NCBI GenBank assembly: GCA_024763555.1
Contig: JANTFG010000003.1
Location: 1-43,129 of the forward strand
From: Thermoanaerobaculales bacterium
Lineage (GTDB): Bacteria > Acidobacteriota > Thermoanaerobaculia > Thermoanaerobaculales > Sulfomarinibacteraceae
Direction of reading: 5' to 3'
DNA: 43,129 nucleotides
The notes beneath the pieces were generated by a model. It ran no database searches. It was not told the origin of the DNA and saw only the letters and a program-made list of their open reading frames with translations. Below are positions 1 through 43,129 of this stretch, piece after piece. Position 1 is the stretch's first letter. The number at the start of each line of letters is the position of its first letter. The translations under genes were made by a program, and so were the position numbers.

Positions 1-164
1 GACGGGATTGAAACGCTGTGCGGTCCGTTATCTTTCCTGATTGCAGTATTTTAAGACCCATATCACCCTGCGGTAGCCACGCTCTGAAGAAGTTTGAGGG
101 GTGAAGTTAGAAGTTTGAAGAGGGCAGCAAGCCCCGCTCCCCACCCGGCCCAAGGCATGAACAC

Positions 165-322
165 ATTTTCACGCAAAGCTCGCAAGGATCGCAAAGAGAA
201 GGCAGAACACATCAAGGCAGAAGACATTTTTCAGGCAGGGCTCGCGGAGATCGCAGAGCCTTCCCCCCTCCCGAAGGCAGGAACACAGTTTTTCACGCCA
301 AGTTCGCTAAGGACGCAAAGGG
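165..322 (+). repeat. Degenerate 9-mer repeat clusters (CGCAAAG/CGCAGAG type)
   Basis: tttcacgcaaagctcgcaaggatcgcaaag; ctcgcggagatcgcagag; tttcacgccaagttcgctaaggacgcaaag. Confidence 0.6.
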
Positions 323-519
323 AAAGCAGAGGCGGGCCATCGGTCCTGGGCCTGCTTCGCAGTCGATGCCGGTCGAGGCTTGACTGTCGGAGAACAAGCT
401 CTCCTCCAGCAAAGGCATCGATCGGCAGTCCTCTTCCCTTCGGGATCGGACAAAGGACCGAAAGCCCCGGAAGAGGCCGCCCTTCCAGGCGGAGAAATGA
501 AAGCCTCGACTTCTTTTTC

Positions 520-659
520 CAGGGGTGCCGCTTACGATGAAACAGGACGAATCGTTTCACCCAGGCCACATAGCTTTGCTCGGTTCTATAGCTGAGATGA
601 CGAATCCTTGCGGCGCCTCTGACATGGCCAAGAAGATGAGGACGCCGCGCTGCGGGCAA
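520..659 (-). pseudogene. intI: Integron integrase N-terminal fragment (truncated after ~46 codons)
   Basis: PHLLGHVRGAARIRHLSYRTEQSYVAWVKRFVLFHRKRHP matches the IntI N-terminal SAM-like motif. The frame then runs into unrelated sequence with no catalytic domain. It is divergent from the cassette array. Confidence 0.85.
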
Positions 660-714
660 CGTGTTTGCGCACGCAACTTATGCTCCTTTCGCAGTATGGG
701 CGGGAAGCTAAGCA

Positions 715-811
715 CATGATATCATGATAGTTGGACGGAAATGAGAACATGACGCATGAGACGCTGCTGTGTTACAACACGTCACTTCGGACGTATAATT
801 AGTAGTTCGCC
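715..811 (+). promoter_or_regulatory. attI-like site with embedded promoter (GTTACA-17bp-TATAAT), crossover G805|TT
   Basis: GTATAAT-TAGTA-GTTCGCC simple site next to intI. The first cassette starts TTCGCCGT and ends with the complementary ACGGCGAAC. Confidence 0.75.
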
Positions 812-818
812 GTAGGAG

Positions 819-1097
819 ATGATGAACCCGAAAGAGAAAGCCATTCTTGATCGCATCAAACATATTGAGGATGCGATCGTCAAAGGTCGTGAGTATCTCG
901 AGACTGGAGCCCACGCGGATTGGCATGGGTTTCGGCCCTTGTTTGTTGACAAAATTAGAGACGGGAAGGTTCTGCCTCCCCACAAGGACTGGGTCAAGAA
1001 CGCCTGGCTTCCTCATCAAGAGAAGAAACTCAGGGAAGCGCATAGAACTCTAGAGAAACTGACTCAGAAGAACAAGGAACGGCGAACAAAGACCTGA
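819..1097 (+). CDS. Hypothetical protein, cassette 1
   Basis: AGGAG RBS; ORF fills the space between attI and the first attC. Confidence 0.75.
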   Translation: MMNPKEKAILDRIKHIEDAIVKGREYLETGAHADWHGFRPLFVDKIRDGKVLPPHKDWVKNAWLPHQEKKLREAHRTLEKLTQKNKERRTKT

Positions 1098-1150
1098 ACC
1101 TTACAAGAAATAGCTGCGCCATTTTTTGAAGGTTAGGTCAGACGTTAGGG
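1081..1150 (+). other. attC site
   Basis: GGCGAAC..GACCTGAACCTT / AAGGTTAGGTC..GTTAGGG, imperfect palindrome with an extrahelical base. Confidence 0.85.
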
Positions 1151-1164
1151 CGCCGAGCATTTTC

Positions 1165-1494
1165 ATGACGTCGATTTTCCTCTTTGCCTCGATCATGGGG
1201 TTCGTTCTTCTCGTCGTGGTGCCGGCGGCGGGGATCATCAAGGATAGAACCAATACTCGAAAGGAAATTGAGCTCTGGGCCTCTGCTCACAGCTACGAAC
1301 TACTTCAAGTCGACGTTCCGTGGCTCCCGTTTGATTCTCCCCTACCAAGGAAACTCACAGATGGAAGAGTGGGGTTTGGCAATATCGAGATTCGGGACAG
1401 GATCGGTCGAGTGCGAAAAGGCGTGATCCAGATCTCGGGGATAGGACTCAGCCGCATTCCGAAGAGAATTCAGGTCAGATGGGTCGATCAGTAG
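1165..1494 (+). CDS. Hypothetical membrane-anchored protein
   Basis: N-terminal hydrophobic helix; ATG 1165 chosen because it lies downstream of the attC. Confidence 0.6.
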   Translation: MTSIFLFASIMGFVLLVVVPAAGIIKDRTNTRKEIELWASAHSYELLQVDVPWLPFDSPLPRKLTDGRVGFGNIEIRDRIGRVRKGVIQISGIGLSRIPKRIQVRWVDQ

Positions 1495-1530
1495 CTGTTC
1501 CGTTTCTTTCTCAACTGAGAATCACACCCT

Positions 1531-1789
1531 GCCCAACGAACAAGGACAAATCCTGAGAGCGAAGCGAACCGCGATCTTATCCAGTTGTTGAACGAGCCCG
1601 GGCGGTCTGGCGGGGGCCCGGATGTATAGCAAATATCTTTTTTGGTTTCTGGTCCTGGCTCATGACCAATGCGCTCATACTCCTTGCCTGGCGCCCGCAT
1701 ACCAACTATAATTTCCTGCGAAATGAAAGGTGCGGAAACCTAAGCATGAAAAGCCTTTATAGCCTCAGAGTGCGAATCAAAAATTAGGC
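1531..1789 (+). repeat. Compound repeat type A (attC-A + leader + attI-like end)
   Basis: GCCCAAC..CGATCTTATCCAGTTGTTGAACGAGCCCGGG..AAGCATGAAAAGCCTTTATAG..GCGAATCAAAAA|TTAGGC. Confidence 0.9.
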
Positions 1790-1827
1790 CGCCATATTCT
1801 CCTCGCGATTTCTGGAGGTAGCCCACT

Positions 1828-2439
1828 ATGAGAAACAAACAAGGAACTAGATTCATCTCGACGGTAGGGTTTGTGGCCTTCGTCCTGTTGATTGGAATCA
1901 TGGTTGGAGCCTCCCAGTCTCCAATCGCGGGAACCGTCGTCACTGCGATTTTTGGTTTAGGAGCTGCCGTTCTTGAACTCTCAAAACCTGAAGAAACCAG
2001 ACCCGGTTTGCAAATCAAAAAGGGTGCAGCGGGAGCATTATTGCTCCTATTCGTCGTGTCTTTCTCTCCCGGAATTGTGATTGGAGCGAAGATCCGAGCC
2101 TCGGGATGGCCGCGCACAGAAGCTCCCCCAATCGAGTTCCCCTGGGGCGAAGCAAAACCACCGGAGGATCCCCTGAACGCTCTTGACTGGGTATTGATCA
2201 ACTCGAACCTTTTGGAACTCGGCTATTCGCAAGAACAAATCCGCGCCCTCTATCAGATTCAGGTCCTAGCTTGGGAATCCAATGGGGGTGAAAGCCCTCC
2301 GGGGAACATGCTTCGGATCGAACCGCTTTCAAACCTCTTTTCTGCAAAACCGGCTGAGGGCGGCGACTCGCAGGGAGGGTTGATAGCAAAGGAAGACGGC
2401 GGTCCTAAGCTCTGGAGTAATCAAGAGACCTCAGGCTAG
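1828..2439 (+). CDS. Hypothetical membrane protein (~3 TM)
   Basis: GGAGG RBS; hydrophobic segments. Confidence 0.7.
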   Translation: MRNKQGTRFISTVGFVAFVLLIGIMVGASQSPIAGTVVTAIFGLGAAVLELSKPEETRPGLQIKKGAAGALLLLFVVSFSPGIVIGAKIRASGWPRTEAPPIEFPWGEAKPPEDPLNALDWVLINSNLLELGYSQEQIRALYQIQVLAWESNGGESPPGNMLRIEPLSNLFSAKPAEGGDSQGGLIAKEDGGPKLWSNQETSG

Positions 2440-2518
2440 GTCGTGAACAGCGAACACTAACCACAGATGACATTTTGTACGTCCGACAAACAACTTCCCT
2501 GCAAACCCTTACGCGCTG

Positions 2519-2646
2519 GCCTAACGAGGCGCGGTGGGTGACCGGTACTCGTGTCGATCACATTGCTATTTCGGCCTTCGGCCGGCAGTGTGCGCGCCAC
2601 GTTGGCCTTCGGCCAAACGCACCGGCACCTGAGCTTAACGTTATCC
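2519..2646 (+). other. attC site (long type, related to 6217-6348)
   Basis: GCCTAACGAGGCGC..GTTATCC. The next cassette starts TTATCC and ends GGATAAC. Confidence 0.65.
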
Positions 2647-2657
2647 AGGAGAATCAT

Positions 2658-3044
2658 GTGGCGAATATTCCACTAAGCCAACTGCGGGAGATGTTTGATG
2701 GGATGAGTGCAAAGACTGATTGGGCTGTGTATGGGGAGATGCTCTGGGGTTATTTCTTCACGGACCGAGATCCCAAGAAGCTGCAGGACGCCGCAGCGCA
2801 GCTGTCTGCGGACGACTATCGGGTCGTGAGCATCTATGAGACAGATGACAAGAGTACATACTTTCTCCACGTTGAGAGAATCGAGTCTCACACTCCTGAA
2901 ACCTTAAATGTCCGAAACAAAGAGCTCAATCAACTGGCAGAAGAACTCAAAATCGATACCTATGACGGCATGGACGTTGGCCCAGCAAGTATCGTCAAAG
3001 TCACCAAGCCTTGGTGGAAGTTCTGGTCATCAAGCAGAGGATAA
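2658..3044 (+). CDS. RraB (RNase E inhibitor) domain protein
   Basis: WGYFF..LHVERIE..YDGMDVG pattern; GTG start after AGGAG. Confidence 0.7.
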   Translation: MANIPLSQLREMFDGMSAKTDWAVYGEMLWGYFFTDRDPKKLQDAAAQLSADDYRVVSIYETDDKSTYFLHVERIESHTPETLNVRNKELNQLAEELKIDTYDGMDVGPASIVKVTKPWWKFWSSSRG

Positions 3045-3107
3045 CAATTGCCTGGTAGGGCTTGGCTACCGCTCCGCTGTAGCCAGCCCCAGAGGCCCCA
3101 GTTATCT
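3039..3107 (+). other. attC site
   Basis: GGATAAC..GGGCTTGGCTAC / GTAGCCAGCCC..GTTATCT. Confidence 0.8.
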
Positions 3108-3116
3108 GGAGAAGTC

Positions 3117-3635
3117 ATGACGAGAGATCAGTTCTGGAAGATCGTTGCTGACACTTGCCGCTCGGATCCCCGCTCTGCTGAAGAGTGGGATACAAAGCTA
3201 ACCGATTCGCTGGCTACTTTGCCTGCGAATGAAATCGTTGAATGGGATCACATTTTTGATGACCTCGCAAAACAAGCCTATCGCACTGACCTTTGGGCTG
3301 CGGCATACCTCATAAACGGCGGAGCATCGGATGACGGATTCTACTATTTTCGCTGCTGGCTCATCGGTATGGGCAAAACAATCTACGAAAACGCGATTGC
3401 CAATCCAGACAGTCTTGCTGAAGTTGTGTCACCTGATTGGTTTTCTGAAGGAATTGATGCTGAGGCTGAGATATACGCTGTGGCCCACTTGGCATGGATG
3501 CAAGTCACTGGCAATGACTACGACGCAGACTACCCAGCTCGTAATGAATCTGTGGAGTTGGTCGGCGATGACTGGGATTTCGAAAACGACAGTGAAATGG
3601 AAAAACGCCTGCCTCGACTGGCGGCATTGTACTAA
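3117..3635 (+). CDS. DUF4240 domain protein
   Basis: FWKIV..LWAAAYLINGGASDDGFYYFRCWLI..RLPRL signature. Confidence 0.9.
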   Translation: MTRDQFWKIVADTCRSDPRSAEEWDTKLTDSLATLPANEIVEWDHIFDDLAKQAYRTDLWAAAYLINGGASDDGFYYFRCWLIGMGKTIYENAIANPDSLAEVVSPDWFSEGIDAEAEIYAVAHLAWMQVTGNDYDADYPARNESVELVGDDWDFENDSEMEKRLPRLAALY

Positions 3636-3668
3636 GAGTTATGACATGTTTGCGCGCATATTCGAGAC

Positions 3669-3749
3669 AAATAACAAAGCCGTAAACACGGACCTGTACA
3701 AGCAGCGGTTCCCGCTGCTCGTACAGTCCGGTTACGGCTGTCGTTAAGC
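3669..3749 (+). other. attC site
   Basis: AAATAAC..GCCGTAAACACGGACCTGTAC / GTACAGTCCGGTTACGGC..GTTAAGC. Confidence 0.9.
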
Positions 3750-3788
3750 CCCAGATCGCCTTCATTGACGCCAGAAAGGCACCCATCT

Positions 3789-4703
3789 ATGACGATTCCT
3801 GATTACCAATCGCTAATGCTCCCGATCCTCGAATTTTCTTCCGATGGACAGGAGCATTCGTTGAGGGAAGTCCGAGAAGCGATGGCAGTTCAATTCGAAC
3901 TGAACTCCGGCGAAATCAAACAATTGCTTCCAAGCGGCAGGCAGCCGGTGTTCAGTAACCGTGTCGCGTGGGCAAAGACGTACCTGCAGCAGGCTGGTTT
4001 GCTGTCTTCGACGCGTCGGGGCTTTTTCATAATCACGGATCAAGGGAAAGAGACAGTTCTTTCAGGACCCGCTGAAATATCCTCGAAGTACCTTGAACGC
4101 TTCGAGAGCTTCCTCGAGTTTCGGAAACGCAGCGGAAAGGCGAAGGATCAGAAACCCATCTCCGATCTAGCCAATGAAGATCCAAGTACTCCTGAAGAAC
4201 AACTCGAAAACGCCTTCCAGCGCCTCAGGGACGAACTCGAGACTGACCTCCTTGACCGGGTTTTGAGTTCGTCTCCAGCCTTTTTCGAACGCCTGGTTTT
4301 GGACCTTTTGTTGCGGATGGGTTATGGCGGTTCCCGCAGAGATGCGGCCCTGGCCTTGGGTCGATCCGGAGATCAAGGAATAGACGGTGTGATCAACGAG
4401 GATCGCCTCGGACTAGATGTGATCTACATTCAGGCGAAACGATGGGAGGGCACGGTCGGGCGCCCAGAGATCCAGAAGTTCGTAGGTTCTTTGCACGGGC
4501 AACACGCGCGCAAGGGTGTTTTCGTAACCACAGGCAGATTCTCGAAAGAAGCCCGCGAATATGTCACGCACATCGATCCAAAGGTTGTGCTCATCGACGG
4601 CGAGCGCCTCGCCGGACTAATGATTGATTTTGATCTCGGCGTTTCAACTGTTGAGTCGTTTGCGTTAAAGAAGACCGACACAGACTATTTCGATGATGAG
4701 TGA
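3789..4703 (+). CDS. mrr: Mrr type IV restriction endonuclease
   Basis: N-terminal IPDYQSLMLP..NRVAWA winged helix; GDQGIDG..IQAKRW catalytic motif. Confidence 0.95.
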   Translation: MTIPDYQSLMLPILEFSSDGQEHSLREVREAMAVQFELNSGEIKQLLPSGRQPVFSNRVAWAKTYLQQAGLLSSTRRGFFIITDQGKETVLSGPAEISSKYLERFESFLEFRKRSGKAKDQKPISDLANEDPSTPEEQLENAFQRLRDELETDLLDRVLSSSPAFFERLVLDLLLRMGYGGSRRDAALALGRSGDQGIDGVINEDRLGLDVIYIQAKRWEGTVGRPEIQKFVGSLHGQHARKGVFVTTGRFSKEAREYVTHIDPKVVLIDGERLAGLMIDFDLGVSTVESFALKKTDTDYFDDE

Positions 4704-4862
4704 GCGCTTTCACAGTACTTTGGCGTGAGAGTTCTTTGGTCTTACAAGGTGTTGTTTCCCTTCGATAGACAGAGTTCAGCGCAGATGATGGACTCGCCTG
4801 CGGCGAGGCTATTTTTTCTAGAAGGGCCGATAAACATCTTCTTTGTAAACTGTTAAGCGAAG

Positions 4863-5125
4863 TCCGAACGAACAAAGATAGATTGTGTGAGTCGGCGAGC
4901 CGCGATCTTATCCAGTTGTTGAACGAGCCCGGGCGTTCTGGCTGGGATCTGGATGTATAGGAAATAACTTCCGTGGATCCCTGTCCCGACTCATGACCAA
5001 TGTACTCCGGCGCACCTCCTTGCCTGGCGCCCGCATACCACCTACAATTTCCTGCGAAATGAAAGGTGCGGAAATTCAAGCATGAAAAGCATTTATAGGC
5101 TTAACGCGGGAATTATGGATTAGGT
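4863..5125 (+). repeat. Compound repeat type A
   Basis: Same attC-A and leader; ends GGAATTATGGA|TTAGGT. Confidence 0.9.
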
Positions 5126-5153
5126 GGAAAGGCAGCTGGAGAGGCACAGGCGC

Positions 5154-5513
5154 ATGAGGACCACAAGTGATGAGCGGATTGCACGGATGACGTTTGCCTC
5201 TGTGTACCCGCATTATGTTTCGAAAATCGAGAAGAAGGGCCGATCGGTAGAAGAGCTACACCAAGTGATTGAGTGGCTGACTGGCTTCAACGAACCCGAA
5301 TTGAAAGACCACATTGCGCAAGGAACTTCGTTTGAGCATTTCTTTCACAAGGCCCGGCTCAATCCGAGCGCACAACTCATCACTGGAGTCATCTGTGGCC
5401 ACCGAGTGGAAGAGATCGAGAACCCGTTGACGCAACAGGTCAGATACCTAGACAAGCTGGTCGATGAACTGGCGAAGGGGAGAAAAATGGAGAAGATCCT
5501 TCGCAGCGGGTAA
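5154..5513 (+). CDS. DUF2200 family protein
   Basis: [35 protein letters not shown]. Confidence 0.92.
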
Positions 5514-5539
5514 CCCAGTTCCCCTGTACCCCGTCAGCC

Positions 5540-5602
5540 ACATAACCCGCCGCTGTAGCTGACGAGGCTTCGCCTCACAGCTGACCGGCAACAACCTTAG
5601 AC
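5540..5602 (+). other. attC site (degenerate)
   Basis: ACATAAC..AGCTGACGAGGC TTC GCCTCACAGCT..CTTAGAC. Confidence 0.65.
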
Positions 5603-5623
5603 TTCAGAACGGAGGAACCATCG

Positions 5624-6175
5624 ATGATCCGTCGAACGACACTCGTCCTTTTCGTTTTGCTTCTTGTTTTGTCTCCATCGGCTCCAGCGGACGAGCCCGT
5701 GCTTTCTCAGGACCCATGTGAGGCAGCCGCGCGATACCTTCAGGTGGCTGATTTTTTCTTCTCTTGGGCGTTCGACAATCGAGACGATCCGGTACTTGGT
5801 AGATTCCCATTTCGAGAAACACTCGACGCTGCCGACAGAATCGTTGTTTATTGTCCTTTCGTCGCGCAGATGCACTTTGAAGACCTGGATCCCCGCCTCT
5901 TGCCGTGTTGCTGCTGTCCGCCTGACTACTCTGAGGACCACCAAGCCCCAACATGTGCGCGTCTTTCATTGGTTGTCCGTGAAGAAAAACCGGATTACCT
6001 GAAGGTCAGCTTTGGGATCAGCACCGGGGAGATGCAAGGCACGGCCTATTACTACACCTGCAAATGGACCGAGGGGGATTTGCAAGTCGAGCTTGTCAAG
6101 AGCGTCGTTATGCTGGCGGAGAGCCGCATCGATTGCATCGAAGGACTCGCCTTCGGCGAGGCTGTCTTTTCTTGA
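5624..6175 (+). CDS. Hypothetical secreted Cys-containing protein
   Basis: GGAGG RBS; signal peptide. Confidence 0.65.
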   Translation: MIRRTTLVLFVLLLVLSPSAPADEPVLSQDPCEAAARYLQVADFFFSWAFDNRDDPVLGRFPFRETLDAADRIVVYCPFVAQMHFEDLDPRLLPCCCCPPDYSEDHQAPTCARLSLVVREEKPDYLKVSFGISTGEMQGTAYYYTCKWTEGDLQVELVKSVVMLAESRIDCIEGLAFGEAVFS

Positions 6176-6216
6176 AGGACCAGTAGACATTGTTAACGCA
6201 GGCCCTTGCGCGAAGG

Positions 6217-6348
6217 CCTAACGAGGCGCAGCAGGTGACCGCTACTCGCGTCATCTGCACCGCAATTCTGGCCCCCGGCCAGGCAGTCCAGCTGTGACGT
6301 TGCCCCCAAGCGGGCAAACGTAACGGCCCCTGAGATTAACTTTATGTG
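6217..6348 (+). other. attC site (long type)
   Basis: Homologous to 2519-2646. The next cassette starts TTATGT and ends ACATAAC. Confidence 0.55.
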
Positions 6349-6363
6349 CAAAAAGGAAGAAAG

Positions 6364-6597
6364 ATGAAAGCATACTTGGCAAACACCTTCCCAGACGAAG
6401 AAGGACCAATGGCAGAAGAAGGTAAAACAATTTACATTCATGGAACATTAGAACAACTCCTTGAGCTTTGCAGCTATTTCTCAGAACTAGAAAAACATTT
6501 AAGAGCAAATGAGACATGCCACATGCATTTTCAAGATCATTCTAGAAACTGGAATAAACAAAACTATATAGATGTCGCAATTGATATTGACACATAA
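6364..6597 (+). CDS. Hypothetical low-GC protein
   Basis: AT-rich ORF whose stop codon lies in R'' (ACATAAC). Confidence 0.65.
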   Translation: MKAYLANTFPDEEGPMAEEGKTIYIHGTLEQLLELCSYFSELEKHLRANETCHMHFQDHSRNWNKQNYIDVAIDIDT

Positions 6598-6797
6598 CGA
6601 ATAAGGGTTGATGTCGTGCGAAGCCACGATATCACCTCGTGTTGAACCGACCCGGGAAGGCCTCCTGGGGAATCAAAGAGAACTGAGCGAGCGGGCGCCA
6701 CGATGCGCAGTCACCGCAGAACTTGATGGAAATGTATTCAAGGAAACTCAAGCATGAAAGGCATTTATGACCCAAACGTACGAATCATGGATTATAT
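6592..6797 (+). repeat. Compound repeat type B (attC-B + leader + attI-like end)
   Basis: GGTTGATGTCGTG-CGAAG-CCACGATATCACC hairpin, GTTGAACCGACCCGGG, shared 3' core. Confidence 0.9.
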
Positions 6798-6812
6798 GGA
6801 CCAGAACAAGGG

Positions 6813-7130
6813 GTGGACGTAATCTTCTTCCTCAGGTTCGAGGTTGAACCACTGGTGGGCTCAGCCAACTGGGAGGAGTGCGGCGGGGGCCAGTTCAACT
6901 GCTGGATCAGGGCTGACAACATAGAGGCAGCGCGCAAGCGGGCGCTGGAAGTCATCGAATCGGATAGCTGGGTTCCCCTGCGGGAAGAGGAATCATTGGA
7001 AGTCCCGGATGACCACTACGAACCCGAAGCGCCCGGTCTAACTTACTACGATGAGGCGCAGCGCGATGGCGAGGCGTTTGTTGTCCACACGTGGCCACCC
7101 GATGGTGACGAAGAACAGGCGATCAACTAG
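6813..7130 (+). CDS. Hypothetical acidic protein
   Basis: ORF fills the cassette. Confidence 0.6.
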   Translation: MDVIFFLRFEVEPLVGSANWEECGGGQFNCWIRADNIEAARKRALEVIESDSWVPLREEESLEVPDDHYEPEAPGLTYYDEAQRDGEAFVVHTWPPDGDEEQAIN

Positions 7131-7139
7131 TGAGGCGCC

Positions 7140-7206
7140 ATGTATCGAACAAGGATTGATTGTGTGAGTCCGCGAACCGCAATCTCATCCAGGTGTTGAA
7201 CGAGCC
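7140..7206 (+). repeat. attC-A copy without leader
   Basis: GAACAAGGATTGATTGTG..GCAATCTCATCCAGGTGTTGAACGAGCC. Confidence 0.75.
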
Positions 7207-7563
7207 TTGATGGAGTACCACTTGCGACATGCAACCGGTCCGATGTTGGGATCATTTCTAGACTTCGGCGAGCCCGCCACCGGGCAATGTAGAAAGTCGA
7301 TAACCAGGTCAAGATCACTGCGGCTGTTATGAATCTTAAGCTCATGGCCGACGCTCTCAGGCGAGGCTCGAAGGTCCTTGCCTCCCTTCCGACTTCCCAT
7401 TATCGAATTCTCCACTCGTCTGTGCGCCAACTGGGCCAGCTGGGCACCAAATTTCCCTCGTTTTGTTTTCAAGCACCTCAATTCGTCTGCCTTCCATCCG
7501 GCTATTCTTCTCAGGGCTTTTAGGCCGGCAAGACGGATACGTCCCTATGAATTGGAGGAAGCC

Positions 7564-7998
7564 ATGAAAATCAACTGTCGCCGCGCCTTTGTAGTCGGCA
7601 CGACGTTCCTTCTATCCACGGCCATTTGCGGCCTTCCAGAATGTTCGCCCACCGAGCAGCCGGCGTCATCTAGCGCAGTCGTTTTCCGTGTGGTTGCCTC
7701 TGATCTTCCCAATACCCAGCTTCTTCCCGGCATTCAAGCCTATGGTCTGTCATGTAATTGTGAGCGAACATTTTTGGGAACTACCACTGACAACGGCGTT
7801 GCAATATCTGAGGGGTTGCTTCGAGAAAAGAATATCTCTTTCATTCTTTTTTCGTGCCCTGGTTTTCAAACGGCCGTGGTCGAAACTCAGATTCCCGGAG
7901 ATTTCTCAGGGCACAGTTTTGACGTGGTCGTGATGGCACCGATGCCAATGACCAAATGCCCTGAAAACGCATCTGAAGAAGGAGCCGAAGAGAAGTGA
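7564..7998 (+). CDS. Hypothetical secreted protein
   Basis: GGAGG RBS; signal-like N-terminus. Confidence 0.6.
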   Translation: MKINCRRAFVVGTTFLLSTAICGLPECSPTEQPASSSAVVFRVVASDLPNTQLLPGIQAYGLSCNCERTFLGTTTDNGVAISEGLLREKNISFILFSCPGFQTAVVETQIPGDFSGHSFDVVVMAPMPMTKCPENASEEGAEEK

Positions 7999-8089
7999 TC
8001 AGGGTCAATCCGCCGCAAGGTGCGCGGGTACAATGTTGGAGAGCGACGTCTTTTCAGTTTGCTACCCATTTGTCGCTTGAAAGTAGTGG

Positions 8090-8189
8090 TACGTTGCCCA
8101 CTCAACGTAGAACCTGATGGAAATAGACGTCAAGGAAACTCAAGCATGAAAAGCCTTTATAGGCTAATCGCGCGAATCATGGATTAGAC
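8090..8189 (+). repeat. 3' half of compound repeat type B
   Basis: CACTCAACGTAGAACCTGATG..CAAGCATGAAAAGC..GCGAATCATGGA|TTAGAC. Confidence 0.85.
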
Positions 8190-8273
8190 CTGGACCGCTT
8201 ACGGGCCTTGCGATACCTGAGTCTTCAGTCACGACCTGCAACGCGGTCTCACGATAGGCACCAATCGATACCT

Positions 8274-9071
8274 ATGGGAAGTCGCTGCAAATTCGAAACA
8301 CCTTGGAAGGAGATACCCTCCGATCATAGGACCGGTTTCCTTTCGCAACTGAGGATTGAAACCGACAGCGATCACCATCCCCTTTCTGGAGTCGATGTGA
8401 TACCTGTCGCACATCGGGTAGACCAAGATACGGTTCTGTTTCGTTTCAGAAACCAACCAGAACGACATGCTCAGGTGTTTCTTTGCTGGACTCCCGGTCC
8501 CCCAAGTATCAGCGGATTACCGCACGTAGAGTTTTTCGATTCGTTTGATGATTGGGCCGACTGTGTGATGGCCATTGACGCAGCGAAACCCGAAGAGGGT
8601 CGTGTTTTCACCAGGCTACCGGCAATTCCCTATTCGGCGAAGAATGCCGACGAACCTTTGCAGCCGATGTCCGAACAGATAATCATGTGGATCGGCATCA
8701 CATTCGTCCTTGGTGGCATGTGGGGAGTGGCGTCCTTCGTTGGCTTTTCGTTGGCCTTGCTTGTGCCCTTGATAGTACTCGTAGGCCTCGGGGTTCCTCT
8801 CAGGCTTCTCAACAGGAGAGAAGTAGTTTATGCGGTTCTTGGCCCGAGGAACGCGACCTTCTTTCTCGCAAACGGAACGGTCTCGAGCTTCAAGTTTCGC
8901 AGTACGAAGGTCAAGTGGACGCCGGCGTTGTCGATTCTGACGGGTCGATTGCTGAAACTAATTGACACTAAATCAGGGAATTGGGTGAGTTTTTCCGCCG
9001 GATTCCCTGGGCTGCGAAAGCTCTCTTCCCAATTCACGCATGTCCAATCTGATGAGCCTCGTTCTCGATAA
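8274..9071 (+). CDS. Hypothetical membrane protein (start uncertain)
   Basis: Long ORF with two TM helices. Confidence 0.6.
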   Translation: MGSRCKFETPWKEIPSDHRTGFLSQLRIETDSDHHPLSGVDVIPVAHRVDQDTVLFRFRNQPERHAQVFLCWTPGPPSISGLPHVEFFDSFDDWADCVMAIDAAKPEEGRVFTRLPAIPYSAKNADEPLQPMSEQIIMWIGITFVLGGMWGVASFVGFSLALLVPLIVLVGLGVPLRLLNRREVVYAVLGPRNATFFLANGTVSSFKFRSTKVKWTPALSILTGRLLKLIDTKSGNWVSFSAGFPGLRKLSSQFTHVQSDEPRSR

Positions 9072-9119
9072 CGAAGCACGGTGTTCGGGTTGCCCGTGGT
9101 TTTCCGAGGCAACGAATAG

Positions 9120-9328
9120 GGATAACGAAAAAGGGTTGAAGTCGTGCGAAGCCACGACATCACCTCGTGTTGAACCAACCCGGGAAGGCCTCTTGGGGAA
9201 TCAATGAGAATTGAGTAGGAGCGAGTGCCACGGTGCTCACTCAACGCAGAACTTGATGTAGAGGAACTTTACGGAAACTTAAGCATGAAAACCATTTATA
9301 GCCTAAGCGCGCGAAACATGGATTAGGC
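9120..9328 (+). repeat. Compound repeat type B
   Basis: As 6592-6797; ends GCGAAACATGGA|TTAGGC. Confidence 0.9.
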
Positions 9329-9360
9329 CTTCGAGCGAGCTGGATTCGTATGGAAACTCC

Positions 9361-9822
9361 ATGATCATTGAATGCCCACATTGCCACAAGAAAATCCTCC
9401 CGAACGACGATGGTCTTTGCCCGTCGTGCGGAAGATCTCCTCAGGACCTTCAGGGGGCTCGGCCGGAACTGACCAGCATTGAGATTGGAGGGAAAATGGA
9501 CTTTCCCGACTGTTGTTCCTTGTGCGGTCAACCTTCAACGCGCAGGGTGAAAGTCAGTTCCACAAGAGAAATTGGCGGGGAAAGCATTTTTGTGAAGATC
9601 ATGCTTGGGTTCTTCAGAGTTCCGTTCTTTTCGGCGATTGCCGGAAGAGGATTTGGCCAGCGTCAGGCCGTCACGATACACCTGCCTCAGTGCAAATCTT
9701 GCTCCCGTACAGAGGGAAAAATCAGCCCGAAGTACATAGATTTCGGAAGAGGGACGATGACGTTTGTGGTTCACGAAATATTTGCAAAGCGCGTTCGGGA
9801 TTCTTTGAGGAGGACCAAGTAA
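9361..9822 (+). CDS. Hypothetical protein with CxxC zinc-ribbon motifs
   Basis: CPHC, CPSC, CSLC, CKSC. Confidence 0.7.
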   Translation: MIIECPHCHKKILPNDDGLCPSCGRSPQDLQGARPELTSIEIGGKMDFPDCCSLCGQPSTRRVKVSSTREIGGESIFVKIMLGFFRVPFFSAIAGRGFGQRQAVTIHLPQCKSCSRTEGKISPKYIDFGRGTMTFVVHEIFAKRVRDSLRRTK

Positions 9823-9944
9823 CACCTCTGGCGTGGAGCTATCAAGGGGAAAATGGACTCCCCTCCGGCGAGACTGTTCTTCCTTGCAATTGTTCTTTGT
9901 CACAAGTCAACGCTTGACATTTCATACCTCATAGAAGGCAGTCT

Positions 9945-10448
9945 ATGAAAATCGCATTCCTCGTTTGCGTAATGGTTTTAGGGTGGAGTGGGAGCATGGC
10001 AGAAGAGCAAGAAATCGGCATTATCGCCAGAACCTATGAAGACGGTTTTCCGCCCATCTTCAAGCTGGCGAATGAATTGCCCGACGGTCAGACACGTTGG
10101 ACACTTCCTTGGTTGGCCGCAATCACGTGGGAGTACGATGGATCCGCCAATAATGGCATGCCCACCGAAAGCGTCCTTGAACAAATGAAAGGTCTCGAAA
10201 ACGCGGTGGAAAAGACACTGGTTGCTTCTGGTTCCTGCCACTACGCCTATAGTCGGACAGGAAACGGGCTGAAGGTGCTCACGTACTACGTCGCGAACCA
10301 GGATCAATTCATGGAGGGTTTGAATTCAGCTCTTCGCGATCATCCCAGATACCCAATCGAGATGGAATTCTACGAAGACGCCGATTGGGAGGTGTTTCAG
10401 AAACTGTTGGAGCAGGTTCGAAAGGGTGAAGACAAATCAAATGCCTAA
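9945..10448 (+). CDS. DUF695 domain protein, signal peptide
   Basis: WEY..NNGMP..TGNG...YYV..D.DWE pattern. Confidence 0.75.
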   Translation: MKIAFLVCVMVLGWSGSMAEEQEIGIIARTYEDGFPPIFKLANELPDGQTRWTLPWLAAITWEYDGSANNGMPTESVLEQMKGLENAVEKTLVASGSCHYAYSRTGNGLKVLTYYVANQDQFMEGLNSALRDHPRYPIEMEFYEDADWEVFQKLLEQVRKGEDKSNA

Positions 10449-10688
10449 CGAACAAGAAAAGATCGTGAGAGCGAAGCGAGCCGCGATCTTATCCAGTTGT
10501 TGAAGGAGCCCGGGCGGTCTGACTGGGGCCCTGGATGTATAGCAAATGTCTTTCTTGGTTTCCGGTCGTCTCAAAGGCGGAGCGGGAGCCACGTTGCTCA
10601 CTCGGCGCGGAACCTGATGGAAATAGACTCAAGGAAACTCAAGCATGAAAAGCATTTATAGCCTAAGCGCGCGAATCATGCATTAGGC
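10443..10688 (+). repeat. Chimeric compound repeat (5' type A, 3' type B)
   Basis: A-type to ~10565, then B-type GCCACGTTGCTCACTC..; ends GCGAATCATGCA|TTAGGC. Confidence 0.85.
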
Positions 10689-10694
10689 AGTGAG

Positions 10695-11015
10695 ATGAAG
10701 AAATGGATCACAGGTTTGGTGGCAACATTGCCGCACATTGGCGTGGCAATGCTCCTGCTGATTGGCTCACGCGGGCATGACATACATGGGGGCATCTTCA
10801 GCGCACGGTTCTACGACACCGTCCTTGACTTTATCATCCCATGGGGATTCCTTAGTTGCATTTTTCTCTGCCACCTGATTGTCGGTGTGCTTGCCGTTCG
10901 CAAGGAATCCCTGCTCGGTGCCTGCGCAAGCGCGGGACTCATGGCCGTTGGCTACACCATCGCCGGATTCTTGTTCATGGTCTCAGCCCTCCCCGACAAT
11001 TGGTACATTGGATGA
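10695..11015 (+). CDS. Hypothetical membrane protein (3 TM)
   Basis: Hydrophobic ORF directly after the crossover. Confidence 0.7.
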   Translation: MKKWITGLVATLPHIGVAMLLLIGSRGHDIHGGIFSARFYDTVLDFIIPWGFLSCIFLCHLIVGVLAVRKESLLGACASAGLMAVGYTIAGFLFMVSALPDNWYIG

Positions 11016-11022
11016 AAGGACT

Positions 11023-11078
11023 GTCGAACCACGCACTGCACGGTACGGAGTACCGCCGCCCGTGAGTGCGGTCGAACC
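11023..11078 (+). other. Degenerate attC
   Basis: GTCGAAC..GCACTGCACGG / CCGTGAGTGC; R' is decayed. Confidence 0.5.
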
Positions 11079-11138
11079 CTGCGCTCGTCGTCGCGCTAGC
11101 CCCGACGCTGAGCAACAATGTGAGGAGCCAGACCCAAC

Positions 11139-11963
11139 ATGATCTTCCTCTACGGCGACACAGAATTCGAGTTGTTCGAGCCCACATTGACAGATGCGGA
11201 ACTCCAGGTCCTGATTGCCAACGCCTGCGATCTGCTTGAGACTCGGGGGGAAAAATGGGCTCACACGACGCTCTCTTCTGTTCCCTTCAGATTGAGCGTC
11301 GCCACAAATGACTTCGGGGATGACTTCAACGTCCTGCATGCATCGGTCTCGCTCAGTGAGTATGAGAGGCTTAGGAACACCCTGGCCATACCCGGAGGGA
11401 AACAGATATTTGGCCTTGTCGCGGACGTCCTGTCGGAGATTGGCCCATACGTTCGGTGCATTGCCTGCTATCTCGACACATCAGACCGTGTGCTCCCGGC
11501 AGAGCAGTCCGCAGATGAAGTCCTCGCGCAGTTCACTGCCTCTACCATTCGAGACCGCTGGCGCAAGGCGCTGGAAAGACAGCATGATGACCCGGAGGGT
11601 GCTATCACCATGGCGCGATCACTTCTCGAGTCGGTCCTGAAGCATGTGCTTGATCAACGAGGGGTGCAGTACGATCACCGCACAGATCTGCCCAAGCTCT
11701 ACAGGCTCGCAGCGAACGCGTTCCAACTCGCTCCGAGCCAGCATACCGAAGAGGTGTTCAGACAAATCCTGGGTGGATGTACCGCAGTGGTAGAAGGCCT
11801 GGGGACACTGAGAAACAGGCTCGGGGACGCACACGGAAAGGGCGCCAGAGCGGTGAAACCAGCGCGTCGCCATTCCCAATTGGCGGTCAATCTGGCCGGC
11901 ACAATGGCCACGTACCTGATCGAGACATTCGAGGAGCGGATGTCAGGTGGAGGCACCAAATGA
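11139..11963 (+). CDS. Abortive infection family protein (Abi_C domain)
   Basis: AITMARSLLESVLK..LRNRLGDAHGKG..LAVNLAG. Confidence 0.85.
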   Translation: MIFLYGDTEFELFEPTLTDAELQVLIANACDLLETRGEKWAHTTLSSVPFRLSVATNDFGDDFNVLHASVSLSEYERLRNTLAIPGGKQIFGLVADVLSEIGPYVRCIACYLDTSDRVLPAEQSADEVLAQFTASTIRDRWRKALERQHDDPEGAITMARSLLESVLKHVLDQRGVQYDHRTDLPKLYRLAANAFQLAPSQHTEEVFRQILGGCTAVVEGLGTLRNRLGDAHGKGARAVKPARRHSQLAVNLAGTMATYLIETFEERMSGGGTK

Positions 11964-12213
11964 ACAAGGATAGATCGTGAGAGCGAAGCGAGCCGCGATC
12001 TTATCCGGTTGTTGAACGAGCCCGGATGGCTTGGCGGGGTCCTGGATGTATAGGAAATAACTTTCGTGGATCCTTGGCCCGGCTCATGACCAATGCGCTC
12101 ATACTCCTTGCCTCGAGCCCGTATACCAACTATTATTTCCTGCGAAATGAAAGGTGCGGAAACTCAAGCATGAAAAGCATTTATAGCCAAACCGCGCGAA
12201 TCATGCTTTAGGC
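11955..12213 (+). repeat. Compound repeat type A
   Basis: Ends GCGAATCATGCT|TTAGGCC; the cassette ends with the complementary GGCCTAAT. Confidence 0.9.
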
Positions 12214-12235
12214 CAGCCCTGAACAAGTCATACCG

Positions 12236-12898
12236 ATGTCGAGGAAACGAAGTGCGTTGACACGAGCCAGCTGGATCCTGTGCGGTGGCGCACTTGCGTT
12301 CCTTTCGTGGTTGTTCGGCCTCGCCACATGTTTGGCGGAATCTGACTCTTGCACTTGGCTGCAACGCCACGCTTCATTGCTCTACCTCGCCATCACCGCA
12401 CTCACACTTGTTGCCTTCTATGCTCTTCACAAGCTGCCTTTCCTGAACCGTGACCGTGCTGCCTGGAGGACGCAGACCCTCCTCGCTCTCCTCGTGTTTC
12501 CTTGGTTTCTCGGACACTTCTGGTCCGGTCCATCTTTGTTCGGAGCAATCAACCGAGGTCGCCAGAAGTGGACGATGGCAGCAATGAGAGACATTTCGGA
12601 GGGAATTGAGCTGTATCGCAGCCAGCAAGGGGGATACCCCACCGCAAACAACGCCGAAGAGCTTCGCCGCGAACTCTCTGGACTGCAGGCCATCCCCCTC
12701 AGAGATGCCTGGGGCGAGCCCTGGCAGGTTAGCGCAACCGGGAGTGGTTACACTATCGTCAGCTACGGGAAGTGCGGAGAGGCCGATTTGCCAGGGGGCG
12801 GTGCATACGCTCCAGGATGCACAGCATCCTTCGACGCGGACATTGTCTTGGTCAACGGTCACTTCGTTTGCTGGCCAGAGGGAGTCCAATCAGACTAG
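12236..12898 (+). CDS. Membrane protein with GspG-like (pseudopilin) C-terminal domain
   Basis: IELY..GGYP..DAWGEP..SYG motif after 3 TM helices. Confidence 0.65.
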   Translation: MSRKRSALTRASWILCGGALAFLSWLFGLATCLAESDSCTWLQRHASLLYLAITALTLVAFYALHKLPFLNRDRAAWRTQTLLALLVFPWFLGHFWSGPSLFGAINRGRQKWTMAAMRDISEGIELYRSQQGGYPTANNAEELRRELSGLQAIPLRDAWGEPWQVSATGSGYTIVSYGKCGEADLPGGGAYAPGCTASFDADIVLVNGHFVCWPEGVQSD

Positions 12899-13009
12899 AG
12901 ATGCTGATCGGAAGGTCGCATTGTCGAACTACATGATGCTGACTCGTAGCCATCTATGGCCTAATACCCCGTTTAGGAGGGTAGCTGTCATTTTGCAATT
13001 CCAAATACG

Positions 13010-13113
13010 CCGCCACGATGCTCGCTCAACGTAGAACTTGATGCAGAGGAACTTCAAGGAAACTCAAGCATGAAAAGCATTTATAGCCTAACCGCGCGAA
13101 TCGTTCATTCGGC
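13010..13113 (+). repeat. 3' half of compound repeat type B
   Basis: Ends GCGAATCGTTCA|TTCGGCC; the cassette ends GGCCGAAC. Confidence 0.85.
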
Positions 13114-13123
13114 CCACATTCAC

Positions 13124-13152
13124 TTGCATCTTGGTATAACCGGAGTTATACT
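13124..13152 (+). promoter_or_regulatory. Sigma70 promoter with palindromic operator
   Basis: TTGCAT-17-TATACT overlapping GTATAAC-CGGA-GTTATAC; ATG lies 6 bp downstream. Confidence 0.8.
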
Positions 13153-13158
13153 CTAATC

Positions 13159-13395
13159 ATGAAAACAGCGATTTCCGTACCCGATCAAGTCTTCGAGGCA
13201 GCCGAGAATCTCGCGCACAGGCTCGGCATGAGCCGCAGCGAGCTCTATGCCACCGCTGTCTCGCGATTTCTTGAGCAGCACGACTCGTCCAAGATCACCG
13301 CGACGCTTGATGAGTTGTACGCCCTGCAACCGTCCGCACTCGATGAAGACCTTCAAGAATTGCAGGCTTGCTCTTTTCCTGAGGGCGACTGGTAG
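13159..13395 (+). CDS. RHH/CopG antitoxin
   Basis: MKTAISVPD..GMSRSELYATA. Confidence 0.9.
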   Translation: MKTAISVPDQVFEAAENLAHRLGMSRSELYATAVSRFLEQHDSSKITATLDELYALQPSALDEDLQELQACSFPEGDW

Positions 13396-13733
13396 TGCAA
13401 CGCGGTGAGGTCTGGTGGGCAGCGCTTCGGAAACCCAGGGCTTCAGAGCCTGGCTCCCGTCGACCAGTAGTCATTGTCCAGTCGGACGCCTTCAACTCAA
13501 GTCGAATCGAGACAGTGGTAGCCGCAATCATCAGTTCAAACCTCGACTTAGCGAAGGCTCCAGGCAACGTCCTGGTAAAGGCGTCGCGATCCTGCCTCCC
13601 AAAGAACTCGGTTATCAACGTCTCGCAGCTCATTACCGTCAACAAATCATTTCTCCTCGAGCACATCGGCTCGTTGTCAAGGCAGCAACTCAAGGCAATG
13701 GATGAGGGTCTCCGACTGGTCCTATCCCTCTGA
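13395..13733 (+). CDS. mazF: PemK/MazF toxin
   Basis: RGEVWW..GSRRPVVIVQSD.FN..NVSQLITV. Confidence 0.93.
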   Translation: MQRGEVWWAALRKPRASEPGSRRPVVIVQSDAFNSSRIETVVAAIISSNLDLAKAPGNVLVKASRSCLPKNSVINVSQLITVNKSFLLEHIGSLSRQQLKAMDEGLRLVLSL

Positions 13734-13788
13734 CCACTACATGCCTGAGTTCAACTATGAAGTGTGACAGAACGCCAAACCAAAACCG

Positions 13789-14130
13789 GCCGAACGAGCA
13801 AGGATAGATTGTGTGAGTCCGCGAACCACAATCTTATCCAGTTGTTGAACGAGCCCGGGCGGTCTTCCGAGGAATTACCATCCTTTCTCGTCTTCTGTCT
13901 TCTCCCCTCACGCCTCACTCCTTACTCTTCACTCCACACCGGACGAATGCCCGGCGGGGCTATAGGAAATAACTTCCGTGGATCCCTGTCCTGACTCATG
14001 ACCAAAGCGCTCATACTCACCCCCTTGCATGGCGCCCGCATACCAACTATAATTTCCTGCGAAATGAAAGGTTCGGAAACTCAAGCATGAAAAGCCTTTA
14101 TAGCCCAACCGCGCGAATCATGGATTAGGC
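13789..14130 (+). repeat. Compound repeat type A with a pyrimidine-rich insert
   Basis: attC-A, insert at ~13866-13960, then leader; ends GCGAATCATGGA|TTAGGC. Confidence 0.85.
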
Positions 14131-14151
14131 GGCGACCCCAAGAAACACTGC

Positions 14152-14535
14152 ATGACCAGCCTTGAAATCGAAAAACGCATCGGTCTGTCGACCGGGAAGT
14201 CGTGCCGGTTGATACCGATTAGACGGGATCTGATCCCGAACTACTATGTCTTGGTGTTCCCGAAGGAGCACGGAGAACCCAGGCCGGAAGAGGTTACCGA
14301 AATGCTCCAGCTGGGGATCGACTACGCGCAACAGCTCGCATCCGAAGTTCTGGGAGATTCCGAGGCGTTCACCATTCTGTATAGCGGCTACAGCGCTCGA
14401 CGTGAATCGGGATGGCATGTTCACATAGTCCTGCTAGGAAATCGTTGGCGAAAGGCCTGGTTGTATTCGGTCTTGGCTGGGAAAAACCTCCTGCAGGCCG
14501 TTGGAATCCGGAAAGACGATGCGCCCCGAATATGA
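14152..14535 (+). CDS. Hypothetical HIT-like protein
   Basis: WHVHIV motif resembles a histidine triad. Confidence 0.55.
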   Translation: MTSLEIEKRIGLSTGKSCRLIPIRRDLIPNYYVLVFPKEHGEPRPEEVTEMLQLGIDYAQQLASEVLGDSEAFTILYSGYSARRESGWHVHIVLLGNRWRKAWLYSVLAGKNLLQAVGIRKDDAPRI

Positions 14536-15164
14536 TAAATCTTGACCGATGGCTGAATCTCATGAGCGCTTGGTACTTTCCAAGGTGCGAAAACACCTAT
14601 ACCCATCTTGTGGCGGCCTACTCTGAAAAGCACCGCCGATACCACAATCTCGACCATATCGACGAGTGTCTCAACCACCTCGATTGTGTATCCGATCTTC
14701 CTGATTGTCCCGATGAGATTGAAATGGCCCTTTGGTTCCATGACGCGGTTTACGTTCCCCACCGTTCCGATAACGAGTTCAAAAGTGCTGTATGGGCCGA
14801 GAAATTTCTGGTTGCGAATGGCGCCCCGGCAGCGGCAATCAAACGTGTCTACGACCTGATCATGGCGACACTGCACAGTTCGGATGCCGAAACGAGAGAT
14901 CAATCATTCATTGTGGACATTGACTTGGCGATTCTGGGGACCGATCCCGACCGGTATAGAAGATTCGAAACTGGGGTTCGAGAAGAATACAAGTGGGTTC
15001 CTTGGATGATCTATCGGCGGAAACGTGCCGATATCCTGGCGGGTTTTCTCGAAAGGCCAAGAATCTATCAGAACGGATGCTTTCAAGATCGGTTCGAATC
15101 ACAGGCGAGAGCGAACCTGAGTGCCGCGATCGAGGCATTGCATGATTCTCAATCGACAGACTGA
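14532..15164 (+). CDS. HD-superfamily metal-dependent phosphohydrolase
   Basis: HRRYHNLDH..WFHDAVY..NE..DIDLAIL..VREEY; ATGA overlap with the upstream gene. Confidence 0.9.
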   Translation: MINLDRWLNLMSAWYFPRCENTYTHLVAAYSEKHRRYHNLDHIDECLNHLDCVSDLPDCPDEIEMALWFHDAVYVPHRSDNEFKSAVWAEKFLVANGAPAAAIKRVYDLIMATLHSSDAETRDQSFIVDIDLAILGTDPDRYRRFETGVREEYKWVPWMIYRRKRADILAGFLERPRIYQNGCFQDRFESQARANLSAAIEALHDSQSTD

Positions 15165-15496
15165 ATTGGAGTGGATTTGGCCCCGGCGGGGCTGTTGTCT
15201 CTGAAAGATGGACAAACGATGTCTTTGGAAGCTGGTACCCCATTGACCTAGTGTTTTCCTGGGGAATTGAGCCGCGTTTGGTGTTGAGTGGAGCGAAGAT
15301 TGGGCCGAAGCTCTCCGTCCGTCGACTGTCCAGTGATTCATTGACTCCCCCGGTACGTTCTTCCTTTTCATCATGCAATCACCAATGTTGCCAATCCCGC
15401 CGCGTTGTGTTCGATTGGGTATCAGTACTCCACACGGTAAGCAGACCTCAAAACCCAGAGGGGACAACGGTTCAAGCAGGTAAATAGAATCGGCTG

Positions 15497-15605
15497 AAAC
15501 GGTGCCATGTTGCTCACTCAGGGCAGAACTTGATGCAAAGGAACCTCAAGGAAACCCAAGCATGAAAAGCATTTATAGCCAAACTGCGCGAATAATGTAT
15601 TAGGT
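15497..15605 (+). repeat. 3' half of compound repeat type B
   Basis: Ends GCGAATAATGTA|TTAGGTGC; the cassette ends GCACCTAAC. Confidence 0.85.
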
Positions 15606-15624
15606 GCGTCCAGGGCACTGAAAA

Positions 15625-16125
15625 ATGAAGAAGAAACGAATTCTGATCCCACTGGCGATCGTCATCGGCCTGCAACTTGGGCTCTGGATCACTGTGGGAA
15701 AAGACGGCCCCCTTTCATCGGTGCCCAAAATGATCGCCATGGATATTGAGGAGGCTCGGCAGCACTACGAAACGAGAGGCAGCCAACAGCACGAAAACGC
15801 CGCGCCTGAGACCTTGGTTCTCTGCCCGGATCTCGACCAGACACTCGGCTCTGAAGGCGTGGCAAGGCTCCAGGGGATGATGCAGCCGCTTGGCAAGTCG
15901 GTGATTCGCGAGGTCGATGCCCCAAGTGACTGGATTGCTGACAACACCACAAAACCAGGATTCACCAAACTGTGTGCCGAAATCGCTTGGCAAACACCGA
16001 TCGTCGCGCAAGTGGCGGTTGTTTACTGGAACGGGCCTCTTGATGCTGGTGGAGAGGGCCACCGTGCCTGGTTTCTCTTCGGATTCTGGGTTCCGTCAGG
16101 CGCAAACTCAGCATGGGTATCATGA
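15625..16125 (+). CDS. Hypothetical exported protein
   Basis: MKKKR followed by a hydrophobic helix. Confidence 0.65.
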   Translation: MKKKRILIPLAIVIGLQLGLWITVGKDGPLSSVPKMIAMDIEEARQHYETRGSQQHENAAPETLVLCPDLDQTLGSEGVARLQGMMQPLGKSVIREVDAPSDWIADNTTKPGFTKLCAEIAWQTPIVAQVAVVYWNGPLDAGGEGHRAWFLFGFWVPSGANSAWVS

Positions 16126-16170
16126 GGCACCTAACACGTCCGCTGAACTCCAGTGGTTCGGTGAGATAGC

Positions 16171-16548
16171 GTGGATACCAGCCGTCTCATTTTGGCGATT
16201 ATCCTTCTGCTTCTTGCAGGTTACATCGTCGCAATGAATTGGGGTTGCGTTGCTGCCAGCATCCGAAACAAGAAGCGCGGGATTGATCGGCATCCTTCGA
16301 CTGTTCCGATCGTCTCCTTCATCCTTGTAGCTCTGGCCCATCTGGTTTATCCCCGACCCGAAAAGAACTGGATGATCGTCATACCCCTTGTTGACATCGG
16401 GAACTGGAGCCTTCTGTGGCTTCCGAATGGGTTGATCCAAGAGTGGAGAAAGAGAAAGAGAACCGAAGCAGGCGCTCCACCGAATGACGGCCCCGCATTG
16501 CCAATTGATAGTTCGAGCGTCACCGAGGGGCCGCCATCAGTGCGCTGA
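16171..16548 (+). CDS. Hypothetical membrane protein reading through a degenerate attC
   Basis: TM helices; the 3' end overlaps the GGCCCC..GGGGCC attC-like hairpin at ~16461-16558. Confidence 0.6.
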   Translation: MDTSRLILAIILLLLAGYIVAMNWGCVAASIRNKKRGIDRHPSTVPIVSFILVALAHLVYPRPEKNWMIVIPLVDIGNWSLLWLPNGLIQEWRKRKRTEAGAPPNDGPALPIDSSSVTEGPPSVR

Positions 16549-16576
16549 ATCGCCCGGTCCGAAAAAGGCACACCTT

Positions 16577-16945
16577 TTGAAAACTCCGAAACACTTCCGA
16601 TACGCAATCTCAGATGGATCAATCCACAAGATTGAGACCGCTACAGGGGAAGTACGTGCCCGGTGGATGCCAATCGGAACTGTGGTGGTCGAGGTGATCG
16701 AGCTGAATGGCAGGTTGATCGTCCGCGAGGACTACTACCAATTCCCGCCAGAGGCGTCGAACTTGTACTGCCTCGATTTCGACCTGAATCTTGTCTGGTT
16801 CGCTGAGAGAACCTCCCCCACAGACGCATACGCGAATCCGATATTCCTTGAAGACGGGGAAATCGTATGCGCGTCATGGGAGGGTGAAACAGCCACTATC
16901 GATCCAAATACTGGCCGAGTCATCAAGGGAATCTTCACGAGATGA
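16577..16945 (+). CDS. Hypothetical protein (start uncertain)
   Basis: Beta-rich ORF (SNLYCLD..LVWFAE). Confidence 0.55.
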   Translation: MKTPKHFRYAISDGSIHKIETATGEVRARWMPIGTVVVEVIELNGRLIVREDYYQFPPEASNLYCLDFDLNLVWFAERTSPTDAYANPIFLEDGEIVCASWEGETATIDPNTGRVIKGIFTR

Positions 16946-16953
16946 CACTAGGT

Positions 16954-17051
16954 GCATGATATCATGGTAGTTGGAGGGAGACAAAAATATGACGCCTATT
17001 ACCCTGCTGTGTTACAGCGCGTCACTTCGGACGTATAATTAGTAGTTCGGC
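16954..17051 (+). repeat. Second copy of the attI/promoter region
   Basis: Homologous to 715-811, with identical GTCACTTCGGACGTATAATTAGTAGTTCG. Confidence 0.9.
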
Positions 17052-17082
17052 TAGATAAGCCACATCGAACAAAGGTGAAAAC

Positions 17083-17307
17083 ATGAACACAAAACAACTT
17101 ATCGATGAAGCGGTATCACTTCCGGTGGAAGAACGGGCCTTGGTGGTGGATTCGCTGTTGCGGAGCCTGAACCATCCAGAATCAGAGATAGACAAGATAT
17201 GGGCTAAAGAAGCACAGAGGCGCCTTGAGGAACTCAGGTCTGGTCGAGTTAAGGCAATTCCAGGAGAAGAGGTATTTAATAAGGTATGGAAAAAGTTCGA
17301 AAAATGA
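17083..17307 (+). CDS. Addiction-module antitoxin (TIGR02574-like)
   Basis: LPVEERALVVDSLLRSL..WAKEAQRR..G.V..IPGEEV. Confidence 0.9.
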   Translation: MNTKQLIDEAVSLPVEERALVVDSLLRSLNHPESEIDKIWAKEAQRRLEELRSGRVKAIPGEEVFNKVWKKFEK

Positions 17308-17594
17308 GCTTTTCCTTTCATCCAGAAGCAGAAGAAGAACTCAATGAGTCAATAGATTATTACGAGGACGTTGAGACAGGGTTGGGGTATGACTTCGCCC
17401 TGGAAGTTCATTCAACAATCAGTCGGTCAGTCGATTTTCCAAAGACATGGGCTGTTCTTGAAGGCAATGTCAGGAGGTCTTTGGTAAGACGATTCCCGTA
17501 TGGTGTTCTGTATTCAGAAGAGAAAGACGGAATATTCATTGTGGCGATTATGCATCTTCACCGCAAACCAGGTTATTGGAAACACAGAAGATAA
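17304..17594 (+). CDS. RelE/ParE toxin
   Basis: FHPEAEEEL..RRFPYGVLY..HLHRKPGYW. Confidence 0.92.
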   Translation: MSFSFHPEAEEELNESIDYYEDVETGLGYDFALEVHSTISRSVDFPKTWAVLEGNVRRSLVRRFPYGVLYSEEKDGIFIVAIMHLHRKPGYWKHRR

Positions 17595-17597
17595 GAA

Positions 17598-17710
17598 GCC
17601 GAACAAACAAGGGTAGATCGTGAGAGCGAAGCGAGCCGCGATCTTATCCGGTCGTTGAAAGAGCCCGGGCGGTTTGAGTAGCTGAGAGGGTATGCCCGCG
17701 AACATTCGGC
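17598..17710 (+). repeat. attC-A with shortened leader
   Basis: attC-A + GAGCCCGGGCGG, ends GCGAACA|TTCGGC; the cassette ends GCCGAAT. Confidence 0.75.
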
Positions 17711-17738
17711 CCTACCGCATAGCCTTTTGCGGATCATC

Positions 17739-17767
17739 TTGACGTACTTCTAAAGGTACTTTAAATT
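17739..17767 (+). promoter_or_regulatory. TA promoter
   Basis: TTGACG-17-TAAATT with GTAC-N8-GTAC operator-like motif. Confidence 0.7.
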
Positions 17768-17785
17768 GATGTATGGGAGAGCGTC

Positions 17786-18067
17786 ATGACTAGAATCCCG
17801 GAGATAGTCCCTGTTTCTGATCTTCGCCAGGAAGCTGCTGCCGTGCTCAAGAAACTACACGAAAGCAACGACCCTGTGGTTGTCACTCAACGCGGTCGGG
17901 CGGCGGCTGTAATCCTGAGCGTGGAAGAGTACGAGCGAAAGGAACGTGACCTGGAGATCCTACGGTTGTTGGCTCGGGGGGAAAAAGAGATCGCGAGTGG
18001 GCGAGGATTTGACCTGGACGACGTGATGTCGGAAGCGGCAGCATTATTGGCGGAATCAGACGAGTGA
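17786..18067 (+). CDS. Phd/YefM antitoxin
   Basis: VSDLR..PVVVTQRGRAAAVILS. Confidence 0.92.
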   Translation: MTRIPEIVPVSDLRQEAAAVLKKLHESNDPVVVTQRGRAAAVILSVEEYERKERDLEILRLLARGEKEIASGRGFDLDDVMSEAAALLAESDE

Positions 18068-18357
18068 AAGTACGTTTCACACCTGCGGCACGGCTCGAGT
18101 TCCTCGAAGCTATCGCTTACATTAGACGTGACAAACCTGGCGCGGCCTCGAAGTTCCAACGCAAGGCGCACGAAAAGTTGAAGCGGCTGTTGAGCTTTCC
18201 GGATTCTGGCAGGCGAATACCCGAATTCATCGATATCCCGTACCGCGAGCTGCTCGTCCATCCATATCGGTTCTTCTATCGAGTCCAAGGGGATGTCGTG
18301 TGGATTGTGGCGGTTTGGCATGACGCGCAGTTGGTCGATGAACCGCCAGGTTCATAA
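18064..18357 (+). CDS. RelE/ParE toxin
   Basis: FPDSGRRIPE..RELLVHPYRFFYR. Confidence 0.92.
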   Translation: MKVRFTPAARLEFLEAIAYIRRDKPGAASKFQRKAHEKLKRLLSFPDSGRRIPEFIDIPYRELLVHPYRFFYRVQGDVVWIVAVWHDAQLVDEPPGS

Positions 18358-18382
18358 AACTAGAAAACACAAGATATAACCT

Positions 18383-18589
18383 GCCGAATGACTATGGGTT
18401 GGTGTCGCGTGAAACCTCGACATCACCTGGTGTTGAACCAACCCGGAAAGGCCTCTTGGGGAATCAAAGAGAACTGAGCGAGCGGGTGCCACGATGCTCA
18501 CTCAACGTAGAACTTAATGGAAATCAATCTCAAGGAAACTCAAGCATGAAAAGCCTTTATAGCCTAACCGCGCGAATCGTTCATTAGGC
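18383..18589 (+). repeat. Compound repeat type B
   Basis: Ends GCGAATCGTTCA|TTAGGC. Confidence 0.9.
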
Positions 18590-18609
18590 CAATCCCTCCG
18601 CCCATCATC

Positions 18610-19017
18610 ATGAAGAAGCGACTCAGAAAGAAGAGACACCTTGGGGAGTTCCAGGAGATCGGCTTCGAGGTTTCGTTCACGTTCGAGCCGGGCGCTACCA
18701 TCGAGGAGGACAACGACTTGCTCTTTGCCTTCCTGGATTACGCAATCGAGGACAACGGCCTACTGTTTGGTGGCGGAGGCCGGGATGGGTCCTGGTCCGG
18801 AGTGGCATACGCGGACGGCCCTCCGGGCACCAGGACATCCCCCGAGCAGCGAGGGGCCGTACTCGAGTGGCTCAATCGTCATCCGCGCATGAAGACCATC
18901 CGGGCCGGGGAGTTCTTCGACCTATGGCACGATGAGCTGCCGTCGGACAGCGGCGCAGAGGTTGCTCCGGAGAATCGCAGCGCCGAGGTACAAAATGTTA
19001 ACGGCGGCCATTTCTAG
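18610..19017 (+). CDS. yggL: YggL (DUF469) family protein
   Basis: RLRKKRHLGEFQEIGF..IEDNGLLFGGGG. Confidence 0.88.
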   Translation: MKKRLRKKRHLGEFQEIGFEVSFTFEPGATIEEDNDLLFAFLDYAIEDNGLLFGGGGRDGSWSGVAYADGPPGTRTSPEQRGAVLEWLNRHPRMKTIRAGEFFDLWHDELPSDSGAEVAPENRSAEVQNVNGGHF

Positions 19018-19045
19018 CGGTTTCGTGGCTTTAAGTCGCGATTCC

Positions 19046-19074
19046 TTGACTACAACGCAGTATGCGCGTATATT
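19046..19074 (+). promoter_or_regulatory. TA promoter
   Basis: TTGACT-17-TATATT. Confidence 0.75.
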
Positions 19075-19095
19075 CTTTGTAGCTACGGAGGGTAA

Positions 19096-19338
19096 ATGAG
19101 AACCAACATTCGAAAATGGGGAAACAGCTTGGCCGTGAGAATCCCGAGGGCCTTTGCCTCCGATCTGGGTATTGATCAGAATGCCCCTGTCGAACTCTCT
19201 CTGGAGGACGGAGCGATGATATTGCGGCCCGCACTGGAAAACCCATACAAACTTGAAACTCTCCTGGACCAGGTGACCGATGAAAACATCCATTCGCTGG
19301 TCGACTGGGGTCGGCCTGCAGGCAAGGAAGCCCTGTGA
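19096..19338 (+). CDS. mazE: MazE/AbrB antitoxin
   Basis: KWGNSLAVRIP..DWGRPAGKE. Confidence 0.95.
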   Translation: MRTNIRKWGNSLAVRIPRAFASDLGIDQNAPVELSLEDGAMILRPALENPYKLETLLDQVTDENIHSLVDWGRPAGKEAL

Positions 19339-19667
19339 AATCCGCACCTAATCGAGGCGATTTCGTTTGGCTTAGCTTTGACCCACAAGCCGGCCACGAG
19401 CAGGCAGGCACCAGACCGGCTCTTGTCTTGTCTCCTCTGGCCTACAATCAACGCATCGGCCTGGCGCTCGTATGTACCATCACCAGCCAAGGAAAAGGTT
19501 ACCCTTTTGAAGTCAAGATTCCCGAAGGCTCTGACATCCATGGCTTTGTCCTTGCGGACCAACTCAAGAGCGTAGATTGGCGGGCAAGAGTTTTCCGGCC
19601 AGCTGGAACGGCACCTCATACCGTCGTAAAGGAAACGATCAAGAAATTTGCAACGCTCTTGCAGTAA
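19335..19667 (+). CDS. mazF: MazF endoribonuclease toxin
   Basis: PQAGHEQAG.RPALVLS..KGYPFEV..DQLKSVDWRAR. Confidence 0.95.
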   Translation: MKSAPNRGDFVWLSFDPQAGHEQAGTRPALVLSPLAYNQRIGLALVCTITSQGKGYPFEVKIPEGSDIHGFVLADQLKSVDWRARVFRPAGTAPHTVVKETIKKFATLLQ

Positions 19668-19689
19668 GCGGCTTCTCAAGAATTCGGTA

Positions 19690-19947
19690 CCAAAGGTACG
19701 ATGACAAATCCCGAGAGGGAAGCGATCCGCGATCTTATCCAGTTGTCGCCCGAAACCGGGCGGTCAGGCTGGGATCTGGATGTATAGGAAATAACTTCCG
19801 TGGATCCCTGTCCCAACTCTTGACCAATGCGCTCATACTCCTTGCCTCGAGCCCGTATACCAACTATTATTTCCTGCGAAATGAAAGGTGCGGAAACCCA
19901 AGTATGAAAAGCCTTTATAGCCTAAGTGCACGAATCACACATTGGGC
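19690..19947 (+). repeat. Compound repeat type A (attC part decayed)
   Basis: Ends CGAATCACACA|TTGGGCC; the cassette ends GGCCCAAC. Confidence 0.85.
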
Positions 19948-19968
19948 CAACGGAAAAAGGAGGAAGAA

Positions 19969-20187
19969 ATGAAAGCTGAATTTACGGCAATTATCGAGCC
20001 GGCCCCAGAGGGGGGGTATTGGGCAATATGCCCGGAAGTACCGGGAGCAAACGGACAGGGAGAAACGATAGAAGAAGCGAAGGACAACTTAAGAGAGGTC
20101 ATTGAACTAATCCTGGAGGATCGCAGGCAAGATATTCTTCGCGGATTACCTGAAGATGCAATTCGTGAGAAAGTTGAAGTTGCATGA
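19969..20187 (+). CDS. hicB: HicB antitoxin
   Basis: EGGYWAICPEVPGANGQGETIEEA. Confidence 0.92.
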   Translation: MKAEFTAIIEPAPEGGYWAICPEVPGANGQGETIEEAKDNLREVIELILEDRRQDILRGLPEDAIREKVEVA

Positions 20188-20339
20188 AGCGCCGAGATTT
20201 GGAACGCAAACTTCGGATAGCCGGATGCTATATGAAAAGAGAAGGAGGGTCTCACTTCCTTTGGATCAATCCTAAAAATGGAGTCATCGAAGCGGTGCCT
20301 CGGCATAAGGAAATCCTGAAGAATATGAATGCCGAGTAA
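20184..20339 (+). CDS. hicA: HicA toxin (51 aa, possibly shortened; not in the ORF track)
   Basis: MKRRDLERKLRIAGCYMKREGGSHFLWINPKNGVIEAVPRHKEILKNMNAE; ATGA overlap with hicB. Confidence 0.85.
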   Translation: MKRRDLERKLRIAGCYMKREGGSHFLWINPKNGVIEAVPRHKEILKNMNAE

Positions 20340-20342
20340 ATG

Positions 20343-20574
20343 GCCCAACGAACAAGGAGAGGTCGTGAGAGCGAAGCGATCCGTGATCTGATCCAATTAT
20401 TGAACGAGCCCGGGCGGTCTGGCTGGGGCCTGGATGTATAGGAAATAACTTCCGTGGATCCCTGTCCTGACTCATGACCAATGCGCTCATACTCCTTGCC
20501 TGGCGTCCGCATAGCAACTATGATTTCCTGCGAAATGAAAGGTACGGAAACTCAAGCATGAAAAGCAGTTAGGG
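20343..20574 (+). repeat. Compound repeat type A, 3'-truncated at an alternative G|TT
   Basis: Ends CAAGCATGAAAAGCAG|TTAGGG. Confidence 0.85.
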
Positions 20575-20604
20575 TCAAATCTGGGTGAATAATGCGTGAG
20601 GCTA

Positions 20605-20633
20605 TTGACGTTAAAGCGTCGAGACGTTATATT
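20605..20633 (+). promoter_or_regulatory. TA promoter
   Basis: TTGACG-17-TATATT; ATG lies 6 bp downstream. Confidence 0.75.
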
Positions 20634-20639
20634 GTCTAC

Positions 20640-20870
20640 ATGACTGATACTCGTAGAGCCACCGTCTACTTTGATCCAGAGATTCACCGTGCGCTCAAAC
20701 TTAGGGCCGCCTCAATGGACAGGTCAATATCAGAAATGGTGAACGAAGCCGTGCGCGATTCTCTCTCCGAAGATGCTTACGACCTTGCAGTATTCGACGA
20801 GCGCGAAAATGAACCTGATATTGATTTCGAAGAGTACCTCAAGTCGTTGAAGCGCCGTGGCAAAATTTAA
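20640..20870 (+). CDS. CopG/RHH antitoxin
   Basis: RATVYFDPEIHRALKLRAA..SISEMVNEAVR. Confidence 0.88.
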   Translation: MTDTRRATVYFDPEIHRALKLRAASMDRSISEMVNEAVRDSLSEDAYDLAVFDERENEPDIDFEEYLKSLKRRGKI

Positions 20871-21129
20871 GGTTCGCATCAAAGCCTCGGTCGCCAAGGA
20901 AATCGAGAGTATAGAACCCAAAAAGGTCCGAAGGCAGGTTACGTCTCGCATCGCTCAACTAGCTGATAATCCGCGCCCTCACGGCTGTGAAAAACTATCC
21001 GGAAAATCTAATCGATTTCGAATTCGGCAGGGCGTGTGGCGAATCTTGTACTCGATCCACGATCAAGAACTCATCGTCTTCGTTGTCAAAGTCGGGCACC
21101 GGAGTGAGGTCTACAAGAATCGCGCTTAA
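20857..21129 (+). CDS. RelE toxin
   Basis: NPRPHGCEKLSG..RIRQG..KVGHRSEVY. Confidence 0.93.
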   Translation: MAKFKVRIKASVAKEIESIEPKKVRRQVTSRIAQLADNPRPHGCEKLSGKSNRFRIRQGVWRILYSIHDQELIVFVVKVGHRSEVYKNRA

Positions 21130-21186
21130 TACACCGTTTCAGTGTTCTTCTTTCGTGGTTCAATCTCGAACCGATGCGCAACCCAT

Positions 21187-21295
21187 GAAACGGTGCCACG
21201 CCCTCACTCAAGGCAGAACTTGATGCAAAGGAACTCTAAGGAAACTCAAGCATGAAAAGCCTTTATAGCCAAACCGCGCGAATCATGAATTAGGC
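21187..21295 (+). repeat. 3' half of compound repeat type B
   Basis: Ends GCGAATCATGAA|TTAGGC. Confidence 0.85.
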
Positions 21296-21314
21296 GGATA
21301 ACTGGCAATCCGGT

Positions 21315-21731
21315 ATGAAAGACCTTTCCCTCATCGAACGAGTTGAGATCATGAATGGGTTCCTTGAGTCCGTTATTGGCGAACCGACAAAACTGAGCGA
21401 CATCCTCCGAAAACAGGGGCTAACACAGGACCAAATTCGCGAATTGACACGAAACGACCTTGATGTTGTGATCGATCGAATTGGTACGGCTGTTGTTGCT
21501 TACCTTTCAGAAGTCTTGTCAGACAATCACGCACTCGTTCTAAGTCATCGATTCTGTTTAGAAGGATGCTGCATTTTCACATTGGAGGAGATTGCCGAGA
21601 GTCTTGGATTATCAAGGCAACGCGTTCATCAACTCCAGAAAAAGGGGATTCAGCGACTGCGCAGTTCGAAACGTAGGGCCTCGATCCAGGAAGTTGTCTC
21701 AAACGCAGCGTTTAGCCTTCTGAACCACTGA
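21315..21731 (+). CDS. Sigma-70 region 4 HTH domain protein
   Basis: RF.L..TLEEIAESLGLSRQRVHQLQKKGIQRLR. Confidence 0.8.
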   Translation: MKDLSLIERVEIMNGFLESVIGEPTKLSDILRKQGLTQDQIRELTRNDLDVVIDRIGTAVVAYLSEVLSDNHALVLSHRFCLEGCCIFTLEEIAESLGLSRQRVHQLQKKGIQRLRSSKRRASIQEVVSNAAFSLLNH

Positions 21732-21732
21732 C

Positions 21733-21792
21733 TATATGGGATATTCAGGCTTTTCCCGGTTTCGAGAATATTCTCTCGAAATCGAGAAAGTG
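21733..21792. repeat. Palindromic dispersed repeat, copy 1 (copy 2 at 28538-28597)
   Basis: TATATGGGATATT..TTTCGAGA..TCTCGAAATCGAGAAAGTG. Confidence 0.8.
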
Positions 21793-21858
21793 AAGAAGTG
21801 GCGGCTCAGACAAGGCTGACAACGCCGGGCCGGAGCGTTCCTGCATTTCGGACCCGGC

Positions 21859-23010
21859 TCAGGGCAGGGCCATGCCCGGGACCACCTGCCCAAGGTACTC
21901 CTCAACGGGAATGCAGAGAATTCCGTCGATCTCGAGTCGTTCCCGCCCGCGATACAGCAGGCGAAGCCGGGCCTCGGGATAATCCTCCCTAAAGCTCTTC
22001 AGCGGCCGCAGATCCCTGCGACGAACAACCGCGGAATGCTTGACCTCGATTGCCGAGAAAACACTCGGGCCGTACACGATGAAATCGACCTCGGTCCCGG
22101 AAGGCGTTCGCCAGAAACTGAGACTGGCGGAAGGGCTGCCCAGATCGATCCACGCCTTCAGATGCTGTGCAACCAGACCCTCCAGTGCCGCCCCGGCGAT
22201 TTCCTCGCAGCGATCCAGCGGACCTGAAGGACGCACGGACCGAAAAACTCCACAGTCAAACCAGAAGAACTTCGGATGCGAGATCAGGCGGCGTTTCGCG
22301 CGCTTCGAAAACACGGGCATTCGCCAGGACAGCAGGAGATCTTCGAGGATCGAGATGTGGGCTTCGACCGTTTTCCGACTCACCTGGCATTCACGGGCGA
22401 CTTCAGAGGTATTGAGCACGGACGCCTGGGAAAAGCTCACGGCTTCGATAAAACGTGAAAATCCGGAAATATCCCGGACCATCCCTTCCCTCTGAACTTC
22501 CTCCCTGATATACAGAGCGACATAGGCCGCCAGGGTATCCGCCGGGTTTTTTGATCCCAATACAACCGGGAGCATCCCCAACTCCAGCGCATCGGGCAGG
22601 CTGAAATCCCCCCCGAGTTCCGCTGCGAGGAAGGGAGGCATCGAACGCAACACGGCCCTGCCGCCCAGGAGATCAACTCCCGCCCTCTTGAGTTTCCTCG
22701 AACTCGAACCCGTCAGCACCCAGCGCGGGCCTGATGGTGATTCGATCCACAGATGAACGACGTCGAGCAGGGCCGGCGCCTTCTGGACCTCGTCGATCAC
22801 AATGATTCCCGCCTCCGGATGCGCGGCGACAAGCTCCGACAGCCGCTCCGGACGGGCCAAGTATCGCCGCTCCACATCCGGTGCGAGAAGATCAATGAAG
22901 AGTGCGTCCGGAAAGACCTGCCTCAACCATGTCGACTTTCCCGTTCCCCGTGGACCGAAAAGGAAGAAGTCGAGGCTGGGATCCTTGAAAAATCGCCGTC
23001 GTATCGCCAT
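21859..23010 (-). CDS. AAA+ ATPase with DUF4143 (COG1373-type)
   Basis: GPRGTGKST Walker A, IDEVQK, TGSS, C-terminal EVDF..IEVK. Confidence 0.92.
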   Translation of the reverse strand: MAIRRRFFKDPSLDFFLFGPRGTGKSTWLRQVFPDALFIDLLAPDVERRYLARPERLSELVAAHPEAGIIVIDEVQKAPALLDVVHLWIESPSGPRWVLTGSSSRKLKRAGVDLLGGRAVLRSMPPFLAAELGGDFSLPDALELGMLPVVLGSKNPADTLAAYVALYIREEVQREGMVRDISGFSRFIEAVSFSQASVLNTSEVARECQVSRKTVEAHISILEDLLLSWRMPVFSKRAKRRLISHPKFFWFDCGVFRSVRPSGPLDRCEEIAGAALEGLVAQHLKAWIDLGSPSASLSFWRTPSGTEVDFIVYGPSVFSAIEVKHSAVVRRRDLRPLKSFREDYPEARLRLLYRGRERLEIDGILCIPVEEYLGQVVPGMALP

Positions 23011-23269
23011 ATTTGACTCATTTCCGGCAACTTTGTCGCCAGAAATCGTTATATCATGAAGAAAAACATCTGTCCAGCTCATGGAGGACGGCCAGGAGAA
23101 CAGAGTCTGTGCGTTCAGGATTGTCAGAGTTGTTTGACCTGACCCCGCTGCAGGAGGCGGGGAGAGACTGCGCTCCCCGGTGGGCGTGCCCTTCGCCAGA
23201 TGTGCGAGGCCGCGTTTCCCGGCACGGCACGCAACGTTGCCGTCACACCGCGCCATCCCTCCGGGTTTG

Positions 23270-23630
23270 GGTGCCACGTGTCACAGAGTTCACAAAGTTG
23301 CCCGGAGGCTGTTCGGGTGTCCATCGGAGAATCGAAGCGGTCGGGGTAGAGTTTGACGTACCTGTCATGGAATCGATGTCTGTTCGCGACCTTTGTAGTT
23401 TCCCGGTTCGGATACGAGACGAATGAAGCAGCGAAGCTATTGGGGAAAGCGTCAGGCTCGGTGAGCAGGTGGGTGTCAGATGGTCTACAAGCGCAACAAA
23501 CTGATGGTGGGTTCCGGAAAGTGCTCGACATATTGGCCGTCAGGTTTTCAGCTCAGTGTTCTGAAGCCGATGTGCTGCCGAATCAGCCACGGTAAGGTCA
23601 AACATTGTCAGCTTTGTGACACGTGGCACC
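23270..23630 (+). mobile_element. Internally deleted element with ~34 bp inverted repeats and a probable RAYT-type transposase C-terminal HTH remnant
   Basis: GGTGCCACGTGTCACA inverted at both ends; internal AAKLLGKASGSVSRWV HTH fragment. Confidence 0.6.
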
Positions 23631-23663
23631 TCAAGGGGTCACAGGATGGATGCCGGGACCGCC

Positions 23664-25064
23664 TCAGTAGCTGTCGGCGATCAGTTCCCGCGCCTTGAGG
23701 CCCGTGGCAACCCGGTCGGGACAGTTCGTCGCACCGGCGATCGCAACCGGCTCGAAGCCCCGACTCTCCAGCGCAAGATCCAGGAGATCCTCCGCGGAGA
23801 GGGTCGGCCTCCCTGACCTTTCTCTGAGCGGAATCTCAATGCCGGAGACCCCGTCAAAGGCCCGGTAGACGACCTCGGTGCAGACCAGACGATCGGATCG
23901 GAAGAAATCAAAATCGAAGTTATAGGCCTTTCCTTCGTGTTCCAAAACCCGCGAAAGCGCCAGGGCAATCTCCTCTTCTTCAAGCTTCGGACGGATGATA
24001 GCCACGGCATCGACCGCCAGGGTCTGCTCCGGATCTCGGAAAAGCACGCCATCCTTGAGGGCCTCCAGAACCCGACGATTGCCGCTCCAGCGCCGGCGGC
24101 GCTCCGAATCGACCTCGATGTCGAGCCGCTCTCGATCCTCACAACTTCCGACGTACAGGGCGGCATGGGGCCAGTAACCCGGGAGAAAGAGATTCGTCAG
24201 GGCGTAATCATGTCGAGTAATCAGGACGTCTCCCGGCATCAGCAATTCCAGGATCTCCCTGCGGGCTTCGGGCGGGATCCCGGTTTCCATCCACGGGGCA
24301 TGAATATCCGAGATCAGACGGCCGGAATTCTCGAGAATCGCAAAGAGAGTCTGCTGGAGGCCCGAAGCGCCGCGCCTTCGGAAACTGTGAGAGAGGAATG
24401 AAAGGAGTCTCCCAAGATAACGGCGTCGACTGGGATCAAGGGAGGCCTCGAATTCTGAGAGGGAATTTACGAAGCGACCAACAAACTCGTCCTCCTTCAT
24501 GCCCTCGATGAGTGCCCGATGTCGTCTGCTGAAAAGCATGGCCTCACGCATCGCCTTTGCATGAGAGGGGTCGGTCAGGGATTCGAAAATCCTGGTGAAC
24601 TGCTTCCTGGGAATCCGGTGTCCGGAGCTGCCTTCATTGAGCTTCCGTTGAGCCGGGCTCCCGGTGGCCGCATCCTCGATGAGGTGCCGGTCCAGGCGGA
24701 CAATCAGGCAGGCCGCCGAATATCCGAGAACAAAGCAGCGCCACTCGAAGGTGCTGATGATACGGGAAACCTGAGCCTCGACCGGTTCTGAAAGTTCACG
24801 AAGAAGGTCCCAGAGTTCGCTGCGGATGGTCAGAAAACGGGCGAACCAGCTGAAGATCTCCTTCTCTTCGACCGGTCTGAAATGGCCGCGGTCCGGGACT
24901 CGGCCATTGAAGATGCAGGCGGGCGTTGCCTCGATCAGCCGGGGAACCGCCTCGGCCAGCGCCCCCAGTGCCCGGGCCGCTCCCAAAATATACTCATCCG
25001 AAAAGCAGCCCGGGGCCTCCGGAGGGTCTTCGCTACCTGGGGCTTTGTGTAGCCTCCTCGTCAT
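23664..25064 (-). CDS. YiiX/YebB-like permuted NlpC/P60 cysteine hydrolase
   Basis: PGDVL..PGYWPHAALYVG..GKAYNFDFDF..LVCTEVVY. Confidence 0.85.
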   Translation of the reverse strand: MTRRLHKAPGSEDPPEAPGCFSDEYILGAARALGALAEAVPRLIEATPACIFNGRVPDRGHFRPVEEKEIFSWFARFLTIRSELWDLLRELSEPVEAQVSRIISTFEWRCFVLGYSAACLIVRLDRHLIEDAATGSPAQRKLNEGSSGHRIPRKQFTRIFESLTDPSHAKAMREAMLFSRRHRALIEGMKEDEFVGRFVNSLSEFEASLDPSRRRYLGRLLSFLSHSFRRRGASGLQQTLFAILENSGRLISDIHAPWMETGIPPEARREILELLMPGDVLITRHDYALTNLFLPGYWPHAALYVGSCEDRERLDIEVDSERRRRWSGNRRVLEALKDGVLFRDPEQTLAVDAVAIIRPKLEEEEIALALSRVLEHEGKAYNFDFDFFRSDRLVCTEVVYRAFDGVSGIEIPLRERSGRPTLSAEDLLDLALESRGFEPVAIAGATNCPDRVATGLKARELIADSY

Positions 25065-25068
25065 ACCC

Positions 25069-25359
25069 CTATTGTAGGGCGAACCTGGAAGCGCAGCCGG
25101 TTTCGATCTCGCTCCTGCGGATTTGAGGTGGCACCTTCCGCTGAGCGCAACGCCCTCCCTCGTGGATGGCGCAGGCGACCATTTCGTTCATGACCGCGCC
25201 CGCCTCCCCATCCCAGCTGAAAGTCGGACAGGCGTTGTTAACCTGCGCCATGCGGTCGATCGCGCCGGGGGAGACGGTCTCGGTGGCGATGCTTGGCGTC
25301 GCTACGAGCCACAGCAGGACGATCGCGAGGAATGCTGTGAGAGATTGTGCGTTTTTCAT
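25069..25359 (-). pseudogene. Truncated paralog of the N-terminus of 25561-27792
   Basis: ETVSPGAIDRMAQVNNACPTFSW vs EGVSPGAVDHVAQLNNPCPTFSW. Confidence 0.7.
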
Positions 25360-25560
25360 CTATTTCTCCTTCGTGTCCTCAAGGCGATGGAGCGGCGCCA
25401 GGCACCGAGCCCGCGTGACCTCGAGGCGGTTCGTCGCTTCGACGTTTCCAGTCCGCGTGTCCGGTTTGGCACGTCCGACGCGCCACCACGATTCGTTCGA
25501 CGAATTGCCCGACGGAGCCGCTGAGATCAGCGTGTCGAGACTGCTGTGAACGTTGGGCAC

Positions 25561-27792
25561 TCACGGTATATCCACGCAGTAAATCGTCGCTGAACCATTG
25601 ATATGCTCGAGCGTTACGTTGAGAAACAGACAGGTTACTTCTGACCTGTAAAGCGGGTTATCCCAACTAACATAAACAGGAGGTTCGATATAGAGGTCTA
25701 TGCTGTGTTCCCAAGCGTTGCATGTACCTGCGATCGGAATGTCATTTTCGTCATTGCACCTCGCCGACAGGGTCATCCACTCGCCCCAATCGCTCAGATC
25801 GACGACCTCGCTCACGGCGTACACGTCGCTCTTCGAGGTTAAGAATCCGCTGCCAACATCGACCGGATGAATGCTTCCGTCTGCAATATCCACCCCTGAA
25901 AGTGAACCGTCGGAGATATCCGCCCCTGAGAGCGACCCGTCCAAGACCTTCGTCGAAAAAACTGCATTGTCGGCAAGCTCGGTTCCCCCGACCGCTCCAT
26001 CGACAATATGCGCCCCGGTGACCGAATTCAGGCCGAGCTTGCTGCCCGAGACGGCGCCATCCGCGAGATCGGCGCCGACGATGCTGCCGTCGAGGATTTT
26101 CGATGAGGTGACCGAGTTCATCGCCATCTTCGCGTTCGTGACCGCCGCGTCGTGGAGCTTGTCGGTGATAACCGCTCCGGGACCGAGCTTTGCGTTTTGC
26201 ACGGAACCATCTGCCAGCTTGCTGCCCGTCACCGCACCGTCTGCAAGGTCAACCGCGGCGATGGTGCCGTTCGAGATCGTCGTGCTGGTCACCGAATCGT
26301 CGGCGAGACTGCCCGCCCCGATGGCGCCCGGCGCGAGCTTGTCCGCGGTGACCGCGCCGTCGGCGAGCTGGCCGGTGCCGACCGCGCCCGCATCGATGTC
26401 GGCCGTGGCGATCCCGCCGTCCTCGATCGCGCTGCTCCCAACCGATTCGGGAGCCAGATCGGCCGCAGTGATGGTCCCGTCAAGGATCGCCGCCGAGTCC
26501 ACCGCGCCCGTCTTGAGGTGTCTCGTCGCCACCGCATCGTCGGCGAGCTTGGTCCCGGTCACCGAGCCGTTGTCGAGGTCGGTGGTGGCGATCGATCCGT
26601 TCGCGATCTTGACTCCGGTCACCGCGTTGTCCGCGATCTTGTCGGTGGTCACCACCTTCGGTCCGAGGTCGGCGGTGCGGACCGCGCCGTCCTGGATCTT
26701 GCGCCCGGTCACCGCGTTGTCGGCCAGATCGGCGGCCGCGATCGTGCCGTCGAGGATCTTCCCGGTGGTGACCGCGTTGTCGGCGAGCTGGGCGTTCTCC
26801 ACCGCACCCGCGCGGATCTTGGCAGAATCCACCGCCCCGTTGACGATCTTGGCTCCGGTCACCGAGCCGTCCGCCAGGTCGGCTTTGCCGACGTCACCGT
26901 CGAGGATTCCGGCGGAAGTCACGCAGTCCGGACAGTCGAGCCCGGTACCCCGAAGCGTTCCGTTCACGTCGAGGGTCATGGCGCCGCCACCCGTGTTACG
27001 GACCCAAAAGGTCTCATCGCTCGCCGAGGAACGGTCGATCCCCCACTCGTAAACCGAGGTATTCGTCCCGCCGTCGAGGGTCCCGTCGAGCAACAGGTCG
27101 GGCCCACCCTCGGTGTTCGCTGCACCGACACCTGCGCCGTAGACCGACGCGCTCACCCCGACCACGCCGTACGCCTCGGAATCGGTTTCCGGGTTCTCGC
27201 CGCGGATCGCCGCCGACGCCGTCGGCACCGACTTGCGATGGCCGGTCGATCCCGATGCAGTGGCAGGGACAGTGGCAGCGGCAGGGACAGCGGCAGCCGT
27301 CAGCGGCAGCGATCCCTCTCCCTTCGCGGCGTCCCACCGCCGCAGCACCTCCAACGCCCGCTTCATCTCCTCGGCCGAGGGCGCCGACGGCACCGCGAAG
27401 TACCGGCCCTCCGACCAGTCCCCCGCCTCAACCACCTCGTCGCCCGCGAGCTCACTCACCGAACGGACGAACCAGATATAGCGCCCACCGGGGGCAAGAC
27501 ACTGATCGGCAGCCGGCGTCCAACTCGTCGAACCAGCGGGGAGGCGCCGATAGAGCACTTCGGACTCCTCATCGAATCTCGGCGCCGCCTGTGGATCCTC
27601 AGGGAGTACATAGCCGACGAGTTCATATCCTGAGGCCCCCTCGACCGAGGTCCAGCTGAAGGTCGGGCAGGGGTTGTTGAGTTGGGCCACATGGTCCACC
27701 GCGCCGGGTGAAACTCCTTCTGTGGCCAATGCAAGACCGCTGAGACACAGCCAGAATCCACACAGAAACACATACATCAGTTTCTTTTTCAT
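25561..27792 (-). CDS. Secreted/surface protein with a long 10-residue repeat region (AVTxxKIADG-like)
   Basis: Signal peptide, ~35 decapeptide repeats, Cys-containing C-terminal domain. Confidence 0.85.
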   Translation of the reverse strand: MKKKLMYVFLCGFWLCLSGLALATEGVSPGAVDHVAQLNNPCPTFSWTSVEGASGYELVGYVLPEDPQAAPRFDEESEVLYRRLPAGSTSWTPAADQCLAPGGRYIWFVRSVSELAGDEVVEAGDWSEGRYFAVPSAPSAEEMKRALEVLRRWDAAKGEGSLPLTAAAVPAAATVPATASGSTGHRKSVPTASAAIRGENPETDSEAYGVVGVSASVYGAGVGAANTEGGPDLLLDGTLDGGTNTSVYEWGIDRSSASDETFWVRNTGGGAMTLDVNGTLRGTGLDCPDCVTSAGILDGDVGKADLADGSVTGAKIVNGAVDSAKIRAGAVENAQLADNAVTTGKILDGTIAAADLADNAVTGRKIQDGAVRTADLGPKVVTTDKIADNAVTGVKIANGSIATTDLDNGSVTGTKLADDAVATRHLKTGAVDSAAILDGTITAADLAPESVGSSAIEDGGIATADIDAGAVGTGQLADGAVTADKLAPGAIGAGSLADDSVTSTTISNGTIAAVDLADGAVTGSKLADGSVQNAKLGPGAVITDKLHDAAVTNAKMAMNSVTSSKILDGSIVGADLADGAVSGSKLGLNSVTGAHIVDGAVGGTELADNAVFSTKVLDGSLSGADISDGSLSGVDIADGSIHPVDVGSGFLTSKSDVYAVSEVVDLSDWGEWMTLSARCNDENDIPIAGTCNAWEHSIDLYIEPPVYVSWDNPLYRSEVTCLFLNVTLEHINGSATIYCVDIP

Positions 27793-27862
27793 GATCATTC
27801 CTCCCTGAGATTAGAATTCGTCAAAGTGGCGGAGACCAAAGGGGCCTCCTTCCACATGAAGC

Positions 27863-28306
27863 TCATGGTGTCGCCCCGGACCACTGGTCTGTCGCACCTG
27901 TCTCGAAACCGTCGGCAAAGAGCAGGGTCGCGGCCTGTCCGTCGAGAACCTCCACATCGAATGCGGAGACCTCCGCACCGGAATGCACCTTCAGGGCATC
28001 CGTCATGCCGGCGATATGGAGTCCCGTCAGGTCGAGCAAGCCTGCAGTGATCTCCACATTGCCTTCGAGCAGGGTCGCGTCACTTCCGGCGCCGCGAAGA
28101 CTGAGGTCCCGCTGAATCAACAGGGACTCTCCGAAAACACCTGCGGCGACCGTAATTCCTGAACACGCGCCGTCATCGACGGCAGACTGGATGCTCGGGT
28201 AGGCCGCACTGGGTACCAGGCACTGGGCTGCAGCCGACGCCGAAAAGAGTAGGGGCAGGAGCAGGAGCAGGACGCCCCGGCAGACATTCAAGGGTTTGTA
28301 TTTCAT
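27863..28306 (-). CDS. Small secreted protein with C-terminal LFADGFE motif
   Basis: AGGAGG RBS, signal peptide, YPSIQSAVD beta-helix-like start, LFADGFETG..WS. Confidence 0.75.
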   Translation of the reverse strand: MKYKPLNVCRGVLLLLLPLLFSASAAAQCLVPSAAYPSIQSAVDDGACSGITVAAGVFGESLLIQRDLSLRGAGSDATLLEGNVEITAGLLDLTGLHIAGMTDALKVHSGAEVSAFDVEVLDGQAATLLFADGFETGATDQWSGATP

Positions 28307-28537
28307 CAAAAGCCTCCTTCTTTGCAGTCTTGAATCTGCATCGTTCTGTCCAGGTGACTTCGCAAGAATGATGCCAGGCCTTCCCGAGACTGAAGTTTGG
28401 GAAGTCTCCAGAGATAAGACCCATCATTGCAGTTAGTTGAAGTGATGGGCGCCATAAGACCTGTGGAAGGAAGGGTTTCTCGATATTGAGAGGTTTTCCG
28501 CCGGCCTGAAGCTAGCTGGGCCTTCTAAACCACTGAT

Positions 28538-28597
28538 TATATGGGATATTTACGCTTTTCTCGATTTCGAGAGCATTCTCTCGAAATCGAGAAAGTG
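28538..28597. repeat. Palindromic dispersed repeat, copy 2
   Basis: TTTCTCGATTTCGAGAG-CATT-CTCTCGAAATCGAGAAA hairpin. Confidence 0.8.
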
Positions 28598-28626
28598 CGC
28601 GACGAAGCCGCGGTGACTTCCGGGCG

Positions 28627-28705
28627 CGAGGAGTGAGGAGTAAGGAGGGAGGAGTAAGGAGGGAGGGGAGAAGACGATAGACACGATAGACGAAAAACGA
28701 TAGAG
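28627..28705. repeat. Heptamer (GAGGAGT/AAGGAGG) and ACGATAG repeats
   Basis: gaggagtgaggagtaaggagggaggagtaaggaggg; gacgatagacacgatagacg. Confidence 0.7.
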
Positions 28706-28757
28706 GTCCCCTGCCCGAACTCGCGTAGCCGCTGCGAATCTCAATAGGACCTAAACT

Positions 28758-29258
28758 GACCGAGCGAAAGACGCTTGAAATGAAGAACAGGGGAACGACC
28801 AGGCAAATCACCTGGAAGTGCTCCCATGCGAGGGCTGCGTTATGTCCGCTCGCACCGAGTTGCGTCAGGAGGCTGGGTCCTGTTTGCAAGCCCAGCCAGG
28901 CCATTCCGAACCCGACCACGATGCCGAAGGACATCGCGGTTCCCGCGACCCGATCCGCGCCGTCCGCGTCCCGACGTCCCACAGCCTGGGCCACTAACGC
29001 GGTCACCGCCGTGCTCAGACCCATGGTCAACGCCACCATGAGAAAAAACACCGGTCCCACGAAGGTGGCGGCTGCCAAGGCCTCTGTTCCCAGGGTTCCG
29101 ATGAAGGCCGTGTCGGCGATCATGTAGAGGGTGTAGACGGCCAATCCCGCCATCATCGGTGCTGCCATCGTCCACACAGCCCGGCGTGGGGCAGAGAGAA
29201 ACTGTTCCAGCCGACCTTGGTTGCGGGTGTCCGATGTATGAGAGGGAGCATCGTCCAT
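28758..29258 (-). pseudogene. Truncated MATE efflux transporter (N-terminal third)
   Basis: MATE motifs (ADTAFIGTLG, LVAQAVG) that end abruptly just before the repeat cluster. Confidence 0.8.
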
Positions 29259-29344
29259 AGGATGCAACCTGCGCGTCATTGAGTTTCTTGGCAAGGAGGG
29301 ATAAATGAGATCTCAAACTATAGGCTGGAGTAGCCTGAAGCCGA

Positions 29345-29408
29345 CGTGCCGCCGAATCAGCCACCCCAAGGTCAATAATTGTCAGCTTTGTGACACGTGG
29401 GACCTCAA
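29345..29408 (+). repeat. Solo copy of the right end of the 23270-23630 element
   Basis: GCCGAATCAGCCAC..AAGGTCAA..ATTGTCAGCTTTGTGACACGTGG.ACCTCAA matches 23572-23633. Confidence 0.8.
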
Positions 29409-29453
29409 CGCACCTCAACAATCCTGCTATTCTCTCACCTGGGGAGGAAATCG

Positions 29454-30812
29454 GTGGGCCATTTCTTAGTCAGACCTGAGCGCGAAGACCTGAAGGCCAT
29501 TCTCAAGCTGGCACTACCGGTTATCGCCGTTCAACTGGGCCTGATGCTGATGGGCGTCGTCGACACGATGGTTGTTGGTCGTGTCTCTGCCGTCGCTCTG
29601 GCCGCGGTCGCCCTCGGAAATCTGGCAACGATGACCATCTCCTCCTTCGGGATGGGGGTCCTCTTCGCGCTGGACCCCCTGGTTTCACAGGCGGTGGGCG
29701 CCGGCGACAAGAACTCGATCCGACGCTCGGTCCAACGGGGAATGCTGATTGCCCTGCTCCTCTGTTTTCCCACGGCCATCGCCCTGCTCCCCGGGAACCT
29801 TGTTCTCCCCCTGCTGCAGCAGCCCGCAGAAGTCATCCCGATTGCCTCCTCCTATGCCCAAATCCGCATTCTGGGCCTGCTTCCATTTTTCGGCTTCGTC
29901 GTCCTTCGCCAAACCTTGCAGGCGATGCAGAAACTCAAGCCCATTGTTCATACCACCCTCCTTGCCAATATTGTCAACCTGGGAGCGGACTACGCCCTGG
30001 TCTTCGGCTGGGGGCCCATCCCCGCCCTCGGCCCCCTGGGTTCGGCGTGGGCAACGACCGGAATCCGCTGGGTCGTTTTCTTCATCCTGATCTACATCGC
30101 CCGTCGCGACCTCGGTCCCGTCCTCTGGCCCCTGGATCCGGAGAGCTACCGCCCGAGGAGCCTGATCAACACCTTCAAACTCGGTCTGCCCATCGGCATC
30201 CAGATCCAACTCGAATTTCTGGTTTTTGGAGTTGTGGGACTTCTGATGGGACGCCTCGGATCTGCTGCGATGGCAGCCCACCAGGTCGCAATCAACCTCG
30301 CCTCGCTGACCTTCATGGTTCCCGTCGGATTTTCAGCCGCCGCCTCCGTACTCGTCGGTCATGCCGTCGGCGCCGGCGAGGATGCTGAACTTCGACGACG
30401 AATCACGGCATCCCTCTTCTGCGGGGCAGCCTTCATGAGCACGACAGCAGCGCTCTTCCTGCTGATCCCAAGGGAACTGGCCCGGCTTTACACCAATGTC
30501 GATGCTGTCATCGGCATCGCGATCCTCCTGATTCCGATCGCCGGCGTCTTTCAGGTCTTCGACGGCATCCAGGTCGTCAGTGCCGGGATCCTTAGGGGGA
30601 TGGGCGATACCCGCGCTCCAATGGTGATGAATCTCGTCGGATTCTGGCTCTGCGGCCTCCCAGTCAGCCTCTACCTCGCCTTTGGGCGGGATCACGGCGC
30701 CCAGGGACTCTGGTGGGGCCTTGTCGTCGGACTCGGTGCGGTCGCTCTCTTCCTGCTCCTGCGGATCGCCTCCAGACTCCGCGGCGAAATCCGCCGGGTC
30801 GAGGTTGAATAA
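29454..30812 (+). CDS. MATE family efflux transporter (NorM-like)
   Basis: LKLALP..DTMVVGR..LGLPIG..FQVFDGIQVV..LRGMGDTR; 12 TM. Confidence 0.93.
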   Translation: MGHFLVRPEREDLKAILKLALPVIAVQLGLMLMGVVDTMVVGRVSAVALAAVALGNLATMTISSFGMGVLFALDPLVSQAVGAGDKNSIRRSVQRGMLIALLLCFPTAIALLPGNLVLPLLQQPAEVIPIASSYAQIRILGLLPFFGFVVLRQTLQAMQKLKPIVHTTLLANIVNLGADYALVFGWGPIPALGPLGSAWATTGIRWVVFFILIYIARRDLGPVLWPLDPESYRPRSLINTFKLGLPIGIQIQLEFLVFGVVGLLMGRLGSAAMAAHQVAINLASLTFMVPVGFSAAASVLVGHAVGAGEDAELRRRITASLFCGAAFMSTTAALFLLIPRELARLYTNVDAVIGIAILLIPIAGVFQVFDGIQVVSAGILRGMGDTRAPMVMNLVGFWLCGLPVSLYLAFGRDHGAQGLWWGLVVGLGAVALFLLLRIASRLRGEIRRVEVE

Positions 30813-30985
30813 ACAAGGAGAACCTGATCTGGGCGATGCTGGCGAATGAGATGTGCCAAGTGCTTGAGGCTCTGGTGCTTGCAAAAAACGCAGGAATACT
30901 GGTGGTATGCCGAGGTCTTTCTGCAAGTGGCCGGAGTCCAAGGAGTTGGTGCAGATCGCCGGTGAGAATCGCTTAGATTAGGGAG

Positions 30986-31016
30986 AAATAAAAAACGCCC
31001 CCGGAAACGGGGGCGC
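30986..31016 (-). terminator. Rho-independent terminator of the FKBP gene
   Basis: CGCCCCCG-TTTC-CGGGGGCG followed by a T-run on the minus strand. Confidence 0.85.
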
Positions 31017-31037
31017 TGAGTTGCTATCGGAACAGAC

Positions 31038-32234
31038 CTACTTGAAATCAAGCAATTCGATATCAAAAACCAGCATGCCCGCCGGCGCGCCCGGCTTGCC
31101 CTGATAGGCCAGATTCTCGGGGATCCAGAAGCGGACTCTCTCCCCGCGTGTCATCAACTGCACGCCCTCGGTCCAGCCTGGAATCACGCGGTTGAGCGGG
31201 AAACTCGCCGGCTGACCCCGGGTAATCGAGGAGTCGAACATCTTTCCGTCCGTCGTCCACCCGGTGTAGTCGACCGTAACCTTGGATGAAGCCGTCGGGT
31301 GTTCCTTCCCTTTTCCCTCCTTCAGGACCTTATAGGCCAGGCCGCTTGCCGTTTTTTTCGCATCAGCAGGGGCCGCGGCAACATCCTTCGGAACCGGCGG
31401 TGCGTCAGGCATCTTCTCGATCTTCTCAAGCTCGGCATCGACGACGATCATGCCTTTGGGCGCGCCTGGCCTGCCCTGGAAGGCGAGGTTTTCCGGAATC
31501 CACATCCTCCGCTTCTCACCGACAACCATCAGCTGAAGTCCTTCGGCCCAGCCCGGAACGATTCCGGTGATCGGAACCGTCACCGGCTTTCCACGCATGA
31601 TCGAGGAATCAAACATCTTTCCGTCGGTGGTCCAGGCGCTGTAGTCGAAAGTCACTTTCGAATTCTCGTCGGGGTGGGCGTTGCCCGTCCCGGCCTTGAG
31701 AACCCTGGTCGCAAGACCACTGGCCGTCTTCTTTGCGTCCTCCGGAGGCGCCGCGACATCTGCGGGAGTTTCCGGCGCAGGCGGAGGTTCCGGCTGGCGC
31801 TCAAAACTCAACAGCTCCACATCAAAAACCAGCATTCCGGCCGGTTTCCCGGGCTGCCCCCCGTAGGCCAGCTTTTCAGGGATCCAGAGCCGCCTCTTTT
31901 CACCGCTGACCATCAACTGGAGTCCCTCGGTCCACCCGGGAATGACGCGATTGAGCGGAAAGGTGGCCGGCTGCCCCCTCTTCACGGAGGAATCGAACAT
32001 CTTCCCGTCAGTGGTCCAGCCGCTGTAATGGACCGTGACCTTATCCCAGGCGTGGGGATGTTCTTTCCCCGTCCCGGCCTTCAGAATCTTCGTGCAGAGT
32101 CCGCTGTCGGTACAGGCGGCATCTGCGGGAGCTTTCGCCACGTCGGTCGGCGCCGGAATATCCCCGGCGAAAGCCGGCGCGGCCGCCAAAACAAAGAAAA
32201 GGGCTGACAAACAGGTCATAAGAGAGTATTTCAT
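31038..32234 (-). CDS. Exported FKBP-type peptidyl-prolyl isomerase with three FKBP domains
   Basis: Three copies of Y.GWTTDGKMFDSS..PGW.EG; signal peptide. Confidence 0.93.
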   Translation of the reverse strand: MKYSLMTCLSALFFVLAAAPAFAGDIPAPTDVAKAPADAACTDSGLCTKILKAGTGKEHPHAWDKVTVHYSGWTTDGKMFDSSVKRGQPATFPLNRVIPGWTEGLQLMVSGEKRRLWIPEKLAYGGQPGKPAGMLVFDVELLSFERQPEPPPAPETPADVAAPPEDAKKTASGLATRVLKAGTGNAHPDENSKVTFDYSAWTTDGKMFDSSIMRGKPVTVPITGIVPGWAEGLQLMVVGEKRRMWIPENLAFQGRPGAPKGMIVVDAELEKIEKMPDAPPVPKDVAAAPADAKKTASGLAYKVLKEGKGKEHPTASSKVTVDYTGWTTDGKMFDSSITRGQPASFPLNRVIPGWTEGVQLMTRGERVRFWIPENLAYQGKPGAPAGMLVFDIELLDFK

Positions 32235-32284
32235 GCCGGATACCCTAGCCCTTTTCCTTCCACTGTGCAAGAAAGACCTCGATG

Positions 32285-32381
32285 GAGGCTGTTGCGCTGC
32301 GTACAAGTTGTTGGGTTACAACAGGATATAGGTGAGTCGAAAAGTGCTTCACCCCAGGAATCAGCGGTTAATCTCATCCAA
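32285..32381 (+). repeat. 97-bp direct repeat, copy 1
   Basis: Matches 43033-43129 with 3 mismatches. Confidence 0.9.
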
Positions 32382-32394
32382 ATCACTGAGACTC

Positions 32395-32474
32395 GGAGCG
32401 CTGACTTCAGTCCGCATTTAATTAACATCCGTTGCATCAATAGTTTCGCAAATGCGGACTGAAGTCCGCGCTCC
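32395..32474. repeat. Inverted REP-like doublet
   Basis: GGAGCGCTGACTTCAGTCCGCATTT .. AAATGCGGACTGAAGTCCGCGCTCC. Confidence 0.75.
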
Positions 32475-32710
32475 ATTTCGGCCCAATAATGCCCCGAGCT
32501 ACAGCGCAACAACCTCCGATGGACTCTCCTCCTCTCCTCGCCTTTTCCCAGTCGGAGCCTGCCACAGTTCGGGCGCCTCGACTCCGGCTGAGCACGGGAT
32601 CTGTGATCAGATGCCGGAGGTCAATCTCAAAACAGGGGGACTGATGAAGATGCTGTACCTTGGAGGTTCGGAGGAGATCCGAGCCACCTGATCGGGGTCG
32701 GCGGGTGTCT

Positions 32711-33109
32711 TCAACGGAGCAGAGAGAAGCCCGCCTGCTGGAAATGACGGTCGAAGGCGAAAACCTCGTTGATTTTCCCTTCCTCGATACAGACGAAAGA
32801 AACTGCATCGACCAGGCTGAGATCCCGTAGGCCTTTCATCATCCGATCAAGACCCTTTTCGTGGATCCTGGAATCCACCCAGAGGGTTTCAATCAAAGGC
32901 GCAAAATCCCGCCGGAAGGACTCGACCGCATCACGGCCGAGACGACGGGCGAGAAGAGCGTAGATCTCGACGAGAACGTAGGATGAGGTGATCAGAACCG
33001 CCTGGCGGTCCTGGAGTCGATGAAAGGTTTCAACCGCCTGCTGATGAACCCTATCCGTTGGAACAAGCAGTGCCAGTACCGCGCTGGTATCAATGAAAAC
33101 CCGGCTCAC
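32711..33109 (-). CDS. vapC: VapC PIN-domain toxin
   Basis: FIDTSA..E..SLVDAVSF..FAFDRHF. Confidence 0.92.
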   Translation of the reverse strand: MSRVFIDTSAVLALLVPTDRVHQQAVETFHRLQDRQAVLITSSYVLVEIYALLARRLGRDAVESFRRDFAPLIETLWVDSRIHEKGLDRMMKGLRDLSLVDAVSFVCIEEGKINEVFAFDRHFQQAGFSLLR

Positions 33110-33354
33110 TGGTATGCCTCTTCCAGGTAGTCATCATGGTCCTCCCCCAGATCGTCGGCTCTCTCCAGATCCTCCAGCTTTCCGATAAGGGCATCGGCAA
33201 GGGCATACATCTCTCGACGGTCCATGGATTCTTCCTCGAGGAGCCTGTCAATGCCGATCCGGATGGCCTCCGAGAGAGAAAGTCCTCGTCTCTCCGCGAA
33301 TACCCGGAGACGACGGTTCTGCTCCTCGGTGACCTGAATCTGAGTTCTCAGCAT
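33106..33354 (-). CDS. RHH antitoxin
   Basis: MLRTQIQ..SLSEAIR..HDDYL; overlaps vapC. Confidence 0.85.
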   Translation of the reverse strand: MLRTQIQVTEEQNRRLRVFAERRGLSLSEAIRIGIDRLLEEESMDRREMYALADALIGKLEDLERADDLGEDHDDYLEEAYQ

Positions 33355-33634
33355 GGGACCTCCTTTCTGTCTCAAATATAGTGCCATCATGATGTGATGG
33401 CAATATTGAGCCCCCTCGATGACTTTGCGCTGTGGGTCCACTTGAGGCAAAAGCGTCCACGTGAGCACGACCGCTTCTCGGTCTGTCCGTGCGAAGGGCT
33501 GGCATCGGGAAGCGAGCTGCTCTCCCGCGATTCGCCTCGCCCGGCCCACGCGGCCTCCCAACAACCGAAGCGCGAGAGGAGCCCCTCCCTTTTCGTGAGA
33601 TCCTGTCGATTCCCTGGCCTGCTATAGTAGTTTC

Positions 33635-35095
33635 ATGGACATCATCAAGGCTTCGATCAGCCCGCCGGCGTGTCATCGTCGTCCGGATCCCTTCGGCAAA
33701 TCCAGACGAAATTGCCTTTTTCTCCTTCTATTGCTCCTGCTGCTGCCGGCCCTGCCCTGCTCCGCCGACTGGATGCGGAGCTATTCCGGTATCAATTGGA
33801 TTTCCGCCATTGTCCCCGTTTCTCCGGATGGCTTCGTCGCAGTCGATTTCAACAGGGTTCTCCGCTTTGACGGGCATGGGGATGTTTTGTGGGCGACCAT
33901 GCTTCAGGATGAAGGGAGTGGGCTCTACTTCGGGGACTGCGCGCTGACACCCGAGGGGGACATCGTTGTTGCAGGGACCAGTGGGGTCTCCAGCGACTCA
34001 CCATCAGGCGTCATCATCCGCCTTGATGATACGGGTGACATCATCTGGACACGGAAACTCGCCGGAATTCACTCCTCCCGCCTTGAGAAGATTGTCGTCT
34101 CCAGTGAAGGCCTGATATTTGCTGTCGGGACCCTTGACCCGGAAAGCGAGACGGAAGCCCTGCTGCTGGCTGCTCTTACCTCCTCCGGCGACATCGAGTG
34201 GGAAGGCGCCTTCGACTCCTTTCGATCACGCGGTTTCGGGATCAACCTGGCCTCCAACGGGGATCTTCTCGTGGCCGGCACACGAGTGTATCAACAGATT
34301 TCCATAACAGTTCCCGTCGATCGAGCATTCGTACTTCGTCTCGGGCCTGATTCCACCGGCATCTGGGGCCTGTACCACAGTGGTCCCAGTGAGCCCGAAG
34401 ATACAAGCAAAAACATTCCCATGGCCGTTCTCGAAGCAGATGATGGAGGAATTCTGGCGGGGCTCATCGAGGGAAACGCCGGCATGTCCGGCTCGACAGC
34501 AATCTTCTGGAGAGCTTCATCCCATGGATACCCCGAGGATTCCTGGTATTCGCCGGATCTGGAGAGCCTCACGGGGGGCTTTGCGGCTCGCGATTCGGGA
34601 CAGAGTCCGGTGTTTCTTGGAACATTCGCCTATCCGGAAACTGGGAGCTGGATCTGGGCCGATCCTTCGCCGGAGGGCGGTAGCTGGGCACGTACACTCT
34701 TTGGCCCCTTTGGGCCGGCGTTTGTCTTCAGAGGATGCTTTGCAGCAAACGGAGATCTCGTCTTCGCGGGTTCTGCACAGCAGGCCGGCGCCGTGATCTG
34801 GCGAACTTCTCCCGAAGGTCTGATGCCGCACTGCGAGCTTACGGAAGAGAGCCAGATGACATCAGTGAGCTATTCGCCGGAGCTGTATCATGGCTCGGCC
34901 GACCTCTCACCCATCCAGATCGGCGTTGAAGCACTTCCAATCACCGTGGAGCCTGCTGTCATCGACACTTCCTTCATCTGCGGCGATGCCACCGCAGCGC
35001 CCAGGATCCCAATGCTGAGCCCCGAGAATCTGCTGCTGCTCGCTCTCTCTCTTCTTGGGGCGGGATTCCTGATCCTTCGCTCTTCCCGCCTCTGA
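33635..35095 (+). CDS. Secreted beta-propeller-like protein with IPTL-CTERM-like sorting signal (start uncertain)
   Basis: Repeats of the GDIVVAG / G.I.W type; C-terminal IPMLS + TM + R. Confidence 0.75.
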   Translation: MDIIKASISPPACHRRPDPFGKSRRNCLFLLLLLLLLPALPCSADWMRSYSGINWISAIVPVSPDGFVAVDFNRVLRFDGHGDVLWATMLQDEGSGLYFGDCALTPEGDIVVAGTSGVSSDSPSGVIIRLDDTGDIIWTRKLAGIHSSRLEKIVVSSEGLIFAVGTLDPESETEALLLAALTSSGDIEWEGAFDSFRSRGFGINLASNGDLLVAGTRVYQQISITVPVDRAFVLRLGPDSTGIWGLYHSGPSEPEDTSKNIPMAVLEADDGGILAGLIEGNAGMSGSTAIFWRASSHGYPEDSWYSPDLESLTGGFAARDSGQSPVFLGTFAYPETGSWIWADPSPEGGSWARTLFGPFGPAFVFRGCFAANGDLVFAGSAQQAGAVIWRTSPEGLMPHCELTEESQMTSVSYSPELYHGSADLSPIQIGVEALPITVEPAVIDTSFICGDATAAPRIPMLSPENLLLLALSLLGAGFLILRSSRL

Positions 35096-35246
35096 AAGGC
35101 CGGCAGGACTCAACGTTGACAATCTGGATAACGAAGGGGAATCGGTCAGTTGGGGTGGGAATTCGAGATCATGATCGGCCGGAGCTTTTTGGTGTTTTTG
35201 GGGAAGCACGAGGCCGTTGAGGCGATGATCCCCTCTCTGGGCTGGT

Positions 35247-35525
35247 GCCGGGGCCGGAGCAGGAACCGCAGCCGCAGCCGCACACCGATGTAGGAGCCCG
35301 AGCGGAGGGCCGGAGCCGGGGCCGGAGCCGCACATCCAGAGCCGATGCCGGAGCCTAGGCGTTCGTGGGTCCTCGGCTGGACCAGGTAGACCTCCCATTG
35401 CCCCTGACACTGCCGCTGATTCTGATCCTGATTCTGCCGCTGTCGCTGAGCCTGTCCCTGGATCCGGAGCGGCAAACCGGGGTCGGAGCAGGAACAGGAG
35501 CAGCACACCGATGCCGGAGCGGAGG
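35247..35525. repeat. Hexamer tandem repeat region (GCCGGA, GCCGAT, CTGATY, GGAGCA)
   Basis: Multiple short tandem 6-mers in both orientations. Confidence 0.7.
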
Positions 35526-35659
35526 ACCGAAGCCAGTGCCGGACGAGGCAGATGGCGGGAGGGAAGCTTGTATCCCGACGCCTTCGCTTCGCCCGGACAG
35601 GCCTTGAAGCGACCGTACTCACGGGGACGCTTCGCTGCAAACCGCGCTATAGTGAGGGC

Positions 35660-36112
35660 ATGAGATTCTTCGTTCCGGGCCGTCGTCTTCTGCCGCCCCT
35701 GCTCGTTATTTGTTCTTCCGTCGCCGGTTGCTTTGCCGGGGATCTCGAGTTCTCTCTTCGGATCGATGGGCGAACAGCCGGCGCCGGGCCGGCTCGCGAG
35801 GCGGCAATGGCCCTCTGGGATGACCCGATGAACCGCCTGATCAGAGATACCAACGCGGAACTCGGTCGCATCCTGGTGGGACAACCCGGCGGCATGACGG
35901 CCCCGTTGATCGGGATCAGCTTCCGGGCGGGTGTGCCGCCTGCGATCATTGCGGGTGTGATCGAGAACTCCCTGATCTCATCCCAGAGGGAAGTCACGAA
36001 GCTGGACTGGGATTCACCACCGACGGATGAAGAATTTCAAGAGCAGTTCATCAGGGAATTCACCCAGCGGCTTGAGGCTGCCGTCGGTCGAAGAGACGAA
36101 GAGAGACCTTGA
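35660..36112 (+). CDS. Hypothetical secreted protein
   Basis: Signal-like N-terminus. Confidence 0.5.
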   Translation: MRFFVPGRRLLPPLLVICSSVAGCFAGDLEFSLRIDGRTAGAGPAREAAMALWDDPMNRLIRDTNAELGRILVGQPGGMTAPLIGISFRAGVPPAIIAGVIENSLISSQREVTKLDWDSPPTDEEFQEQFIREFTQRLEAAVGRRDEERP

Positions 36113-36141
36113 AGAGAAGGCGAAGAAGCCCGGCTGAGAAC

Positions 36142-38364
36142 TCACTCGCCGCAGAACTGACCCTCCTCACAGACGCCCAGCTCGACCATCTCTGAATCTC
36201 GCCACCGAAAGAGCCGACAGTCCGGGCGGCAGACGCAGATTTCGTCGAGAGGCATCACCTCCCGGGCCAGGGTGGGGGCCGTCTGCTTCCTGAGTCCGAG
36301 CCAGGGTGAGACCTCGGCCCAGACCCGCCAGTTATCCGGCTCCACCAACACCAGGGAGTTCTTCGGCAGGGCTGAGAGCCGGCGGCTAAGACGTCCGTCG
36401 ACATCGTTGTAATTCCGGTAGAGATTCAGACGGCCGGGCAGGAGCAGAAGAGAGGACAGGCCCAGAGCAAGGGCGACGAGTACTGCCGATAGTCTGCGCC
36501 GGGCACTCTCTCCTTCTGCCAACAAAGTGAAGGATCGCGCCTGAAGTAACCAGAGAGGAATGCATGCGGCGAAGAGATAGCGCGGACCGTATCCATGGAG
36601 GCCGGTGGCCCGGACCGGCAGGAGACTGAAGAGGATGAGTCCTGCGATGCCGAGGAGCAAGCGATCCTCAAAGCTGCTCCTCCTGAGAAGAAAGGGAATG
36701 AGCGCCATACCGAGCGGCAAGCCGAGTCCGGCGGGCAAAAGCGGCCAGAACCATCCATTGAGAAGCGGAGGCAGCGAGGCCAGGAGGGTATCGATATTCC
36801 TCAGGCCTTCGAAGAGATAGCTCGTGGAGAGCATGGGGGCGCCCGCGAGAGCATAGGGAAAACGCCACCAGGCGCCGCTCAACAGTGCGTTGGCTCCAAG
36901 AATCGGAATCAGGACCGGAAGCGCGCCCGCTGACAGCGGCTTCAGAACGCTCCACTCGATCCTGTTCTTTTCGGGGAAGAGGAGATAGATGGCCATGGGG
37001 ACTGCTGCCACAAGGGCCGTCAGGGGCCGAATGCCGAAGGCGAGTGCCAGGCCCGCTCCGGCGAAAACCATCCGCCGGGCTGACGGAGATTCCTCGGTCC
37101 TCTCCCTGTCTCTCAGGACGAGGAGCAGCGCCAGAGCCAGCAGACTCGCGCAACCCGAGTGAGACAGACCCGATGAATAGAGGAGGGCGGCCAGGGGAGA
37201 GGCCAGCCCGAAAAGCGCCGCAATCAGGCCCATCCACTCCCCGCCCATCCGACGCCCGATGAGGCCCAGAAGAAGAATCAGCATCCCGTGGAAGAGTGCC
37301 GGCGTCAGGGTCGGGTTCCCAAGCGCAAGTCCGGAGGCAAGGATCAAGGGCCACGCCGGGGGATAGTGGCCGACTCGGCGCCCATTGCGGATGGTGCACA
37401 GGGGTATTTTCTCGAGTTCCGGGCAGGCTGGAAGCTCACCCGTCAGGCGACCCTGAAGGATCCAGCGGGCCTGGAGCAGGTTGATGACTTCGTCGGGGGT
37501 ATGAGGCAGCCCATCGAGAAGATTCCCAGCCGTCTGGAGTGACTGGATGACGGCCAGGATCGAGAGGGCGGCCAGAACTATGAAAAACAGGGTACGCCTC
37601 AAGGAGAGCTGCCGACGCTGATGATGTGTCGTGCCTCCCCGTCCGACCCCATCCTCTCGAGAGTTTGGCAGGGCCCCTCGCCACCATCGGGGCGAAATCA
37701 AAACGACGAAAAAAATAACAAAACACGCCGCCGCCAGGGCGCGGAAAGCGATCCCGACCAGGGCACGGAGATCGTCGACGGGTCGGGGATCAATCGATGA
37801 GGTGGCCAGAACCCGGTCTTCGCCATCTCTGATGAAGAGATCATTGTTGATCCAACCCCTCCGGAAACTCAGGCTGAAAGGATGATCGGCCTCAAACTCC
37901 AGACGCATCTCTTCGAGAAACCGCCCCCGGAATCGGGTCCTCAAAAGGAATGTCGACGCAATGTCGAGATCATAAGACCCAAGAACCCTGCGTGGCAAAA
38001 CCTCATCAACCCACCAGTCCCCTACGGGAGGCTTTCGCGGCACCTTCCACCAGAGTTCCGAAAAGGCCGGAAGGACGGCTTCCCGCCCCGCCTCTCTGAT
38101 CCGGATCTCTCCCCAACCGACCTGAGCCATGCCCTCCGGCGCACTGAGCCTCAACCTATGAATCTCTCCCGGCGAGAAGGGCAGACTCACTTCAGTGCCG
38201 GCAACTTCCCACCGAAGATGATCGCCCAGTACCTCGACTTCGACCGTCGTTGAGAGCGGAGAATACCAGGCTATCAGGCTCAGAAAGAGCGCAACAGTCA
38301 GCCACGACAGTGCGGCGATCCGCTTCGGAGGTGATCGCAGAGGAGGAGAGGTGTTCAGGATCAT
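36142..38364 (-). CDS. GT-C fold membrane glycosyltransferase (ArnT/PMT-like)
   Basis: PDE motif in the first loop, YPPAWP, multiple TM helices, GPRY. Confidence 0.75.
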   Translation of the reverse strand: MILNTSPPLRSPPKRIAALSWLTVALFLSLIAWYSPLSTTVEVEVLGDHLRWEVAGTEVSLPFSPGEIHRLRLSAPEGMAQVGWGEIRIREAGREAVLPAFSELWWKVPRKPPVGDWWVDEVLPRRVLGSYDLDIASTFLLRTRFRGRFLEEMRLEFEADHPFSLSFRRGWINNDLFIRDGEDRVLATSSIDPRPVDDLRALVGIAFRALAAACFVIFFVVLISPRWWRGALPNSREDGVGRGGTTHHQRRQLSLRRTLFFIVLAALSILAVIQSLQTAGNLLDGLPHTPDEVINLLQARWILQGRLTGELPACPELEKIPLCTIRNGRRVGHYPPAWPLILASGLALGNPTLTPALFHGMLILLLGLIGRRMGGEWMGLIAALFGLASPLAALLYSSGLSHSGCASLLALALLLVLRDRERTEESPSARRMVFAGAGLALAFGIRPLTALVAAVPMAIYLLFPEKNRIEWSVLKPLSAGALPVLIPILGANALLSGAWWRFPYALAGAPMLSTSYLFEGLRNIDTLLASLPPLLNGWFWPLLPAGLGLPLGMALIPFLLRRSSFEDRLLLGIAGLILFSLLPVRATGLHGYGPRYLFAACIPLWLLQARSFTLLAEGESARRRLSAVLVALALGLSSLLLLPGRLNLYRNYNDVDGRLSRRLSALPKNSLVLVEPDNWRVWAEVSPWLGLRKQTAPTLAREVMPLDEICVCRPDCRLFRWRDSEMVELGVCEEGQFCGE

Positions 38365-38382
38365 CCGCCCAGCCCAGCCGAA

Positions 38383-40149
38383 TCAGGCGAGACCCTTGTC
38401 TTCCATCCGGATCAACCCCAACTCTCTCAGGAGAAAAAGGGTCCTCGAGAATTCTTCGTCGCCTTCCCCGGACTGAAGTTCAGACACCGGTTTGGGAGCC
38501 TTCTCGAGAAGGCCGAGGAGGGCCTGCATTCTTCCGGCCAGCACGAGATTCCGCTTCTTCCGGGTATGGACGAGGGCGGCGCTCTTCCGCAAGTCATCAC
38601 CGAGATAACGCTTGATGAACTCCGGCGGCATGAATTCGAGAACCCCGATCTGAATCAGGTTCATGGTATCCAGGCAGAGCTTCTTTTCCAGGCCCTCCGG
38701 GATCTCTTCCGGAAAAAAGAAGTACTCTCCATCGGGCCAACAGAAAATCTCCAGCACGCGGCTGTGCAACTGCTCCGAGAGTTTCTCGAAGAGTTCACCC
38801 GGAGCCAGAATTTTTTCCCGAAGCATGAAATCCGTCAGGGCAAGCCCCTCCTCCCTGGACCGGGAAACCGCATCTTCAAGCTCATCCCTCGTGATCCGCC
38901 CCCCCGCAACAAGGAATTCCCCGAAAAGTTCTCCGAGGATATTTGAGCTGACGTCGAGGATCTGGCCCCGGGCAAAGAAGAGGGACTTTTCCACGGGAGA
39001 TCGGATCAGCTCCAGACGGCCCGTCCGCTCTTCGAGCAGCATCGAGGCAAAGAGTGCCGCAACAGAGGTCCGCCGAAGCTGTCCTGAAAGGCTCGCCTTC
39101 TCCCTCGGTCTCCCGGGTTCCTTCCTCACACGATCGGAACTGCCTACCCTGGCCGGGGTCCCTCCTTCCCAGTTCAGGAGCACCTGCTTGACAACCTTCT
39201 CCCAACGTCTGGTCTCCTCCAGCTCCGCCGCAAAAACACCACTGAGGAACTGTCCCATCTCTTCCCTCGGCATCGGGGCAATCGGCCCGACAGCTACAGC
39301 CTGCAGCTCGTCGATAAACTCGCGCGCCGAGTGATATCGCTTCTCCCGATCCCGATCCAGCGCCCGGGACAGGACATAAATCAGCTCCCTGGGAAGAGCG
39401 TCAAAATGTGAATCCCGGTCCACACCTTTTCGAATCGCCGTCAGAATTTCCAGGTTGTTACTCCCTCTCCGAAAAGCCTCCATGGTCAGCATTTCGGCGA
39501 GAACAACTCCCAGGGAAAAAACATCAGACCTCGCGTCAACCTCTTCCCCCCGGGCAGCCTCGGGGCTCATATAGCGAACCTTCCCCTTGATGACCCCCGC
39601 CTGGGTCATCTCCTCTCGATCTCTCGCCCTGGCCACGCCAAAATCCGTCAGCTTCACATCACCTGAAAAAGAAATCAGTATATTTCTCGGGCTGACATCC
39701 CGATGGACGATCTCCAGTCGTCGCCCATCCGGCCCGCAGAACTCGTGCGCGTGATGCAGCGCCCGAGCCACCTCCAGAGCCACTCGGACTGCGAGTGGCC
39801 AGGGGCAGGGCTCGGAGAGTTGCTTCAAGCGGTAAAGCAGTTCGTAAAGATCCCGACCCTGCACATACTCCATTGCGATAAAGGGCTGACCTCCGACCTG
39901 ACCGAGTTCGTAGATCTGCACAATGTTCGGATGCACCAGTTTCGACGCAATCTTCGCTTCGTCGATGAACATGTTGAGAAAATTCACCTGACGCAGGAGG
40001 TGGGGATGAATTTTCTTGATTGCCACCGGCTTTGAGAAGCCCCGCAAACCGGTGACGTGAGCCAGGAAAATATCCGCCATTCCTCCGGAGGCAATCTTCC
40101 TGACCAGCAGGTAGGAGCCGAATCGGATCAGTGGACGAGCCTTCTTCAC
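38383..40149 (-). CDS. Ser/Thr protein kinase with DUF4388-like C-terminal domain
   Basis: GGMA..AIK..HRDVSPRN..DFG..YMSPE; TGRLEL..SLFF..FCWPDGEY. Confidence 0.9.
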   Translation of the reverse strand: MKKARPLIRFGSYLLVRKIASGGMADIFLAHVTGLRGFSKPVAIKKIHPHLLRQVNFLNMFIDEAKIASKLVHPNIVQIYELGQVGGQPFIAMEYVQGRDLYELLYRLKQLSEPCPWPLAVRVALEVARALHHAHEFCGPDGRRLEIVHRDVSPRNILISFSGDVKLTDFGVARARDREEMTQAGVIKGKVRYMSPEAARGEEVDARSDVFSLGVVLAEMLTMEAFRRGSNNLEILTAIRKGVDRDSHFDALPRELIYVLSRALDRDREKRYHSAREFIDELQAVAVGPIAPMPREEMGQFLSGVFAAELEETRRWEKVVKQVLLNWEGGTPARVGSSDRVRKEPGRPREKASLSGQLRRTSVAALFASMLLEERTGRLELIRSPVEKSLFFARGQILDVSSNILGELFGEFLVAGGRITRDELEDAVSRSREEGLALTDFMLREKILAPGELFEKLSEQLHSRVLEIFCWPDGEYFFFPEEIPEGLEKKLCLDTMNLIQIGVLEFMPPEFIKRYLGDDLRKSAALVHTRKKRNLVLAGRMQALLGLLEKAPKPVSELQSGEGDEEFSRTLFLLRELGLIRMEDKGLA

Positions 40150-40374
40150 TCTTTCAGTGTAGACAATCCCCGAAAAAAACACACATCGGATCGGCAATGA
40201 AAGCAGGGAGGGGGCCCGATTTCCCCGGCTCAGCGAGTGGGGCGACCGGAGAGATCCCCGGGAAGCGGGTCGATGGTCTGCGCCCTCATCCAATGCGAAT
40301 CTCCTCAGAGATTCACCAATCTCAAATTCCCAATTGCAGTCTTTCCAGCGCCCGTCCCGAAGTCCGGCGCCGAA

Positions 40375-40740
40375 TCAGTGGCAACTCTGGTGAGTCCCAT
40401 CTCCGTGATCACAACTGGAAGTCCCCAGTTGGAGCGAACCGTCGAGATAGCCCTCAACAACCTGACGAACTCCGATGCTGGGCGCACCCAGAATGACCGC
40501 AACCCCATTCTCTTCAAACAACTGGATCGCACGGGGCCCCATGCCGCCGGTCACGACCACATCTGCGCCCATCTTCGAGATCCAGGCAGGAAGAACTCCC
40601 GGCTGGTGCGCCGGTGGAACAAGGACCTTCTCCTCGAGGACTTTCTTCGCTTCAGGATCCACTTCAAAGAAATGATAGTTCTGACATCGTCCGAAGTGCT
40701 GGCTCAAAAGCGATTCATTGGCGGGAATTGCAATCAGCAT
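40375..40740 (-). CDS. NifB/NifX family Fe-Mo cofactor-binding protein
   Basis: IAIP..HFGRC..GGMGPRA. Confidence 0.9.
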   Translation of the reverse strand: MLIAIPANESLLSQHFGRCQNYHFFEVDPEAKKVLEEKVLVPPAHQPGVLPAWISKMGADVVVTGGMGPRAIQLFEENGVAVILGAPSIGVRQVVEGYLDGSLQLGTSSCDHGDGTHQSCH

Positions 40741-40929
40741 CGATGACCTCCAAGTTCAGGCGGAGAAAAACCGCCATTCATCGCGGGAGAGTATATGCCC
40801 AAAAATCAAAGTTGCAAGTGCTTCAAGGAGGACCAACGACCCGCCCTCTGCGTGCTCCGAAATCTCTGGCCCTTTCCTCTCTTTTCTCCTGAGACCACCG
40901 GATGGTTCTCCTGTACTTGAGCCACCTCT

Positions 40930-41325
40930 TTACAAAGTCGGCGTCAGACCTGAGTCGATAATTCGTTTGTCGAGAGTGAGGAGAGTCGCGCCGAGAGCCC
41001 TTGAGGTTGCGACGAGTATTCTGTCGGCTGGATCACGGTGGAACGAATCGGGGAGTGAGGCGACCTCAGCGGCGATGACAGGTGAAATGCCGATACGGCG
41101 AACAAGCGGTGGCGCCACCGCACGTTCGAGCCAGTCTCGGAGGGGAAGCCGAAGCTTCAAGCGGCCGAGACTGGTCAGCGTTGAAATCTCCCACAAACTG
41201 ATATCTGAAATAACCAAAGGACTCTCAGCATCGGCGCTTGCCAGAGCTTCCTTTTGTGCCGCTAAGAGACGTGGATTTCGTTCAAACCACCAGACGATGA
41301 TGTGGGTATCGAGGAGATAGGTCAC
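40930..41325 (-). CDS. vapC: VapC PIN-domain toxin
   Basis: LLDTH..SLWEI..HRDPADRILVA..LLTLD. Confidence 0.93.
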   Translation of the reverse strand: MTYLLDTHIIVWWFERNPRLLAAQKEALASADAESPLVISDISLWEISTLTSLGRLKLRLPLRDWLERAVAPPLVRRIGISPVIAAEVASLPDSFHRDPADRILVATSRALGATLLTLDKRIIDSGLTPTL

Positions 41326-41570
41326 TCGAGCATACCCTGCTCAGCGTCCCAGTCTTCGGCCGGAATCGCCGGCTCAATAATGTCCCGGAGGGTTTCGACG
41401 GTGCCAAAGAGAGACTCTTGAGGGTGGCGGTGGGGGCTGGCTATGGCCGGCGAAAGCTGAGCAACTGGTCTCCCGTGTTTTGTGATCACGATAAGCTCCC
41501 CAGTCCTGGCGACCTCATCGAGGTACGCCAGACACTTGGCTTTGAAGTTCGTGGCTGAGACATTTATCAT
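41322..41570 (-). CDS. Phd/YefM antitoxin
   Basis: FKAKCLAYLDEV..ITKHGRPVAQL. Confidence 0.92.
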   Translation of the reverse strand: MINVSATNFKAKCLAYLDEVARTGELIVITKHGRPVAQLSPAIASPHRHPQESLFGTVETLRDIIEPAIPAEDWDAEQGMLE

Positions 41571-41727
41571 AGAACCAGTCTATCTGACCAGTCGTCTAAA
41601 ATCAACAGATCGAGAAAGGGAGATTCATTTTCCTATGCCACTGTCGCAATCGGCAGGGCGACACCAACTCCGGGATGCTGTGAGAACTGAGTCTTATGGA
41701 ATAGTATGATGGGCCCCTGGAGGCGAT

Positions 41728-42951
41728 ATGAGCAAGGGTGTCGGGGCACACAAGTGGCAGTTCAAGGCACGATTCCGACGACAGGCATTCGGGTGGAAAT
41801 CCCAGCCTGCCATCAAGCGCGTCCAGGAGGCCGTGTCCGAAATCAAGAGGGTCGCCCGTGCCGATCCGGTGCTCGCCGGCGAGGGCGCCGTTACTTTCCT
41901 CGAGAGGGTCTCGCCGGCACTGGAAAATGTCGACAGCTCCTCCGGCGCCATCGGCTCGGCGGTCAACACAGCGATTGTCGCTCTGGTCAAAATCATCGCG
42001 AAGGCCCCGGCCGACCCAAAGAAACGTGATGATTGGCTGGAGCGATTATTCGAAGCACATGCCGACGACGGGATCCCATATATCGAAATCCTCACCGATT
42101 TCTGGGGGGAACTGTGCGCTTCGCAGGAGGTGGCCTCACAGTGGGCGAGTCGCCTGCTCGACATCACACGCATGGCATTGAGCTCCGATAAGGATTTGCA
42201 CGGCCACTTTCACGGATCGACCGCCTGCCTCGCCTCACTTTTTGCCTCGGCTCGTTTTGACGAGCTCCTTGACATTGTCACGGAGGATTGTATCTGGCCC
42301 TACCGACAATGGGCGGTGAAGGCACTTGCCGCGCAGGGAAAGAATGCTGAAGCACTTCGCTACGCTGAAAGCTGCCGGAATCCATGGGCGAACGACCGCG
42401 AGATCGACCGGCTCTGTGAGGAAATTCTAATTTCCTCCGGCTTCTCCGAGGAGGCCTATCGCAAATATGGACTTTCAGCGAACCGCAAGAGTACCTATCT
42501 GGCGTGGTTTCGGGCAGTAGCAAAAAAATATCCCCACAAAACGCCGGCCGAGGCCCTCGAAGATCTGGTGGCCTTCACTCCCGGAGAGGAAGGAAAGTGG
42601 TTTGCTGCAGCCAAATCCGCCGAACTCTTCCAGGAGGCCATCGTGCTGGCAAACCGGACACCCTGTTCACCGCAGACTCTGACCCGTGCCGCACGTGATT
42701 TTGCCGAAAAAAACCCGGATTTTGCAGTAGAAAGCGGTCTAACGGCTCTCCGCTGGTTGGTCGAAGGTTACGGCTATGAGATCACCGGCCTCGACGTCTC
42801 AAACGCATACTCCTACACGATGAAGGCAGCCGACAACGCCGGTCGGACAAATGAAATCCGTAGCCGGATTCATCAACTCGTCTCAAGAGAAACCGTCGAT
42901 GGGCAATTCGTAAGAAGGATCCTCTGCAGGCAGCTGGAGCTTTCATCATGA
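41728..42951 (+). CDS. Conserved hypothetical alpha-helical protein
   Basis: 407-aa ORF with GGAGG RBS. Confidence 0.75.
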   Translation: MSKGVGAHKWQFKARFRRQAFGWKSQPAIKRVQEAVSEIKRVARADPVLAGEGAVTFLERVSPALENVDSSSGAIGSAVNTAIVALVKIIAKAPADPKKRDDWLERLFEAHADDGIPYIEILTDFWGELCASQEVASQWASRLLDITRMALSSDKDLHGHFHGSTACLASLFASARFDELLDIVTEDCIWPYRQWAVKALAAQGKNAEALRYAESCRNPWANDREIDRLCEEILISSGFSEEAYRKYGLSANRKSTYLAWFRAVAKKYPHKTPAEALEDLVAFTPGEEGKWFAAAKSAELFQEAIVLANRTPCSPQTLTRAARDFAEKNPDFAVESGLTALRWLVEGYGYEITGLDVSNAYSYTMKAADNAGRTNEIRSRIHQLVSRETVDGQFVRRILCRQLELSS

Positions 42952-43032
42952 AGCTTTGGCCCCGAGGCCATCTCGCAGCTTCCCCCGACTCTCAGTGCCC
43001 AGTTCCTCACCCGCCACCGTAATTTTCATCCC

Positions 43033-43129
43033 GAGGCTATTGCGCTGCTTACAAGTTGTTGGGTTACAACAGGATATAGGTGAGTCGAAAAGTGCTTCAC
43101 CCCAGGAATCAGCGGTTGATCTCATCCAA
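43033..43129 (+). repeat. 97-bp direct repeat, copy 2 (runs off the window end)
   Basis: Matches 32285-32381. Confidence 0.9.

Follow-up and report, generated by a model that had tools for sequence, protein, structure and literature searches.

The stretch of DNA analysed here (the window; 43,129 nt) holds the cassette array of a sedentary chromosomal integron, of whose integrase gene only a decayed stub is left. Its unusual part is a set of 14 junctions with an oversized composite 3' recombination site (about 100–340 nt, against a hairpin of 50–130 nt) that ends in a 50-nt block. We tentatively read these modules as an enlarged attC end with a second role as expression adaptor, with a probability of roughly 0.45.

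The intI stub, the cassette genes and the plain attCs bear out an earlier note on this DNA, which had taken it for an integron cassette array. The stub is the sole trace of intI in this 78%-complete MAG, where an intact IntI is absent, and the remainder of the gene beyond the aligned part is a dispersed repeat of a family that also occurs inside module 9. Among 61 genomes of the same bacterial family, 20 have IntI scores above the family cut-off. The cassette genes (toxin-antitoxin, Mrr, Abi) are of the kind typical of chromosomal integrons, which we count as further support. Cassettes are delimited in the usual manner, by a TTRRRY start and a complementary RYYYAA(C/T) end, with exactly one site after each ORF segment along the array, and plain attCs with G/TT (the slash marks the crossover) coexist with the block modules.

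Composition of the junction modules

Each module is a mosaic of an R'', an optional hairpin, a variable leader and a block of invariant length (Table 1). The earlier note had already described the junction unit as compound, and the 14 end coordinates that it gave are all right; its description of full copies as opening with a family A or B hairpin fits 10 of the 14 modules and fails for the junctions ending at 8189, 13113, 15605 and 21295. Module copies are 100–290 nt long at about 85–90% identity (mutual differences of 10–20%), their pieces also occur separately, and hybrids exist, such as the one at 10443–10682. There is no L''/L' stem beside the R' side in the modules, so that a canonical folded attC cannot form. 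The bulges of the family A hairpin lie on the arm opposite to that in the plain attCs of the same array, with a T-N6-G pattern on the + strand 3' arm.

Table 1. Integrase remnant, plain sites and junction modules of the window.
Feature	Coordinates	Strand	Remarks
intI stub	231–659	-	Residues 4–46 (43) align to residues 15–57 of the 337-aa IntI of a relative (G052)
Plain canonical attC, G/TT	1090–1142	+	Bulged bases on + strand 5' arm
Module 1, family A	1531–1783	+	R'' 1531–1537, hairpin, leader, block 1734–1783; crossover 1783/1784
Family D long plain attC	2516–2640	+	125 nt, ends G/TT; second copy 6217–6340
Module 2, family A	4863–5119	+	Boundary 5119/5120 confirmed by X3 and X6 contigs with other upstream sequence
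Module 3, family B hairpin and leader	6592–6791	+	Most diverged block; mini-frame without stop at junction
Family A hairpin alone	7146–7213	+	Without leader or block
Module 4	8085–8183	+	Only ~100-nt B-type 3' leader and block; no A/B hairpin
Module 5, family B	9119–9322	+	
Module 6, hybrid	10443–10682	+	Family A hairpin and 5' leader, B-type 3' leader and block
Module 7, family A	11954–12207	+	T precedes TT
Module 8	12958–13107	+	No A/B hairpin; R'' ends AAT
Module 9, family A	13788–14124	+	Dispersed repeat inserted at ~13866–13960
Module 10	15495–15599	+	B-type 3' leader and block only
Short family A site	17597–17704	+	108 nt; hairpin, small second hairpin, then A/TT; no block
Module 11, family B	18383–18583	+	R'' ends AAT; mini-frame 18546–18587
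Module 12, family A	19690–19941	+	5' part degenerate
Module 13, family A	20341–20568	+	Block ends after first ~25 nt, joined to G/TT
Module 14	21124–21289	+	No A/B hairpin; R'' ends AAT; last junction of the array

The block is rare. The window holds 13 full copies plus a truncated one that ends at 20574; every copy is on the + strand, and the number expected by chance is 0. A 26-nt core pattern with at most 3 mismatches has 12 + strand matches and 0 in 100 shuffles, and the copy ending at 6797 was recovered with a 23-nt pattern. All 17 copies of the genome lie in cassette-type contexts, in a single orientation relative to the cassettes. The alignment of copies that the earlier note had proposed comprises 19 full ones (13 from the window, two from contig C20, one from C381 and three from two metagenome contigs), and the stretch from GGAAAC to TT has zero indels in all 19. 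The base preceding TT at the 14 window junctions is A in 12, T in one (12213) and G in the truncated copy (20574), in agreement with the reported replacement of G by A, once by T. The AA-N7-TT spacing is also present in the block as reported; what fails is its equation with the resident attI, for the first junction beside the intI stub (~707/708) shows neither this geometry nor any similarity to the block, and the search among relatives found the attI regions of 12 of them to be unlike it.

The cassette boundary

The block ends at the cassette boundary, N/TTRRRY, as had been claimed; the evidence is that cassette starts covary with R'' and that contigs of runs X3 and X6 have a different upstream neighbour at 5120. 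The start of a cassette complements the RYYYAA(C/T) with which the same cassette ends, with an own-pair sum of 95 against 65 ± 5.4 when shuffled, a value reached by 0 of 100,000 permutations of the 18 pairs (all definable ones, failures included); matches of at least 7 nt are found in 7/18 own against 12/306 off-diagonal pairs. The four start/R'' complementarities quoted in the earlier note are correct. The start at 17705 pairs with the R'' at 18383–18389, the R'' of module 8 and its own cassette start at 12208 share 8 nt of complementarity (9 nt counting the terminal A at 13107), and an independent metagenome contig (L016) has a 9-nt start/R'' match. In the 13 modules with an identifiable R'', its last base is C in 10 and T in three, which with the A of the module end gives a G.T or A-T pair on the - strand and a C.A mismatch in a + strand R box. 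Since R'' covaries with the far TTRRRY and its T matches the terminal A in three modules, a folded R box of the attC type is indicated more than an attI that is purely double-stranded.

The same modules and cassettes are seen in contigs of four runs from three studies and in two JGI metagenome contigs. In X3 and X6, which come from other studies, cassette homology starts exactly at 5120 with other sequence upstream, and the plain site at 2640 shows the same kind of break in other-sample contigs. X3 and X5 also contain modules in tandem without an ORF between them, whose joints link the end of a block with an R'' (14131→13788, 14127→10449 and 14130→2520), the repetition starting from R'' and not from TTGAAC. 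On the basis of these joints and of the single site per ORF segment, we take the segment from R'' to block to be one unit. Further breakpoints in other samples lie between R'' and the hairpin, as in X3 (6587→11962 and 2638→1537), and at the GTTGAAC after the hairpin, where hairpin A is joined to leader B in X3, X5 and X6. Other genera without the block conserve GTTGAAC and the bases following it together with the hairpin, so that this GTT is not usually a junction.

Expression signals and competing readings

The block contains an SD-like AGGA ~9 nt before an ATG, which opens a 13-codon frame across the crossover point. The ATG is retained in 19/19 copies, and in 14/19 the stop is a TAG formed by positions 3–5 of the next cassette's core site (TTAGGC). 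Distinct variants of this mini-frame comprise 9 synonymous and 29 non-synonymous changes, hence its peptide is not selected. Family A leaders retain a rightward sigma-70-like motif, TTGCCT-N17-TAYWAT, in five window copies and, by alignment, in eight (TTGCCT-N17-TATAAT at 1684–1712 in module 1); the promoter scan as a whole gave no enrichment (13 found against 12.7 expected). The internal promoters suggested earlier have a candidate counterpart in family A, to which the motif is limited, and none in the other families. Internal promoters in arrays are already known, and their relief of distance-to-Pc silencing has been shown for gene-less cassettes (bioRxiv 10.1101/2023.11.21.568050), so that this idea is not new.

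According to our favoured reading, distant bases of the bottom (-) strand, where the non-canonical base gives G.T or A-T, would pair to make the R box, and IntI would cleave AA/T on that strand. As the MAG has no intact integrase, the ATT-tolerant enzyme of the earlier note stays putative. The block would act as an expression adaptor and move together with the recombination site: the SD-ATG mini-frame would run across the crossover to the TAG of the next TTAGGC and, since it normally stops there, ribosomes would be delivered 7–45 nt upstream of the next gene, repeating at every junction the translational-coupling layout of ORF-11/attI1, with family A leaders adding a putative sigma-70-like promoter ~70 nt upstream. 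On this reading, both promoter and mini-frame would be used. An SD-like tetramer precedes 4 of the 14 downstream genes, where long ORFs (n = 1983) give 39% and random windows 19%; genes downstream of modules are not clearly SD-poor, which counts against the adaptor. We also count against the favoured reading the missing L''/L' stem, the 4/14 modules without hairpin, the opposite bulge arm, the block standing alone, the breakpoints at GTTGAAC and between R'' and hairpin, the restriction of the promoter motif to family A, the promoter scan without overall enrichment and the lack of an intact IntI.

A less probable but still serious rival, which goes back to the earlier note, makes the block a double-stranded attI-like site that suffices by itself, with ..CGAA as L box, TTRRRY as R box and a spacer of 7 bp between them. 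A promoter/leader unit without a gene would carry it, between a normal attC hairpin and the next cassette. Each junction would in that case offer one more point of entry, much as in the delta-attI-type cassettes of mobile integrons, whose sites inside arrays are reported to be functional for IntI1 (PMC12901181). The block is indeed the sole invariant part, constant in length, the hairpin is dispensable (4/14 without it) and in family A of the 'wrong' bulge polarity, and the ORF-11-like frame recalls attI1 (PMC8876359). A B-leader piece on C24 begins right at a G/TT, the joints of hairpin A to leader B fall at GTTGAAC, and on C381 and in X5 the block follows unrelated DNA without the rest of the module, hence it may be self-sufficient. 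However, the attI-like character claimed in the earlier note is one of function, through the crossover-spanning mini-frame, and lacks a link in sequence or geometry to a real attI, be it the region beside the stub or those of the 12 relatives; the L-box assignment is weak, the proposed box agreeing with the inverted R box in only 3/5 bases; and the persistence of GTTGAAC with the hairpin in block-less genera, the tandem repetition from R'' and the match of R''-T to the terminal A all argue against it. An improbable view is that leader and block are a non-integron repeat (MITE-like, REP-like or regulatory) that lodges at cassette junctions and spreads by homologous recombination or gene conversion, with no role for IntI, the start/R'' complementarity being a relic of ordinary attCs. 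The mosaic structure, hybrids and separate pieces, the TT at both ends of the leader-plus-block stretch and the invasion of intI and module 9 by one repeat family fit such an element, and copies of this length and identity are good substrates for homologous recombination. Against this stand the strictly cassette-type contexts in one orientation, and a 3' end that is the cassette boundary to the base in other samples. Moreover, the module has no terminal inverted repeats, no transposase link, no match to an Rfam family, IS element, group II or other intron, or plasmid, and no sequence shared with the two IS110-family genes (C71 and C114). The RNAalifold value of -2.8 kcal/mol and the lack of Rfam hits speak against a structured RNA, which we count for the favoured reading.

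The polarity of the modules might also be inverted, which we regard as very improbable. The family A hairpin would then be read on the + strand and cleaved at the canonical AA/C of R'' (GTT on the other strand), ATTRRRY after the block being only the uncleaved partner of R'', and a cassette would run from the hairpin through leader and block to the ORF, which would be reversed and have a promoter of its own. This would explain why promoter and leader precede each ORF, and it agrees with the X3 breakpoints between R'' and hairpin and with the + strand T-N6-G of hairpin A, a pattern described for folded bottom strands (PMC3053210). Yet some ORFs would have two sites while others lacked one, where the canonical reading gives one per cassette; the plain attCs and the intI stub of the same array have canonical polarity, the + strand R box would contain the C.A mismatch, and the 5119/5120 breakpoint goes unexplained. 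That the contig is a chimera of collapsed or mis-joined repeats is scarcely credible: the MAG is a short-read one in 444 contigs, with repeats longer than typical k-mers, but the copies differ mutually and recur in the other runs and JGI contigs, and only the order of junctions could be artefactual.

Relation to known systems

Like the attCs of chromosomal integrons (species-specific repeats such as VCRs), the modules lie at the 3' end of each cassette, start with RYYYAAC pairing with the TTRRRY of their own cassette, are homogeneous within one array and mostly contain an imperfect hairpin with bulged bases next to R''. They differ in their length, attCs being quoted at 57–141 bp (PMC12901181), in the lack of an L' partner by R', in the occasional loss of the hairpin, in a non-palindromic leader of 100–290 nt between hairpin and R', and in the A, not G, before TT. 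The block shares with attI1/ORF-11 of class 1 integrons, as described in PMC8876359, an SD ~8–9 nt before an ATG, a short frame over site and crossover, a stop at the TAG of positions 3–5 of the next cassette's 7-bp core site and a peptide whose sequence is unimportant, and with attI1 also the AA-N7-TT spacing. In contrast to attI1, it does not adjoin intI, is present in many copies per array and is tied to an R'' lying upstream, which covaries with the far side; it has no similarity to any attI examined and no identifiable DR1/DR2-type sites.

Delta-attI-type cassettes, with sites that IntI1 recombines (Partridge 2009; Gonzales Machuca et al. 2026, PMC12901181), resemble the modules in that a non-hairpin sequence, in their case derived from attI, replaces or supplements attC as the 3' site within an array. 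They are described as occurring sporadically in mobile integrons, as remnants of an attI that is known, whereas here one conserved block with no known parent attI stands at 13–14 junctions of a chromosomal array. Group IIC-attC introns (PMC3001079), which supply outward promoters to downstream cassettes, and IS1111-attC elements (PMC11187229) can be likened to the modules as foreign elements in attC with a fixed orientation. They measure 1.2–2 kb and have a gene for a reverse transcriptase or a DEDD transposase, and the introns occupy the bottom strand, on the side of attC that faces the gene; the modules, unlike them, have no intron or ribozyme signature and no link to IS110-family genes. The gene-less promoter cassettes of Vibrio and Treponema are, like the leaders, non-coding array units able to drive downstream cassettes (bioRxiv 10.1101/2023.11.21.568050; PMC8876359), and the family A leader contains a sigma-70-like motif on the sense strand. 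In these sources they appear as separate, sequence-diverse cassettes with their own ordinary attC, whereas the leader is conserved, fused to the site of the preceding cassette and ends in a crossover.

Anatomy of the junction block and its boundary

The junction block of the array is real and unusual. The recurring core described in the earlier note at 14 junctions was recovered as 12 plus-strand matches at no more than three mismatches, against none in shuffled sequence, together with a diverged copy (ending at 6797) and a truncated one (ending at 20574). In an alignment of 19 full copies, the 50 nt running from GGAAAC to the TT of the crossover contain no indel at all, the six bases preceding the TT being variable. 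Upstream of this block, the compound unit that we call a module begins with R'' at the 3' end of the cassette, in the form RYYYAAC or RYYYAAT. In 10 of the 14 modules an imperfect hairpin comes next, belonging to family A or family B and always followed by GTTGAAC; the other four carry neither hairpin. The leaders between hairpin and block fall into at least three sequence families, the third of which comes from metagenome contigs. Module 9 is interrupted at 13866-13960 by a CT-rich dispersed repeat that is also found on three other contigs of the same genome (C17, C204 and C316).

Sites of the array and integrase remnant, in window coordinates
Feature	Position	Strand	Remark
Module	10443-10682	+	A/B hybrid
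Family-A site	7146-7213	+	Short form
Family-A site	17597-17704	+	Short form
Plain attC	1090-1142	+	Same array, crossover G before TT
Plain attC	3672-3745	+	Same array, crossover G before TT
Plain attC, family D	2516-2640	+	125-nt family; same array, crossover G before TT
Plain attC, family D	6217-6340	+	125-nt family; same array, crossover G before TT
intI stub	231-659	-	Sole integrase trace in the window

It had been claimed that each cassette starts at the end of the block, with a TTRRRY complementary to its own R''. Taking all 18 cassettes with a nameable start and R'' region, we obtained an own-pair sum of 95, against 65 +/- 5.4 for shuffled pairs, and none of 100000 permutations reached 95. 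Both the variable third base and positions 7-9 contribute to the match, which extends over at least 7 nt in 7 of the 18 pairs and is shorter than 7 nt in the remaining 11. The position of the boundary is also borne out by other samples. When contigs of four sequencing runs (three studies) were aligned to the array with a minimum likeness of 90%, the cassette starting at 5120 was found behind a different upstream sequence in runs X3 and X6, ending in G in X3, and the cassette at 2640 had another neighbour in X3, X5 and X6. The junction between the end of the block and the following TT is therefore a real exchange point. Among the matches listed, contigs of other samples also have hairpin A fused to leader B at the common GTTGAAC, switches to other sequence between R'' and hairpin, and modules standing back to back with no intervening ORF; since contigs break at repeats and these junctions were seen among the matches listed, they are to be taken as examples and not as frequencies. 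The array varies at the population level as well: within cassettes in common with the window, other samples have 24 extra nt behind 20310 and lack 5 nt at 19421.

What kind of site the module is

The earlier note had named a known mobile-element end, or copies scattered independently of cassettes, as grounds for giving up an integron site; neither turned up in the searches made, there being no link to the IS110-family genes of this genome and no copy in it outside a cassette context. At the gathering threshold, no Rfam family is present in the whole window, and at E<=1 over bases 1-22000 the lone match is a chance-level microRNA (RF04038, E 0.66) on a plain attC (3674-3743). Modules A and B have no BLAST match in 72,556 plasmids. 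The IS110-family transposases on contigs C71 and C114 were considered as a possible source and rejected, having no sequence similarity to the module. With no Rfam family, no similarity to IS110 and all its genome copies in cassette contexts, the module does not show the hallmarks of an IS, a MITE or a group II intron (a transposase or intron-encoded protein, ribozyme domains, terminal repeats, copies outside cassette arrays).

Nor is it a canonical attC. In keeping with an attC, R'' and R' are complementary (R box) over the whole module, 100-340 nt apart. However, nothing beside R' is able to pair with the sequence beside R'' into an L''/L' stem, the hairpin adjoins R'' only, and single-strand folding of whole modules gave no consistent canonical attC fold. 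An attC is expected to measure 57-141 bp (PMC12901181) and to have a GTT crossover, whereas the modules are ~100-340 nt long, with A, T or G before the TT in 12, 1 and 1 of the 14, respectively. The bulges of the family-A hairpin (T...AG) lie on the plus-strand 3' arm, a mirrored version of what the plain attCs in the same array show, the bulge rules for the folded attC bottom strand being those of PMC3053210. In the 13 modules with an identifiable R'', its final base is C in 10 and T in 3, while the module itself ends in A, so that R'' and the terminal A would form a G.T or A-T pair on the minus strand and a C.A mismatch on the plus strand. Two observations favour an R box that folds on the bottom strand, the canonical polarity, over the inverted one: each ORF segment has exactly one site behind it, and R'' ends in C or T opposite a terminal A.

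The block is not demonstrably an attI either. An attI should occur once per integron, beside intI, whereas here there are 14 internal copies and the junction beside the integrase stub has no block. The proposed likeness to the resident attI was not confirmed: the block is unlike both the sequence beside the stub and the attI regions of 12 relatives. A simple attI has inverted L and R boxes with a spacer of 7-8 bp between them, besides accessory direct repeats to which IntI binds, and recombines in double-stranded form with a folded attC through its cognate IntI. In the block, the AA-N7-TT spacing is invariant, and the putative L box equals an inverted R box at just three of five bases. The block might be a new kind of integron site, a portable attI-like entry-and-expression adaptor that is cleaved between AA and T and added to each cassette end; we regard this as a tentative proposal, with a probability of roughly one in five. 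Were it true, new cassettes could enter at every position of the array, each of which would also start translation (in family A also transcription) autonomously, and cassettes could move in this lineage with no need of an attC hairpin.

Possible expression signals at the junctions

In the usual picture, integron cassettes are promoterless and separated by short hairpins, the one Pc drives a cassette less strongly the farther away it lies, and help for translation (ORF-11) is provided at attI only. In the block, an AGGA stands ~9 nt 5' of an ATG that is kept in all 19 copies and opens a 13-codon frame across the crossover, for which the TAG in the next cassette's TTAGGC serves as stop in 14 of the 19. 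This is the arrangement expected of an ORF-11 coupler, a short SD-ATG frame over the crossover that is closed by positions 3-5 of the next cassette's core site. We counted 38 distinct codon variants in the mini-frame, 9 synonymous and 29 non-synonymous, and because 9 of 38 is close to the neutral share, the mini-frame shows no selection on the peptide itself. ORF-11 of attI1 is described with its SD 8 bp from the ATG, a reading frame that runs through the site, termination at positions 3-5 of the core site brought in by the cassette, and little effect of amino-acid changes (PMC8876359); the block matches this description point for point in SD, crossover-spanning frame, stop position and tolerance of the peptide. 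Two of the three junctions in the window with an unstopped frame (13113 and 19947) precede genes with their own SD; tested for SD depletion, the genes downstream of the junctions are not clearly SD-poor overall.

Family-A leaders retain a promoter-like motif, TTGCCT-N17-TAYWAT, within a leader that is conserved over its entire length, and no motif of this type is present in leader families B and C. Gene-less promoter cassettes are independent, with an attC of their own and promoter activity; the leader unit offers a promoter-like motif in family A only, and an attC belonging to it alone was not definable. RNAalifold on the 3' 110 nt of eight copies gave -2.8 kcal/mol and no conserved structure. 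Going by sequence logic, and in a MAG with a dead integrase, the block may function as an expression adaptor. In this natural array, almost all junctions seem to have acquired a coupler resembling ORF-11, plus a promoter-like motif in one repeat family, both fused to the recombination site.

Earlier reports already describe internal promoters in arrays, on gene-less cassettes (bioRxiv 10.1101/2023.11.21.568050) and as Pout of group IIC-attC introns (PMC3001079), attI remnants serving as cassette ends (PMC12901181), and translational coupling at attI1 (PMC8876359). A search of a limited collection of papers (main texts) found no description of a conserved block that unites the roles of promoter, attI end and coupler and recurs at the majority of junctions within a single array. 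Should the block be in use, expression signals can ride as cargo on recombination sites, some integrases would need neither the G of GTT nor a canonical L box, and attC finders limited to ~200 nt would mis-annotate such arrays. The array also offers defined substrates (block alone, hairpin alone, whole module) for establishing the minimal needs of IntI.

Genomic setting and distribution

The MAG consists of 444 contigs and is 78% complete, the window being one entire contig (C3). Bases 1-21.8 kb have ~51-55% G+C and small plus-strand ORFs, and the remainder has ~57-68% G+C and ordinary genes (MatE, FKBP, Ser/Thr kinase, AAA ATPase). The cassette ORFs, on the plus strand, include MazEF (twice), Phd/ParE, Unstab_antitox/ParE, Mrr, Abi_C, YggL, RraB and several DUFs, a gene content typical of chromosomal integrons. 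The units are small, mostly single-gene or toxin-antitoxin, in one orientation and separated by sites, and each ORF segment leads to exactly one site. A tRNA/tmRNA search found none. The first 40 nt of the window were considered as the end of a CRISPR repeat, which was rejected as the genome holds no second copy.

A divergent integron-integrase gene is missing beside the array, where only the stub is present. It matches positions 2-39 of the integron-integrase model TIGR02249 at 519-632 (minus strand, E 6e-6), and its residues 4-46 align with residues 15-57 of the 337-aa IntI of a family relative (43 residues, 56% identity), where homology ends. A model search of all contigs of this 78%-complete genome found no IntI above cut-off; 20 of the 61 family genomes searched have one. 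Beyond the first ~46 codons, a dispersed short repeat (57 BLAST hits on 32 contigs) stands in for intI (window 90-520, with copies at 141-206 and 263-330), and a related repeat immediately precedes the block that stands alone on contig C381.

Outside the window, the genome has, besides this copy, two further ones on contig C20 and separate pieces on C24 and C79. Those on C20 (~17350-14600, reverse strand) belong to a second, integrase-less mini-array directly downstream of ftsA-ftsZ, in which a plain attC is accompanied by two family-A modules that flank a HicAB-like pair. The block pattern has no match in a collection of one representative genome per species, and a metagenome scan gave three block copies on two short contigs. 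Compared with 76 other family genomes, module A matches one (G077), in the hairpin part only; compared with 40 relatives, module B matches G024, likewise in the hairpin part, and the start of the leader there is homologous. Block-less genomes too keep GTTGAAC beside the hairpins. The arrays beside 12 intact intI genes of relatives have no module and few repeats. In relatives G043 and G006, what lies beside intact intI genes is odd tandem 6-7-nt repeats around GC-rich hairpins, and not homogeneous attC arrays.

Without the block, the family-A hairpin occurs in G077 and also outside the phylum, in four MAGs, and no match to it was found in 400 genomes of the phylum among the best two candidates per genome. 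The four MAGs are labelled Gammaproteobacteria, Syntrophobacteraceae, Desulfosarcina and Desulfobacterales, and the hairpin is nearly unchanged in them, loop included; in at least one it lies directly 3' of the stop codon of an ordinary gene, outside any obvious array. It may be a widely transferred type of attC, or a hairpin with another role.

Two further repeats are found within the array. A 5' region of ~100 nt is common to 708-818 and 16950-17050, ahead of two different small-ORF cassettes (the second being the Unstab_antitox/ParE pair); both copies begin with CTARGY, not TTRRRY, and contain a strong sigma-70-like motif (TTACAA or GTTACA, N17, TATAAT). A terminator-like hairpin with a T run and a conserved tail is repeated at 4787-4837 and 6140-6190, and also at a locus elsewhere (L017); in the window the copies lie just 5' of the 3' sites of two cassettes, so that a terminator seems to close some cassettes ahead of the next module.
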